From NCBI RefSeq assembly GCF_037042905.1, contig NC_087256.1, positions 4,836,001-4,900,000 on the forward strand: DNA of 64,000 nucleotides. The letters are read 5' to 3'. Shown here one piece after another: positions 1 to 64,000 of the stretch. This stretch comes from Lytechinus pictus. Taxonomy: Eukaryota. The position numbers and the translations under genes are program-made. The notes under the pieces were generated by a model. It was not told the DNA's origin and did no database searches. It saw only the letters and a program-made list of their open reading frames with translations. Numbering within the stretch: the first letter of the stretch is position 1; each line of letters opens with the position of its first letter.

Positions 1-22
1 TTTAAATCTTTCTTTTGATCAG

Positions 23-3000
23 TCCTTGTGACTGGGCGTACAGATTTCATGTTCATCAAAGAAAGGCACATAAGTGGTTACAACAACGAAGCGCTTTCTG
101 GCGTAACTCCTGATCAATGCGCTTCAGCCTGTGTGTCGGCTTCCAGTTTTGTTTGCCTGTCCTTTGATTACAAGCAGTCGTCAAATGAGTGCTGGCTCAG
201 CGCGGAAAACGACCTGACTGTCGCCACGGGTACCGGTACTACGTATCACCTATATGTCCGAATCAGTAAGTCTATCAATCGTGCTGTGTGTCCACGGAAA
301 TCCCGTGTGTGTCTGACAATTGGTTTACTATAGAGCAGTTTTAAACGCAGAGGGAGCTGCATTTCTATGACCGGTTGAGTGTAAAATGTGTACCAAGGTA
401 GTTTTATTTCGACAAAACATCATGTACTATAATGCCCCTTTACTTAGGTAAACAGCCGTAACTGAAACTATTGGAGGCTTACTTGCCCGAACCTTACAAG
501 AAAAGATAGGTAGCTCTGATAAACTGAATAAAACAAGAACGTTACTTGAATTTAAGGATTTATGAAACATTAGGTTGACTCTTAATTTCTTCACAATGTA
601 GGCCTGTATAAAAATTTCTTCCTAGTTCTACCTTTCCATCAGCCATTCAACTTGTCGAATGGTAAATCCCTCACTAGGCAGGGGTATTTTGGGAGATCAC
701 ATGACCGGGGAGGGGCTCGGAGGCCTTCCTTAAGATCTTCAAACTCGAGGGGGATGGTTCGCAGCCCTCCCCCCCCCCCCACCCTGCAGCCTTGCTAGGT
801 TTAAATCTGGAAATGATGGGAGTTTTCATTCATATTTAAACCCACATTTTAAATAATTACATATCACAAGTAGACTGATACTCACATATCGTTTTCTCGA
901 CTGCATAGTCCAATTTGATGATATTATCTTTTGCATGATAACCACAAATCGTCTTTATTTTTGTTTTGCTTTCTTTCTATTCTTATTTCCCAGTGGATCG
1001 CGTTGAAGACCCATATACTGGTATGTGAACACATCGTACTGATATTTAAATGTATTAATGATTTTGTTTCCTCTTTCGCTCATTTCTGCAATGCGAGCTA
1101 GCATTGATGAATGGTTGCTGCATTGAGTATATTGATTTTATTATTACTTTATTGACTATGATTTTAACAAATATGATTGAAATAAATTCGTAATGAAACA
1201 ACCATCAATATCATGAAATCATATTTTCAGTATTCTCAATCCATAATGATTATCATATTCATTGCCACCGATGACCATTTCTTTTACGAATATTGGGGTC
1301 AAATGCATGGGCGATGTGACACTTGGCCGTTGCTGGACTAAACCAAAGTGACGAGGGGTCCTTGGATCTATATAATTAATACTCGAATTTTGTTGTTGTA
1401 AAACCAACACGCTACCTCAGGTCTTCTTGCCGTCTTATCAAATTCTCCGGTCCTATTCCTGATCAGGTGTATCCACGTACAGATTATCAACGAATCGTGT
1501 ATACAGAGAAAATATGTGGCACAAACCTGCGATAAATTTCAATCATTTTTCTCGATTACAACTTAAGAAATTGTTCCCAATTAGTCCTCTGTAAATAATC
1601 TAGTAATGTTATAATTTTCATTCATCAATCCGGTTGGAGAGCTTAGACAGCTTAATCTGTGATTCACATGTTACCTACGGCCATGAATTCTGGGGCCGGT
1701 TTCACAAAGAATGGAAACTTTGCCATTATGGCAACTTCCAGGGAAACCTTGAATCTGATTGGCTGCTGAGCCCTGTTACCATGTTGCCATAATTGCAAAG
1801 TTACAACAGTTGTAAGTCCTTTATGAAAAGGGCCCCAGATGACCACTTATCTCATCCGAAACCAGGGGCCCGTAACACAAAGCTTAGCAATGATCGTAGA
1901 ACATTGACTACAATGTACAATTAATCGTGAAAATCAAGTCTAACTTTTGTATTACGGGACCAAAGGATGTACAATAGATTTATCCGCGGTTTATCTGATA
2001 TAATCATCCTGTATTTTGTTACTACGCAGAGGTGTCGAGCTGTTCTGACGGCTGGACAGAGTACGGTTCAAACTGCTACTTACCGGTTCTAACCAGTTTG
2101 AGCTGGCTAGATGCAGAAACCGCCTGTCAAGGAGAAGGAGGTGAGATTCATGATGATCAATTATTGTTCTATAATGACAAAAATCAGTATAATAAGATAT
2201 TATAAATATTACCAGGATCCAGCGATTCTTATGAATAAAAATAATAAGCAATACTGTCTGAAACATGGCTGCTGGGCCCAGCAGTGTAGCGTGATTTGAG
2301 CAGATATGGAAAGCCCACACAGAAATAAAAACAAATACTCTTCTATATAACATGAAGTAAATTCTTAGTGTGTATTTTGAAAAAAGTAAATGTATGATCG
2401 GGGGGATGAGGGGAAAATTATATGAATCAATAGAACCTTAATTACATAACATAATAAAGAGACGCCTTACAAGGACACCAATATCTTCATCATGTCCGCC
2501 AGCCTACATTTCTTGTCCATAGATAGATTGAAGAAAAGTAGCCTACATGCCTCGAATATTGAAGATGGTCATTGCCAAGATTGTGACGAAAGAGAATTCA
2601 TGGATGAGTCTTTCATATCTCGCTTCCCAATCGTGAAATAAAAATAAAATCATAAATATGACACAATAATGTATTTTTCAACAAGATAAAGTACGATTTT
2701 GGTATGGCATTACAAGCCGATGCCGTCATTGTTTCAATAAACGGTTTTATGTAATCATTTATATTGTATGGTTCATTGATTTTATTTTTGAAGGTTATTG
2801 ATTTAATATTTCGCATTTGTTGGTTTTACAGGACATTTAGCAGTTCCGGACAATGAAGACGAATACAACTTCATGAGACGATCATTGCGATGGTCTCAGT
2901 CTGACTCAAGCACCATTTGGCTTGGATATAACGACATTGCAGTAGAAGGTAACAATTGGGGATTGGTATTCATGATGATGATGATATCGACCATGATGAA

Positions 3001-6000
3001 CGACATTTACATAATTATATAGATCATCTATCTGAATAGTATATATGATGCAACCAGAATCCATCCTACAATAATCACTCTGGTTTTAGTTTGATACTTT
3101 GTCATCATTTTATGTTGGTAGATTGGACATGGGGGGAGTTGCATCGAAGAAACGAATAGTATTAGCGTTACCAAATTCAAAATGTTACTCTCGGCCATCT
3201 TAAAAGATCCCTACAAATGGCAAGCATGGTGATCCGCAGATGAAATACCAGAAATAAACGTATACACACACTCTATAATGTAAAATAAAGCACACATTCC
3301 TTTATTCAATTAAACTATAGTGAATTGAAGATGTTTGTGAGCACTTGAAATATTCAAATACGCCATTTGTTTTCATGGTAACAGGAACATGGGTAGATGC
3401 TGAAGGGAACACCCCATCGTACGCTCCTTGGAAGAGCGGTGAGCCCAACGGTGATATAAGCGAGAATGGAGCGGTCATGTATATCGATGACTTAACAGAT
3501 ATGGTGGACGTGACAGTCGATAATACATTACATTATATCTGCAAAGCAAGCCCAGGTATACTACTAACTTTATTTTCTTATAAAGCTGTCCATGATGATT
3601 CATGTCAGTGAGTTATATTTCTTGAAACAACAGAATACGTGATTACAATACGGGATTGCTATAGACTTGTAAACGATGCCCTTGCATGCTCCTTGTCTTT
3701 TAAATGTCTTGCTTGTATACGTTACTCCTACACTTTTCCTTGAGTTTAGTTAATGAATAGAGGAAGGTGGATTGATGCCCAACAGACTTGAAGAAGAAAT
3801 ATCAACCCTCGGAATAATTAATGATTTAGATATCAATCTTTAAAGAAAAAGGCAGATCATCATTACCATTTATTTAACCACTTATTTCTGTAACTAATCA
3901 CTTGTTTCCAATTATGCCCAAAACGCTTTAATGAATTTAAGCTAGTAAGGTTGCGAAATATTCATGTTAAGTTAAAATATGGAATTATGGCCTTTATTCC
4001 ACGGCGTCTGCTTAGAGATTGAAAACGTCTTTTCTCAGAAGTAGACTGACATAGTCAGGAGTCCGTACTAATATGTTTTCTGTCCGGAAGGTTGTTACAC
4101 TTGTCTAGATACATTATAATTTACAACTAACCAAAATTCTTATTTTTTAAATAATAGGAGCTTCTGCAATCAGTCAACCTACCACCCACCCTCTCTGCGG
4201 TAACGGTTGGGCTTGGGACGATCACAGCTGTTACCTCTTTGGATCTGATACCCGGTCCTGGTCTGACGCGCGGGACTACTGTCAGTCCCAAGGCGCGGAT
4301 CTTGTTACCATAGAGTCCGATAGGGAATTTGACTTCTTGGTCGATTATTATCGTCATCGATACTCAAGCAGGAAATTCTGGATTGGACTGACGTATCGAT
4401 CGTCTGACGGTAAGTATAATGGGATAGTTCAGTCTGTCCTCTAATAGGCAAGCTCCCATTTTCCAAAGCTCTAGATATCTCCTTTTGTCTCCCTTCGGTA
4501 ATTATTACTTATCTCTCAGAGAGGCCAGACTGGACTTATATCAGTTTTGTGAATCTTCCCAAACATGGCGATTCTTCTCCTTTCGAAGGCTTGCCCATTG
4601 TCTGTGTCACTGATAGCTGGTCAGGAATGGTTTTCTCATTACCTACTAGGTCTTGCAATTTTTTTAAAAAAGGAGGACAGCTCGATGGTTGTTACACAAA
4701 CTGCAATGATGAGTCACAGTCATACTCTTTATCCCGTAATACTGGCATCAACCGTTCTTCCAATGGAATCTAAGCAGAAAATTCACAAAACGTTTTTCAA
4801 CAGCAAAACCATTAAAACTTGGAATGAATTTTGATAGAGGATCCGCCATGAATGTGTAATAAATCCGATTTACATTTGTTTTGTTTTTAGGGTTGTGGCG
4901 CTATGAAACAGAACACTACACTGAGCCAGAGAGTAGCTCTTACTGGTTGAGTGGACAGCCTGACAGTGGAGGATCAGGTGAAGACTGTGTGGAGCTTTAC
5001 ACTTCTCAGAGTCTCAACGATCGAGCCTGCTCAACCACCAATTATTACATCTGTGAAGATGATACTCGTAAGGAGCACTTGATTATTACTGTAAACTGAT
5101 TATGATCGTACGACCTATATGCTATATTCAGAATGATATGAAAATAAACAGAGGATGTACGTCGATAGATTGTTGTCTCTCACACTGCAGGGGGAAATAT
5201 ACCAGGAATAGTGCGAAGGGCGAGGGGATGAAGATGACAGACTGACAGAGAATTAGTCAGAGAAGGGGCAAGAACGGGAAAATGAAAATAAACGAGAAGG
5301 AGAAGAAGAAGGAGAAGAAGAATACGAAGAAGAAAGAGGAGGAGGAAGGTGGAGAGTGGGGATGATAAAAGAGCAAGAATGTTAAGATGAGGAAGATGCA
5401 CGGACAAGCGGTTAACCAAATTAATAGGAACAAAATATAATTTTAAACAGCTTTTTTAAAATCCCTTTTCCAGATCCTTCATCTTACCCAAGCGACCTGT
5501 CTGTGGAGGTAGCTGGTACCAATGCTGTCACTCTTACATGGGGAAGCATTCCACAATCTGTTCAGAACTCGGACGTCAACGGCATAACCGTAAGAAATCG
5601 CTCCATCTGTATGTTGGTGTGTGTGATGGGACGGGTTGAAAGAAAGTTGGTGTTTTGTGGGTGTGTGTTTGTGTGTGTAGGTGCGCTCGTGTGCATGATG
5701 TGTGTGCATGTGTGCACATAAGTGTGTGTGGATTCGTTTACAAATGAATTGGATTGATCAGTTGGTGAGGGGTTCAAATGAAGTAGGAGCACCCCAAAAT
5801 AATTAATCTTCATCTGTCCCACATTATCATCAAAATCATTAGTGTTTTCTTGTCTTTTCCTTAGGTCAATTACTGGCCTATGAACAAACAGAGTAGTAAT
5901 ACAGAGTCTCTTAACTTCGATGTGTCGACGTCATCGCATTACATGACGGGATTAAAACCTGGAACGACCTACGAGTTCGTCATCTTTGCAAGTAATGATA

Positions 6001-7205
6001 ACGGCGACGGTCCCGAGAGCGATCCACCAGTCAATGCAACTTTGGAGTCATCTCGTAAGTTTGAAGACACGATGATAATTTCACAGATCTTAACTGTGAT
6101 TCCACTTGAATTATTTTTACTCTCACTTTCAATACAAAACGGAAGTGAATGCTAATCAGTTATTACTAGAACACATCCCCCAAAGCAAATAAGCAATTCT
6201 CATTTCCCCGTGGTCATGGGGAACCGAACAAAAAAAATTCTTATTTAAATGCACGTCGTCGTTAATTTAAAAAAGAGGTTTGAAAGTTCGTAATAAATTG
6301 CAGGGCAGTCCCAAAACAGATGCGAATTACTTTCAACAAAGGAAGAACAAATTGTGCATTTAATGCGATTCAGACAAGCCCATCCGATAGTAGCTTCCAA
6401 GTAATCCTTGGTTTTGCTTGGTTGTCGAGCTTTTTTTTACATGGTGGTTATCATTTGATGACCAAATCACCATTATAAATTTTATGCAACGGGAATCAAA
6501 ACCGAAGTACTTAATCTTGTCTGATTCAAAGACGCCTGACAGTTTCAATTCTAGAGCTCATCTCATTTTTAAATATGTAACAGAGTTTATAAATCATATC
6601 TTGTGTTCGAGCGAAATGGTTTCATTAACAAACTTGGGGCATCATAACACACTTCTTTCAACTCTTCTTAATTTTTTTTTGCGAGGGGATGGGTTGAAAT
6701 CTCTTTTAGATATGAAATGATTAGATATGCAAGTCATGAACCATTTCAATAACATATTGCATATTCAACCATATTACGATAATCTTTATGACTATTATAT
6801 TTGTACTTTTTCTCTTTGGTTCTTTTTTTCTTCTTTCACTGCGCCTTGGGCACTCTGCCGAGTGGATTACGCGCATTACAAATCACATATATTATTATTA
6901 TTAATCTTTCTCCTTTTTTATAATTTTTTACAGTAACTCGTACCCGAAATGAACGATTATCGGTCTATGTACTTCAGGAGGGGTATCGACTCTCTAACCA
7001 CCACCTCTCTCAGTTAGATGCCTACAGTCTGGCCCATTGTACCAACCACTGCACCAGGGATAGTAACTGTTTATCCATCAACTACCACCGGACAGCTGCA
7101 GGGCCCATGAAACCATGTGTCTTGAACAGCAACACACATACTGACAATGCAGGCGATTTTGTGTCGGATCTTGATTACACCTATGCCAGTATCGAAGGAT
7201 TTTAG
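23..7205 (+). CDS. 5'-truncated multi-exon extracellular mosaic lectin: PAN/apple - C-type lectin (EPN) - C-type lectin (QPD) - FN3 - PAN/apple
   Basis: Ten exons with AG/GT ends that keep frame: 23-265 (PAN: CASAC..CLSFDY..CWLS), 994-1020, 2030-2140, 2832-2948, 3385-3555 (CTLD1: CSDGW..CY..WLG..GEPN..YIC), 4158-4409, 4891-5067 (CTLD2: CGNGW..FWIGL..GQPD..EDC..LNDRAC..YIC), 5474-5589, 5865-6054 (FN3: LTW..GLKPGTTYEF..GDGPES), 6934-7205 (PAN: CTNHC..CLSINY..CVLN, stop TAG 7203-7205). No TM segment before the stop. Confidence 0.92.
1693..1835. mobile_element. Non-autonomous MITE, PIF/Harbinger-like
   Basis: Inverted ends GGGCCGGTTTCACAAAG / CTTTATGAAAAGGGCCC flanked by CTG / CAG; lies in an intron. 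Confidence 0.6.
1863..1962. mobile_element. Second small Harbinger-like MITE remnant
   Basis: GGCCCGTAACACAAAG ... CTTTTGTATTACGGGACC imperfect inverted repeat. Confidence 0.5.
4545..4850 (+). mobile_element. Degenerate LINE ORF2 3' fragment
   Basis: Translates to ..KTFFNSKTIKTWNE, resembling the F-F-x-x-x-x-I-x-x-W-N motif near the end of CR1/L2-type ORF2; intronic and broken. Confidence 0.4.
6838..6905 (+). mobile_element. LINE/SINE 3' tail (L2-like)
   Basis: GCGCCTTG...GCGCATTACAAAT followed by an (ATT)n tail. Confidence 0.4.
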
Positions 7206-8989
7206 ATCTTTAATTTGGCGGGAAATGCGTCGCCAAAAGTCAAACTTTTCCTCCAGTTAATCTATAAGACTTTTGGATGTACATATTTAGGCAATAAGAA
7301 TTGACAGAGTTTTAACAGGATATTTTATAAAAGGACCGACAGGAAACCTGACGATAAGATAAAATCATTGAGAAATCATATATAATGGGGGAACAAGTGT
7401 AGTCCTTTTTTTTAATATGATATTGTTGCTTGTTATCACTATTCCCCATTCGGTATTTCGAATGTATTCTTATGAGGTGCATTGCAGCAAAGTCAGATAT
7501 AATACACATCGTGAATAATTTAATATATTTAGATGTTATTTTGTAAGATATTTCTACTTCATGTATAATGAGAAAATAAAATACCCAGGCGGAAAGAAAC
7601 AAGTTGTTCCCTTTTTAATTAGTGAGTGATTAACCGATAACATGTATGGAAGAACTTCGAGAGAGGAAAGATGGTATATGTGTATATACGGAGTGTGTAG
7701 AGAGAAAATGATTGTATTAAACGAGAGACTTTGTTAATAAATTATGGGGGAATATAATTTGGAAAGGTCAGAAAGTAGAAATTAAATTTTAAAAGCAGAT
7801 ATGTAACTTTTAAGACGTGACTTTTTTTAAAATCTAATCAGAAAAGTGACTGTTGGAATTCTTTCTTCAAATTAGTTATACTCACTCATGCGCTAATTAG
7901 GAATCGTGTGTATAAAAAAGTGTAAAAAATATAAGCTTTACAATGATATGTAATTTGTTCATTATACTTGTGATTAAGTTATGATAATTCTCGGGTACGT
8001 ATTTTTTATGGGACGCACTGTATATCCTTCTCCCCCCTTTCCCCGCCTCCAACCCCGAAGTTACACGAGTGCTCATGAACTATATTTGCAAGATATATAC
8101 ATGTATATATTACAAAAATTTGATTCAAAACCAAGTACACATCGACCCCATATTGTCGCGTATGCTCGTATGGAAGGAAAAAACATGAATTTCCTCTGCC
8201 GAAGTATGTGTTGTTCAATTTTAGTTTTCAATTTCATTAAGATTTTTATTTTGTTCAAGCAATTGTTCATCTGTTCAATTCAATTCAAATTCAATTTATT
8301 CTTGATAATAATTAAAACATCAAATTGTACATTCGTATATAGAAATATCATTACAAGAAAAGGAGGGCAACAAGAAGTTTACACTTGAAAATAAGAAGCC
8401 TCCAAAATTACAGTAATTAGTATATGTACACATCAGATGAAGAGGGGGGGGGAGCGAAATATGCTCATTCACACACAGACACACCCACCGAGAAACATCG
8501 CCATCATCACACACAAAAGCACATCCGAACATCCATCATCTTGGTTCATTCATTAACAAAAATAATACATAACTAAATGAGGTGAGTTTGGATTCAAATT
8601 AGGAATAGGTAAATATCGTTCGGCTAAAATAATAAAGGGCCACGGTTCATCGGGCTTGCATGCACAATTGACATTTGAGAGCGATCTCTTTCACGTTAAA
8701 CGCAATATCACAACTGAAGATAAATTTCCCAACGAGCTCCTAACCTACCGCGGATTATTACCATGTTTAATACAGTTCGTTTTCATAATTGGCTTTTATG
8801 ACATTGCTGTAGTGTATCCTACAATATTACATACAATGTTTCTACACAGAACAGTGTAGCATGAGTGCCTGAGACTGCCATAGCATGTTCATCTGAGGAA
8901 GAAACATATATTGGGGCGGAGGAGCTGTTTATTGTGCCCTGTATCAGTGTACAGTGAGTTTACAGCCAGTCACGTATTGTATCGCAGCA

Positions 8990-11915
8990 ATGGCTTTCCA
9001 AGGAATGACAGACAGAGAATTAATGGCCATCGCCAATAATATAGGATTGGAAATCGACGAGCTTGGTGTCCATCTAGGCTTCACTTGGCGCAAGGTCCAG
9101 TATTTCCAGTTACGTAATATACTAGGGTTCTACCTTGGATCAAACTTCTCTGGTACCATGGGGATGCTGCATTCTTGGAAGAAGATGAGGAGAGAGCCCG
9201 TTAATGAACATCGACACATTTTTGCGAACTGTCTTGTGCGTGCTGGTTGGGTTAACCTATCCGAAAGAGTGCTAGAAGGTATGCCTATCAAACTTGCAAA
9301 CGCATACAACGCACTTGCAAGTTGCATTTTGGTTGCAGCCTGTAAACCACGTTTAAATTGATCCATACTTGATTATATCGATAATACAATAGATTTATGG
9401 GTATCCAAAGATATTTCGGGTTTTTTCTTCAATTTTTAAAAGGATAATTTATGTAAGCTCTACCCTTAAAACAAAGAGCTCCATAAGTAGTGAGGTATCA
9501 TTCCCAACCAAGAGGTATAAATTCGCAGAAGCTGACAAAATTGTTTAATATCAAACAAGCTGAAGCATCATAGGCACAGTTTTTGTAAATATGCATTGTA
9601 TTAAATCATGGAGTTCTTTGTGAGCAGCAGCAGCTGCGTTATGGCAAGTCTATTGAAAACTGTTAGTGACGCTGACATTGATTGACAGATGATATCACTG
9701 TAGGATTCATTTCTACTTTTGAAAAGTGGAACCGCTCTATAAGCCAACAAATGGCTTTAGTCTAGACGGTTGGGGTCCAGGGGCCCTGTAGGGATACCCC
9801 CCCCCCTCCCCTCGAAACCCACCGTAACAAATTTAGCGACATGACATTTGTTGCTCGCCCCCTGAAAATAAACACCTAGCTGCAACGCCCCTGAATCCTA
9901 GTTAATGCATTTTTTTATATTTGTAAATGCTAATTTTAGAATCATTGGTTACCTCTGGCGCTTTCTCACAGTATTTTCCAATAAAGTTATTTTAGTAAAT
10001 GTTTTGGTCTCCTGAAATCTTGCATGTTACTACTTTCAATAATTATGTGTACTGTGACTTGAATAAATAAACATAAATGGAAATAATGATAATAATTGTG
10101 TGTTTAAACTATTATTTCACATATGCAGGCAAATTCATTCCTGAGGCGGAAAACATGAATGACGTGATACATCTAGGGTCCACCGTCATAAACAAGTTGC
10201 TAATCCTCGCCGGGGTGTTGATTGTTCTGCTTGCTATCGTATGTTCTGTGTTTTGTACGAATCTTCTTCTCTTACCAACGGAAATTAAAGAACTTCGGAA
10301 ACATCTCATTAATTACTATAATACACGCTCTTGCGACATCAAGACTGTTCCCTGGAATGATTCCAGTATTCTAGATCTTGATGATTTGTTCATCAATTTG
10401 AATCTCTTGCAACGTGGCGTTGACAAAAATAGCAATTTGGTGCGGGAAGACATTTCATATACAAAGCTTTTCCAAATACAAAAGAAAGGAAAGGTTTCGA
10501 AGAGGATTCTCCTAAGAGGTGCGGGAGGGACTGGAAAAACAACACTCTCGTGTAAAATAGCCCATGATTGGGGTAGTTGTTTGTGGGGGTTCTCCATCAG
10601 GTGTACCCCTTTACTAATCGTTCTTCAGTTACGGTTGGTTGACCCTACGAACAGTCTTGGTCAAGAGGTTGTGAACCAAGGTCTGGTTCCGACAGATCGA
10701 CATGGAAGTATAACAGCTGACTTAATAAACAGCTATATAAGCCAGAATCCAGAGAGTGCTATCATCATATTCGATGGTTACGACGAGTATGTATATGGAA
10801 GTTTGAAGGAAGACGGCAAAAAGGGAGTCCTCGATATTCTAAGGTATAAATCATTCAGAGATACAATGGTGATGGTCACATGTAGACCGTGGCGAATAGC
10901 AGACTTTGAAAATTTTCCGGACTACACTCACGTCGAACTGACAGGATTTACCTCGGAAAACGTGGTCGCCTATGTTAATAAGTTCTTTCTGCACAACAAA
11001 ATGAAATCGGATGACCTTCTGAAGTGGCTTTCTGGTGGCAAGTACCCTGACTTAACAGACCAAATACTGAAGGATTCGGAAGTCTTGCCGTGTGATAATT
11101 ACTACTTTGATTGTAGCATTGAGGACATTTCCTTCATGGCAAGATACCCTCTGTTTTTGGCCATGTTTTGCGAGCTCTCAAAGAATGGAAGCTTCCTGAC
11201 AGAGACTTACACCGTCCCTGACGTGTTCAATAATATCATAGAATACATGTACGAACAATATATTAACAAGATAAAGGATTCTGAAAGGGGAGACCTCGTT
11301 GATTTCGACAATCTAAAGGTGTTTCTAGGAAAGCCAGCATATGATAGTTTTTGGGGACAGCCCGGTCCGATTCAGAATGAAAAAACTGTGTTCACTGCAG
11401 AGGAGTTCAAAAATGATACTGTCTTTAGATTAGGTAGTGAAATCGGATTCCTAACCAATATTCCAGAAAATGACTATTACCGGGGCAGGATGCCTCGACG
11501 AAAAGTCTACACAACGGTATTCTTCCATAAGTTCGTCCAAGAGTATTTTGCGTCTTGCTATTTTAATCATCTACATGACAATTTTCCTTCTAGAGCTAAC
11601 AGAATACAACATATCTTTGCCAAGGATAATACCTTCATCTTCTTTTGTGCCTCATCGGCAAAGGTAACAACTGAAGAGATGAAGCAGTACATAGAGAGCG
11701 ATTCACATCTTTTCGTCAAGGAATATGTCCACACCGCAGGCTCGAAGATTCCAGCTAGTTTTCAGGGTTTAGTTGGTAGTATGAGCGAAGGGAGTAAGAT
11801 AGAAAATTCTTATACTAATGTACAAGGTCAAAATTTAGTGCCTTTAGTTGGCCGCATGGAGGGTAATAGTAAGTTAATAAATTCTTTTAATTTTGGGAAT
11901 GGAAATTACAAATAG
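8990..11915 (+). CDS. NLR-like protein (~691 aa): DEATH domain - predicted TM helix - NACHT/HD1/WHD - short repeat tail; no LRR
   Basis: Exon 8990-9278 is a death fold (DRELMAIANNIG..LGVHLGF..MLHSW..LVRAG). Donor G|GTATG and acceptor TGCAG|GC at 10129 splice in phase 1 into ORF 10077-11915. Walker A GAGGTGKTT, Walker B IIIFDGYDE, VTCRP, PLFLAMFC, WHD FHKFVQEYFAS. AATAAA cluster ~13184-13198. Confidence 0.88.
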
Positions 11916-12499
11916 AATAAGGTGGAGATGACAAAAAGGAAGACGAGGTGGGCAACACACAGGAAGCATAAAACGGACGAAAACAAGAGGACGAAGAAGA
12001 AAACACGAATCTGACGAAAATATGTAATAGGCACATGTTACATGTGATACTATGAAAAATCTATCAAGATTCAATCCTGAACAGTGAGACAGACGATCAC
12101 ATGACCATACACAATCCAGTGACGTATTCAAACCAAGCAGACTTGTCATGCTCCCTTGTATATCTTAAAGAAGACACTGCTAAACCTACCTCTGATGGTT
12201 CTCTGCTGATGAGTATATCATTTTGGCTAAACGGTGTAGAGTAATTTTGCGATGCAAATTGTATAGGAAGGATGTCCTTCCTATACATTCCGGGAAATTC
12301 CACAGACCTAAGAAAAGAAACACTTAAGTAAACTGGCAATCCAACATGGGATGGTGGATTTTACACTAAACCATACTTACCATGCTTGCTTTTGAAAATC
12401 GTAAATGACAGAGTATAATTCTAGTAATGATGACTTATGAAAATGGTAAGGGTTCTCATTCCAAATTAATCAACTTGTGAATTGTTATGTATCCTGTTC

Positions 12500-12910
12500 A
12501 CAGCTGAGATATGGTTATTCCATTTAAGGAAAGAGATCCCGAAAACCTTACTATTGACAGACCCTTTACCATGTTAACCGCTTTTTCAAAGTTCTTTCAG
12601 AAAGTGATTTTGTCATAACGTTGAATCTTCTCAACAAGAGAAATATTATGGTTATGCTTTCGAGAAAAAAATATATAATTACCTATGCCATGCTAGGTTT
12701 TAATGATTAAAAAATCACCATCAATAGACAAAATGTTACACATCATTGGTATATGCCTTGATTATGCTAAAGCATTCGACACAGTAAATTATGCTACTTG
12801 GAAATTGCAAAGTTGCAAGTGTCCGGTGTTCAGTTACTTAGCTCCCAGAAAACAATGTTTCTAACAAATCATAATGTAAAATCAGTCAGGGACATTGCCG
12901 TGTTCCTACA
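12500..12910 (+). mobile_element. Decayed CR1/L2-type LINE reverse transcriptase fragment (probably in the NLR 3' UTR)
   Basis: Frame-broken pieces translate to DRPFTMLTAFSKFFQKVI and HIIGICLDYAKAFDTVNY, matching the RT motifs YRPIS(L)L..FSK.FEK and LD..KAFDTV. Confidence 0.75.
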
Positions 12911-14987
12911 TTGTTCACTGCACTGTATATATTAATTATTGTTACTCGTTTGATGTTTAGTTGTTTATTCGATTCGACGATGAGTCGAGTGTGTACCAAT
13001 GTAAAAAAAAAGAGTCCTCAGTGAAAGAAAGGAAATCCTTTATGTGGATCCAGACGCATATATTTCTTTTACTTATGGTTGTTTATAGTTTAAAAAATAG
13101 ATCTTTTGTTTGTGTTTACGTAAATCTTCTTTTTTTCAAGTGGTTACTAGTATATGCTAATATGAATGCTCTTTCAATTTCAGAATAAATTAAATAAAAC
13201 AAAACATCATCCGTTTTTTTAATACGATTGCCCATTTCGCCATACTTGTTTATTCATTTGTATTCGTTAGAGATTGAAAATAACTTTCCCCACAAAACAT
13301 TAAAATGATAGTACTCCACACATGGAGATGATTCAATGCTTGTTAATATACCAAAATGAGTGAGAAATGGAGAATGAAAATGAAATATGGGATTGATGAA
13401 ATTTTTATGAGAGAAATGACTGCTTGAAACAAGAAAGTAGGGGAATGGTGGCCAAAAATACGAAGAGCATAATGGATTATAGATAGATAGGAAAGGGCGG
13501 GGCCAGTTTGTCAAAAGATGAAATATAGGAATGGGAGGGTGTGTTTTTGAGTGTTTGTGGGTGTGCGTTGAGGGTGGTGTAGAAGATGACCCTGTATGAC
13601 TTAAAACAGAAATTGATGATCATTAACATGATTATCACATTCGTCAAATAAATAACGGTGTCACTTAACGACCTTGTTCTGCGTTATTAGGCATATTCAT
13701 GTATATAAATATGTATATAATATATATATATGTGTGTGTATATATTTGTGTGTGTGTGTATGTATTATATAATCATCGTCACCATCACAACCGCCATAGT
13801 CATCGTCACCATCACATCCGCCTAAATCACTAAAATAAACATACATCATCATCATTACCATAATCATGATTTCCTAATCGTTACTATAACAATCATTAGC
13901 ATGAACATTATCGCTAACTGTCAATCCTCTCATCAATGCTTCAGCACTAACAATACAACGTAATTACAATAACAACAACCTGGTCAGCTCCCATTATTTA
14001 CCATTAAACTTCCATTTACATGAATCAACAAAACAGTCGCTTCCATATTTTGTGTTCTTTAATTGCACAAATATTAAAGACAATGTATCAAATGTTGTTT
14101 AGTGAAGATGGGTAAGTATGGAAACTGGAATTCACGTAATTAAACATTATCAAAAGTTCAGTAGGAAATAGTAAGTCTCAATTTAATGTGGACTGCTTAA
14201 CCTTATTACTGTTTCGGACAATTATGTCGTGAAAACATAAAAGAATGAACAATTATTCCCCTTCAAACAATATTTTTGGTATTTAAAATGGAAGCAAATT
14301 GACTGAAAAAAGTATTGCCATTATTTACGAGTACTCATGACATATAGAAAGGCAAGAAAATGTTTTAATGTGTCGAATAAGTGAGTAAGTTTAGATAATG
14401 TCATGATATGAACAATAAATTCGCCGAGTAGTGTGTAATGATTCTTGTATTTTATGTACAATTTTCAAACCATATTACACTTTGTAAAAGGGCATATTGG
14501 CTACAAAATGCTTCTATTGTTTTGAATCATTACTCTTCGACTGTGCACATTCAAATTGATATTGTTGAATTACCTGATATCATTTCATATGGTACATGTC
14601 AGGTTGGAGAATGGCAAGCATACGTCATAGTCTAAAGAAAACATATTACCATTCCGAGATTTATCCTTTGTATGGAAAAGCGAACGAGTATGTTCGAATC
14701 CCCCAAATTAAGAGGTTGTGTGTGCTATATACATTAACTTTATATTGCCAGTGCCACCCCCCCCCCCCGTTACCTGCGTCATCTGTCTATTATTTATTGA
14801 ATCATTTATTTCTCGGGCACATTATTACAATATTCACCATACCATACAAGTCTTTTTATAAATTGATTTTATGAAACTTGTGAATATATATATACCCCCC
14901 CCCCCCAATAATATAAAAAGGATTGAGATTTTTTTGATCCATTCATTATTCGGCTGATAAAATAGGAATGGATTGATCACAAGCTGT

Positions 14988-15959
14988 TCAATTAAGTTTC
15001 ATCTTGTCTAGCCAAGCTAACACCTCAGCTCGTTTGCTTCCCTCCAGATAGTCCTCCTCATTATTCTTTGCTCCTGCCTTCCATTTCAGAATGGACTTCT
15101 TGAAGGCATCCTTTGCTTTCAGCACGGTGTTGTTTCGCCATAGATTCACGGTGTCCTCCTGCAGATCTAGTGATGTCTTGCCTCCCGTCAAAGACCTCCG
15201 TCGCATACGAAGCGTAGGCATTCCGTCAGTTGGTAAGGTCACGTTACCGCTATGCAGGTCAGATGACCGAAACGTGGGTTGCTCTTCAATCTTAGGATTC
15301 CTATCGATCATGAACAGTTCTCGAGGAAAGTGGGTAGTGATCTCTGGGATGAATCTCTTCGGAGGTGGAGGAGGTTTCAGTTTGGGTGGTTGGCTTAGAT
15401 ATCGCGGGGACGTTCCACCACGGCGCTCCCTCCAAAGGTCGTGTTCGTGTCTAAACTTCTTGGTGAATAACCCGTAGAGTTCTGGCTGGAATTCGGAATT
15501 GATGGAGAGTTTGGTCTGGCTAGCTGGCAAGTCGAAAGTGATTCCTCTGGAAATAGACTGGCGGGCTATGGCTCGTCGTATTTCAAAGGTTTGTTTATCA
15601 AGGGCTTTACTTGGTATCCAAGAGAAGGCAGATTGTGTTCTGGTCTTAGCGGACCTGCTGTAGTTCGGCACGGAGGCAGCATTCTCTAGCCTAACCCTCT
15701 CGACAGGGTCATCTTCTGGATCATCTGACGAGTAATCCGACTCAGCCGCTCCACCATCTCCATCGTCGTCGTCGTCGTCATTGTCGCATTTATCATCATT
15801 AAGCCATTCCAAACCATTATATGGCATGCTTGACTTACGGCTGATGCTCTCACGAACTCTATCCCAGTCAGCAAGGTCCAAAGACGGGAAGGAATCCCTT
15901 GATTTGAAGTCTGTTGGCCTCCTATGGACCTGCTTGAAGACATCATAAACAGTACACAT
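14988..15959 (-). CDS. Uncharacterised disordered protein 'A' (323 aa from Met49 of the ORF track); RVxF, SILK and C-terminal VxxWLD motif
   Basis: Long GC-richer ORF in AT-rich DNA. Splice acceptor CCCCTCAG|G at 16033 on the minus strand, so the first part of the track ORF is intronic; first in-frame ATG at 15959. Candidate upstream donor GTAAGT at 17581. Confidence 0.82.
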   Translation of the reverse strand: MCTVYDVFKQVHRRPTDFKSRDSFPSLDLADWDRVRESISRKSSMPYNGLEWLNDDKCDNDDDDDDGDGGAAESDYSSDDPEDDPVERVRLENAASVPNYSRSAKTRTQSAFSWIPSKALDKQTFEIRRAIARQSISRGITFDLPASQTKLSINSEFQPELYGLFTKKFRHEHDLWRERRGGTSPRYLSQPPKLKPPPPPKRFIPEITTHFPRELFMIDRNPKIEEQPTFRSSDLHSGNVTLPTDGMPTLRMRRRSLTGGKTSLDLQEDTVNLWRNNTVLKAKDAFKKSILKWKAGAKNNEEDYLEGSKRAEVLAWLDKMKLN

Positions 15960-16141
15960 CGCTGAGGAAGTAAAATAGACCCAGTATTTCAAACAACCGC
16001 ACCCATGTGTTGCATCTACCAGGTTGACATGCCTGAGGGGAGAGATGGAAACGGTAGTCGGAATCAACAAAGATATAATAAAAAACTGACTTTTTAAAAA
16101 CAAATTATTTCTTTCAACGTCGTCATATATGACAAAACAAT

Positions 16142-16376
16142 TACACAGTTGAAAAAATATATATACAACGCTGTTTACTATATGAACCTTACAGTAATTG
16201 ATTAAACAGTTTAAACAAGTGTTTAAATCTTAAGATACAAAGTTTAATTTTCAATATCTAATCTTCAGTAAATTAAACATGATTGTTTAAACGATTAAAC
16301 AAATACTGTACGGTTCATTTAGTAAACAGCGTTGTATAAAATCTTAAACAGCGTTTTTAATATAGTTTACAGTGTA
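16142..16376. mobile_element. Palindromic MITE (TA-CAC...GTG-TA ends); related copy at ~48718-48932
   Basis: AACGCTGTTTACTATATGAACC / GGTTCATTTAGTAAACAGCGTT inverted repeat; the same core sequence recurs near 48752. Confidence 0.65.
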
Positions 16377-19300
16377 TAGATAAACAATGGCGGCAGTGAT
16401 AATGGTGTGTCTGAGTGAGACTTTTTAAATTGAAATACGAGGTATAATAGTTTTATGAGCCAGCAATTTCTTTCCTAATTTATCTTCTTTTATATATATT
16501 CCTTTGTCCCTCTCGTTTCAATTTTCTCAAATTTTATATTTGTTATTACTTCATAATGTCAAAATGAGTTATAATTTTGGGGCAGAACGTGATATACGAA
16601 TGTTAATTTCTTAATGGTCGCAAGAGAGCGAACCAAGCCAGAAAATTTATTTTTAAAATGAAAAATATCGAATTTGTGAAATATTTTGACATAATAGCCG
16701 TTATATCATAATATGTACGCCTTTGCTTTGATAACATGAGCAGGGATATGAGGATAAATGGTTCTAAGACAATAATTTGTTATAATGTCAAATGACCCGA
16801 AGGATTAAAAGTGGAACTGTAAACAGTGCCGCTTTAATGCATGGGATATCCTTCAAATTTAGTTTGTTTGCAAAAGTGGTTATATCCACTTTAGACCATT
16901 CAAATAAAATCTTTTTTTTTAAATTCTCCTATATTGCAATATTCTTATGCGAAACTAAATTGTCATGATGACACTGTATCATGTGAATAAAAAATTAGGT
17001 ATGAACCAAATCTGCCTGTCTTTAAAAAATATATTTCCCCAAAAAATTACTTATGTGGATCTAGCCCCTTTTGCAAACTAACTGAAATGGATCTATCCAA
17101 AAAAAAAAATTCTTTGCCATTTTTGTTCACTTTTTAATGGGAATATCAACTTTTCTTAGGTATAATCTTATTGAGTTACTACAAATCTATAAATTGAGAC
17201 CAACCCAAAAAAATCAAATTTGAAAATGAGCTCTTCAAATACAGATAATAATTAGTTGAGTTTGTATTATATATATATGTTTTCTTAATAGAACACACAC
17301 AAAATCGTCTAGCATGATAAAACAAACAAGAGATTGTATAATCAATTTTTTTCTCAATTTCAGTAATGATGGAAACGAATGGCACCAATCAAAATACTTT
17401 GGCACATCATGAGCATAGAAAATTCGTAATTTTAAGGAGAAAACCACTGATACATATTTAATTAATTCCTCTGATAAATATAAAGTAATTGATTTTGACA
17501 GAGAATATACAGGAAAATATCGGATTGTTAGTATTATCACTATTAAGAAAAAGAAAATTAAAGAAGCCGAAGAAAACTTACTGCTTGTATCACACTGCAA
17601 ATCACTTGTCTTCTAATCTCTTTTATTGTTCGCGCTTGAGACATAAACATGAAAAAACTGCAAAATCTTGACGAAAGCTCAAAAGAACGATAACTTGTCT
17701 ACAATACGAGGGGAATGACGTTGCTTTCTCCTATACTTTCTCATGTTATCTTTTGATCGATTTACTTTTAAGCAGTATCTTGGGACACTTTCTGTGTTTT
17801 TCTAAAGGTAACACCAAACAAAAGATTTATTGATTGAGGTGGGGAAAATGGGAGAGGGCGTTTGTCAAGTTAAGTTTCTTATCCCCATGAGATACCGTAT
17901 GCATGTTCAGTATATATCAATCATAATAATTGTCAAATCGTATTGCATGAACTAGGTCATGCATATGGATAATTGTAAGCACTAATTGCAAATACGCTTC
18001 CCTACCAAGGATAACGTGTACCCAGACAGAAAACATTGCTTTCCTTACTTGAATGTTTTCATGTTTGGTATCATAAGGCGGTTTCAAAAGAGTTGTGGTT
18101 TCACAAAACCTATCAACGCTTTGTCGATCACAACGGTATGGTCGTCTACTTGTTGTTTACATATTTTTGTTTATCAACAAAAATATAGATTGACTTGAGA
18201 AATTTCAATAATCCTTTCTATCTTTATGCGATTAGGTGAATTAATCCTCATTTTCTTTATAAAATGAGATTGTGCGAATGAAATCCTACTAAAGGTTTTG
18301 TCTAATCCTAAAGGTCGATTTCTTAATGATAAACATGATATAGGTATACTAATCATGTTGACGATAAGGTAAGTCCCTATATTTTGTGGAACCACGCCTC
18401 TTATTTCACTATCGATTTATTGTTATCGATCGTCCTTGGTTCAATCAAAGAAGGAGTGTATATAGGTCGGACCAAGCTGTACAGACACAAATCGATATCT
18501 GTTAACATAACTATCGATCATCTTCCTCGCATTGGTGCCCTGCTCATTATTATATAGCTGCCACTATTATCAGCAGAAATATATCTATCCTTGCTGGGGG
18601 TAATTATTATCTTGTAGACAAATCGTTCTATGGTCTGTGACCTATTTTGACAATAGTCGTGTTTTTAAATAATCTAAAACGAAAAGAATTGACTGACACT
18701 GCTCGAGATAAATTGAGCTGATAAAATGTTTTATCCATAAGGTTGCTAAAAAAGGTGTAAAGGAAGACCCTGGTTATCTGGGCTTATGTCAAATTCGACC
18801 TTACTTAGTCATTATATCTTAAATGTTTCAGTCTCATATTGAGCCTTCCTATTTTGGGAAAAATGAAATATATAAAAAAATGAATAGTTAAGTAATTTCA
18901 TTACTGTAGTTTATATTGAACACATGCGTTCTCGAGTTGATCTACGTATATCAACGAACTCTACTTGAAGTGTTACTGAAAACACCGAACATGCCGAAAT
19001 GATTTCCAATATACATGTAATAAGGAATTGAAATATGAAGATGAATTTCAGGGCAAAATTCACAAATATAATTTTCTCGTTTAGAGGTAAATACCACCAT
19101 GAATGTAGGCCTTCATATAAAGTATTTTTAGCATTTTATTGCTTTTTTATTTGAACATTGGGACATTGCATTACAATTTAAACTTTAATTTTGTTTCTCA
19201 TGTGTTTATCAACGATTTTATATCTGTATTTTCTCTGTTACCATGGATACAGAGTAAGCAGATCTAATAAGGTGAAAACTGGCAGATAAGTGATGGAGGT

Positions 19301-20129
19301 TTAAGGATTGATATATATCCCATACCCTTAGTTAAATGTTCAATCAGCTATTTTTGCTTTGACACTTCACAGCGGACCCAGGAGGGGGGGGGGGGGTCCG
19401 TGCACCCACCCCTGGAGGAAAAACATGGGAGAATTTAGGAAAATAGACAATGGAAAGCGATGTAAAATCAAGAGGAGAGGTGTGATTGGAGTGCTGATTC
19501 CGCTTTTCTGGCTTGTTACGGAATTTTGGAAGAAAAGTGGGCCCGCCCTTTGTCAATCTTGGATATGCCACTGAGTATTTATGAATGTGATTGTGGTCAT
19601 GAAATTTTTAATATTTTCAATGGTTTTAAAGTCCAATGTCTGAAAAAGAATACCAATGTAATTGTATATAGACATAGACAGGCACGGAGTGGGAAGATAG
19701 AACAAAAAGAGAAATAGAGAGAGAGAGATGGGGAGAGGGTGAGATAGAGAGGAGAGTGGGAGGGAGAGAGAGGCGGGTAGAAAAAAAAATCGTTGTTTAT
19801 TCGAGTTTAAAGTATAATATATATGACTAATGACTCAACGTTTAAGAGCTCACATTCGTGAAGATCATACTCTATTTAATCATTTATTTTAATTTTAGTG
19901 GACAATAAAAGCCGATTATATACAGTTCAAAAGTTCATGAGTCAGAATTTTGGCCAAGATTTCCTTTGATATTGATCACAACATAATTTATGACAACATA
20001 AGATGTGGGTTGACTTTACCATTTTTACGATATGCATAAAAAACACTTTAAATCATTAAAATTCTGACTGTCATACATGTAATTACACTGAATGAATTGA
20101 TGTAAATGTAATGATTCCATGAAAATTCT

Positions 20130-20290
20130 CGATTTCACTCTATAATGTATTCTGTTTTTACTTAATTGCTATGATGTCGAGTTAATTGTTAACTGCAGGG
20201 CGCCTATGGAAAGCAGTTTTGCATAACTGAACAGGCCTACCCTGCAGTATAAAAAAAGATAACCAATAAATAAATAAATAAATGAAAATA
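20130..20290 (+). mobile_element. LINE 3' end with (TAAA)n tail
   Basis: Stem-loop-like CAGGGCGCC...GGCCTACCCTG followed by AATAAATAAATAAAT, typical of CR1/L2 3' ends. Confidence 0.45.
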
Positions 20291-22259
20291 TAATGAAATA
20301 GATTATTTCAATACCTTAACTATATGATAAAATGTAACCACGAATGGATTTCATGAACATACTATACATCGGGGGTCTCCCGGCTCGCCCTGCGTGCCAC
20401 CTTGAAACCCCAAATGTCACCCGCCTCAATATCTACCACTATATTACATATATCCTTTTCATAAGCAAGCCTTTTATCGCCATCCCCCCCCCCCCACACA
20501 CACACACACACGTCCAACACAAATATCCATGAGTACAGAAACAGCCATTTAACTGTAAAAAAAAACAATGAAACTGACCAGGGAATCAAATGAAAACACG
20601 ACAATGTAAACACACAAGGAAAAAATAAATAAAGATAACCTGGATCAATATAATCATTGTTCTTAACAATAAAGAGTACATTGTGACAGATTTACCCCCC
20701 CTCCCTCCCCCCTCACATGCAGATACCGAGACGCTTCATATACGCCCTCTTGCGAGAAAAACAACAACGTCAATACACAAGTAACAACAAATTAAAAAGA
20801 TGTCGTAAAGTTTATTCTCATAAATAATAAATGTTCTATTAACATGATTAATGAGATGGATACATTTACAAAATGAATATCGTCAAACAAATCTGTTTCA
20901 AGTCACCACATGCAAGCAATAAATATAAAGATATTCCACTCAAACAAGAGGTACAATCGGACGAATACACCAATATGAGGAGGGATTTGGCATTTTCTGA
21001 AATTGGAATTGTTTAGGGGACAGTGATTCTTTATTTTTGTCATTTTCACAGAGACACATATATGTAATTTAAGTGGTTGGTTCTGAATTTGAAAATCAAC
21101 CTAGTTTTATGTGGTGAAAATTACTACCAACTTTTACAGACCCCAAATCCCCAATGTGTGAGCATATCACTGGCGTACAGGTGGGGCTTTGGGCCAGGGA
21201 ACCACCCCCTAAAAAATCAGGACCAAGAAAAAGAACGAAAATTAAAGAAAAGGGTTCAATATGCTCTCGCTTTCTAAATATCATGTCAAAAACTTTTGTG
21301 CCCCAAAACTCAACATTTTGCTCGCTCGCATATTTTTAGAACCATATCTTTTCCCTAAAAATATTTGATTCATTACGCCACTGAGGAATATATAAACTAT
21401 GGTCTACAGAAATGTTGAAATGACATTTGAAATATAATGCAGAGGCCTACAAATGGGTCATTTTTTTCATTACCATAAATCTTAATGATGTTACAATCCT
21501 CAAAATAGTAGGTATCAGATACGCGAACAAGGATAGTTATTCATTATTGATCAGGAATAATGCATTATCTAGAAAGGATTATCTACCATGTTTCACAAAC
21601 AATAGGAGTGACATGAAAAAGCAATTGAAGGCAGTCAATCTATGTTAGTATTAATTTTCTTGGAGCGGTCCACGTCGTGCTCCTTTAATAGAATATCGAT
21701 TTAAATAATTTGTTAAATTTGATGTGAAGAAGAAAAAAACCCATTTGTTTAAACATTCAAGAAACTGAGTAGATTAGTCGACCCCATTAAGTTAACAATC
21801 TTTTATGAATAATTGTTTAAACATGTGACGACATTAAAGCAAATACAAAGAATTAAAAAAGTAAGGAAAGAAAAATTAGATTATACAAAAAAAATCACCA
21901 AAAAAGAACCTAAACTCTCTTTGCGTGCTTTACGACTGATTGGTGTTTTTTTTCGTTAGTGTCCGGTAAGTAATAATGATTATGAATTTAAAAAATGGAA
22001 ATTCATACAAAAAGGTGTTGTGGAAACAAAGAAAATTTGACCTTGCGAAAATAATTAGAATAAAATAGTAATTATTCAACCAAATGTGAAGATGAAAATG
22101 AATAAAACAAGTTGAAAATTTATCTCCTCATTTTCTGGTAGATGATACGTGAATTCATAAATGTATTTATACGACTGACAGTGGCCGTTTCGCTATTTCA
22201 GATTAGTAATAATTTTTACATAAAGTTCCGACGAATTCCGAGAGAATATTTGTAATATT

Positions 22260-23240
22260 TCAGAGTGGTATGATGGTGATTTTATTACCTTCATCATCAC
22301 TTTGGTCATCAAGTGTCATTTTGACCACTGAGTTGTTAACTCCATCCAACCATTTTGAAATTCTCTCATTCAGTTCGGAGTCACTTTCATCTTGATCTTC
22401 GTACACGTAGTCACCAACGACGTCGCTCTCGGGGTCGATTTTCTCCTTGGCGATGTTGTTATTATTCATGACGTTCGTAATGGAGATCGTAGGATGGTCG
22501 TAGGTAGCTCGTAATTTGTTCTGTTTGGGAGGCGGTACCTCGGGGAGGAAACTATTGTTCGAGTTGTCACCGAGGTCATCCATTGAATTTGAACTGATGC
22601 TGAAACTAGCTCTGTACTTACGACCATGGTGTGTAATTGTCTGAGGATTCCCTGTTGCATCACCAGCGATTGGTCGTAATTGGCCTCTCCCCCTTTCAGC
22701 GTCATCTCCTAATGGACTTTGGTCATTGCTCGCTCGGCTATCAACCCGGCGACAAAAATCATTGACCTTCGCAGCAACCCGGTTGAATTCCCGTTCCGAA
22801 TGCTGCATCATTCTCCGTTTCACCATCGAGGAACTGGAATACCGCCTTGCTCTGACGTTCGGTAATCTCCCGTTGGCGATCAGGGCTTCGCCGCGTTGTT
22901 GAGTCAGGACATTGGCCAGGGTAAGACCCGTTGGTACGGAGAACGACCTCGTCAGAGGAGGTGGCTGACCACCGAACCGTTTCATCGGCAAGCCTGATTT
23001 GTCGACAGGCGGCGACGGAGTTGGCCGCAATGGGGCTGACAAAACCCGCATTTTGCTATAAGTTTGAAATGATGATGATGTCGACGACGATGACCGCCGG
23101 GTGCGCTGTTGAAGGAGAAGACGGTCTGGGATTTTCTTCTCTTCCTTCTCTTGTTTCCCACGTTCGTCATCGTTTGGGAGACAGAATGACACTGATTTCC
23201 GTAATGTTCTCTGCCCAGGTTGTATCTTGTCATCATTCAT
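22260..23240 (-). CDS. Uncharacterised disordered protein 'B' (326 aa); RVxF (RKSVSF), PxIxIT (PTISIT) and C-terminal IxxWLD motif
   Basis: 326-codon ATG ORF in a single coding exon. Acceptor TTTCACTCACAG at 23477 and donor CAG|GTAGG at 23772 define a likely 5'-UTR intron. Confidence 0.85.
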   Translation of the reverse strand: MNDDKIQPGQRTLRKSVSFCLPNDDERGKQEKEEKKIPDRLLLQQRTRRSSSSTSSSFQTYSKMRVLSAPLRPTPSPPVDKSGLPMKRFGGQPPPLTRSFSVPTGLTLANVLTQQRGEALIANGRLPNVRARRYSSSSMVKRRMMQHSEREFNRVAAKVNDFCRRVDSRASNDQSPLGDDAERGRGQLRPIAGDATGNPQTITHHGRKYRASFSISSNSMDDLGDNSNNSFLPEVPPPKQNKLRATYDHPTISITNVMNNNNIAKEKIDPESDVVGDYVYEDQDESDSELNERISKWLDGVNNSVVKMTLDDQSDDEGNKITIIPL

Positions 23241-26200
23241 TCTAAAGAGAGTTACAGCAGCTTTGTAAATTGTTTTGCTATCTCGTCAGCATGGTTGTGT
23301 TCCAACAGGAACACCATAAAGTGGCATCAGTTATTAGCATCGTTTTTTCAATAGACAAGAGCAGAAAGACACAAACGAGTGATGGAGATTGATCCAATAT
23401 TTAAGACTATATCATTAACACTGGTAGATCAGCCAAGTCCCCATGACAACTTAGGCTGTATTCATGACGTTGGTTTCTGTGAGTGAAAGATACAACAATA
23501 ACAAAATGCTAGTATTATCATGTTTGTAAATAATGTGAGGATGATGAACATTGGAACATAAAGTGTCATGCATTGTTTTTAAAGTGGAGCTAGGTGAAAT
23601 AACTGATACACCAACTATACACCAATATGACATCATACATTGAACACTTGAATTCATTCAAGGAGAGCAAACATTAATGTGCTTAATAAAAACAAAACAT
23701 CGAAGACATCAATGATGGTAGGCTACTTGGCTTAGTCAATGGTTCATTATTCATTAGCTGAAAGTGTCCTACCTGCTTACAAAGTAGAAAAAAAAACTGA
23801 TGAGCAGATCCAACACAATTTCAACCTCCTTGTAAGTTCACCATTTTAACACGATGAACTCAGTTGCGATAAGTACTCAAACAAGCAATTTACATAATCA
23901 GGCAGAAACAAATACATTTCATCAGGTAGACTGTACTTCAATTAAAATATAAAAAGATGATTAAATGTACACGATGATAATTATCATGTTCTAATTTCTT
24001 TTAAAACCACACTGAATAGTGACTTGTTCCCCAAATAACACCTTGCGTCTGCCGAGTCAATACTGTCAATAATATCGTCAAGCCCAGAGCACTTATGTTC
24101 TAATAGCCCTCCTCCCTGCGGCTCCAAGCTAACCTTACAGCACAATAGCAGGAGGAAGGTTCTATTGTCTTCCAATCGACCTATGAATTACTCCTACTTG
24201 TTCAGTGGTCTTCGAAAGCGATTCTTTTGTGGACATTATTACCGTTCCCATTGATCAACATCTAACGGAGCACAGTTAGATGCAAATAGATGACCCTCCT
24301 GTGTCGAAAACCCCTCCTTCAAATACAAAGTGATCCCAAAAGGGGTTCAAAATGAACCCCCTTTGATTCCCATTAACGAGATAAACGGGTTGACTCTCTA
24401 CCCTTCTTCATTATAATGAGCGCACTTAAGTTCAAGTGAAAGGAACGTGTCAAAGACACCCCGTTGCTTGAGTGAGATTAGTACTGACTATTAATCTCCA
24501 AAACGAACCACTTTAGGAGACTAATCACCTGGAAATAGACTGAATTTGACTGCCTGGCTCACTTAATCTTGTTGACATGGTTGACGTACTCTAAAATTTG
24601 ACAGGTAAACGTCAAAATTCATTTTAAACCTCTTAAAAGGTAAATTGTGACATTGGTTTATTTCAAAACTTTCTTTTAGATTTCACTCTTCGCTTTTCAA
24701 AATACTCATAAACAAGTTATGAGTCCATAAAATGTATTGCATTGGCCAAAAGAACTGTTTTTATTCTCAAAAAAATATATAAAGAAGAGAAATTTTGCCA
24801 AGTGAGCTTTCTTTTGATGCAGATTTTGAAATTGATATAAAAAATGAAGAGCGCCACCTTGAGACCAAATGACATCAATACCTGCTCATGAATATTCATA
24901 TCCATCGCCTCTGCGCTTGTCTCACGTGCCGATCTGTATACCGGCTATACAGTACAGTATCGGATTGAACGGCGGAGTCTGTTTGCGACTTTTTCATTCA
25001 TATCCTGTAGGAGCGTGTGCATTCGCGCAGTCCCTCGACGGCAAATTAAATAACTTGGAAACAACCAAGGAACTTTTTTAAATGACCATCATAATAATTG
25101 TGATGTTATGCACGTTGTTTTTCAAATCGCGGAGAATAGGTCCTACGTACATCTTGATATCTGGGCAGAGTACCAGGTACCGAGAGACGGCTTCCTTCCC
25201 TCTCCTTGCTTTTCATCTTTGCTTCGTTTCTCTAGCTGTATTTTTTTTTCTTTACTTGTCCAGGGTATGAAGGGAGGGAGAATTATGGTTGCTTGTGAAA
25301 GGGCTATTCTTATTTTTTTCCCCGTTTTTTATTTCTATTTTATAATTATATTTACATACGCATTTTTGTTTCGATTCCGATTCACTGAATCGTTATCAAT
25401 TTCTTCAGGTTCTGTATTTTGATTTGTTCATTATTATAACGTGTTGTAACATTTTTTTTAAAGGAAAAGGAAATCATTTTGTATTGAACTAGCTTTGCCG
25501 CCATTCTTCATTATTTTGCTTTGTGCGTTATATAGGCCTATAAGATGCTCTTTCTCTTCCAGTGATTATTTGTCAATATACTGCCTCAATGTATTTATCA
25601 CAAAAAATGACAAATACCGCGTGGCCTATGCCTTTTTTTTAAACAATATATTCTGGGGCGGATCCAGCTTTCACTAATAACGGGGCCGGGGTGAACAATA
25701 TTTTCATCCACATTTTTCCCGATCGATCGGCAGCTCAAAGCTAGTTTTTGTTGGAATCTATAGTCGTAACAGTACTAAACCCTATAAAAAATGCGAGCGT
25801 GAGGTATTATTTTCGGACTGTGTATTGTGTCCTGAAAATTGATCTGAGCAATATGATCATTAAACAATTAAGATGCACACTGACGGATAAGATGCTCAAA
25901 AATTTGAATAAGTAAAGGCCTATTTAGTTCCCTTGTTCGTTTTACTATAAGCCCTTCAACAATGTTTCCGTGTTTTGTATTACATTGATCAGTTAATATT
26001 TCTTTATGTCTCATACTATTTCGATATGAATTATACCTTGTCATTGTTGTTACTATGATTTTATATACTAATAACTCTGAACTTGTGAACCTGTTTAACC
26101 ATGACTGAATGAATAAATCAATAAATGAATTGGTATAGATGAATATATGTTCCATCGAACAGGCAATGCGAACACAAAGCGCGGGCTAAATTGTTTTTAT

Positions 26201-26977
26201 ACTTGTGTAGTGACATGATTGGCTCCCACCCCTCCCCAAGTCTGAATTCCCCTCACCTTTTTTTTATTCATTCTTCCTCTTATATTCCCCCCCCCTCTGC
26301 TTTCGTTCATATTACTTTGCGCCGCCAATATCGGGGGGGGGGGGGGCGTAACGTCGGCCTCCTGGATCCGCCTATGATACCGGTGCGTAGGTCTGTATGT
26401 TATAACCATGTAACATCGATCCCCCTCCAAGTTTCTCTTTGCATTTTTCTTTTCAACTTGTTATGGTAGTATACTGAACAAGAACAAGTATGACGTCTCC
26501 TAGGTGCCTCTCCCTCCACCCACTCCTCCTCGGTCCGCTGCATGTGCTCGGATAATAAAATTACGTACTTATCATGGTGATATATATATAATAAAATTGC
26601 AAATTTTATTGCAAAAACTGCATTACTCGTGAATTTGTGTTTCGCATTTCTGATGTCTTATTAAATATATATATATATATTCGAGGACATACAGCTAGGC
26701 GGAACTATTTGGGGGAAGGGGTCTTCCATCTCTGTGTGATTCCGAAGTTCCGATGATGGTTCAGAGAATGTACTTCATGCAAAATCACGTTTTGGCATGA
26801 CCTCTCAGCGCTGGGCATATCGACGGACAAAAAAATGCAAAAATGTGATGGATCGAAATGGTAAAAAATATATATTTTAAAGAAAACCATCGTTATAAAA
26901 TGCAGTCATACCAACATATTTTTGTTAATACCAGTTTGAACTTAGATAAATATTATAACCCGAGGCTATATTAGCAG

Positions 26978-27973
26978 CAGGGGCGGCGGAACCGGGGGGC
27001 GGCAGGGGCACTTAACCCCCTACATAAAAAAATCCCAGTAGGAAAAAATGCCTTTTTTAAATGGAGAGTGCACTTATTTCAAAATGATGTACATGAATGT
27101 CCCTTTTCAAAATAAAATACCCTTTTTGAAGTCAAACGATACATTTTAGGTTGGAAATCACAAAATTTTTGGCTCGCGCTTCGCGCCCACATCATTTATT
27201 TTTTAGGAAGGCACTCACTTTGTTTTGGTTACAACTTGTGCTTATAATGTTCAATTTTCAGGTTTAAATGTCACAAATCTTCAGCTCGCGCTTTCCGCTC
27301 GCATCAAAGGTACACATTATGTTCTTGGTTTCAAACTGCTTAGAATATCCAGTTTTCAGGTTGAAATATTACAAATTTTCGGCTCGCCGCGCTTCGCATC
27401 AATTATTATTTATTAAGACACACAATTAAGTTCTTGGGTTAAAAAAGTGCTTAGAATGTCCAGTTTTCTGGTTGGAATATCGCGCTCGCGTCCATTCTTC
27501 AATTAGATGCACATCTTTTTCATAACAAAATTGCTCGGAATGTTTGATTTTCATGTCTTATTAGTCATGTTAGTACAAGCAATGTCTAGAATTTATAGCT
27601 CGCGATTTGCGCTCTTAACACCTCGCAAGAATGCTCTTTTAACAATAATTTGCGCGATTTGACCAAAAAGCGGCGAGTTTCACAACTTTAGATTTGAAAA
27701 TGTTCAAACTGTTTGCTTACTACGCTCGGTCCCGGAAAAATAAAGCCTAAATAGATATTTTATCAATCAGAAAAGACTTTAAAAAGGTTTTGCTCAATTT
27801 AATTACTACAAAACGCACAACTACTTAACACAGATGATAATCTCATGGTGAAAATATAAGTTTGCATAAAAAATTCAATTTTTTGCATATAAGTGCCTTT
27901 TTTCGCTTTGTCCCCCCCCCCCCAAAAAAAAAAAAAAAAAAAAAAAAATTGAAAATACGTTCCGTCGCCTATG
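26978..27973. mobile_element. Non-autonomous DNA-transposon-like element (CAGGGGCGGCGGAAC...GTTCCGTCGCCTATG) with internal GCTCGCGCTTCGCGC repeats
   Basis: 15-bp imperfect TIRs and internal ~90-100 bp degenerate units; no clear TSD. Confidence 0.5.
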
Positions 27974-28258
27974 ATTCCGTCACCTATGGCACTCGCTGGT
28001 ATTTGAATATATCATCATTTACACCCTCTCAAAGAAAGCAGACTTACTTTTGCCCTTTATTTTGCCCACAATGGAACTTACAGGAAAGCATATCAAACAG
28101 GATGCAAATGGAGGTCTATTCAGCCGGACGTTATTATACGCTTTGGAGTTTGGATTCTTGTTTGCCTAGAAAACGTAAAGTATTTCAAGAGTTTTTATAT
28201 TTTCATTACATCTTTGTCCTTATTTCTCTATATCCGTAGCTCTACCATGTGCGTATTC

Positions 28259-28760
28259 GGGGGCGCCAAAATAGGGAGAAAAGGGAAGGAAAGAAAAGGG
28301 GTTGACGAATTGCTGTTTGACATGGGGGGGGGGGGTGGATGCGCCGAATTGATGTTCAACCTAGAGTATGTATATAGCGGGTGCCGAATTTATGTTTTGC
28401 TTAGGGGCGCCGAATTGATGTTCGACCTAGGATGTGCCAAATTGATCTTCATCCTAGGGGGGGGGGGCGAATTAATGTTTTACCTCGGGGCGCCGTATAG
28501 ATGTTCGACATAGGGGCACCGAAGGGCACCGAAGGGCACCGAAATGATGTTTAACCTTGGGGATGGGGCGCCGAATAATTTTTTTCTATATACGGTTGTC
28601 GAGTTGCTGTTTGACATATAGGGGCGCCGAATTGATGTTCAACCTAGGGGGTGCCGAATGGATATTCACCACACGCCAATTTGATATTTGTCTCGGTGCA
28701 TCAAATTCAGGTTCAATTTACCTAGGGAGGGGAGGGGGTGCCAAACTCATGTTTGCTCCC
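28259..28760. repeat. ~28-35 bp minisatellite (GGGGCGCCGAATTGATGTTCGACCTAG-like units)
   Basis: More than ten degenerate copies visible in tandem. Confidence 0.8.
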
Positions 28761-28774
28761 ATCAATTACCAATC

Positions 28775-29920
28775 ATGTTCATGATTACCAAAAGTGCCTA
28801 GAAAGTCCTAATTTTAGATCAGAATATAAAAACAAATTCATCCTACTCTTCGCATTAATTGTTTAGTAAGGTGGCGATCCTGTTCATGGTAAGATAAGTG
28901 CTTAGAATGTCTGACTTTGTATCAAAATATATAGATTTTTATTCAGCTCGCGCTTCGCGCTCGCATAAACTGTTTTGTTACTGATCATCCTTTTCATGAT
29001 AACCGAAAATGCTTACTCAAATGTCCAAATTTTAGGTAAGAATATGAAAAAAATTTCATCTCGCTCTTTGCGGACGCATCAATGTTTAGTTAGATGACAA
29101 TCCTGTTCATGATTACCAAAAGTGCTTAGAATGTCCACATTTTAGGTCAAAATATCAATCACTTTTTAAGCTCGCGCTTCGCACTCGCACAAATTTACGA
29201 GGTCAGAATATCAAAAAATTTGAACTCGCGCTTAGCGCTCGCATTAATTATTTAGCTATATACCCATCCTGTTCATGGTTATAAAAAGTGCTTATGATGT
29301 CCAGTGTTGGATTGGGAATTCAAAAATTGTCAGTTCGCACTTCGTGATCGCATAAAATGTTTTGTTACTGATCATCCTTTTCATGATAACCGAAAATGCT
29401 TACTCAAATGTCCAAATTTTAGGTAAGAATATGAAAAAAATTTCATCTCGCTCTTTGCGGACGCATCAATGTTTAGTTAGATGACAATCCTGTTCATGAT
29501 TACCAAAAGTGCTTAGAATGTCCACATTTTAGGTCAAAATATCAATCACTTTTTAAGCTCGCGCTTCGCACTCGCACAAATTTACGAGGTCAGAATATCA
29601 AAAAATTTGAACTCGCGCTTAGCGCTCGCATTAATTATTTAGCTATATACCCATCCTGTTCATGGTTATAAAAAGTGCTTATGATGTCCAGTGTTGGATT
29701 GGGAATTCAAAAATTGTCAGTTCGCACTTCGTGATCGCATAAAATGTTGATAGATACTCATCCTGTTCTTGATTGCCAAAAGTGCTCATAGATTTTTTTC
29801 CCCTCAAATTTTAGGTCAGAATATAAAAAAAATTCAGCTCACGTTTCGCGCTCGTATCAATAATAATTGTTTAAATAATTCATATACATATCATGTTCAC
29901 GGTTGCAAAAAGCGTAGAAT
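28775..29920. repeat. ~100 bp GCTCGCGCTTCGCGCTCGC satellite containing a 387-bp tandem duplication
   Basis: 28971-29361 is repeated, apparently exactly, at 29358-29748; sub-units CATCCTGTTCATG..AAAGTGCTTAGAATGTCC recur. Confidence 0.85.
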
Positions 29921-31254
29921 GTTTGATCGGAAAACAGATGAAAATATCCCCCTCCCCTATTGGCGAAAGCTGGATCTAGCCCCGGTTAAGAAATTACAGC
30001 TCCCGCACATAATTTTAATATGGTCTACCACTCTGATGAAAAGTTGAACTAAATTGAAACCCCAAAACGCTTAAAAATTCTATGCTTTCTGGTCGCATTT
30101 ATTCTTTTCAAGAAGTGGATACAACTTTGATCTTTTTTTACATGGACACACTATGGACACATTAAAAAAAATGGTCTTCGATTGCCTTTTTCACGTGGTT
30201 GTGGAATAAGACAATTCAAAATGCATTTAGGCACTTTGATTGCCTGAGTGGTCGGGTCGGGGTGCAATTTTCCGAAAAGTTCACAGGGGCGCAAAAATAG
30301 TGACCCCCTCGTGGTGCAAAATCCTGGATATGCGCATGTCCGTCGGGCATCGTTTCCACTTTTGTACCTCTTTATCTATACCGGTGTGATACTATATAAG
30401 TCCATGGATCAGTTTACTTCCATTTCGTCTGATGCCAAATCGTCAAATTGCCAACTCGCCTACTATCATTAAAGTCTACCATAATTATGTTCATCCACTA
30501 TCGTCTAGTAACCAGTTGGTCCAATAGCCATTCAGTCCATATACCATTTGGTCTAATTGGACAACGTGCTATTGTGCAAAATGAATGAAAATGAATTGGA
30601 TACTGGACCAAATAGTTGTTCGACGAAATATTGATGGACGGAATGGATATGGACTAAATTAAATCAGACCATGTGGTGAGTGCAAGTTGGCACTTGGCAG
30701 TCGACGACTTGGCAATTTACCAATGGACCTACTAGGCCACTAAATTGAACTTGTCCGAGTGTGCCATAACACCTAAACTGCAGGCTTTCTCATATCCGAT
30801 ACCCCCCCCCCCCATCCCCGCCGCCCCAAGAAAGGGAAGGGGGGCATGGAGGAGAGAGAAGAAATAAAGAAAGAAGTAGATTGTTGAAAGGGAATCAAAA
30901 TAATATGAATCAAAGGGAATGTAAACGCAATATCATACTCTGTTTGAATCGCTTCTCTTTCATGGAATTTATATTTTGAATAGATCGTTTCATTTCAGTC
31001 TTTCACATTATTTTACTTTCAACCCTGTATTTCATCAGCTTTACTATCAAAAGCCTGCGTAGCGAATTACAAAACGTCCCATCCTTGTTTCACCACCCAT
31101 GACATTACGTAATTATCATTTTATTATTATCATGTAATGAAATTCATACTGTGTTTACACGCTGCATCTGCTGTCAGTTTGACTACCTTGTAAATATTTA
31201 TTTACAAGGTAAAGCTTATTTCCAAGGTAATATTTATTTACAAGGTAAAGCCTA

Positions 31255-31372
31255 TTTCCCCACTGGAAAATAGCTTTAGAGCTTTCGTGGGTCATCCTGT
31301 GTAAGCCTGTTGTTTTTAATGCTACTGTATATATATTATGGTGACTTGCGAAATAAAATCAATCAATCAATA
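31255..31372 (+). mobile_element. LINE 3' end with (ATCA)n tail
   Basis: CCCCACTGGAAAATAG..GTGGG stem followed by AATAAAATCAATCAATCAA. Confidence 0.4.
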
Positions 31373-31816
31373 TTTTTTGACGATATCCAGTTGAAATCAG
31401 TGGCGTTCAAAATAATGGGGAAGGATTGGGCTATATGGATTCCCAAATTTGTCACGGCCAATACAAAAAGAAAGCGAGAAGGGGAACTAATATCTGAATA
31501 TTATGTCAAAATCTATCACCGATAAAAAATGATTTGTGCCCGACACATATATCTGGCCCCTTAATTCATATATTTTACGTTTATTATTTACGCCAATAGT
31601 TCAAGCAAGGTTCCTAACATCTTTCTGTATTTTTCGATGTTTACACAATTCCTAGCCTTGGGTTGGGGGTTGTGTGTATTCCTTATGTTCGCATTTTTTA
31701 ATGTTATTTTTCTATTTATTTCAATATTATCCTCTCCAACTTTATTATGGTATGACTATTCAAGGAATTATAATTACTCGTTTGCTTGCATGCTCCATGA
31801 CCGCTTTGCCTTCACT

Positions 31817-32353
31817 CCGGGGGGGGGGGGGGGGCACTTACATTGACGAGTGGATACTATGCGCGACCCCAAAAACACGTAAAAAGGATGTCTTTTTGTC
31901 AAAAACACACAAATATTTAAAAAAGGGTATCTATGTTGCTAGGAAAGCTACGTGTTTAGGGTAATATTTTCGGGGATGATGAAACAAAATTAAAATGTTT
32001 TATAAAGGATGTCCTTTTTGCCCCAACACTACGTGTTTAGAGTCCGACTTGCGCGAGTTGTGGAAGGTGCATGGGGCCGTACTAAACCAAAATAATGATG
32101 TATAAAGGTAAAACCAACGACCGACGGACCCGACATAACAATAAAATATCGCTGTACTTGTTTAGGGGTTCATTTCGGGAATACTTGCCAAGAGTATCGT
32201 TTTGTTTCCAATACTTGTTAAGGGTCGGTTTGAGACGCCAATACTTGTTAAGGGGTGCAGTTTGAGAATATGGAAAATACGTGTTTGGGTGCTTTTCGAG
32301 ACCCCATGGTCGCGCATGGTATCCACTCGTCAATGGAAGTGCCCCCCCCCCCC
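31817..32353. mobile_element. Non-autonomous TIR element with G/C-run termini and an 8-9 bp flanking direct repeat
   Basis: GGGGCACTTACATTGACGAGTGGATACTATGCGCGACC / GGTCGCGCATGGTATCCACTCGTCAATGGAAGTGCCCC; GCCTTCACT at 31808-31816 and 32354-32362. Confidence 0.8.
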
Positions 32354-34418
32354 GCCTTCACTTCTCTCAGTGCGTATTCAGAACTATTACTGTATTCTCA
32401 TTGATCCCCCTGGAGTTGTAAAAAACCCATAAAGGCAAAATATTATATTTTCATCGGCAGCACATGTGCATTAATTACATCATCATAAATTAAGTACATC
32501 AGGGTCCATGATCAGAAAAAGCGTATACCCATTAAACCTCGCCAGATGGGGCTTGTCCCAAAATAAAAATTTTATTTTTGTCTCGTTTCGAAATTTCATT
32601 TTTATTTTGGCTGCTATATGCTTCAAGCACATATTTGCTTACTGTATATAGTTTGCCTATGCATTTTACTCATTATATATATATTTTGTTATATATTGTA
32701 TTTCTCCAGTCACTACATATACGATTGTCACTTGTATTATGATCATGTCTCAAGCATTGTAAATTTGTTTTGTATATTATTCCAATAAATGCAAAAAAAT
32801 CCTGCAAAAAAAGCCACATCACCACATAGTTGAACCATTCCAACTATTTATACGATCAATACGATCGCCTCGACTGATCTGATACGATTAATTATTCCGC
32901 GATTATAATTAAGGCCCTTGGAACCGGGGGTGCAAAGCACCCCCAAGATTTTACAATGGGGTGCGGCGTGCATTATTTTCCATGTAGGCAGCTCCCCCTG
33001 GAATTCTGGTATAGGTGTCGAATTGGATAAATGTAGGAAAATTACCAACATTTTGTATTGGAACCTTTTTTAATGTTTTTCTTTTGCTTTGTCAAATTTT
33101 CCTCAGCACCGCCACCAAAAAAAAAAATCGTGACAGTGTGAACTTGGCACTTTTTTTTCAATCATAAAAAATGATTATATTATTTTCCCGCATGAGTTTT
33201 GAAATATTGACACGTACGCCAGAATCTCTTTGGTCCTAATATGAAGCATAAATTTCCACGTCTATAAAACAACAGTTATCATTCGTTTTTCCTATAGTTA
33301 TAGCAGGGAAATGGGAGTTACAATTCCATTGATAAATAAGTCTAAAATGTTATGCCAATCAAGATGCAAGTCCCGGATGCAAGTAATGTCTTTGTCCTGC
33401 TCATGTCGCAGTCATTCACATTTTTTCAACGGTTGAACTGCTCGTGCACACTCTGTATGCGTATAGGCCTTTCCCGGAGGCCTTTCTTCCTCTCATTTGT
33501 TATAAAATTTCATCTTTTTATCAATTCTTTCTACTTGTTTACTGTCTATGAAGGGGTAGCAAGTTGATCTCCCATGGTCTATTGCTGCATCATGTATCCA
33601 TTTCTCTTTGACCATCCATTTCTTGGGAAAATACATCAATTGGATGATCCATTTATATATGCCTATCCACCCATTCTTTCAGTCATCCATCCACCGGTCG
33701 TGCTGATGGTTTGATTATAGCATGGACCTAATAGGTCCATGATTGTATAAAGTATAAAGCGCCCTACTATATCATTATAGGCTACCCCCCACCCCCTCCC
33801 CATACTACATAAAAACTCGGCGACCCATGTACACATTTCAAAGCAGACGTAATGTACATGCACAATTCCCTTGTACATGTTGCACCTTGCTGCTTCTCCA
33901 GGTTTGCTTAGTCTTCTTTCACATACGTTGTTGCACTTTGCCCCACGGCGTGCCTTGTAAAGTTCTGTTGTAAGACTCTACATGCTGGTCGGCCCTGGAA
34001 ATCACAACTCTGAAGCACGTGCACCGCGCAATACTCAACTTCTCATTTTTCCATATCTCGATGCAAGCTTTCTTGTGTGGATGCAAAAATAAGAGTTTTC
34101 CCAGAAATCTTGTCCCTGACGTCATGTCTGCCCCCCCTCATTTTTTGACACATGACGCCTTTACTCTGCTTGTTCGACCTTGAGCCGTTGGTCCCCTGGT
34201 TGCTTGCTCACAGGCATTCGTGCTTTCTTAGCAGTCAGGTAAAAACCTCGGCACAGAAATAACAGAAATTAGCAACTTGATGCGTACGTTGGTCACATTC
34301 ATGCTATCACGGTCTACACAATGTAGACTACACGTACGTACTTCGCATCAACAGGTTTCTCAGCTCACCTTTTGACCTCGCGAGTTCAATCTAAACAAAC
34401 GAAGAGTAGTCAAGTGTT

Positions 34419-34614
34419 GCATTGGGATTGTATCTTCGTTATGTTTTACTACAGGCCTATATTTAACCCCGCATTGGGGTTGCATCTTCGTTATGTTTTA
34501 CTATAGGCCTATATTTAACCCCGCATTGGGGTTGCATATTCGTTATGTTTTACTATAGGCATATATGATTGCATCTTCGTTATGTTTTACTATAGGCCTA
34601 TATTTAACCCCGTA
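34419..34614. repeat. 52-bp tandem repeat, ~3.5 copies
   Basis: Unit GCATTGGGGTTGCATCTTCGTTATGTTTTACTATAGGCCTATATTTAACCCC starts at 34419, 34471 and 34523, then a partial copy. Confidence 0.9.
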
Positions 34615-37600
34615 TTAAACAAACCCTGTTTTATATCATAGAACCTGCTCTGAAAGTAATCGTTTTTCTCTTCGCCCTTTCCCTTCATGCTTGGCTGTAG
34701 ACAGAATGGTGGTGGCCGTCTGTTTAGAGTTTTAAATATTTTTGGTCTAACTTTTTTTTCCAATTTCTCCTCTGTACTTTGCGAGTGGATCTAAATAATC
34801 TGAAACTGACTGAAACATTCAGGAAAGATAAAAAAACACCAAAATATCAAATTAGGGTATGTTGTATCCATACCCCTTTATGATGGCTCTCCTGATTCTC
34901 TTTCACCAATCCACTTCTTTCTTTCTTCTCTCTCCTCCCTCCCCCTTTCCTTTGGGGAGGGCCAAGGAGTCAGTATACAGAGTATACATACAGTGAGCTG
35001 CGCTATAGCGCCTCGCTGTAGTTCCCGTATATGTATCACGCCAAGCTATACATGAAGGGAAAGGTGCATAAAAGAGCTACAATCCACATGAATAAAGATC
35101 AAACTCGGAACTCGGCCCTTGCCCATCTCTGGGATTCTCGTATCTCTTTTAGTCTTGGAGTACTTTCAGATTCATGACATAAGAGTCCGAAAGTAAGCCG
35201 TATTGGGCAATCCTTTGCTTCGTCATTCACGTCAGATAATCAACGTGTCTGAATCCTTTTTCACGCGTACGATACATTTATGGATATAGCTCAATATAGT
35301 ATTCTTATCCTGTGTGTGCTATCGCAAATAGTGGATTATATCTGAAACTAATGCAGAGCGCAAGCATGTCGCTAGCCGCCTAGCATCGGCTCATTGAGCT
35401 TGCACGCACCGTTCGATGTTTGCTTTCTACTCAGCTACACACACAGAGTACTGCACTTTGTTGATACGGGGATTTCTTGATACTGCGCATGCGCCATGAC
35501 GTATTTCATCAATATGCATGAGTCGTAATGAATATGCATGATTCGAACGGTGTTCTAATATCAATTTATTTTTTAACCCGAGAGGGCGTCAATAAGAAAG
35601 TTCAACCTTATATCGATTAACCGATAATTGTTATAATATATGTTTCACCCCTCAATATCATGAGAATATAAAAGTTATGCAAGTTTCTTTTCCGTGATAA
35701 AATAGAGCAATAATATAGGTATTTAATGAATGTAATAATTTCAAAATTGATTCATTGCCCTTGTCTGAGATCAACCAATCATACACTATACCTTTAATCT
35801 GTCCGATGGTCCGAAAATAGTGATAACACCCGCCCCCTAAAAAATTACAAAAAACAAACTATGGCGATTATTTTGGGAAATTCATCTCAAAAGAAAGACT
35901 TTTAGTCATTACCTTTATTAATAGGGATTGTCTAAAGTAAAATACCCCCTTTTTCTGAATTCGAAATATTATTTTTGTTTTTATACGTTAGTTTGTGATG
36001 GAAATATTATTAGCTTATAAAAGAGGGCTCCAGATATTAGACAATCCAAAAGGCGTTTTTAAATCAATCGTTTCATTTCATTTAATTTGTTTTCATATTT
36101 CTCGTTTGACATTGTTCTACATAAAAAGAAAACAACAGAATAGTAAATAATATTTTTTTAAAATAACAAAAAATACAAGTAACATAATACAATCTGTCAA
36201 GTAATGAAGTAAGCTTATAAGTGATGGGAAATACATAAAAGCAAACTTGTATAACTGTACGCCCTGTCGTATTTATCTCTCCTATGTCAATCAATATCTG
36301 ATAGTAAGATCTAATTAATTTAAAGACTACATACAAACATAGTCTTGGATAGCCACATGATAATACATTAATGTAAGACATAAGAAGATATCGTTTGCAG
36401 ATGATAAAAAATATATTTTTCATTATGTTTTCGAACATAATTATACCGAGTAAAAGACCTACGAATAATCACAAATGATATTCTAGTAATAAAAAAATTG
36501 TTTGGTATTCAAACTTAAGTTGAATAGAGACGTGTTCAAAAACTTGTTTCTCTTGCACTTTATTCAAATTCAAGAATCAACATAAAGCAAAATCAAAAAA
36601 GCAAAATCTTCTATCACATACCATTAATAAGACTAAGAAATGTTGAAAGTATCCACTCAGTTAATAGCAAGAAAATCGCCCCTCGTCGTACACAAGTAAA
36701 TCATGACTGATTAGATAGGTGATGAATATACATTAAATACCATCCAAACATTTCCAAATCGATAATGGCATAAATAAATTTCATGCGTACACCGTATTGG
36801 TGATATTTGCTGTCATACAAAGACTTATATATCAATTATCCAATATCTGAATAATGCGAATAAGCTCTATAGTCTGCTCTATACACAGACCATCTACTAA
36901 GAAAAGAAATGTAGCACTGACTTAGCAAATCGTTTTTCTGCTCGGCGATAACATTGATCATGTTGATGGACATATATCTTTCTGCTCGTTGAGGTGGTCC
37001 ACGCAAAGTGAATGGCATAATAACGATATAGATCAAATACCAAACAAGAAAGGTTCTTACTTCAATGGCTGTATCAATAATACTTCGATTGATTTTGGAA
37101 TGATAATGGACTGATGCAAATAGACCAAAATCAATATGCACACCCACCGCACGCGTGACACGAACACTACTTTAAATTAAAATGCTCTTGAGGTGAATTC
37201 CAGCGTCCCCATGAATAAAAAATATAACGCATATAAAATTATAGCAAGGACTGTGCAAATGAAATAACAAAATAATATCAATCTTTTGTTCGTAGTTTAA
37301 GATTGAAGAAAGATTCCAGATAGCAATAAGATGGAAAGCGTTGATGTCTTGCGCTCTCAAAAACGAGTTAAATCTCTAGACTAGAAGTCTTTCCACTTAT
37401 AAAGATAATTGTACTTATTAATTATTTGCCTTCCTGATCATGTGGCGGTTTCGTCTCATAACATCATATCTTTTCATTGCATTATTTTTCTTTATTAATT
37501 TAATGTCGATTTTATATGAAATTATATAGCTGAATTTAACGAAGGTACATGTTATCCCTGTTTTCCAAAGAGTATAAACAAAATTTAATGGTCACGATGT

Positions 37601-37624
37601 TGATACAGGTATCTTGCACTCTGT

Positions 37625-37929
37625 GGCGCGTATTATGAAGTCGGGTTTAATTCAAACTATGGTCTAATGTTGTGGTTTAACTATGGAAAGCCAATTGTGA
37701 CATAAGTCTCTAACAGTATAGAGATTCAATGCATCAGCTCATTCGATTTTCTAATCATTCTTACTTACCTTGGAAGGGTTAGACAGCTGTCTTCAACATT
37801 AAATAATCAAGAAAGAGCACAGTAAACATGAGAGACATTAGCTTTAAACAAACATTTGACATTGTTGGCTTTCCATAATATTAGGACACAGACTACGGTC
37901 TAAGTTAAACCCGAATTCAGAATACGGGC
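37625..37929. mobile_element. Harbinger-like MITE
   Basis: GCGCGTATTATGAAGTCGGGTTTAA / TTAAACCCGAATTCAGAATACGGGC inverted ends. Confidence 0.6.
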
Positions 37930-38458
37930 GTAAGAGTATCATTAAACGACCTTTCAGCGAGAAGAACATCATTCTATTTACAATCGACGGTAATTTTTGC
38001 ATCTGATAAACTGAGAGCAAATTTGTCAATGAAAATCATGGGTCCTTCCTAGTATAGGTGAAAAACATTGCCAAGGTACTCCATGAAGTGGAGGAGAAGA
38101 GGAGAGGTATAGTTGAGGGAAGAGTTTGGTGATACCAATAAGGATTTTGAGAACAAATAGGGGTAATAACTTGGGTAAACTTGTTATCCATCTGTATGGA
38201 GTGTGTTTACTCTGTAATGATTACCCCCTGTTGTCCATTTTTGTTTGTTGACAGGCATGGTGGTAAAGGAAAGGGTTCAAATGACGGGAGTGAGGTATGT
38301 CTAACAATGGGTCAACTGTGCAATATCTCAATTGTTAATTTCACTATCACGAAATGATAATTCATACGTGGATAAGTGTACATATTAATTACTGCATTCT
38401 GAATTATTGTTATTTGACATAATAATTTGGTCGAGACCCATTCACTGTTGGTAAATTG

Positions 38459-38670
38459 GATGATTGATTGATTGATTGATTGAGTGAGTGACTTATTGAC
38501 TGACTGACTGACTGATTGACTGATTGATTGACTGATTTATTGATTGATTGATTGGTCGGTTGACTGATTGATTGATTCATTCATTCATCCATTAATTCAT
38601 TCATTAATTGGTTGATTATTGATTGATTGGTTGATCGATCGATTGACATATCAACTGATTGATTAATTGA
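38459..38670. repeat. Compound (GATT/GACT/CATT)n microsatellite
   Basis: Directly visible tetranucleotide arrays. Confidence 0.9.
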
Positions 38671-39209
38671 GAAAGAACGATACATAGTCTACTTTTGATC
38701 AACTTTTTTTGCAATTTTTTATACAAACAATGTTTTTGTAAAACCAATCACATTTTAGAAATCGACATCGCCCTAATAGTACCATCTTATTCTTTCACAT
38801 TTTGGCATCTCTATGAAATAAGTTGTTTTTATTGCCTATTCCATGTTTTCTCTTGTTATTATTTTTATGTTAATAATCACAGTTAATATAAGAGAATAAG
38901 AGGAATTCTAATCACATGGCGCATCAGAGTAAGTCAGTGTTATGTAAATGATGGTTCTCTTTTACATCATTTTATGAAACAAGATCTTTGTTAGTGACTC
39001 GACTGGTTACTATAGTCCCCTGCAAACAAACATCTATTAATTTTTTGTGAACAGGTTCCTTCCCAAGAAAAATCTATGATTTGTTATAAAAACCGGATCC
39101 TGTCCATAACACAATGCATTCCGTTATTCATTATTTCTACCCCCCATATTCAATTATGATTATTGAAAAGAATCCCCAAACCATGGGATTCCCCGACGAT
39201 TTACCTTCA

Positions 39210-39212
<3 letters not shown>

Positions 39213-39280
<68 letters not shown>
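39213..39280. repeat. (TA)n microsatellite
   Basis: ~34 perfect TA units. Confidence 0.97.
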
Positions 39281-39284
<4 letters not shown>

Positions 39285-40617
39285 ATTCAAAGCATTGTCA
39301 AAGTCGAGCTATTTTTTTTATAATAACGATCCCGCATTGGTATCATGAGTTGACGCACAAAAAACACAATAGGGGTCTATTAGGGCCTAAATCAATTAAA
39401 GTAATTTTGAAGACTATTTTAAGTAAAAATCACCATGTAGAATACAGAACTATTTTGTTGGAATTACGACCTGATAGATATAGATATATGAACACGTCTA
39501 ACGTTTTTGCATATAATAACCTCGATGAACTTTATTCTGCATTGGAACTTTGACTGCCATTAAGACCAGTAATGTGTAGACTTTTTCTACTCATCATCAT
39601 TTTCCAAAGTCTGCTTGTTATTAAATTACCAAAATAAGCGACTCATTGACTTTATCGCACTCCTACAAGATTATTCAATCCCACTTTGCGAAATTAGTTT
39701 ATTTAAAATGTATTAATTGCATAAGCATCAGCTCAAAATCATGTATAACAGTGATTTACTTTTCTGATCTACTTGATTAATTTAATGATTTCTATATCAC
39801 GGACGTGTCAAAAATGGGCTTATTAGTAAAATTATATTGTTATATTAACCTATTAACACTTGATTCAATAACGAAATAATTATGGATTTATTTCTGTTAA
39901 CACCGAATCAAGTCTTTAAGTAAATATTGCAAGCGATAATAATACCATTAAGTGTCCGTTTCATATTACCATTGCCGATATGATAATTTGGGCAATCTAT
40001 CATTAAGTAAAATGTTAATTAATAACTTTAATATGAAATATATTGTAACAAAACTAAAGTCAATGTCTTCAAATAAATGGAGGAGCCATTAAACACGTAT
40101 TTTTAAAATGTTTCCTTCACTACTTTGTAACGTTGTCATAGCAGACAAACAGCATAGTCTGCTGACAATGATGTGTTGCTACATGAATAACAATAAACAC
40201 TGGACAACATGAATGTTTTATAGAAGTGTGGATTGGAATTTATCCCCTTATACTGCCGAGTATACATAAAGCTGACAATACTAGTGACATTAATGGGATT
40301 ACTGCGCATTTAATTGTGAAAAAAAAAAATGTTTTAAACTTGGGGGAATATAGATTTGATTCTTCGTGAATGGTGAGTCCATAAATTCAAGCTTTTTTAA
40401 AGCTGAAAATTATCAAAATGGATTTTATTCTTACAATTAAAATCAATGAAGCTGAGATGATTGATATCCATTATGTTCAATTACAAAATGATAAATAAAT
40501 ATTCATGATATTCAAACAGTAGGTATATAGTACCGAGCAAAGAAAGAGCTCGTCACAACGTCAATATCTATCTTGAATTTTTTTCCGAGGGAAAAATATA
40601 TGCCTATGTAATGTGTA

Positions 40618-40838
40618 ACACTCTAAAAACAAATAAGTCAAAATGACTATTTAATAGGGTCAGCTGAGTGCAACTGTTATTCTGTTTATATTTGACTATT
40701 TTCTAGTCATATTTTACTAGACCTGAGTTATTTCTGACTAAAATATATGTCAGAAATGTGACTATCAGTGATTGCGATATCAGTTGCATCCAGCTGACTA
40801 CTGGTCTAGTTATTTTGACTGATTTGTTTTAAGAGTGT
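40618..40838. mobile_element. Palindromic MITE (ACACTCT...AGAGTGT)
   Basis: ACACTCTAAAAACAAATAAGTCAAAATGACTA / TAGTTATTTTGACTGATTTGTTTTAAGAGTGT terminal inverted repeats. Confidence 0.7.
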
Positions 40839-43800
40839 GGGAAATGGGCCATCGGAGGCGGAGTTCTTGAGTTGATTACGAGTATTGTCTTTAACATTCG
40901 AAATTAAAGGATCGTATGATGCACATTTTGGGGAATTTAAAAAATGTAAAGAAAAAACCTGTAAAATTTGACGGGGGAGTTTCACCTCATATTTCAGAAT
41001 TCGAAGTAACAATAGTTAATTACAACCAATAGTTCTCTTAAGTTTCCTTAAATCATCAACATATTCTTCCCAAAATGTTTTATATAATGCGGTGGATTTT
41101 GGTCCCTTATTACGTAATTAAGTTTTCACTACAGTCGAAATGTTTCAATGAAGAAAATATAAATGGTGACGTTGCGAGATCGAATACACACACAGGTGGT
41201 CATTTATTTACAATATTAGTGACTATATGCTTTCTAAACATGTTTTTGGTTAATGCAAGAAGATTTTATGACTGGAGTTCCAACAGGCAACAAATTTATT
41301 CAAGCAGATGTTCATTTCTAAAGAAGCACAAAAGAAAGAACGGCAATAAGAACCTTTTGATGTCCGCCTTCGAAGCCGCCAGTTTCAGTGAAAAAATCCG
41401 AGTGGTGAAATTTTACGAATATCCGTATCAATTTCCATCTTTCATATTAATAAACAAACTGAAATTTGAATGCATGACAAAACATCAATAACCAAGCACT
41501 ATTGCGACGAGATATTTGCCCAGACTATATCAATTAACCTTTAATTGGTGAAAAAAGAAAGAATTTGACCTTTACTGAAACCAAGGAGATTGATATCTCC
41601 TTGCTGAAACCAGATTTTAACACTTTTCCGATCGTTTGCGGCGAATAAAAATTTCAAATGTGGTCGGTGGAATATTGTTGTTCATTACTGTATATGTCAG
41701 ATGAGTGCCCGCACATGCCCAGTCGAGCAAATTTGAGTGATATTTCAGGACATATTGCATAGTTTATTTTCGCATGCCTCCGAATTATGTACTACACATA
41801 TAACCAGACCAAGATCATGAAGATGCCGCGAAAAAGTAATTATCATCACAAAAGCATATTTCCCTTTATGTATGACCTATAGCTGCGAGTCATGCGGTAA
41901 TCATTTGTCTACACAATTGCAAGATATGTTGAGCAAAGTGCATGCCTGACATACTTTCTGCTGGCGGCTTTTAACCTTGTTCAAAGAGATTTTATATGCT
42001 GTTACTCCATCTCATTTGAAAACTCCTTGGTACATGTAAAAATTTAACTTCAACCTTAAATGCTTTTCGGTCGTTGACAGATGCATTTTTCGCCAAGTTC
42101 ATGGTTATAATGTAAATGAAATAAGCAAATACAAGTAAGCTCTAATATGAATTGAAATATTGACAATGTTGATATTCTAAAAAAAAATATACACACACCA
42201 GACTGGTCTCCGAATAAAATATATAATACCTTCATTTTGAAAGTGCTTTTGAAACCCATACTGTACCTTCGCTCAATTAAAAAGATATATTAAAAGCAAT
42301 AGTATATTTAATGTCCTTTAAATTCAATTAAATTCCATACGATATATGCAAACATCGATGGCACTGGAATTCATTAGTTACAACAGTTCAATCAAATTCA
42401 ACCTTTGGTTTATATCTTCATTTAATTCATTTCATAAAATTGGTTTTATATCTCTCTGATGGCAACAATATAAACATCATTGTGTTTACACATAATTCAG
42501 CAATATCTTGCCAAACAAAAATGTCAAGTAATAGACAAGAGTGTTTTTACGAATTAATGACTTCACTTTGACCTCAATTTTGGGTTACCATGGAATATTC
42601 TAGCTTCTATAATCACTTCAAACAAAATGACACAACCCCTCTCTAAAACATGACATTTTCTTAAATGAATCTGAGTGAATATTAGTTAAATTTTAAATCC
42701 CTGTTCATTTTGGAGTGATAATGTGATCCAATAGAGATCCACGTGGTTATTCCACAATACGTGAACAAATTCTATATAATTATTCACAACAAAAATCCTC
42801 TTTAAAACGAAATTTCACTTCGTCATGTTCATAAAGATGTATTTTTTCAATCCCTTTTTAGAGAATAACTGATTTTGATCATAATTACCTTAAAACATAT
42901 CCTTTATACTTCTGCTCAGCTGGGATCAATTCGTCTCCGTCATTTTCCAAAATGATGCTAGCATGTATATGAAGTCAATTCATAAAATTGAATGGAAGGC
43001 TGCAATCTAGTCCAGACAGTCGATACGATCACACATACATCCGTCAATCGCTTGATCGCCCTCTGCTTCTTTCTTCTAATTATACCTTGTTATATTGGGT
43101 TTGTGTACCAACGTCCTCCCATCATCATTATTCGTTCGTTTATATTGATTCTTTGTATTTTTTTCTGAAGGTTTATTTACCACTAGATGATGTCGACACA
43201 TGTATGCCCTTGTGTTCGGTATAGTGTTTGCATGGGAGGATGAATACTTATATTTTTGGTGTGTTTTGGAATGAGAGAGGGGGGCAGAGAAGGAGGAGGG
43301 TGTGTGTGTGGGGGGTTGTGTGAGAGAGAGAGGGAGGTGGACAGAGTGAGGAGGGTTTGTTGGGGGTTGTGAGATAGAGAGAGAGGAAGAGAGAGAGGAA
43401 GATGGGGAGGAGAGCACACACATACACGCACAGTGAGAAAGAGGGAGAGAGATAGGGGGAGGGAGGGGAGGGGGCGAGCGTAAAGGGAATGCGGAAAGGC
43501 ACTGCTCCCTAAGTAAAAACGTTGCTTTATAGGCGGTCCTAATAATAGACTAATCAAGATTTTCCCCTCCTCTGCCACCAAAAAAAAAAAAGAAAAGGAA
43601 TGTATATGTATATATATATACATATATATATATATATAAACCGGCTCTTTAGACTTCTTTTTGCTTTAGGTCAATTTGCAAAGCCTTGGAGAATTACCCT
43701 CCTCAATCTGGTCAGAAAAGTTAATGTCTGGGATGCGCTTGTAATTTCGGATTGTGCTTATACAAATTAGTATGGCAGTAGCAATAGGAACCTGTCTCCC

Positions 43801-43948
43801 TTTTCCATTTTGAAGCTTATGGTAATTTGTACTTGCAACATTGTTTGCACTTTCCCATGTTTGTTAATCGAAAAATCCATTTAAATGATGTTTAGTGGGA
43901 ACCCCCAGCCACCAGGGTGTCTTCATCGTCATTGTAATAATTGCCATT

Positions 43949-44136
43949 NNNNNNNNNNNNNNNNNNNNNNNNNNNNNNNNNNNNNNNNNNNNNNNNNNNN
44001 NNNNNNNNNNNNNNNNNNNNNNNNNNNNNNNNNNNNNNNNNNNNNNNNNNNNNNNNNNNNNNNNNNNNNNNNNNNNNNNNNNNNNNNNNNNNNNNNNNNN
44101 NNNNNNNNNNNNNNNNNNNNNNNNNNNNNNNNNNNN
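43949..44136. other. Assembly gap (188 N)
   Basis: Run of N. Confidence 0.99.
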
Positions 44137-44618
44137 GTAAATGTCCTATTGTTTTCATTGTTTTTCATATTTCCATTAATCAATATTTCATTTCCAAGAT
44201 AAATTGTATTTACAAATCCATTATCCATTTATTTCCAATCAAAAAATAACTTTTAAAAATGTCTTTTGGTCACATTATTCTTGCCTAAAAGGCAATGGTG
44301 TTGACAGTTTATTTTTTATGTGTACAGTTGACCTGCATATACCACAAGGTGGCGCTAGATTGATTAAAATTGAGAGTAAGGGAGAAAGAATAGATATTTA
44401 AGGGGAAGAAAAAAGAAATCCAGAAAGAAAGAAAGAAAAGAACAATAGCAAGAAGGAAGGAAGGAAGGAAGAAAGAAATTTAATTTGACATTGTTTTGAT
44501 ATTCCCATCGAATGCTTATAGTCCCCCAGTATAGCACAATATGACTATGCGCTCTTGTTTTTATCTTTCTTTTAAATTTATAATGCAAAAAAAAGCTATA
44601 AAATCATTAAGTGGTGAT

Positions 44619-47600
44619 TAGTCCGGGGGCTGGGAGAGTTTATTCAGCTGATCGGGTACAAAAGGTTTGATGGTCCCAAGATGTTGGCATGATATCAGTG
44701 GTCAAGAAAATGTGTTGCTGCCGGGCCAAATCCTGTACGGAGGGCCCACAGGGCCCCATTTTTGTCGGCCATCTTGAATTTTTCATGAAAATCAATTATT
44801 TTCATATTTTTGCACAAACAATGGAAAAATATTAAATAAATACGCATTTCACATTGATTCAGACAGTAGAAATCGATTGCAAGTGTTTTCAGGACAGTCC
44901 GATCAATATTTTTTGAAAAATATAAGAATTTATGCCAAAATTTTCATGTTTTTAGGCAAAAATGTGCATGTGCATTGATATCTTTCTGTTTTCTCATTAA
45001 TATCAGCAATCAATGCAAAATATCAGCATTCAACACGAAAGAGAATCTATTAACGAGAACATTGATATGCTTCATGACAGTATTAATGTCTTAACTTGCT
45101 TAGATATAGAGGAAATACCTCCATATGCATTCCCCGATATTGCGATAAAATGACACCAAAAAGCAACCTCCGTCACTAGTCACACCAGTAATACCGATTT
45201 CAATGTGCTCACTAGCTTGCCTTTCAAAATAGTACAATAGACTCAATCGGTCTTGCCTCGCCTTTGTTGGTGTGACTAGCACGCATTAATGTATGTAATG
45301 AGCGTCGCGATAAAAAAGTGTATATTCCATTATGGCTATGAGGGCAAAAGGCGTTTTTTACACATTTAAGCAACTTTTATGTTAATGAAACCTCTTGGAA
45401 AAGTTAGAGGAGGGATTGCTCTGCATGTCGCAAGCAATTTCATTCGGACACCTCAAAAACATAGTCCCGCAAGAGCCTGTCGAAGGTACCCCACCCTTAT
45501 CCGAAGCTTGACTACTAAAATATCTTGCCTTTTGGAGCCCTCATTGTGGCAAAATGATGCTTCGGTTAGGTAAAAAACAACTTTTATTTTCTTGAAATCA
45601 CTTGGAGACGAAAGAGTAGGCTTCTCTCTATCAGCTACATTTAATGAAGTGAGGGCACAACAAAGCCTACCCTCTCAGGGGGCTGCCCCAGGTCACCCAT
45701 CCCCTTTTTCGTATTTTGCCCATTTCTTGGAAAATTCGTCATTTTGGAGCCACATTGATGAGAAAAGTGTTTCAACTATGTAATTAAACCACTTTCATTG
45801 TTTTAAACCACTTGAAGACAAAAGAGTAGACATTCTTCTAACTGTTACATATAAAGAATTACTGAAAAATGGAAGCCACCCCAGTCAGTGGGATGCCGAA
45901 AACACTATCCCCTTTTTCCGTATTTTGCAAATTTATGGAAAAATCTGCAAATTAGGAGCCCCCACTGAGGCTAAAGGGTGTTTCTGCTAAAAAAAAAACA
46001 ATCCATTTTATTGTCTTAAAACGACATGGAGACAAAAGAGTTGCCTTTCTCCTATCAGTTACATAATAAGAGGTGCTAGTACAGCAAAGCCTACCCCCGT
46101 CAGGGGCTCCTGAAATTACCCAACCCTTTTCTGTATTTTACCTTTTTTATTAGAAAATCTTCAAATTTGGAGCCCATATTGAGGCAAAAAGATGTTTCTT
46201 CTCTGTATATCAAACCACTTTCATTGTCTTAAACCACTTGGAGAAAAAAGAATAGCATTAGCATCAGTTGCATATAACGAAGTGCTGGTATAGCAAAGCC
46301 TACCCCCGTCAAGGGCTCCAGAAATCACCTACCCTTTTCCGCATTTTACCTTTTTATTAGAAAATCTGAGAATTTGGAGCCCAAATTGGGGCAAAAATAT
46401 GTTTCGCCTAAATAGCAAAACACTTTCCTTGTCTTATTCCACTTCGATGCAAAAAAGTAGTATTTTTCTATCTGCCACATTATAACGAAGTGCTGCAACA
46501 TCGAAGCCTAGCTACCCCCTTAGGGGGCAGCTGAAGTCACCCAACCCCTTATTTCGTTTTTTCTAGGAAAATTCGCCATTTTGGAGCCCCAATTTAGACC
46601 AACGGCGTTTCCGCTTTGCAGAAAGTAACTTATTGTTTTGTAACTCGTGGGAGAGAAAAGGTAGGATTTTCTCCATCAGCTTCATTTGAAGACGTGCTCG
46701 CACAAAGAAGCCTACCCCCAACAGAGGCTTTGACCCCTTGTTCAGGTAAATTAGCATTCCTGCTATATAATGAAGCGAATTTATTTTTTTGAAGCAACTT
46801 AAAGATGAAAGAATAGGCTTTCTTCTACATGCAAAAAAGCTACATGCAAAAAACGTTCTGGCGCATCGAAGCTACTCAATTCCAGGGCTGCTGAAGTCAC
46901 CCCCACATTTTTGCCTATTTTCCCTCTTTATTGGAAAATTCGCAGTGCTTAGCCCCATTGATACAAAATGTATTTATGCTATTAAATAAAACCACTTCTA
47001 TTTTTTTTTCAACTTCCCAGGGCTTGGGGATGAAAGAGTAGGCCTTTTAAATAAAGTTGCTTAAATGTGTAAAAAACGCCTTTTGCCCTCATAGCCATAA
47101 TGGAATATACACTTTTTTATCGCGACGCTCATTACATGCATTAATGCGTGCTAGTCACACCAACAAAGGCGAGGCAAGACCGATTGAGTCTATTGTACTA
47201 TTTTGAAAGGCAAGCTAGCGAGCGCATTGAAATCGGTATTACTAGTGTGACTAGGACGGAGGTTGCTTTTTGGTGTCATTTTATCGCAATATCGGGGAAT
47301 GCATATGGAGGTATTTCCTCTATATCTAAGCAAGTTAAGACATTAATACTGTCGTGATGCATATCAATGTTCTCGTTAATATATTCTCTTTCGTGTTGAA
47401 TGCTGATATTTTGCATTGATTGCTGATATTAATGAGAAAACAGAAAGATATCAATGTACATGCAAATTTTTGCCTAAAAACATGAAAATTTTGGCATAAA
47501 TTCTTATATTTTTCAAAAAATATAAACCGGACTGTCCTGAAAACACTTGCAATCGATTTCTACTGTCTGAATCAATGTGAAATGCGTATTTATTTAATAT

Positions 47601-47810
47601 TTTTCCATTGTTTGTGCAAAAATATGAAAATAATTGATTTTCATGAAAAATTCAAGATGGCCGACAAAAATGGGGCCCTGTGGGCCCTCCGTACAGGATT
47701 TGACCCGGCAGCAATACATTTTCTTGACCACTGATATCATGCCGACATCTTAGGACCATCAAACCTTTTGTACCCGATCAGCTGAATAAACTCTCCCAGC
47801 CCCCGGACTA
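44619..47810. mobile_element. Non-autonomous DNA transposon, Academ-like, ~760-bp TIRs
   Basis: 44619-~45378 is the near-perfect reverse complement of ~47053-47810. Termini TAGTCC...GGACTA; 3-bp direct repeat GAT on both flanks (44616-18, 47811-13). TAG termini, long TIRs and 3-4 bp TSDs are Academ hallmarks. No transposase ORF. Confidence 0.85.
45400..47050. repeat. ~210-bp degenerate tandem array (7-8 units) inside the Academ-like element
   Basis: GGAGCC..AAACCACTTGGAGACAAAAGAGTAG..AAAGCCTACCCC recurs near 45534, 45745, 45955, 46168, 46375 and 46583. Confidence 0.8.
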
Positions 47811-50369
47811 GATGGTGGTAATTTTGCCGAGAAAGCAGACTGGTGAGTTCCACATAGGCATACATCAGGGATGTCCCCACCCCCTTCCCCTTCTTTCATC
47901 TCGCATTTTGTAATCCTAATTCAACTTATTTTTTACTGTCTGGGCTCCATAACTTCACACCCCAGCAATCTGCCCAAAATATTATACATGTATATCATTA
48001 TTGTTCCCATCATCACGCTTTAACTGCATGACTTTTTATTATACCCTTTAAAGCTCACGGTTGGTGGCGCCCCAAGGGTTCTCTTTTACAATATTTCATA
48101 TCAATGAACAATGCTTCTATTCAAGCTTATCCTCCCTGCAAAGGTTCACCTACATAATATTGACATCAAGGTTTTTCATCTTTGTTATCTTTAAAAATGA
48201 AATCCCTTTCGTAACATATTATGCGTCATGCTCGTCATAAAATATACTTATGTTCATTATGTGAAATGTCTGCGACAATATTTTGTCCGCTAAGCATTTA
48301 AAATATATAAAAAAAATTGTTGTATTGTGCATGACCTTTGAGATAAAATCATTGATTTGCTGTAGTTGCCCGTTATTTCTAGAAAATATATGAATACTTA
48401 AATACATGTAGATAAAAAATAAACAATTCCATGCAAGAAAATATCATTGGAATAGTATTTATTTCAGAACATGAATGTTCTCCATTCAATAATAAAAAAA
48501 AGAATATGTATATACTGCGAAAAAAAACTCTAGTAGGTTTTCATCAAAGTAGAAAAAGAAGCACGAATATGACTAAAACATACTCTTGCTTTTTAACTGA
48601 TATGTTTTAGAGTGTTATTTCCGATAGTTCCATTTTCTCCCACTCTAATATTTTGGAACTTATAGAACTCGTGATAAATGACTATTGCACACAAAAGAAA
48701 TAACAAGGTCAAACTACATACACAGCAAAAACGCCGTTTAGAATTTTTAAACAACGCTGTTTACTATAATTATGAATCGTTCAGTAGTTGCTTAAACAGC
48801 TTAAACAAGAGTTTAAATTCTTAAACAACAAAGATTAATTTATAATATTTAATTCTCAATGAATGATATTAAGCATGGTTGTTTAAACTATTAAACAATT
48901 ACTGTACGATTTAAAGACCGTTTTTAATGTGTAAAGACATAAATAATAAATGTAAAAAAAAAGAGGAAATCTGAGGCAAAATATCGTGACGATATCTTTA
49001 TTAAAAACTAATGGAGAGTTATAATATATTAAAAAAAAGTTATTTTACTTGTCCTTTCTAAAGAACACTCTAAAACGATTTTTTGCTCACTCGAAAACGG
49101 GGTGATCCGTAGTTTCGTACCTTCATTGCAACAATATATAAGATCAATTTTCATGTTTTCATACACCCACAAATAACTGATTTATACACTCGCTCTATTT
49201 TTGTTTTATTCAGTAAGCTTGTGAAAGGGTTACCTCTTAATTTAACTATTCCTTATATTATATGGCTTTCCCGTGAAGAAAAATAACTAAAATATTTACT
49301 GTTTGTAGGAGTAACAAGAGTGACTTTGGAGTGATTGGTGGTACAGATTCGAGTTATCCCAGATGTCACTCTCCTAATATATAGACAGGTTAAAATATAA
49401 TTTTACGACAAATCTATTTTAAATTCATACAACATTCCATTAAAAATTCTCTCCCCAAAACTACAATTTTTTTAATAAAAAGAATATTGCAATTCGTTTT
49501 GCATGCACTTCTGTTTCAACCATAGCCACTTGGGTTGAGTTCATGCTAACAAAAAAAAATTATGCTTGAATCAATTCCGATTAACACTTATGTTACCCTT
49601 TATCTCAACTTTGAATACACTCGAAGATAAAGTTTGGTCTTGTTTAAAAATCAGTCAGTTGATGTAGAATAAACCAATAACCTCCATTGTGATACGTAAC
49701 CAAATACAATTACGAACAAAACCTAAAGTTAAAAAATAACCAACCAGCTTAACATTTTAAGCCAGTGCAATACATGTACTTTCTCAATACATGTATCGAT
49801 TCAATATAAAATAGTTTACGTTCAAGCAAATGGAATGGTTGAAAATTACAAAGAAAAGGAGATAAATATTAAATGTAAACAAAATATAACCACCTTCTTA
49901 GCTGAAATGTAAAACAGTTATAGAACGAAACTTGTTTTTATTAAAAAACACTGTAACATATTCATTGTAATACAAGGTATATTTTTATAAGTTTAATTTG
50001 TACCTGCATTGGCATTTCGTGACAAAATATAGCTCCAAATAAAACATACTATTTAGCAGCAAACTACATAGTCAAATCCATTCTCAAACAGCTGAAACAA
50101 ATAGCAGCATAATTAAGGCAAGTATTAAATCAAATTGTGTATATATTTTATTTTGACTGAGCAGCAATTTCGTTGAATAGAACGGTAATAATTATCATTA
50201 AAAATAGGCACGTACTATTAAACAGTACACCCTCCTGAATTTTCCTCTTGAATGTTTCTGAAATCTTGGGTAAAAGGGCGAATACGAGTATTTCAGAATT
50301 AAAATAAAAGTTCCAATGTTAAAACAAGGGGAATGTCCATTATGTTTCTGGTGACCAAGTTTGTTTCAG

Positions 50370-51227
50370 TCAGAGTGCTTCTTCTTGGATAGCCGTCAAG
50401 GTTTTAGAATCAATCGAATCTTCAATCTGAGCTGTCTCTACATTCTCCAACCAAGATAAAATCCGATTCTTTGTGCACTCATCGACGAAGGCATCGCTTG
50501 GAAACGTTGTCCTCGCAAACTTCACTTTGATGTCTCTATCTTGTCTCGACAGCTTGGTCATACTCACTGTTTCTCGAAGGTCCTTCTGCATCGCTTTCGC
50601 TCTTAAGGTACGCGGTGAATCAAAGGACGAGGAAACTATGGCGGACATGGTACTTGATGACTTGGTCTTGTCACCCGTCTTGCCGTCGTATTGAACGGTA
50701 TAGACAACGTGTCGGGAAACGGGTCGCTGATCGATGCTGGGAAGCCTCTGGTGAAGGAGATCTACATCGGGTTCGTTGACGAGGTTATCGAGTCGACATC
50801 GTTGGTTTAATGTGTCCTCCTTGGTAAGCTGGTTGTCGACATCGGAAAGATCATCAGCGTCTTCACGAGGCACAGGAGTTTCACATCTCCCTCGCCTCCC
50901 TAAGAGTCTCGGTTGAGGCACTGAACTCGGTTTCACTGAACACGTGATCGAAGCCGTCGACGCGTCCGACGACATGGCCACCCCGCTGCTCCGTAAGCTG
51001 ACATCACGGGAAGAATTCGAGTCACTCGTCTGTTCGTTCCGACCGGATCGGATTAGCCGAAGTTGGCTTCGTTTGATCCGATACTGAGATCGGGTTGTGT
51101 TCGGTGGTGATCGGGTGGAAGAGATCGGCATGGTGGGGGATGTTAGCTGTCCAAAACTACCTCTGGAAGGAGACGGATCCCCGCAAAGAGATCTGAAACG
51201 ACAAACATATTCTTCCATTAAAGTCAT
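50370..51227 (-). CDS. Uncharacterised disordered protein 'C' (285 aa); RVxF (KVKF), C-terminal IxxWLE motif and LxxIxE (LTAIQEE)
   Basis: 285-codon GC-richer ATG ORF in a single coding exon. Candidate 5'-UTR intron from donor CAG|GTAAG (~54058) to acceptor TATTTCCAG (~51771). Confidence 0.83.
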   Translation of the reverse strand: MTLMEEYVCRFRSLCGDPSPSRGSFGQLTSPTMPISSTRSPPNTTRSQYRIKRSQLRLIRSGRNEQTSDSNSSRDVSLRSSGVAMSSDASTASITCSVKPSSVPQPRLLGRRGRCETPVPREDADDLSDVDNQLTKEDTLNQRCRLDNLVNEPDVDLLHQRLPSIDQRPVSRHVVYTVQYDGKTGDKTKSSSTMSAIVSSSFDSPRTLRAKAMQKDLRETVSMTKLSRQDRDIKVKFARTTFPSDAFVDECTKNRILSWLENVETAQIEDSIDSKTLTAIQEEAL

Positions 51228-52713
51228 GATTAAGATATCCGTTCTCGCTCATAGCAATCAGCAAAATGACCTTACTTCCTTTCCTCGAATGATTATTATA
51301 CCAACCTTGCTTCTTTGACCAATTACAACACTAATATTTGTTTTTCAAATCTGACTCAGTAAAAAATATTGTAGTACTTGATAAACCGGATGTGTTCGAT
51401 AATCAATAATAGTACTTAGTAAACGATATTGACCCCATAAAGCCTTAAGGTAACCTGTAGCCTGACAGCCATATAAAGGATTATGTCTCCTTTACTATTT
51501 GTCTTTACGCCTCGTTATCATGCTATCTGTTTAAAGAGGGTCCAGCTATTGCGCCTTGGCTACATTGGGAATATCCCCAATTTGCTTTTCGAGTGTCCCT
51601 CACGATTATACCTTAATATAGATTATGAGGTCAATGTAATGAACGTTGACCAAGAGAGCGTTTCATGGAAGGACCTTATCGGTCGTTTTATCCAACAACA
51701 GTGCTTCTCAGCCAATCAAATGCAAGGAGAGTTGTGGGATCCAGACGATAAATACTGATGAAATGCTCCCCTGGAAATACAGTTGCATGCATTGATTGAA
51801 TCTTTCGACTGTTGTGAATGATATGTGATCGAAATAAAATCAAATTAGTAGGCCTAGGTGATATGTTATACATAAGAAAACAGTAAATACACAAATGAAT
51901 GATTATTATACAAAAGGTTGATAAATAAACCCCTTATCTGGATATCTGAGAAATATATGAGTCACTCAATGGCTGTTGAAAAACATAAAAACATTCTTGA
52001 AATAACACAGCAAGAAAATGCGGATAAAAGGGGCGAGAAAATGATAATTGCACTTGATTTCTATTTGTTCCAATCCTTCCTCAATCAAGCACATTTTCCC
52101 CTTTTTCAAAATTATTTTCCTTTGCATGTAAACAAAATATTTGGCTGTTAAAAATCATTAGTATTTGTTCAAATCATGTTTAGTTACAATATAGAACGCA
52201 CCAGAGAAAGAAAATCTAAGAAGTCATTGGTATTTCAATATGATATACGGTGCAATCGATCATTATATTTTGAATTGTAACCGAATACACTCTTTTATTT
52301 GTCCCCTGGAAGAGATTTATTATAAAAAACTTTGGCATTTCCTTTGAGATGTTTGATGTGGAAGAAAATCTCATCCCTTCAAAAATTGTTGCCTTTAATT
52401 GGTACTTGTGAAAAATAAAAAGGTAGAAAGAACCAAAAAAGGGACTCGATTGGCCCAATACCCCTATTTTTTCAAGTATTGAAAATGAAAAGGGCGTCTT
52501 ACCCCATCCCTCCTATTAAAATACTTTGGGGCCGCCCGTGCATATACAGTAACAACTCATCATACCGAAGTAGTATTATTTAGGTATCTATAAATTTGTT
52601 TGTCTGTTTGTGTTTTTTTTTTTTCATTTTTCTTGTGCTGAAGTGAAATATCGCCCTCTGTTTCTCGTAACTTATCAGAAGTAGGGCTGTTCGTTGGAAA
52701 TCAGGTGGTTGAA

Positions 52714-52948
52714 AATAATAATAATGATAATATAGGTAATATATTTACCCAGGGAAGACACTTCAGTTCCGAAAACTGTTCTCCCAGCGGGCCCTGCTAT
52801 CATTATTTCCCTAGCTTATCTTAGCTGCCTAGGCGCTCAAGCATTCAAGGAATTTTTTCCTACCAGGTACCCATTCACCTCACCTGGGGTGAGTGCAGCA
52901 CAATGTGGATACATTTCTTGCTGAAGGAAATTACGCCTTGGCTGGGAG
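52714..52948 (-). mobile_element. 5'-truncated SINE-like element with (ATT)n tail
   Basis: Minus strand reads ..CCCAGGTGAGGTGAATGGGTACCTGGTAGG.. (conserved-core-SINE-like) and ends in TATTATTATT; the tRNA head is mostly missing. Confidence 0.55.
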
Positions 52949-55773
52949 GAGACACGTAATGGTAGACAATCTGCTATGAAGTTGATTAACTGAGGTTCTT
53001 TTCAGACATTAATGCGAATTAGAATCTGTATGACCCTTGATTTCAGCAGGGATACAAGCTAAAATGCAAGCAACTGATTGCTACATGTATAATTCTATCA
53101 ATCTTTGTGAAATGAATTTTGAACTGAAATGATAAATTTGCTTGTGTTTTAGGCTATTCAAGATCGTTTCGTATCTATATGACAATCTGAATACCATCAT
53201 CACATGTGTTTCCATCCTGGTGCCATAAGATAAAATAACGACACGTGACACAGCCAAGCCTTGATTTTGAAATTACCCCATGTTCTTTCCTCAGACCTGT
53301 CAATAAAACATTATATTTATATTCCTATTTCTTACTGTTTTAGAAGAAGAAGACGACGAAGAAGAAAAAGAAGAAGACGACGTAGAAGAAAAAGAAGAAG
53401 AAGAAAAGGTCTGTTTTATTTTTATTTATTATCAATTTAATACGACATATCTTTTTTTATTTCTTGTTAGGGTTATCAGTCTGCATTCTATATATAATGC
53501 ACAAACAATATTCCCATATTTTGTATATCATGATATCACTATAAAAGAATAAGGGTCTATGTAATAGTTTCAAGACGGGGCATGAAAATATGGTTTCTCA
53601 TGTTTATTTAGATGAAAATAAAATGCAAAGCTACGAATGTAAGATTTTATTTTGAAAAGCAACCTTTCGAATACGACCCCTATACCGTGAGCTTACCACA
53701 TGAACAATGAACTCATAATGTACTTGAAGCAAGACGCACTCGAACTTTGTACTAATAATTTGTTCTTTATCACAAGCAAATAATAATTATATCTCTTTAA
53801 ATAGAAACGTCAAGTCATTATGTAGTCACCACAGTGAGATCTTACTTTTATTAATGTTTTAGTCTTCTCGTACACGATCCAAAATGAATATCCAATTTAA
53901 AGCAATGGCGGGACTTAATCTCACCAAAATATTTTATCGCATAGGATGAGAGAATGAAAATTTATTACAGATACACTGCCAAATTATAAATAATAATTTG
54001 TGAAACTAATAACAATGATGACCATGTTACACGTTGGATTCATAATTTCAATTCTTACCTGATTTAAGTGCTTCTTATCACTTATCTAGGCTTCATCTTA
54101 CAGTTGTTGAATTCTTGCTAATTAATCCTTAGACAACAGAGGCCAATATGTGATAAATATTACCACCAACATTCCGGGAATACACTTGCAGATTAATATC
54201 AATATCCAACGATATTCAGCAGATTTTCCTTGAAATCGATTTAGTTCTGATGAATAAATCCTCAGAGGTGACCTTTGAAATTGAAATGAATTTAAAAAAA
54301 AAAAGGACAGCCAACTTTTTTCTGTGATTTCTTCAGGAAGAATACTAGTATTGATCAAAATATTTACCAATTAACGAAACAAATAACATATTAATGAGGC
54401 CGTCAGCTTCAAGTTCGAGAAAACGTTAAACCACGTCCGCCAAGGTTGAAGAAGATCCTTTGCCATACCGGTAATCCCGGCTAATGACACCGGTGAGTCT
54501 GCTCTACGTGTCGAATACCCGAGTTCAGTTCCACGGTCTAGCAAACAAATCAAACACTCGATGACGATTCTTTGAATACGATTTTACCCCCAGGAAGCTG
54601 AAAATCATCAAAATAAAGTATTATTCATTTGTGATATAGAATTCACCAGCCGGGATCTGCGGTCGTGGTTCGCGAGAGGCTTAATAACAAATCATATTCA
54701 AGATTGGTGCCTCGATCGGCATTTTTCGACAAGAACACAAACAATAGAGAAGAAGACAGTTGTCATGGGGTTTGTTTGTAAAAGAGATGTGACCTTTGAG
54801 CATTTTAATTCTGATGTATATATTGACATGCTTAGTAATATATAGGTAAACCCAAAAGACGTATTTCAACTTTGTTGTGCCGTTTTAGTGGTAGACTATC
54901 TCTTACTGATAATGACGATAGTAATTCAGTTTGCATTCTTTGAAATTATCGCTGTATTTCATGGTAATAATCATTTTAATTTCTGGCCATAATTATTATG
55001 TTAAAATTAAGGGTAAATTATCGGTTAGTCTAATTCTCAGTTTATCCAACTTCAAAATGGTCTAAACTCATTTGTCTACAACCAGTTCGTCTATTTCCCA
55101 CTTGGTCCTATATCCTATTCGTCTAATTACCAGTTGGGCTAAAAAAAATGAAGTTCACGTTGATTATTCTGTTATTTTGAGGCATTATACTATAAGGGTC
55201 GATTTAACGAAAATTCACTCAGTTTGAAAAGTATATAAGAACATAGAAGCGATATCAATTCTAATGCATTTTCATCTCTCATATTTTAGCACTAATCCTA
55301 GGGCGGCGATGGGGGCTATACGTAATTATGATATAGTTATACCGTCCATGTATCACAAAGAGGTATACTAAAATGATTAAATCATATAACTTAATCTATG
55401 TTTGATTTGTGTTTATTTTTCTACACCACTTTCAAGTTTTTGTTTTTAAGGGGTGGGGAGAGTGAGGAAGGGAGGGGGCTAGGGAGTGAGAAGGGAGGGG
55501 TTTTTAATTCATATACACAAAATTTAATGTCAAAACAAAACATGTTATAATTGAACATCTGCAGAATCATAAAAGCGAATAAAAATCAATGTATGTATGT
55601 ATTTACATATATATATAAATATGAACAGACGTGTTTTTCACGACTGTTTCAGAAACGGATTTTGAATTCTCTTTTTTGTCACATCAAGGGCACTGACGAA
55701 GAGTGTGACTTTACCTTTCATTTTTTGAGAGCTATGCTCCTTTTAAAATCTACGATTTTATTTCTACGGCATT

Positions 55774-56092
55774 NNNNNNNNNNNNNNNNNNNNNNNNNNN
55801 NNNNNNNNNNNNNNNNNNNNNNNNNNNNNNNNNNNNNNNNNNNNNNNNNNNNNNNNNNNNNNNNNNNNNNNNNNNNNNNNNNNNNNNNNNNNNNNNNNNN
55901 NNNNNNNNNNNNNNNNNNNNNNNNNNNNNNNNNNNNNNNNNNNNNNNNNNNNNNNNNNNNNNNNNNNNNNNNNNNNNNNNNNNNNNNNNNNNNNNNNNNN
56001 NNNNNNNNNNNNNNNNNNNNNNNNNNNNNNNNNNNNNNNNNNNNNNNNNNNNNNNNNNNNNNNNNNNNNNNNNNNNNNNNNNNNNNNNNNNN
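55774..56092. other. Assembly gap (319 N)
   Basis: Run of N. Confidence 0.99.
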
Positions 56093-56674
56093 GTACTGTA
56101 TTGGATGTATTTTTCACCAAGAACCTAGACCTACTTTATTTCTCTTATAAATAATTTCTAGTCTAACCATAACAGAAGTGAGTGCAGACAAAGTCACGCC
56201 ATGTCTATTCATATACCAATATCACTTCACCCGGCCCCAATTAGTGATACGATCACTCAGGCATGCCCTTTTCTGCATCGCAGTCACACCAAATGGAAAT
56301 GTTCTAGACAGATCAACATAATCAACGTCATTCCGAATCACTATTACTATATCAATCGATCGGTTAAGAGTTTTTTTTGTGAGGTGTGACTTGCTTCTTC
56401 CAGTGATAGATTATCACTCGGGTAGGAATAAGAATAAATCACAGTTCAAAAACAAAAAATACAAACAATAAATTTAAACGGCCTATTTTGACCATTGTTA
56501 TTTAGTTTTTAAACTGGGTAATGTACATATAAAATTTTACCAGTCGACTTTCTTCGATTACAGTGATTCTTTGTCGGATCACGTCAGACGTTCTAAAGCT
56601 TAGCTTAATGAGATCAATTGTGTATATTGTAAACATTGATAAACGTGAATAGTTAATGACAATATTGTCATTAA

Positions 56675-57258
56675 AGGAGAATGAAACCCTTGAAACCAGC
56701 TGAATCCATATCAAAGAGAAAATTCAAATATACATATTGTTGAAAGTTTGAGGAAGATTGAGTGAATAATAAGAAAGTTATGAGCATTTGAATATTGAGA
56801 TCACTAATGCCATGTAGATCCTCCCATTGGCAATGCAACCAAGATATGTGATGTCACACACGTACAACTCCCTCATTACCTTAGTACTTATTTCACTTAT
56901 ATTCTCACTTTTATAGAGTCTATCACAAGGTGAGGTGTTCTTTTTATGAGAGGACAAGTATAGAGGTTTCACAACATTATATCATTGACGAATCGTTTGT
57001 CATATGATTAGAATGAGCAAAAAGAGATGTTTTGGGGTATATTTTCAGTGTCCAAAAGGGGAGGGTTGTTCATCTGTGACACCATAGATCTTGGTCGCAT
57101 TGCCAATAGGAGGATCTCCATAGCATTAGTGATCTCGACATTCAAATGCTCATAACTCTTCTATTGCTAGTCCTATTTTACTCAAACTTTTGTTGATCTT
57201 ATTCTTTGATTTTTCTGCTTTCACAAAAGCTAACTTGCTCCAAGAGTTTCATTCTCCT
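56675..57258. mobile_element. TTAA-target MITE (Kolobok/T2-type)
   Basis: TTAA|AGGAGAATGAAAC ... GTTTCATTCTCCT|TTAA, with long imperfect subterminal inverted repeats (AGTTATGAGCATTTGAAT..GAGATCACTAATGC / GCATTAGTGATCTC..ATTCAAATGCTCATAACT). Confidence 0.85.
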
Positions 57259-58128
57259 TTAACTATTCACTACTGCACATCTATACCCAAGGATTGGAGT
57301 TAATTTCCCGAATGACTGTAATGTTTGTTATTCTTTATTTTTCTCAAAAAGAATGATAAACATTAACAGTATATTGGGCCCGAGGCAGTCGAGGTCGGGC
57401 CCAGACCGACACCGATGACACCCGGTGTAAGGCTCTTGGAGATCGAGCGAGATTAATTTCTATTTCAATCGTAAAACCTGGAATTGTGGTGCCGTTTTAA
57501 CACTATAAAATGCTAAACTACTAAACCTCTGCATAATTTTGTAAGTTTCCAAATATTAAGAGTCAATCTTATTATCACGATGGATATTATTGGTTTTGGA
57601 GAATGTACATGGAGTATGGAGTTACTCCATGCTTTGACATCGTGAAACTATTGCCAAACCTAGTTTTGAGTATGCGAGAGACAACAACGGCCGAAAGAAA
57701 TAAATTTGAAAAGAGAAAATTGCGTTATAAATCATAATTTTATAGTTTGAGTGGGAAGCTTTTGACCATAGTTTTGACAGCATTTCACACTACAATCCCC
57801 AATCCCCATGATTGTGGCCCCCAAAGCTATTATGTAGAGTAATAATTTGCTCCGCTTTATGGATCTGTTCTATTCACTGAACTCGAGGGTCAACTTTAAT
57901 AACAGAGTATGAATTGAAATCCCAGTAAACTAACCCCCTGCTTAGAATTGTGTCAAAAGTCAAGCAAGGTTCACTTGAATTATAACTTCAAAAGAAATGG
58001 ATAAAAGATAAATCAGAGAGAGAGAAAAAAGAAAGAGGAAGGGAGAGAGAGTGAGTGGCAGGGGCGAGGAAAAGGTGAGCCTAGTGTGATTGTTATCAAC
58101 ACCGATGAATATATTTGCTTGGCGTGCA

Positions 58129-58138
58129 GTGACGTCAC
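58129..58138. promoter_or_regulatory. Full palindromic CRE (GTGACGTCAC) with a nearby inverted CCAAT box
   Basis: TGACGTCA at 58130-58137, ATTGG at ~58178. Motif match only. Confidence 0.35.
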
Positions 58139-59276
58139 AATATGATATTATTCTCAGGTTCAAGGCCACGGCCTCTATTGGTCAAAGTCACGTTTTTATT
58201 AGTACACGCGAGTTTGAAATAATTTGAGGCTTCGATGAGACCATAACTATGCCTGTTCGTTTGAGAAGCCAGGTCCACAAAGAATATTTTGATCCCTGTT
58301 AATGTGAGGCTCGAGTGGGCCAGGAGGGGGGGGGGGGGGGGGGGGCTTTATCAACGTCTTCTCACGTTTTGTGTTTCATCTTAACACCAACAATTTGTTT
58401 CAAAATTCTGTTGTTTATTTTTAATTGAGATATTGAATCATAGGAAATGTCAAAAGTTACTTGAAATGCCATGATTCGATTTGGGATGTATGTATTATCT
58501 GCCTCGGGTTATTTTCGAAGCGATCCGGGAAAGCAATACAGGGGCTTGTGATTAAATTCGTTTATGAACACAATTCTCATTGGCAAATCGGTATATAAAA
58601 ACTTTTCGAAGTAGTATGATTAAATTTCATTGTGAAATATTATTTTTTTCATCTGATGAATTGGGGCTTTTTTTATTTGCATTTCATACATCAAATATGC
58701 ACAATGAAGTTTAGAGTCGAAAATGTTAAAAGGTGAACTTGCAATTACATTGCACAGGCGCGGATTTTATATGAATACTTTGACAAGCAAGCAAAAAAAA
58801 ATCTTTATAAAATGATGGGCATATTTTCTTCGAAAAAAAAGCGCCAAGTATAAAGTAAATTCAATTGTATTAAAAAAAAAATCATCACTCATTTTTGCAA
58901 TAAATACATTTTACATGCCGCTTCATTAATTTTCAAATTTTACGGGATGTGCCTGCACATTTCACCCCACCCGTAGATTTTTCCTAAAAAAATAAACTTT
59001 CACTGACTTACATTAAGTCAACAAAACGCAAATACAAAACGCAAATACAAAAAATAAAATAAAACGAAATGTAAATTATTTCAACTAAAAATAAAACAAC
59101 AGAGAAAATAAACACATCCAACTAAAAAAAAGGCTTCCCCCCAAAAAAAATTGAATACATTGAAATAAATGAAATAAAGAAATTTAAAAAAAATTAACAT
59201 AATAAGAAAATCAAAATGAAAAAAAAAGAAAGTAAAGTTAAAAAAAAAACAAAAATATGAAAGAAAACAAAAATGC

Positions 59277-59281
59277 AAAAA
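59277..59281 (-). terminator. RNA polymerase III oligo-T terminator of the SRP RNA gene
   Basis: T5 directly after the RNA, followed by ~240 nt of further T-runs on the minus strand. Confidence 0.8.
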
Positions 59282-59578
59282 GGATTGGGTTTCACTGTGT
59301 TGAACGGGCTGTAAGCCGCCGACTATTCACAGGCGCTATCCCACTACTGCTCCACACGGGGACTTTTGCCTGCTGCGTTTCCGCCCTGGGCCAGTACGTC
59401 CCTCCTTAGACGACCTGGTTGCCCGATCCTCCGACCAAGTAACCATATCGATGCCGAGCTTAGCGCGGACGCCCGATCGCCATAGACCGACGACATACAG
59501 GACTCCCGCTCTCAAACGATCCACCAACCCCGACTTCCAAAGCAGCTGGATTACAGGCGCACGCCACAACGCCCAGTC
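59278..59578 (-). ncRNA. 7SL: Signal recognition particle RNA (7SL / metazoan SRP RNA)
   Basis: Minus strand starts GACTGGGCGTTGTGGCGTGCGCCTGTAATCCAGCT (Alu domain). It contains the helix-6 GGAG loop and helix-8 GGCCCAGGGCGGAAACGCAGCAGG (GAAA tetraloop, SRP54 site), then GGGATAGCGCCTGTGAATAG, and ends CCCAATCCTTTTT; ~300 nt. Confidence 0.97.
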
Positions 59579-62300
59579 GAATTTCCATTGGTAAAATAAG
59601 GATATTATCTTGGAGACTATTCATATAGCGGCGTAGAGGGCAACGTTCCACTGCTAGCTCAGGCTGATGCACTCAGATTCCAAATAATAGCAAAACATAT
59701 GTGAATGATCGCATTGCTTTTTTATATCGAATTCTCATACTTTTATTAGTACAAGCATTAGCACATACATATTGCAAACCATTATTGACCACCGATAATA
59801 TTACTGTTCAATCAAGTAACGCGAATAAAAATATAAGGCACTTTTTATCTCCACAAAATTGACTTGTGTACACATGCAAGTTTACCCAGTTCCTGTGTTT
59901 GACAATTCTTTTTAAAATTCTTTATTTATATTTTTGTGTTCAGTCAACAATTTCAAAGCTCTTAAGGACTGAAACCGTCGACACGGCGGAAAAAATAAAG
60001 AAAGGGGATAGCGAAATGATAAGTAAATAATATCGACAAAAGTGGTTACCTATACTATACTCCGGGTTTATTTTTTTGTTCATTTTACACTCAGCTTTAT
60101 TATTTAAATAAACGATAGTTTCAAATCGCCTTTATCAATTTTTGATTGAAATTTCATTTTAAACAGAGCACTGTCAAATTTTGACAAGAATCCCTCAACA
60201 CGGTTTCCAAATATGACGGTTCCTGGTCAATTTGTTATGGAGACTTAATATAATAAACTCATGCAAATTCATCTTAATTCATATTTCCAGGGTTTCATAC
60301 ACATAATTCTCCCCATGCTTCCTCCATTTTCCCCCACTTTGGAGCCTCCTTCCCCGTCGGAATTGAAATTATAATCTATTGTGACTTTTGAAAAATACAT
60401 TTTCCTTTCACGTTTTCTACAATGACTTATTTCACTGTAAAAACGTTGTTTAAACATTTCAAGCACACTGTTTAAGCCCGTCAATCCAACCATGCCAACA
60501 GCCATTGTTAAAAGTTTAAACATGAATAAGAACATTCACACTTTCTTAATTGTGGTGCAGTACTGGAATTTGCATTTCGAATCTCGATTATCATATATAA
60601 TTTTTTTACTTTGTAACAAAATGATATACGCAATGATACCTACATTCAAAATTTGAAAAAAAAATATGAAAATGCGGTAATATTATGTTTTTTTAAATCA
60701 AAATGACGAATTTCTGATGCGTGATCGATTCACTATAGAATCATAATAGATTGTGATATGGGACATATCAACATTGATAATTTCTTTCTCTCTATCACAG
60801 TAATTATGTTGGCTTTATGAAGTTTTGGGATTTTAATCCTTAAATAAGGACGTTCGAGTGAAATCAAAAGGGGTGAACAAGAAAAATCTTGTTATGCATG
60901 GCACCATTCTGCGTACAGATCAGTGGCCACGGAAATAAAAGGTTAGTACAGCTCCCTCTATCGTTCATTCCAGTACAGGGCCATTCGTTTTCAAAGGGGC
61001 CCGATCGAAGAGACATTGAACAATGGGAAATAGCTTTAATCTAAGAGTAATGGGTAGATGGAGATCGATACGAGATATTATCCAACATAATACCATCTTA
61101 TTCAGTGTGGGAGGCAGCTACACGAACACAATCAATGGATTATAACAACAGGAGTATACCAACGGGGGGTCGTGAAGCGTGATCTTGTAGTAATTTCAAC
61201 GCATTAAATTCGGCAAACAACATTCAACATGATACATGGACTTGTGATAAGAAAATAATAAATACTGAAGCACGGGCAGAAATCGAAGATTAACAACGAG
61301 TTGGAATTTATTGATATTGGAAGTTGTGATGACATCTTATGATTTCTTTTCGTTGACGGATAGCCTCATCTTATTTCGAGCTAGTTGAAAGAAATTCACC
61401 GGACCTGCCGTTGTGCTCACCATGGATACATGTTACAAGTCTGATAAAAGGTAAATATATATATTCATTTTTTTCAAACATTTTTTAGCTAGTGTAATCG
61501 CTTTCTTATTTACTTGAATCAATATTTCATACTTATGCAACCAATATTTTATGCAACCAATATAATATCAATCACCAATACATAGATAGTAAGATAATCC
61601 TAAATCACTTCCCCGCCTATAGTCCCATCGTAGGTTTAGAATCTAAAATTTAAAAGTTTTAGTTTCCAATACATAGAAAAGTATAACAGAAATATTCATT
61701 GCAGCCCTACTAGTCATGCCAGATGAAAACTTAATTTTTATGTAAAGTCATCATGAATTTAAGTGTTTAAAAGTTGGCTTTCGTAACTTGGTTAGTTATA
61801 TTAATTTTGTTGCGTGATGAACCAATGTTGTTTATATTTTGATCGTCAACATTCACATAAGATCCTGCAAAGCAGTTAATAAGTGTTTTCATTAAAAAAA
61901 ACATAGGAAATGTAAGTCAGATGACGTGATGGTCTTTAATCATTGAACTGTAGATGGACGCACAGTGCATAAAATAGACATGATTTACATGCCAACACAA
62001 TTATTTCACTCGAAATAAATGTTTATTTTAATATGATTAAACAATTTACCAATATATCATATTCTACCATGGAGTTACATGACTTGTATGACTGCCGGAG
62101 CCACCGATCTACCGTCGAGGGGGGCCGATGCGGCATCATACCGAATCAACACAAACAATTGAAATCAACTGGCCTGTTTCTGACTCAACTCATCTGTGTA
62201 ATTCATTGAATCGTGAAGCTTTGCAATAATTGGATATGACTGTCAGTTACATGATCAACTTCTTTTTTATTTTGATCGTACAGGTGAAGCTCATGACGCA

Positions 62301-62390
62301 ATGCTGATACGTGAATATATTGATGATGTTAGATCCCTTGAGGATGAGAACGGTTCGATGTCTAGTATCCCAAAATGCAACTTCAGATGA
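62301..62390 (+). other. Overlapping upstream ORF (29 aa, MLIREYIDDVRSLEDENGSMSSIPKCNFR*)
   Basis: Starts 17 nt into the exon that begins at 62284 and overlaps gene D by 16 nt; gene D is in its -1 frame. Confidence 0.5.
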
Positions 62391-63544
62391 TGCCTGCCGA
62401 TACGGGCTTATCAAGTTCTGAATCGGACAGCAGTAGTAGCAGCATCAAGATGACGTTAGGGTCGCCATCATCACCAAGTAAACTCAGGGGTACCTTCACG
62501 CTCTCGTCGGCCACTGTAGATCCTCTCACCAACTTCGACTCGTGGCCTACGACCACAGGGTTCACCTCGAAAGCGATCACGGAGCCGCGACCAGGAGTTG
62601 GACGCGGTCGTCTCCCGTCGATTGGCGAGTTGAATCCGGCCTCGAAACTAGTTTTCCCTGCTCAACAGAGTTTCATGCAGATGTTCACAACCCCGGGAAC
62701 TGATGGAAGTATTTACTCGAAAAGGAAGAACCTTTATGCGGGTTACCATCAACAGGCTCAAGGTAGACCGGTCAAAGACCGCATCATCAAGCATAACCAA
62801 CCGGAAGTGCAGAATAAGTCTCGTGTAGAACCGTTACCCGAAGAAACTGATGTAACCAACGCACCAAAATCTTTCCTGCAGGGAAGTGGATTGTTAGAAC
62901 CTAGTAAAAATGTATGGACGGCGCCATCGGACATGACCAAAGGTCCTAAACATGTTGCATTGTTTCCAACGAGATCACCGCCATCAAAGTTGACCGCTCA
63001 ACGAGAAACGGTGACCATTGACGGTAAGATCCGTCGAGTCCGGTTTCTTAGCGCTGACCACACCCCTCTCAGGGAAGATCCAGAGTTCAAGAAGCTTTTG
63101 GGAAACACAAAGACAGTGAGCGAGATCAACCGGAAAACTGCACCAGACACTAAGGCAAAACCTACAGAAGACAAGAAAGTCAATCTGAGATCTGTGACCG
63201 TATCAAGGACAAGAAAAGCGAGTCTTGATGGGGGCGAGGGAGGTAAGATACTTCGGCCTACCCCAAAGCTTGACTCGAAGCAGGAATCGCCAGATGTGTG
63301 GTTAGAAAGAGCCAGAAAACTTCGTGCTTCGAAAGACAAAAATGCCAAAAAGACAGAGGGTACCTGCAAGCAATCCGAATCCATGAAGTTCCATGAGGAA
63401 GAGAATAATATGGACATAGATGATGATAAGACGTTGTGTAATGAAATTAAACATGTTAACTATTGTGATGAGAAGAAAACAAGATGGGTTGTAAGGTGGC
63501 TGGAGGAGGTTAATAGACAAAGTCATTTTGATATTATTGAGTAA
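62375..63544 (+). CDS. Uncharacterised disordered protein 'D' (389 aa); LxxIxE (LPSIGE), RVxF (RRVRF) and C-terminal VxxWLE motif
   Basis: 389-codon ORF in a single coding exon; likely 5'-UTR intron from AAG|GTAAAT (61451) to TTTTGATCGTACAG (62283). Confidence 0.87.
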   Translation: MQLQMMPADTGLSSSESDSSSSSIKMTLGSPSSPSKLRGTFTLSSATVDPLTNFDSWPTTTGFTSKAITEPRPGVGRGRLPSIGELNPASKLVFPAQQSFMQMFTTPGTDGSIYSKRKNLYAGYHQQAQGRPVKDRIIKHNQPEVQNKSRVEPLPEETDVTNAPKSFLQGSGLLEPSKNVWTAPSDMTKGPKHVALFPTRSPPSKLTAQRETVTIDGKIRRVRFLSADHTPLREDPEFKKLLGNTKTVSEINRKTAPDTKAKPTEDKKVNLRSVTVSRTRKASLDGGEGGKILRPTPKLDSKQESPDVWLERARKLRASKDKNAKKTEGTCKQSESMKFHEEENNMDIDDDKTLCNEIKHVNYCDEKKTRWVVRWLEEVNRQSHFDIIE

Positions 63545-64000
63545 GCTCAGCAATGCCGCATAGTCACTCACACTCCCTCTCGTGTTCTTACTTGGAGGTT
63601 GACATTCCTGATGTCAATCGAGACGGTTCATAAATTTGCTCTGGGAACAATATTGTTCCGATGGAAAATCGCCGCGTTAAGATAAACACAAAACATAACC
63701 TCAAAAACCTTATCTTTACATTATTCTGATAATAAAACTCTATTATAATTCTAACTCTAACCCTATGCCTTCTGAGATATTGAGACCGGAGTAATTGTCG
63801 CAGGAGCAAATGTCGTGTCGCCACAGAGGTTCAAACACTTTGATCTGATACGTTATCAGACTTGTTATTTATTGATGAATTCATTATCTGCTGGCAATGA
63901 CCAAATTATTTTGATGAGTAGGAATATGTCATTGAATATGAATGCCTTTTGCAAAAAATGACCAGATTGCACAATATATATTTTTAAGGAAAATCTCAGA

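What the first reader, a model, noticed from the sequence alone, without database searches (positions are those of the whole stretch)
14988..63544. Hidden gene cluster: four otherwise unalignable disordered proteins share a C-terminal [DE]x6[IV]xxWL[DE]x[VM] motif
Seen: the four ORFs are similar in size (285-389 aa), Ser/Arg/Pro-rich and without recognisable domains, yet their ends align without gaps. A YLEGSKRAEVLAWLDKM (~15000-15050), B ESDSELNERISKWLDGV (~22338-22388), C FVDECTKNRILSWLENV (~50440-50490), D YCDEKKTRWVVRWLEEV (63461-63511). All four have an acid at -7, I/V at 0, WL at +3/+4, D/E at +5 and V/M at +7; three have an aromatic at -9. The motif always lies within ~25 residues of the stop. 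No other protein-coding gene is visible between them. Inference: an old tandem family of motif-only adaptors whose single conserved element is an amphipathic helix binding a common partner. Pairwise BLAST would probably miss the relationship. I do not recognise a named family; a superficially similar WLxxV C-terminal helix in vertebrate PRR18 is only a recollection to test.
Basis: partly seen in the sequence, partly recalled or inferred. Interest (0 to 1): 0.88.

Follow-up and report, generated by a model that had tools for sequence, protein, structure and literature searches.

The report
Sea-urchin disordered proteins sharing one helix
Four neighbouring sea-urchin genes, plus a fifth elsewhere in the genome, encode mostly disordered proteins of an unnamed family that is at least as old as echinoderms. 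One branch reaches amphioxus, and the only significant similarity between the proteins is a conserved helix near the C-terminus whose binding partner is unknown.

Summary
The four ORFs exist at the stated places, neither assembly gap touches them, and each carries [DE]x6[IV]xxWL[DE]x[VM] 3 to 25 residues before its stop. A profile of the motif run over the whole 812-Mb genome in six frames gave five hits at E below 0.05: these four, plus a similar ORF on another contig.

The genes are real:
- A is spliced, shown by an RNA-derived contig with a GT-AG intron.
- dN/dS is 0.11 for D, 0.21 for C and 0.28 for A.
- B, C and D have orthologs in other sea urchins.
- D has orthologs in sea stars, sea cucumbers and amphioxus.
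- The head-to-head C-D pair also occurs in a sea star.

In B, C and D the motif lies in the best-conserved stretch of the protein. AlphaFold2 models it as a helix in otherwise disordered B and D. With the motif removed, profile comparison finds nothing significant between the families.

No Pfam family, solved structure or named protein matches. The partner is unknown. My best guess is a docking helix for a shared conserved partner. B and D also carry a conserved, strict RVxF-type PP1 docking motif; A and C do not. The PRR18 link could not be tested, and the urchin-profile search found no vertebrate relative. This is a sound, moderately interesting new family, not a solved mechanism.

The parts
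14988..15959 (-). Gene A coding sequence: 323 aa plus stop, ATG at 15959-15957. The protein matches an annotated NCBI/UniRef protein exactly.
   Evidence: dN/dS is 0.28 against the L. variegatus ortholog XP_041477488. Against the X1 contigs there are 6 synonymous and 4 nonsynonymous differences plus an in-frame 3-nt insertion.
16033..17581 (-). Intron of gene A, 1549 nt, GTAAGT...CCTCAG on the minus strand. It separates a non-coding 5' exon (seen from 17582 to 17747) from the coding exon (16032 down to at least 14000).
   Evidence: A 2199-nt contig of run X15 joins 17581-17747 to 14000-16031. Splice sites were read.
15000..15050 (-). Motif of A: YLEGSKRAEVLAWLDKM, ending 3 residues before the stop.
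   Evidence: Identical in L. variegatus except one residue upstream.
22260..23240 (-). Gene B coding sequence, 326 aa plus stop.
   Evidence: Orthologs are L. pictus LOC129272859 (97%), S. purpuratus XP_003727112 (76%) and an ENA urchin (P0030). AlphaFold2 gives mean pLDDT 47.6, so mostly disordered.
22338..22388 (-). Motif of B: ESDSELNERISKWLDGV, modelled as a helix (residues 287-301).
   Evidence: It lies in the most conserved 15-residue window of B and is kept in P0030 as SELNERISKWLDDV.
23184..23198 (-). KSVSF (B residues 15-19), a strict RVxF-type match. The block RKSVSFCLP is invariant in all B orthologs.
   Evidence: A strict match arises by chance in 2.2% of shuffles.
50370..51227 (-). 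Gene C coding sequence. The ORF is 285 aa; RefSeq models in Lytechinus start at the ATG at 51131 and give 253 aa.
   Evidence: dN/dS is 0.21 against L029.
50439..50489 (-). Motif of C: FVDECTKNRILSWLENV.
   Evidence: It lies in the most conserved window of C, with the Acanthaster C-like gene included.
62375..63544 (+). Gene D coding sequence, 389 aa plus stop.
   Evidence: dN/dS is 0.11 against L028. Orthologs occur in Diadema, Acanthaster, Asterias, Holothuria and Branchiostoma.
63461..63511 (+). Motif of D: YCDEKKTRWVVRWLEEV, inside the modelled helix 366-381 (block pLDDT about 80).
   Evidence: W375 and L376 are invariant in 12 sequences from four groups.
63032..63046 (+). RRVRF (D residues 220-224), a strict RVxF-type match inside the invariant urchin block RRVRFLSADH. 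AlphaFold2 models a short hairpin at 212-221.
   Evidence: It is kept as KRIRF or RRIRF in Holothuria and P0017 and as KRVHF in amphioxus. It is TRIRF in P0012, which matches neither regex, and it is lost in sea stars.
63290..63337 (+). Second modelled helix of D (residues 306-321, PDVWLERARKLRASKD). It is invariant among urchins and specific to the D family.

Best explanation
A to D are diverged tandem paralogs, together with an unlinked fifth gene E at G000:C1, locus L020. They belong to an unnamed family of mostly disordered, Ser/Arg/Pro-rich proteins. At least the echinoderm genes examined (A here, C-like and D in Acanthaster) have a non-coding 5' exon and a single coding exon.

The one element all members share is an acidic-aromatic stretch followed by a roughly 15-residue amphipathic helix: [YF]x[DE]...[IV]xxWL[DE]x[VIM]. 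Its I/V, W, L and V/M side chains fall at positions i, i+3, i+4 and i+7, on one face of the helix.

The likeliest mechanism, which is inferred and not shown, is that this helix is a docking motif. It would insert its Trp-Leu face into a groove of one highly conserved partner, while the rest of each paralog carries its own motifs: basophilic phosphorylation sites such as RLPSI, RSFSVP and RRRSL, and in B and D a conserved RVxF-type PP1 docking motif. On this reading B and D are candidate PP1-interacting proteins, and the family as a whole acts as adaptors or regulators tethered through the common helix.

Shown: the genes, their selection, their age, the motif's conservation and the helix prediction. 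Inferred: paralogy rather than convergence, docking to a common partner, and PP1 binding.
For: - Motif specificity in the genome.
- Transcription and splicing of A.
- Purifying selection: dN/dS 0.11 (D), 0.21 (C) and 0.28 (A).
- Orthologs, with the motif in the top conserved window of B, C and D.
- D family in sea stars, sea cucumbers and amphioxus, with W and L invariant.
- Sea cucumber D-type motifs (KNSRILKWLQEV) bridge D to C (KNRILSWLENV) and B (NERISKWLDGV).
- C-like gene head-to-head with D in Acanthaster.
- A and B adjacent in L. variegatus.
- AlphaFold2 models the motif as a helix in disordered D and B.
- Strict RVxF regex matches only in B and D, conserved in their orthologs, with 2 to 4% chance per protein.
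Against: - No partner is identified.
- The RVxF-type motif is absent from A, C and E and is lost in the sea-star D orthologs, so PP1 cannot explain the family-wide helix by itself.
- The RVxF regexes were recalled from memory of the literature, not taken from a tool.
- D's RRVRF sits in a block that aligns weakly (P 0.15) with a non-RVxF block of B, QTITHHGRKYRASF. It may therefore serve another role.
- Homology between the families rests on the motif plus gene context. The profile P-values are only 0.0014 to 0.12.
- A has only a very close ortholog available, and E has no expression or ortholog evidence.
Confidence: 0.55

Rival explanations
1. The helix is a self-association module. Family members would form homo- or hetero-oligomers through the shared C-terminal helix, and that would keep it alike among paralogs.
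For: The same helix sits at the same position in five co-resident paralogs. D has a second WLE-containing helix at 306-321 that could pack against it.
Against: One 15-residue helix is short for a stable dimer. W and L are invariant from urchin to amphioxus, where only one family member was found within 10 kb. That fits an external conserved partner better. The single complex prediction gave no verdict and does not count either way.
Confidence: 0.12
2. The helix is a secondary PP1-docking element, a MyPhoNE-like helix working together with RVxF. The whole family would then be PP1 regulatory subunits.
For: Amphioxus, sea-star and P0017 D proteins read K-T-x-Q-[IV]-V-x-W-L. This resembles the MyPhoNE consensus RxxQ[VIL][KR]x[YW], which I recall from memory. 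MyPhoNE-containing regulators are a recognised PP1-beta-selective class (PMC13545437). B and D have conserved strict RVxF matches.
Against: - The Q is absent from urchin and sea-cucumber D and from all of A, B and C.
- The helix is C-terminal and 80 to 280 residues from the RVxF, whereas by my recollection MyPhoNE lies just N-terminal of RVxF.
- A, C and E have no RVxF.
- The motif profile found no MYPT chain in the PDB at E up to 10.
Confidence: 0.12
3. The motif is an acidic activation-domain-like element (acidic and aromatic run plus a phi-x-x-phi-phi helix). It would contact a transcriptional or chromatin cofactor, making these nuclear co-regulators.
For: Acidic-aromatic runs precede the helix: DYVYEDQDESDSE, SDDFVDE, EEDYLE. 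The core [IV]xxWL is a phi-x-x-phi-phi pattern, which is my own knowledge of activation-domain motifs. The proteins are basic and serine-rich and have no fold.
Against: There is no DNA-binding or other domain. Activation domains usually tolerate sequence drift, whereas here W, L, the acid at +5 and V at +7 are nearly fixed.
Confidence: 0.1
4. The shared motif is convergent or chance, and the four genes are unrelated neighbours.
For: Outside the motif no pair of families aligns significantly.
Against: Five hits in an 812-Mb six-frame scan, four of them within 49 kb. The position near the C-terminus, the size and the composition are the same, and the echinoderm genes examined share an exon structure. 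The C-D pair is conserved in a sea star. Shuffles give about 1e-4 per protein.
Confidence: 0.03

Closest known systems
RVxF-type PP1-interacting proteins (disordered PP1 regulatory subunits)
   Same: They are disordered proteins with no fold that carry short conserved docking motifs. B (KSVSF) and D (RRVRF) match the strict RVxF pattern, and the match is kept in their orthologs.
   Different: A, C and E lack the motif and sea-star D has lost it. The family-defining WL helix is not among the PP1 motifs named in the paper read (RVxF, SILK, phi-phi, KiR, MyPhoNE). No binding was tested.
MyPhoNE helix of MYPT1, PPP1R16 and SH2D4 (PMC13545437)
   Same: Both are short amphipathic helices with a hydrophobic residue three positions before a Trp. 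Some D orthologs read KTxQ[IV]VxW.
   Different: The consensus is not met in most members. The position relative to RVxF is reversed and distant. The profile search found no similarity to MYPT chains.
Helix 1 of SAM domains (for example liprin-beta-1, PDB 3tad)
   Same: Each of the three liprin SAM domains begins with the same V/I-x-x-W-L-x-x-V/I pattern, and these were among the few weak PDB matches (E 1.8).
   Different: Only 3 to 25 residues follow the motif here (about 40 in E), too few for a five-helix SAM domain. There is no Pfam SAM hit, and the match is not significant.
Vertebrate PRR18
   Same: It is said to be a proline-rich protein of similar size with a WLxxV C-terminal helix. I could not verify this.
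   Different: No PRR18 sequence could be obtained from any tool. The exhaustive profile search with urchin D returned no vertebrate protein at E up to 0.001. Papers mentioning PRR18 say nothing about a motif.

Membership tests
RVxF-type PP1-interacting proteins | An RVxF docking motif ([HKR][ACHKMNQRSTV]V[CHKNQRST][FW], recalled from the literature) in a disordered region | tested here: inconclusive
   Met in B (KSVSF) and D (RRVRF). Not met in A or C, and E has no match by eye.
RVxF-type PP1-interacting proteins | The motif is conserved in orthologs | tested here: met
   This applies to B and D only. B is invariant in three urchin lineages. In D the motif is kept in urchins, loosely in Holothuria and P0017, and in amphioxus; it is lost in two sea stars.
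RVxF-type PP1-interacting proteins | Physical binding to the PP1 catalytic subunit | not testable with these tools
The genome search for Metallophos found no PP1 in a single open frame; the intronless ORFs I inspected were other metallophosphatases.
MyPhoNE-containing PP1 regulators | RxxQ[VIL][KR]x[YW] lying N-terminal to RVxF (consensus recalled from memory) | tested here: not met
   Only some D orthologs have the Q, none has the basic residue at position 6, and the helix is C-terminal. There was no MYPT hit in the PDB profile search.
SAM domain | A five-helix domain of about 65 to 70 residues recognised by Pfam | tested here: not met
   There is no Pfam hit at E up to 1. The stop codon follows the helix by 3 to 25 residues in A to D.
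UNC119_bdg / MACIR (PF15435; ESM Atlas lead) | A match to the Pfam model | tested here: not met
   The Atlas cosine score of 0.78 is below its useful range. PF15435 does not appear among the Pfam hits of 12 D-family members.
PRR18 | Detectable sequence similarity to vertebrate PRR18 | not testable with these tools
   No PRR18 sequence was available. Indirectly, the exhaustive search produced no vertebrate hit.

The most novel reading that the evidence does not exclude
The acidic-aromatic stretch plus [IV]xxWL[DE]x[VIM] helix is a previously undescribed docking motif of deuterostomes. It would tether a family of rapidly diverging disordered proteins, some of which also recruit PP1, to one conserved hub protein. 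Finding that hub would define a new motif-domain pair and give a function to a set of 'uncharacterized' genes from amphioxus to sea urchins.
Probability: 0.35. Interest if true: 0.6.

Novelty: new variant of a known kind. Interest (0 to 1): 0.42.

Why it matters
All members found are labelled 'uncharacterized' and match no Pfam family. Even so, the D branch has kept an almost fixed Trp-Leu helix since before echinoderms and cephalochordates split, and the gene cluster has been maintained in echinoderms.

This is a clean, testable case of paralogs whose only durable constraint is one short helix. The motif is short enough for peptide pull-down, and a W-to-A control is obvious. The candidate PP1 link in B and D gives a concrete first hypothesis.

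It does not bear on a long-standing open question, and disordered motif-carrying adaptors are a familiar kind of protein.

Tried and rejected
- Pfam scans of A to E, the sea-star C-like protein and 12 D-family members found nothing.
- The ESM Atlas gave only sub-threshold leads for D and the amphioxus protein (0.75 to 0.78: MACIR/UNC119_bdg, TEX33). The named-cluster search with the D C-terminus gave nothing.
- PDB profile searches found only a designed repeat protein, a glycoside hydrolase and liprin SAM helices, none meaningful for homology. The full D-family profile found nothing.
- The complex prediction of D 296-389 with C 196-285 returned 'no answer' (score 0.01). It is no evidence either way.
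- I looked for a PP1c sequence to co-fold. The genome's Metallophos matches gave no PP1 in a single open frame, and the intronless ORFs inspected were other metallophosphatases. I did not splice exons by hand.
- I looked for a second family-wide block (the hairpin TVTIDGK / TITHHGR / VQYDGK, RLPSI, VWLERAR). With the C-terminus cut off, hhalign gives P 0.08 to 0.4, which is not significant.
- RNA raw reads of two 2026 runs, about 6% sampled, showed no reads on gene A's exons, so expression there is low or absent. The splice evidence comes from a contig of another study.
- L028 aligns colinearly to the window upstream of D, so it does not show splicing.
- A third motif-like ORF in the Acanthaster locus (YLLENAQRCRKWLADL) is not significant (E 0.21).
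- No 7SL gene lies in the D loci of four other species.
- PRR18 papers were uninformative.
- Earlier scan notes held nothing for this place.
Full report
**Source and layout.** The window is sea-urchin DNA. B and C are 97 to 99% identical to Lytechinus pictus LOC129272859 and LOC129272860. A has a close ortholog of at least 90% identity in L. variegatus, XP_041477488. The window is G000:C12:4836001-4900000 of an 812-Mb assembly. Two N runs lie at 43949-44136 and 55774-56092. Both are intergenic and touch no ORF or motif, so only linkage and distance across them are uncertain. Independent support for linkage comes from gap-free contigs in other species. A and B lie about 9 kb apart on one strand in L. 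variegatus (L030). A C-like gene and D lie head-to-head about 6.5 kb apart in Acanthaster (L024), where the only N run between them is 5 bases long.

**The observation.** All four ORFs exist as described. Each carries [DE]x6[IV]xxWL[DE]x[VM] once, ending 3 (A), 25 (B), 22 (C) and 10 (D) residues before the stop. In the six-frame translation of the window the core WL[DE]x[VM] occurs five times, and four of these are the ORF ends. In 200,000 shuffles per protein the core fell in the last 45 residues with P of 8e-5 to 7e-4, and the full motif never did. In B and C the motif holds the protein's only tryptophan. A 37-column profile built from 16 family C-termini (A6) was run over the whole genome in six frames. 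It returned the four genes (E 9e-17 to 1e-5) and one further ORF on contig C1 (E 0.017), then noise at E of 2 or more. The tool scores only its best first-look candidates, 13 here. That fifth ORF, E (L020 565-1674, 369 aa), is again Ser/Arg/Pro-rich and reads DADTRQWILHWLEGV about 40 residues from its stop. So the motif is not common, and its clustering is not chance.

**Are they genes?**
- Gene A. A 2199-nt contig of run X15 joins 17581-17747 to 14000-16031, skipping 1549 nt. On the minus strand the skipped piece begins GTAAGT and ends CCTCAG. So A is transcribed and spliced, with a non-coding 5' exon.
- Start of A. The long ORF in the spliced form starts at the ATG at 15959 and gives 323 aa, not 371. 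That exact protein is an annotated NCBI/UniRef entry. Another individual's contigs (X1) cover only the coding exon. They differ by 6 synonymous and 4 nonsynonymous changes and an in-frame CAT insertion. A 20-nt insertion falls just upstream of the ATG, as expected for a UTR.
- Selection. dN/dS is 0.28 for A against L. variegatus (dS 0.06). It is 0.11 for D and 0.21 for C against a more distant urchin (dS 0.92 and 0.79).
- Expression caveats. Two sampled RNA raw-read runs showed no reads on A's exons. The D ORF is held by contig sets of about 100 Mb from six studies and two species, far smaller than the genome, which suggests transcriptomes but does not prove it.

**Orthologs and age.** B, C and D each have orthologs in Strongylocentrotus and in more distant urchins. 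D has one in Diadema at 38% identity. A profile of the four urchin D proteins, searched exhaustively against 1.84 billion representatives, also found proteins from these groups:
- Acanthaster and Asterias (sea stars);
- Holothuria (sea cucumber);
- three Branchiostoma species (amphioxus);
- two clusters of unknown origin.

All are labelled 'uncharacterized', and no vertebrate protein appeared. Across 12 D-family sequences the nearly fixed C-terminus is N-[YF]-C-x-x-x-K-[TN]-x-x-[IV]-x-x-W-L-x-x-[VI]-N. The sea-cucumber version (NFCDIRKNSRILKWLQEVNEQ) sits between urchin D, C (DFVDECTKNRILSWLENVETA) and B (SELNERISKWLDGVNN). That argues for one ancestral motif. In Acanthaster the gene upstream of D, on the opposite strand, is a Ser/Arg/Pro-rich protein of about 299 aa ending ...TRERIVSWLSEIAYAKEEDQGILQDALSCIDEE. 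Its tail resembles urchin C. The C-D pair therefore predates the echinoid-asteroid split. No further member lies within 10 kb of D in Diadema, Holothuria or amphioxus. 7SL RNA is absent from those loci.

**How alike are the families?** Profile-profile comparison aligns only the C-terminal motif: D against C P 0.0014, D against B P 0.004, B against C P 0.12. After I cut the motif off, no pair reached significance (P 0.08 to 0.4). The best B-D match was a block that AlphaFold2 models as a short hairpin in both (QTITHHGRKYRASF against ETVTIDGKIRRVRF). The best C-D match was the RLPSI block. 'Motif-only' does not, because each ortholog group keeps several other blocks. Even so, the motif lies in the top-ranked 15-residue window in B, C and D.

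**Structure.** AlphaFold2 with the family alignments gives mean pLDDT of 45.7 for D and 47.6 for B, so both are largely disordered.
- In D the ordered pieces are a hairpin at 212-221, a helix at 306-321 and a helix at 366-381, which is the motif (block pLDDT about 80).
- In B they are helices at 108-117 and 136-171, a hairpin at 201-210 and a helix at 287-301, which is the motif.

The conserved I/V, W, L and V/M residues fall at i, i+3, i+4 and i+7, on one face of the helix.

**What it does.** This part is inference. A short helix kept almost unchanged among paralogs that have otherwise diverged beyond alignment, and across phyla, fits a docking motif for a conserved external partner best. I found one concrete second motif. 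B has KSVSF inside the invariant RKSVSFCLP, and D has RRVRF inside RRVRFLSADH. Both match the strict RVxF pattern for PP1 docking, which I recalled from the literature. The chance of such a match is 2 to 4% per shuffled protein. The motif persists in B orthologs and in D orthologs from urchins, one sea cucumber, P0017 and amphioxus. It is lost in sea stars and absent from A, C and E. PP1 binding is therefore a reasonable hypothesis for B and D, not for the whole family.

A resemblance of some D helices (KTxQ[IV]VxW) to the MyPhoNE helper motif (a class discussed in PMC13545437) fails on consensus, on position and in the PDB search. I could not co-fold with PP1c because no usable PP1c sequence was available. 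A co-fold of the D and C tails gave no verdict.

**Comparison with known families.** There is no Pfam, PDB or Atlas match. The weak PDB hits to helix 1 of the liprin SAM domains show only that V-x-x-W-L-x-x-V is a common helix pattern. PRR18 could not be tested.

**Verdict.** It is a new, unnamed deuterostome family of a familiar kind: disordered proteins that carry short motifs. The partner is unknown, and I rate the interest as moderate.

Noticed in passing
window 10077-11915 (+): A 612-aa ORF with a NACHT domain (E 5e-16), apparently an NLR-like gene. A NACHT gene is also the neighbour of gene A in L. variegatus (L030 15572-18538).
   Followed up: partly
window 59279-59577 (-): A full-length metazoan SRP (7SL) RNA gene at 272 bits, between C and D. 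No 7SL lies in the D loci of Diadema, Acanthaster, Holothuria or amphioxus, so it is not part of the conserved arrangement.
   Followed up: yes
G000:C1:26659087-26660196 (L020 565-1674, +): A fifth family member, E: 369 aa, Ser/Arg/Pro-rich, with motif DADTRQWILHWLEGV about 40 residues from the stop. It is unlinked to the cluster. Its exact sequence is not in the protein collection, and neither expression nor orthologs were checked.
   Followed up: partly
window about 16061-16454 and 16849-17242: Repeats inside the intron of gene A show very high summed contig depth (hundreds to thousands) and many loose read ends. They are probably dispersed repeats or transposon fragments.
   Followed up: no
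window 55551-56150: The listed 199-aa ORF is an artefact of the N run at 55774-56092 being read as X.
   Followed up: yes
L027 9929-10843 (Holothuria leucospilota): The deposited model KAJ8026307 (P0014) leaves the reading frame after KWLADV. The genomic ORF continues NAQTYFEIVEQPS and then stops, like every other D ortholog, so the model's 3' end looks mis-spliced.
   Followed up: partly
L024 21572-22075 (-) (Acanthaster planci): The last ORF piece of a 451-aa gene downstream of D contains YLLENAQRCRKWLADL, 46 residues before its stop. It may be a third family member in the sea-star cluster, but the match is not significant (E 0.21).
   Followed up: partly
window 22260-23240 and 62375-63544: B and D both have a short modelled beta-hairpin in a conserved block (QTITHHGRKYRASF and ETVTIDGKIRRVRF). 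C (VVYTVQYDGK) and E (AIKVYYDGK) have look-alike strings. This may be a remnant of a second shared element, but it is statistically unsupported (P 0.15).
   Followed up: partly

What the first reader, a model, noticed from the sequence alone, without database searches (positions are those of the whole stretch)
15084..63046. All four cluster proteins carry a PP1 RVxF motif, with a combinatorial set of other phosphatase-docking motifs
Seen: RVxF ([RK]-x0-1-[VI]-x-[FW]) in A RGITF (15534-15548), B RKSVSF (23184-23201), C KVKF (50517-50528) and D RRVRF (63032-63046). Extras: SILK in A (KKSILK, 15084-15095); an exact calcineurin PxIxIT in B (PTISIT, 22476-22493); PP2A-B56 LxxIxE in C (LTAIQEE, 50379-50399) and D (LPSIGE, 62612-62629). 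Established: these are the docking motifs of PP1, calcineurin and PP2A-B56, and they act from disordered regions. Inference: the cluster encodes phosphatase-targeting scaffolds with a shared anchor (the WL helix), each with PP1 and in B-D a second phosphatase. Caveats: RVxF is short and degenerate, its position differs between the four proteins, and SILK normally lies N-terminal to RVxF whereas in A it is C-terminal.
Basis: partly seen in the sequence, partly recalled or inferred. Interest (0 to 1): 0.75.

Follow-up and report, generated by a model that had tools for sequence, protein, structure and literature searches.

The report
Sea-urchin disordered proteins with phosphatase-docking motifs
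A tandem cluster of uncharacterised, mostly disordered sea-urchin proteins shares a tryptophan-leucine helix near the C-terminus; two of them carry a phosphatase-1 docking motif unchanged across sea urchins, but the other proposed docking motifs are not conserved or could not be tested, and no binding has been shown.

Summary
All motifs are present at the stated coordinates, and both assembly gaps lie between genes. The window comes from a Lytechinus sea urchin. Genes A-D are single-exon ORFs that NCBI annotates as "uncharacterized protein". A fifth paralog (E) lies 8 kb beyond the window, and a sixth candidate lies on another contig.

Ortholog alignments give a split result:
- **RVxF conserved:** B (RKSVSFCLP) and D (TIDGKxRRVRFLSADH) are invariant islands in fast-evolving disordered sequence, out to relatives at 41-46% identity.
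- **RVxF not conserved:** C's KVKF is not kept (KMQF, NVEF, NVQT).
- **RVxF in E:** it is kept only in echinoids.
- **A:** no orthologs outside Lytechinus could be obtained.
- **B56 LxxIxE:** conserved in D and in C.
- **PxIxIT in B:** lost in S. purpuratus.
- **SILK in A:** it lies on the wrong side of RVxF and its conservation could not be tested.

A family-wide [R]LPx[IV] motif overlaps D's LxxIxE, so other functions are possible there.

Shuffling gives P=0.006 that all four proteins would carry a loose RVxF. A PP1c-D complex prediction returned no verdict.

B and D are plausible new PP1-interacting proteins. The "combinatorial code" for all four proteins is not established. Interest is moderate.

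The parts
14988..15959 (-). Gene A: 323-aa single-exon CDS starting at the ATG at 15957-15959, matching L. variegatus LOC121425486
   Evidence: The exact protein is in the collection as a called gene, and its cluster representative is XP_041477488.1. Contigs of runs X1/X2 cover 14115-14717 and 14972-16019 but not the flanks, with no splice joints. No Pfam family.
15534..15548 (-). A: RGITF, a loose RVxF match (aa 138-142)
   Evidence: Conservation could not be tested. It fails the [KR][KR][VI]x[FW] consensus because the second residue is G.
15084..15095 (-). A: SILK match (aa 289-292), about 150 aa C-terminal to RGITF
   Evidence: The order is wrong relative to RVxF. It sits in the lysine-rich stretch just before the WL helix.
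15000..15023 (-). A: WL helix VLAWLDKM
   Evidence: The WL profile hits it at E=1.6e-4 in the whole genome.
22260..23240 (-). Gene B: 326-aa single-exon CDS, orthologous to L. pictus LOC129272859 and S. purpuratus LOC100888925
   Evidence: The ESM Atlas model has pLDDT 0.43, indicating disorder.
23184..23201 (-). B: RKSVSF (RVxF); the island RKSVSFCLP is invariant in all orthologs
   Evidence: conservation 1.00, flanks 0.64, top 3% of windows. The N-flank is basic and the C-flank acidic.
22476..22493 (-). B: PTISIT, a PxIxIT match found only in Lytechinus
   Evidence: S. purpuratus has PTITPT and P0003 has PSLKEQ. Conservation is 0.61, not above the flanks.
22932..22949 (-). B: RSFSVP, an invariant RSxSxP pattern (14-3-3 mode-1-like)
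   Evidence: (R98, S99, S101, V102 and P103 invariant). The motif's meaning is recalled from memory.
22827..22871 (-). B: GRLPNV followed by RARRYSSSS, the family [R]LPx[IV] motif plus a basophilic serine cluster
22338..22361 (-). B: WL helix ISKWLDGV
   Evidence: The WL profile gives E=5e-10.
50370..51227 (-). Gene C: ORF of 285 aa (NCBI models start at the internal M33 and give 253-255 aa), orthologous to L. pictus LOC129272860 and S. purpuratus LOC100888993
50517..50528 (-). C: KVKF, an RVxF match that is not conserved
   Evidence: orthologs have KMQF, NVEF and NVQT. Conservation is 0.56, below the flanks.
50379..50399 (-). C: LTAIQEE, a conserved C-terminal LxxIxEE
   Evidence: LTSIQEE and LSVIKEE in orthologs; L277, I280, E282 and E283 are invariant.
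50733..50747 (-). C: RLPSI, the family motif; here it is not an LxxIxE (LPSIDQ)
   Evidence: conservation 0.95, top 8% of windows.
50439..50462 (-). C: WL helix ILSWLENV
   Evidence: The WL profile gives E=2.7e-9.
62375..63544 (+). Gene D: 389-aa single-exon CDS, matching L. variegatus LOC121425529, S. purpuratus LOC575349 and a Diadema setosum ortholog
   Evidence: AF2 gives mean pLDDT 43.8, with 320 of 389 residues below 50.
62600..62629 (+). D: GRGRLPSIGE, an invariant island. It fits LxxIxE, and also RxxLxxI and RxRxxS
   Evidence: G74, G76, R77, R79, L80, P81, S82, I83 and E85 are invariant. Diadema has LPSIEE.
63008..63061 (+). D: TVTIDGKIRRVRFLSADH, an invariant block holding the canonical RVxF RRVRF (63032-63046)
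   Evidence: conservation 1.00, top 6% of windows. AF2 predicts a low-confidence beta-hairpin at 210-223.
63449..63541 (+). D: conserved C-terminal block that includes the WL helix VVRWLEEV (63488-63511)
   Evidence: AF2 predicts a helix at 366-382 with pLDDT up to about 79. The WL profile gives E=2.2e-12.

Best explanation
The window holds four members (A-D) of an echinoderm-restricted, uncharacterised family of intrinsically disordered proteins. They are encoded by tandem genes, each with a single coding exon. A fifth member (E) lies just outside the window and a sixth candidate lies elsewhere in the genome. The family signature is a C-terminal amphipathic helix centred on an invariant Trp-Leu. 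In B-E there is also an upstream [R]LPx[IV] motif.

On this common frame individual paralogs carry different short linear motifs. In B and D the RVxF match is most likely a genuine PP1 catalytic-subunit docking site. It is invariant in otherwise rapidly diverging disordered sequence, has the usual basic N-flank and acidic C-flank, and in D fits the strict [KR][KR][VI]x[FW] consensus. B and D would therefore act as PP1-interacting proteins: targeting subunits, substrate specifiers or inhibitors. B's serine at the x position offers phospho-control of binding.

D (LPSI[GE]E) and C (C-terminal L[TS]xI[QK]EE) may also recruit PP2A-B56.

C's KVKF and B's PTISIT are lineage-specific chance matches. 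A's RGITF and SILK are unsupported.

Shown here: the motifs, their conservation pattern, the disorder, the gene family and its taxonomic range. Inferred: any phosphatase binding, and any role for the WL helix as a common anchor.
For: The motifs are at the stated coordinates. The chance that all four proteins carry a loose RVxF is 0.0056, and strict RVxF occurs in B, D and E at 0.02-0.05 each.

B: RKSVSFCLP is invariant, including in a 46%-identical ortholog whose flanks differ. D: 21 of 23 residues around RRVRF are identical between Lytechinus and Diadema at 41% overall identity, and GRxRLPSIxE is invariant. C: the C-terminal LxxIxEE is invariant at L, I, E and E.

D is predicted to be disordered apart from short local elements, and B likewise (Atlas pLDDT 0.43).

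The genes are real. NCBI models exist in L. variegatus, L. pictus, S. purpuratus and Diadema. C-D synteny holds in S. purpuratus and D-E synteny in Diadema. Contigs that cover only the ORF support transcription of A.

The family signature is also real: the WL-helix profile ranks D, B, C, E and A as the top five hits in the 811-Mb genome.

The RVxF consensus, the x-position phospho-control and the RVxF-plus-LxxIxE precedent in RepoMan come from PMC6363451.
Against: No binding evidence exists. The PP1c-D(198-250) complex prediction gave no verdict.

RVxF is not ancestral to the family. E orthologs in sea cucumber, brittle stars and a crinoid lack it (KS[VI]RS or nothing at the homologous position). 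The sixth member has none. C's is degenerate in sister genera.

D's RVxF sits inside a 20-residue invariant block with a predicted beta-hairpin, so its conservation could serve another function. E's RVxF lies at the end of a predicted helix.

D's LxxIxE overlaps the family-wide LPx[IV] core, which in B, C and urchin E does not fit LxxIxE (LPNVRA, LPSIDQ, LPDILD). It also overlaps the RxxLxxI and RxRxxS patterns.

The same proteins contain other islands that are equally conserved. A could not be tested. No ΦΦ or Arg motif is evident downstream of either RVxF.
Confidence: 0.45

Rival explanations
1. The proteins are real, but none docks a phosphatase. The RVxF and LxxIxE matches fall in conserved islands that serve other roles, such as kinase sites, 14-3-3 sites, binding to an unknown echinoderm partner, or local structure. 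Their fit to phosphatase motifs is a by-product of scanning K/R/S-rich disordered sequence with many degenerate patterns.
For: Loose RVxF is expected in 19-37% of such proteins by composition alone. RVxF is absent from non-echinoid E orthologs and from the sixth member, and C's is not conserved. D's motif lies in a longer invariant block with a predicted hairpin. B also keeps RSxSVP and RARRYSSSS islands that point to basophilic kinases and 14-3-3.
Against: The joint chance of all four proteins carrying RVxF is 0.0056, and strict-pattern hits in three of five paralogs are very unlikely by chance. The B island is only nine residues long, centred exactly on the motif, with canonical flank charges. 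D fits the strictest consensus and is unchanged across the deepest echinoid split sampled.
Confidence: 0.35
2. The invariant GRxRLPSIxE of D, and the [R]LPx[IV] motif of the family generally, is not a B56 site. It is instead a degron of the D-box type (RxxLxxI) or an AGC-kinase phosphosite (RxRxxS), controlling the stability or phospho-state of the proteins.
For: R77, R79, L80, S82 and I83 are all invariant in D, and R77 and R79 are not needed for LxxIxE. The family-wide core is LPx[IV], with the Glu position variable (Q, A, D, G, P) in B, C and most E orthologs.
Against: The middle residue is S, D, N, E or A across paralogs, so a phosphoserine is not general. The RxxL arginine is absent in B, C and E. 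Crinoid (LPSIKE) and brittle-star (LPDIGE) E orthologs and all D orthologs do fit LxxIxE.
Confidence: 0.12
3. The ORFs are not genes, or are fragments of larger spliced genes, so the 'proteins' and their motifs are artefacts.
For: The ORFs listed for A and E begin at non-ATG codons. The raw RNA reads sampled (6% of two runs) gave no reads on A. An acceptor-like site precedes D's ATG.
Against: Full-length orthologous ORFs are kept open across echinoids, and for E across all echinoderm classes. NCBI models have the same length. Indels seen in A are in-frame within the CDS, and the one frame-breaking indel lies upstream of the ATG. Synteny is conserved.
Confidence: 0.03

Closest known systems
RepoMan (CDCA2), a disordered scaffold with an RVxF (RVTF) site for PP1 and an LxxIxE site for PP2A-B56
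   Same: D combines an upstream LxxIxE-type motif with a downstream canonical RVxF in a largely disordered protein, and both are conserved. This is the same two-phosphatase logic described for RepoMan in PMC6363451.
   Different: There is no sequence similarity and no Pfam or PDB match. No ΦΦ/Arg extension or KiR-SLiM is recognisable after the RVxF. The motif spacing is about 135 residues. D is restricted to echinoderms, and no binding has been shown.
Inhibitor-1 / DARPP-32 (PPP1R1 family), small disordered PP1 inhibitors with an N-terminal KIQF and a downstream basophilic phosphosite
   Same: B has its RVxF near the N-terminus (residues 14-19) followed by Arg-rich Ser clusters (RTRRSSSS, RARRYSSSS). 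It is disordered.
   Different: The Pfam scan gave no hit to any family at E<=1, apart from one weak hit to an unrelated one. The RTRRSSS stretch is not kept in the most distant ortholog. B is longer and has the WL helix. The comparison with I-1 rests on the recalled I-1 sequence.
KNL1-type SILK + RVSF tandem PP1 docking
   Same: A has one SILK and one loose RVxF match. B's KSVSF has Ser at the x position, like the Aurora-regulated RVSF (PMC6363451).
   Different: In A the SILK lies about 150 residues C-terminal to the RVxF, whereas known cases have it N-terminal. A's RVxF has Gly at the second position. Conservation could not be tested.
Calcineurin substrates with PxIxIT / LxVP
   Same: B in Lytechinus has an exact PxIxIT (PTISIT). 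E orthologs in all echinoderm classes end with an LxVP-like K.I[VI]L.VP.
   Different: B's PxIxIT is lost in S. purpuratus and beyond.

Membership tests
RVxF-type PP1-interacting proteins (PIPs) | Sequence fits the RVxF consensus [KR][KR][VI]{FIMYDP}[FW] (PMC6363451) | tested here: inconclusive
   D's RRVRF fits the consensus fully. B's KSVSF and E's KTVKF fit the Meiselbach-type pattern but not the double-basic rule. A's RGITF and C's (I)KVKF fit only the loose pattern.
RVxF-type PP1-interacting proteins (PIPs) | The motif lies in an exposed or disordered region | tested here: met
   D: 320 of 389 residues have pLDDT below 50, and the motif sits in a low-confidence hairpin. B: Atlas model pLDDT 0.43. 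E is an exception, with its motif at the end of a predicted helix.
RVxF-type PP1-interacting proteins (PIPs) | The motif is more conserved than its flanks in orthologs | tested here: inconclusive
   Met for B and D. Not met for C. For E it is met only within echinoids. A could not be tested.
RVxF-type PP1-interacting proteins (PIPs) | Physical, RVxF-dependent binding to PP1c | not testable with these tools
   The complex prediction of PP1c (L054:125-1105) with D residues 198-250 returned no verdict.
PP2A-B56 LxxIxE clients | An LxxIxE motif in a disordered region, conserved, ideally with acidic or phospho residues downstream | tested here: met
   D has LPSIGE/LPSIEE, invariant at L, I and E. 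C has L[TS]xI[QK]EE at the C-terminus, invariant at L, I, E and E. Binding itself was not tested. In D the motif overlaps the family LPx[IV] core, which lacks the Glu in the other paralogs.
Calcineurin PxIxIT clients | PxIxIT conserved in orthologs | tested here: not met
   PTISIT occurs only in Lytechinus. S. purpuratus has PTITPT and P0003 has PSLKEQ.
SILK-RVxF tandem PP1 binders | SILK lies N-terminal to RVxF | tested here: not met
   In A, SILK is at aa 289-292 and RGITF at aa 138-142.
Any curated protein family (Pfam-A), including the DARPP-32/inhibitor-1 family | A significant HMM match | tested here: not met
   A-D have no family at E<=1, except one weak unrelated hit for B. There is none for E orthologs or Diadema D, and no PDB sequence relatives.

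The most novel reading that the evidence does not exclude
An echinoderm-specific family of disordered proteins uses a common C-terminal Trp-Leu helix (plus a short hydrophobic tail) to bind one shared, unknown partner or structure. After tandem duplication in sea urchins, its members independently acquired different phosphatase-docking motifs: RVxF at non-homologous positions in B and D, and LxxIxE in C and D. The cluster would then be a natural set of interchangeable phosphatase adaptors for one cellular site.
Probability: 0.15. Interest if true: 0.6.

Novelty: new member of a known kind. Interest (0 to 1): 0.38.

Why it matters
If B and D do bind PP1, and C and D bind B56, they would add a lineage-specific family to the known phosphatase regulatory subunits. 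Sea-urchin eggs and embryos are a classic system for cell-cycle and fertilisation phosphatase biology, so such regulators would be directly usable there. The cluster would also show docking motifs being gained and lost on a shared scaffold after gene duplication. For now it is a set of uncharacterised genes with two well-conserved candidate PP1 sites. That makes a reasonable bench target, not a surprise.

Tried and rejected
1. **Complex prediction.** PP1c was an animal-type, intronless cDNA-like ORF from a metagenome contig, L054:125-1105, 97.6% identical to the urchin PP1c exons. It was paired with D residues 198-250. The result was no verdict (ipSAE 0.01 and 0.20, mark 0.34), which is evidence neither way.
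2. **Paralogy by sequence.** Protein searches of the own genome with A, B and D found only themselves at significant E-values. hhalign between family profiles aligned only the WL region, at E 0.004-0.2. Paralogy therefore rests on the WL profile, motif order and tandem position.
3. **Known families.** Pfam, PDB sequence profiles and the ESM Atlas gave nothing. The best Atlas scores were 0.75-0.80, in the noise range, including a 'GLC7-interacting protein 1' cluster at 0.78 that I do not count.
4. **Orthologs of A.** S. purpuratus B is not on record as a called gene, and the ENA contigs gave no DNA.
5. **MyPhoNE reading of the WL helix.** This was rejected: only the hydrophobic and Trp positions of RxxQ[VIL][KR]x[YW] fit, and the helix lies C-terminal to RVxF at variable distances. 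The consensus is recalled from memory.
6. **Literature.** No paper mentions the LOC identifiers, and none on RVxF in sea urchin concerns these genes.
Full report
**Nature of the window**

The sequence is eukaryotic (GC 0.29-0.43). It belongs to an 811-Mb genome, G000 contig C12. The proteins it encodes are identical or 97-99% identical to NCBI models of Lytechinus variegatus and L. pictus, so this is a Lytechinus sea urchin.

The finding's four "cluster proteins" are long ORFs:
- A: 14988-16103(-). The real CDS starts at the ATG at 15959 and gives 323 aa.
- B: 22260-23240(-), 326 aa.
- C: 50370-51227(-), 285 aa.
- D: 62375-63544(+), 389 aa.

An NLR-like NACHT gene lies upstream at 10077-11915.

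**Assembly gaps**

The gaps at 43949-44136 and 55774-56092 lie between B and C and between C and D. No ORF or motif of the finding touches them. Only the listed ORF 55551-56150(+) runs through a gap, and it is an artefact. I did not try to fill either gap.

**The observation**

All eight motifs are at the stated coordinates. In 5000 composition-preserving shuffles each protein has a 0.19-0.37 chance of at least one loose RVxF. The joint chance for all four is 0.0056. The stricter Meiselbach-type pattern is present in B and D, and also in the extra paralog E, at 0.02-0.05 each. Exact LxxIxE in C and D has 0.04-0.06 each, SILK 0.02, and exact PxIxIT below 0.01. The single hits were picked post hoc from many possible motif classes, so they mean little alone.

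**Are the genes real, and are they one family?**

Each ORF has full-length orthologs annotated as "uncharacterized protein":
- B: L. pictus LOC129272859 (97%), S. purpuratus LOC100888925 (76%), and a partial ENA echinoid protein (46-51%).
- C: L. pictus LOC129272860, S. purpuratus LOC100888993, and an ENA protein at 42-46%.
- D: L. variegatus LOC121425529, S. purpuratus LOC575349, an ENA protein at 48%, and Diadema setosum at 38-41%.
- A: only L. variegatus LOC121425486.

C and D are neighbours in S. purpuratus.

In Diadema the gene downstream of D is a further disordered protein with the same hallmarks. Its Lytechinus ortholog, E, lies at G000:C12:4907792-4909105, about 8 kb beyond the window end.

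A profile search with E over 1.84 billion representatives found orthologs in a sea cucumber (Apostichopus japonicus), a brittle star (Amphiura filiformis, plus two unnamed relatives) and a crinoid (Anneissia japonica). It found nothing outside echinoderms.

None of the proteins hits Pfam or any PDB sequence.

Pairwise and profile-profile comparisons between A, B, C, D and E align only the region around an invariant Trp-Leu near the C-terminus, at E 0.004-0.2. However, a 38-column profile of that region, searched against the whole genome in six frames, returns D, B, C, E and A as its top five hits (E 2e-12 to 1.6e-4). Next comes one more 369-aa disordered ORF on another contig (E 0.04). The "WL helix" is therefore a genuine family signature.

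B-E also share an upstream [R]LPx[IV] motif: GRLPNV in B, QRLPSI in C, GRGRLPSI in D and NLPDI in E. This motif is invariant as LPxI in E orthologs of every echinoderm class.

AlphaFold2 models of D and E are almost wholly low-confidence, with a few short helices that include the WL helix. The Atlas model of B is also low-confidence. Together these fit intrinsic disorder.

For A, contigs of two runs cover 14115-14717 and 14972-16019 but none of the flanking DNA, and show no splice joints. They carry a 3-nt in-frame indel inside the CDS and a 20-nt indel just upstream of the ATG. This pattern fits an unspliced transcript with the 323-aa CDS. Two cautions apply: the runs are only guessed to be RNA, and the two raw RNA runs, read to 6%, gave no reads on A.

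| Protein | Motif | Result in orthologs |
|---|---|---|
| B | RVxF (RKSVSFCLP) | Identical in all four sequences, including the 46%-identical one whose flanks differ. Conservation 1.00 vs 0.64 in flanks; top 3% of windows. |
| D | RVxF (RRVRF) | Lies in TIDGKxRRVRFLSADH, unchanged from Lytechinus to Diadema. Conservation 1.00 vs 0.68; top 6%. |
| C | RVxF (KVKF) | Becomes KMQF, NVEF and NVQT. Not conserved. |
| E | RVxF (K[TS]VKF) | Kept in echinoids. Brittle stars have KS[VI]RS; the sea cucumber and crinoid have nothing. The motif sits at the end of a predicted helix. |
| E | RVxF (PRVTF, second) | Present in Lytechinus and strongylocentrotids only. |
| Sixth member | RVxF | None. |
| D | LxxIxE (LPSIGE/LPSIEE) | Invariant at L, I and E. 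Conservation 0.94 vs 0.62; top 6%. |
| C | LxxIxE (LTAIQEE) | Appears as LTSIQEE and LSVIKEE; L, I, E and E invariant. |
| B | PxIxIT (PTISIT) | Becomes PTITPT in S. purpuratus and PSLKEQ further out. Not conserved. |
| A | RGITF, SILK | No informative orthologs could be obtained. SILK lies about 150 residues C-terminal to RGITF, the wrong order for known PP1 binders. |

**Interpretation**

The RVxF consensus is (K/R)(K/R)(V/I){FIMYDP}(F/W). Ser or Thr at the x position allows Aurora-type phospho-control. RepoMan combines RVxF with LxxIxE (PMC6363451).

D fits the strict consensus. B fits the broader one, has Ser at x, and has a basic N-flank and an acidic C-flank. On that basis B and D are good candidates for PP1-interacting proteins, and D and C are candidates for B56 clients.

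Several points argue for caution:
- RVxF is not an ancestral family trait.
- D's motif is embedded in a 20-residue invariant block with a predicted hairpin.
- D's LxxIxE coincides with the family-wide LPx[IV] core, which lacks the critical Glu in B, C and urchin E.
- That same D island also fits the RxxLxxI (D-box-like) and RxRxxS (AGC-kinase-like) patterns. These pattern meanings are from my own knowledge.
- The proteins have other islands that are equally conserved, for example RS[FL]SVP and RARRYSSSS in B.

**Binding test attempted**

Sea-urchin PP1c genes are multi-exon. I therefore took an animal-type PP1c ORF from a metagenome contig (L054:125-1105), which is 97.6% identical to the urchin exons. 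I submitted it with D residues 198-250. The result was "no verdict", which counts neither for nor against binding.

**Verdict**

- A real, echinoderm-restricted family of disordered proteins with a shared WL helix exists.
- Two members carry strongly conserved RVxF sites, and two carry conserved LxxIxE sites.
- The calcineurin and SILK elements and C's RVxF do not hold up or could not be tested.
- No phosphatase binding has been shown.

If the hypothesis is true, this is a new lineage-specific member of the well-known class of motif-based phosphatase regulators. Interest is moderate.

Another agent of this scan reported a conserved SILK+RVxF cassette in an unrelated gene of the same genome (s1-317533). 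That is a separate locus and did not enter my reasoning.

Noticed in passing
G000:C12:4907792-4909105 (+) = L013:1522-2835, about 8 kb beyond the window end: A fifth paralog, E (437-aa ORF), has NLPDI, KTVKF, PRVTF and the WL helix. It is the slowest-evolving member (51% identity to Diadema) and has orthologs in sea cucumber, brittle star and crinoid. All of these end with an LxVP-like K.I[VI]L.VP tail.
   Followed up: yes
G000:C1:26660023-26660100, inside L101:1588-2697: A sixth candidate family member lies on another contig: a 369-aa Ser/Pro/Arg-rich ORF with an acidic run followed by TRQWILHWLEGVE. It has no RVxF match.
   Followed up: partly
window 22932-22949 (-): B orthologs keep an invariant RS[FL]SVP, the textbook 14-3-3 mode-1 pattern RSxpSxP (pattern recalled from memory). 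It is followed by an invariant block, GLTLxNVLTxQR.
   Followed up: partly
window 62600-62629 (+): D's invariant GRGRLPSIGE also fits a D-box-like RxxLxxI pattern and an AGC-kinase RxRxxS pattern, overlapping the LxxIxE reading.
   Followed up: partly
window 62262-62285 (+): A pyrimidine-rich stretch ending in 'cag' lies about 90 nt upstream of D's ATG and looks like a splice acceptor, which would mean a 5'-UTR intron. The Diadema D model starts at the Met aligned with Lytechinus M26. This bears on the scan's separate note about a uORF and frameshift at 62301-62422. I did not test it.
   Followed up: no
window 10077-11915 (+): A 612-aa ORF carries a NACHT domain (E 5e-16): an NLR-like gene next to the cluster.
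   Followed up: no
window 16058-16451 and 16846-17239: Very high contig depth (hundreds to thousands) and many loose read ends in both RNA and guessed-RNA runs indicate dispersed repeats just upstream of gene A.
   Followed up: no
window 55551-56150 (+): The listed 199-aa ORF runs through the N gap at 55774-56092 and is an artefact of the gap.
   Followed up: yes
ENA assembly ERZ26222911 (P0003, P0006, P0011, P0042): One ENA assembly holds both a B ortholog at least 90% identical to S. purpuratus B and a 51%-identical B ortholog. It therefore contains DNA of at least two echinoid species. Its DNA could not be fetched.
   Followed up: no
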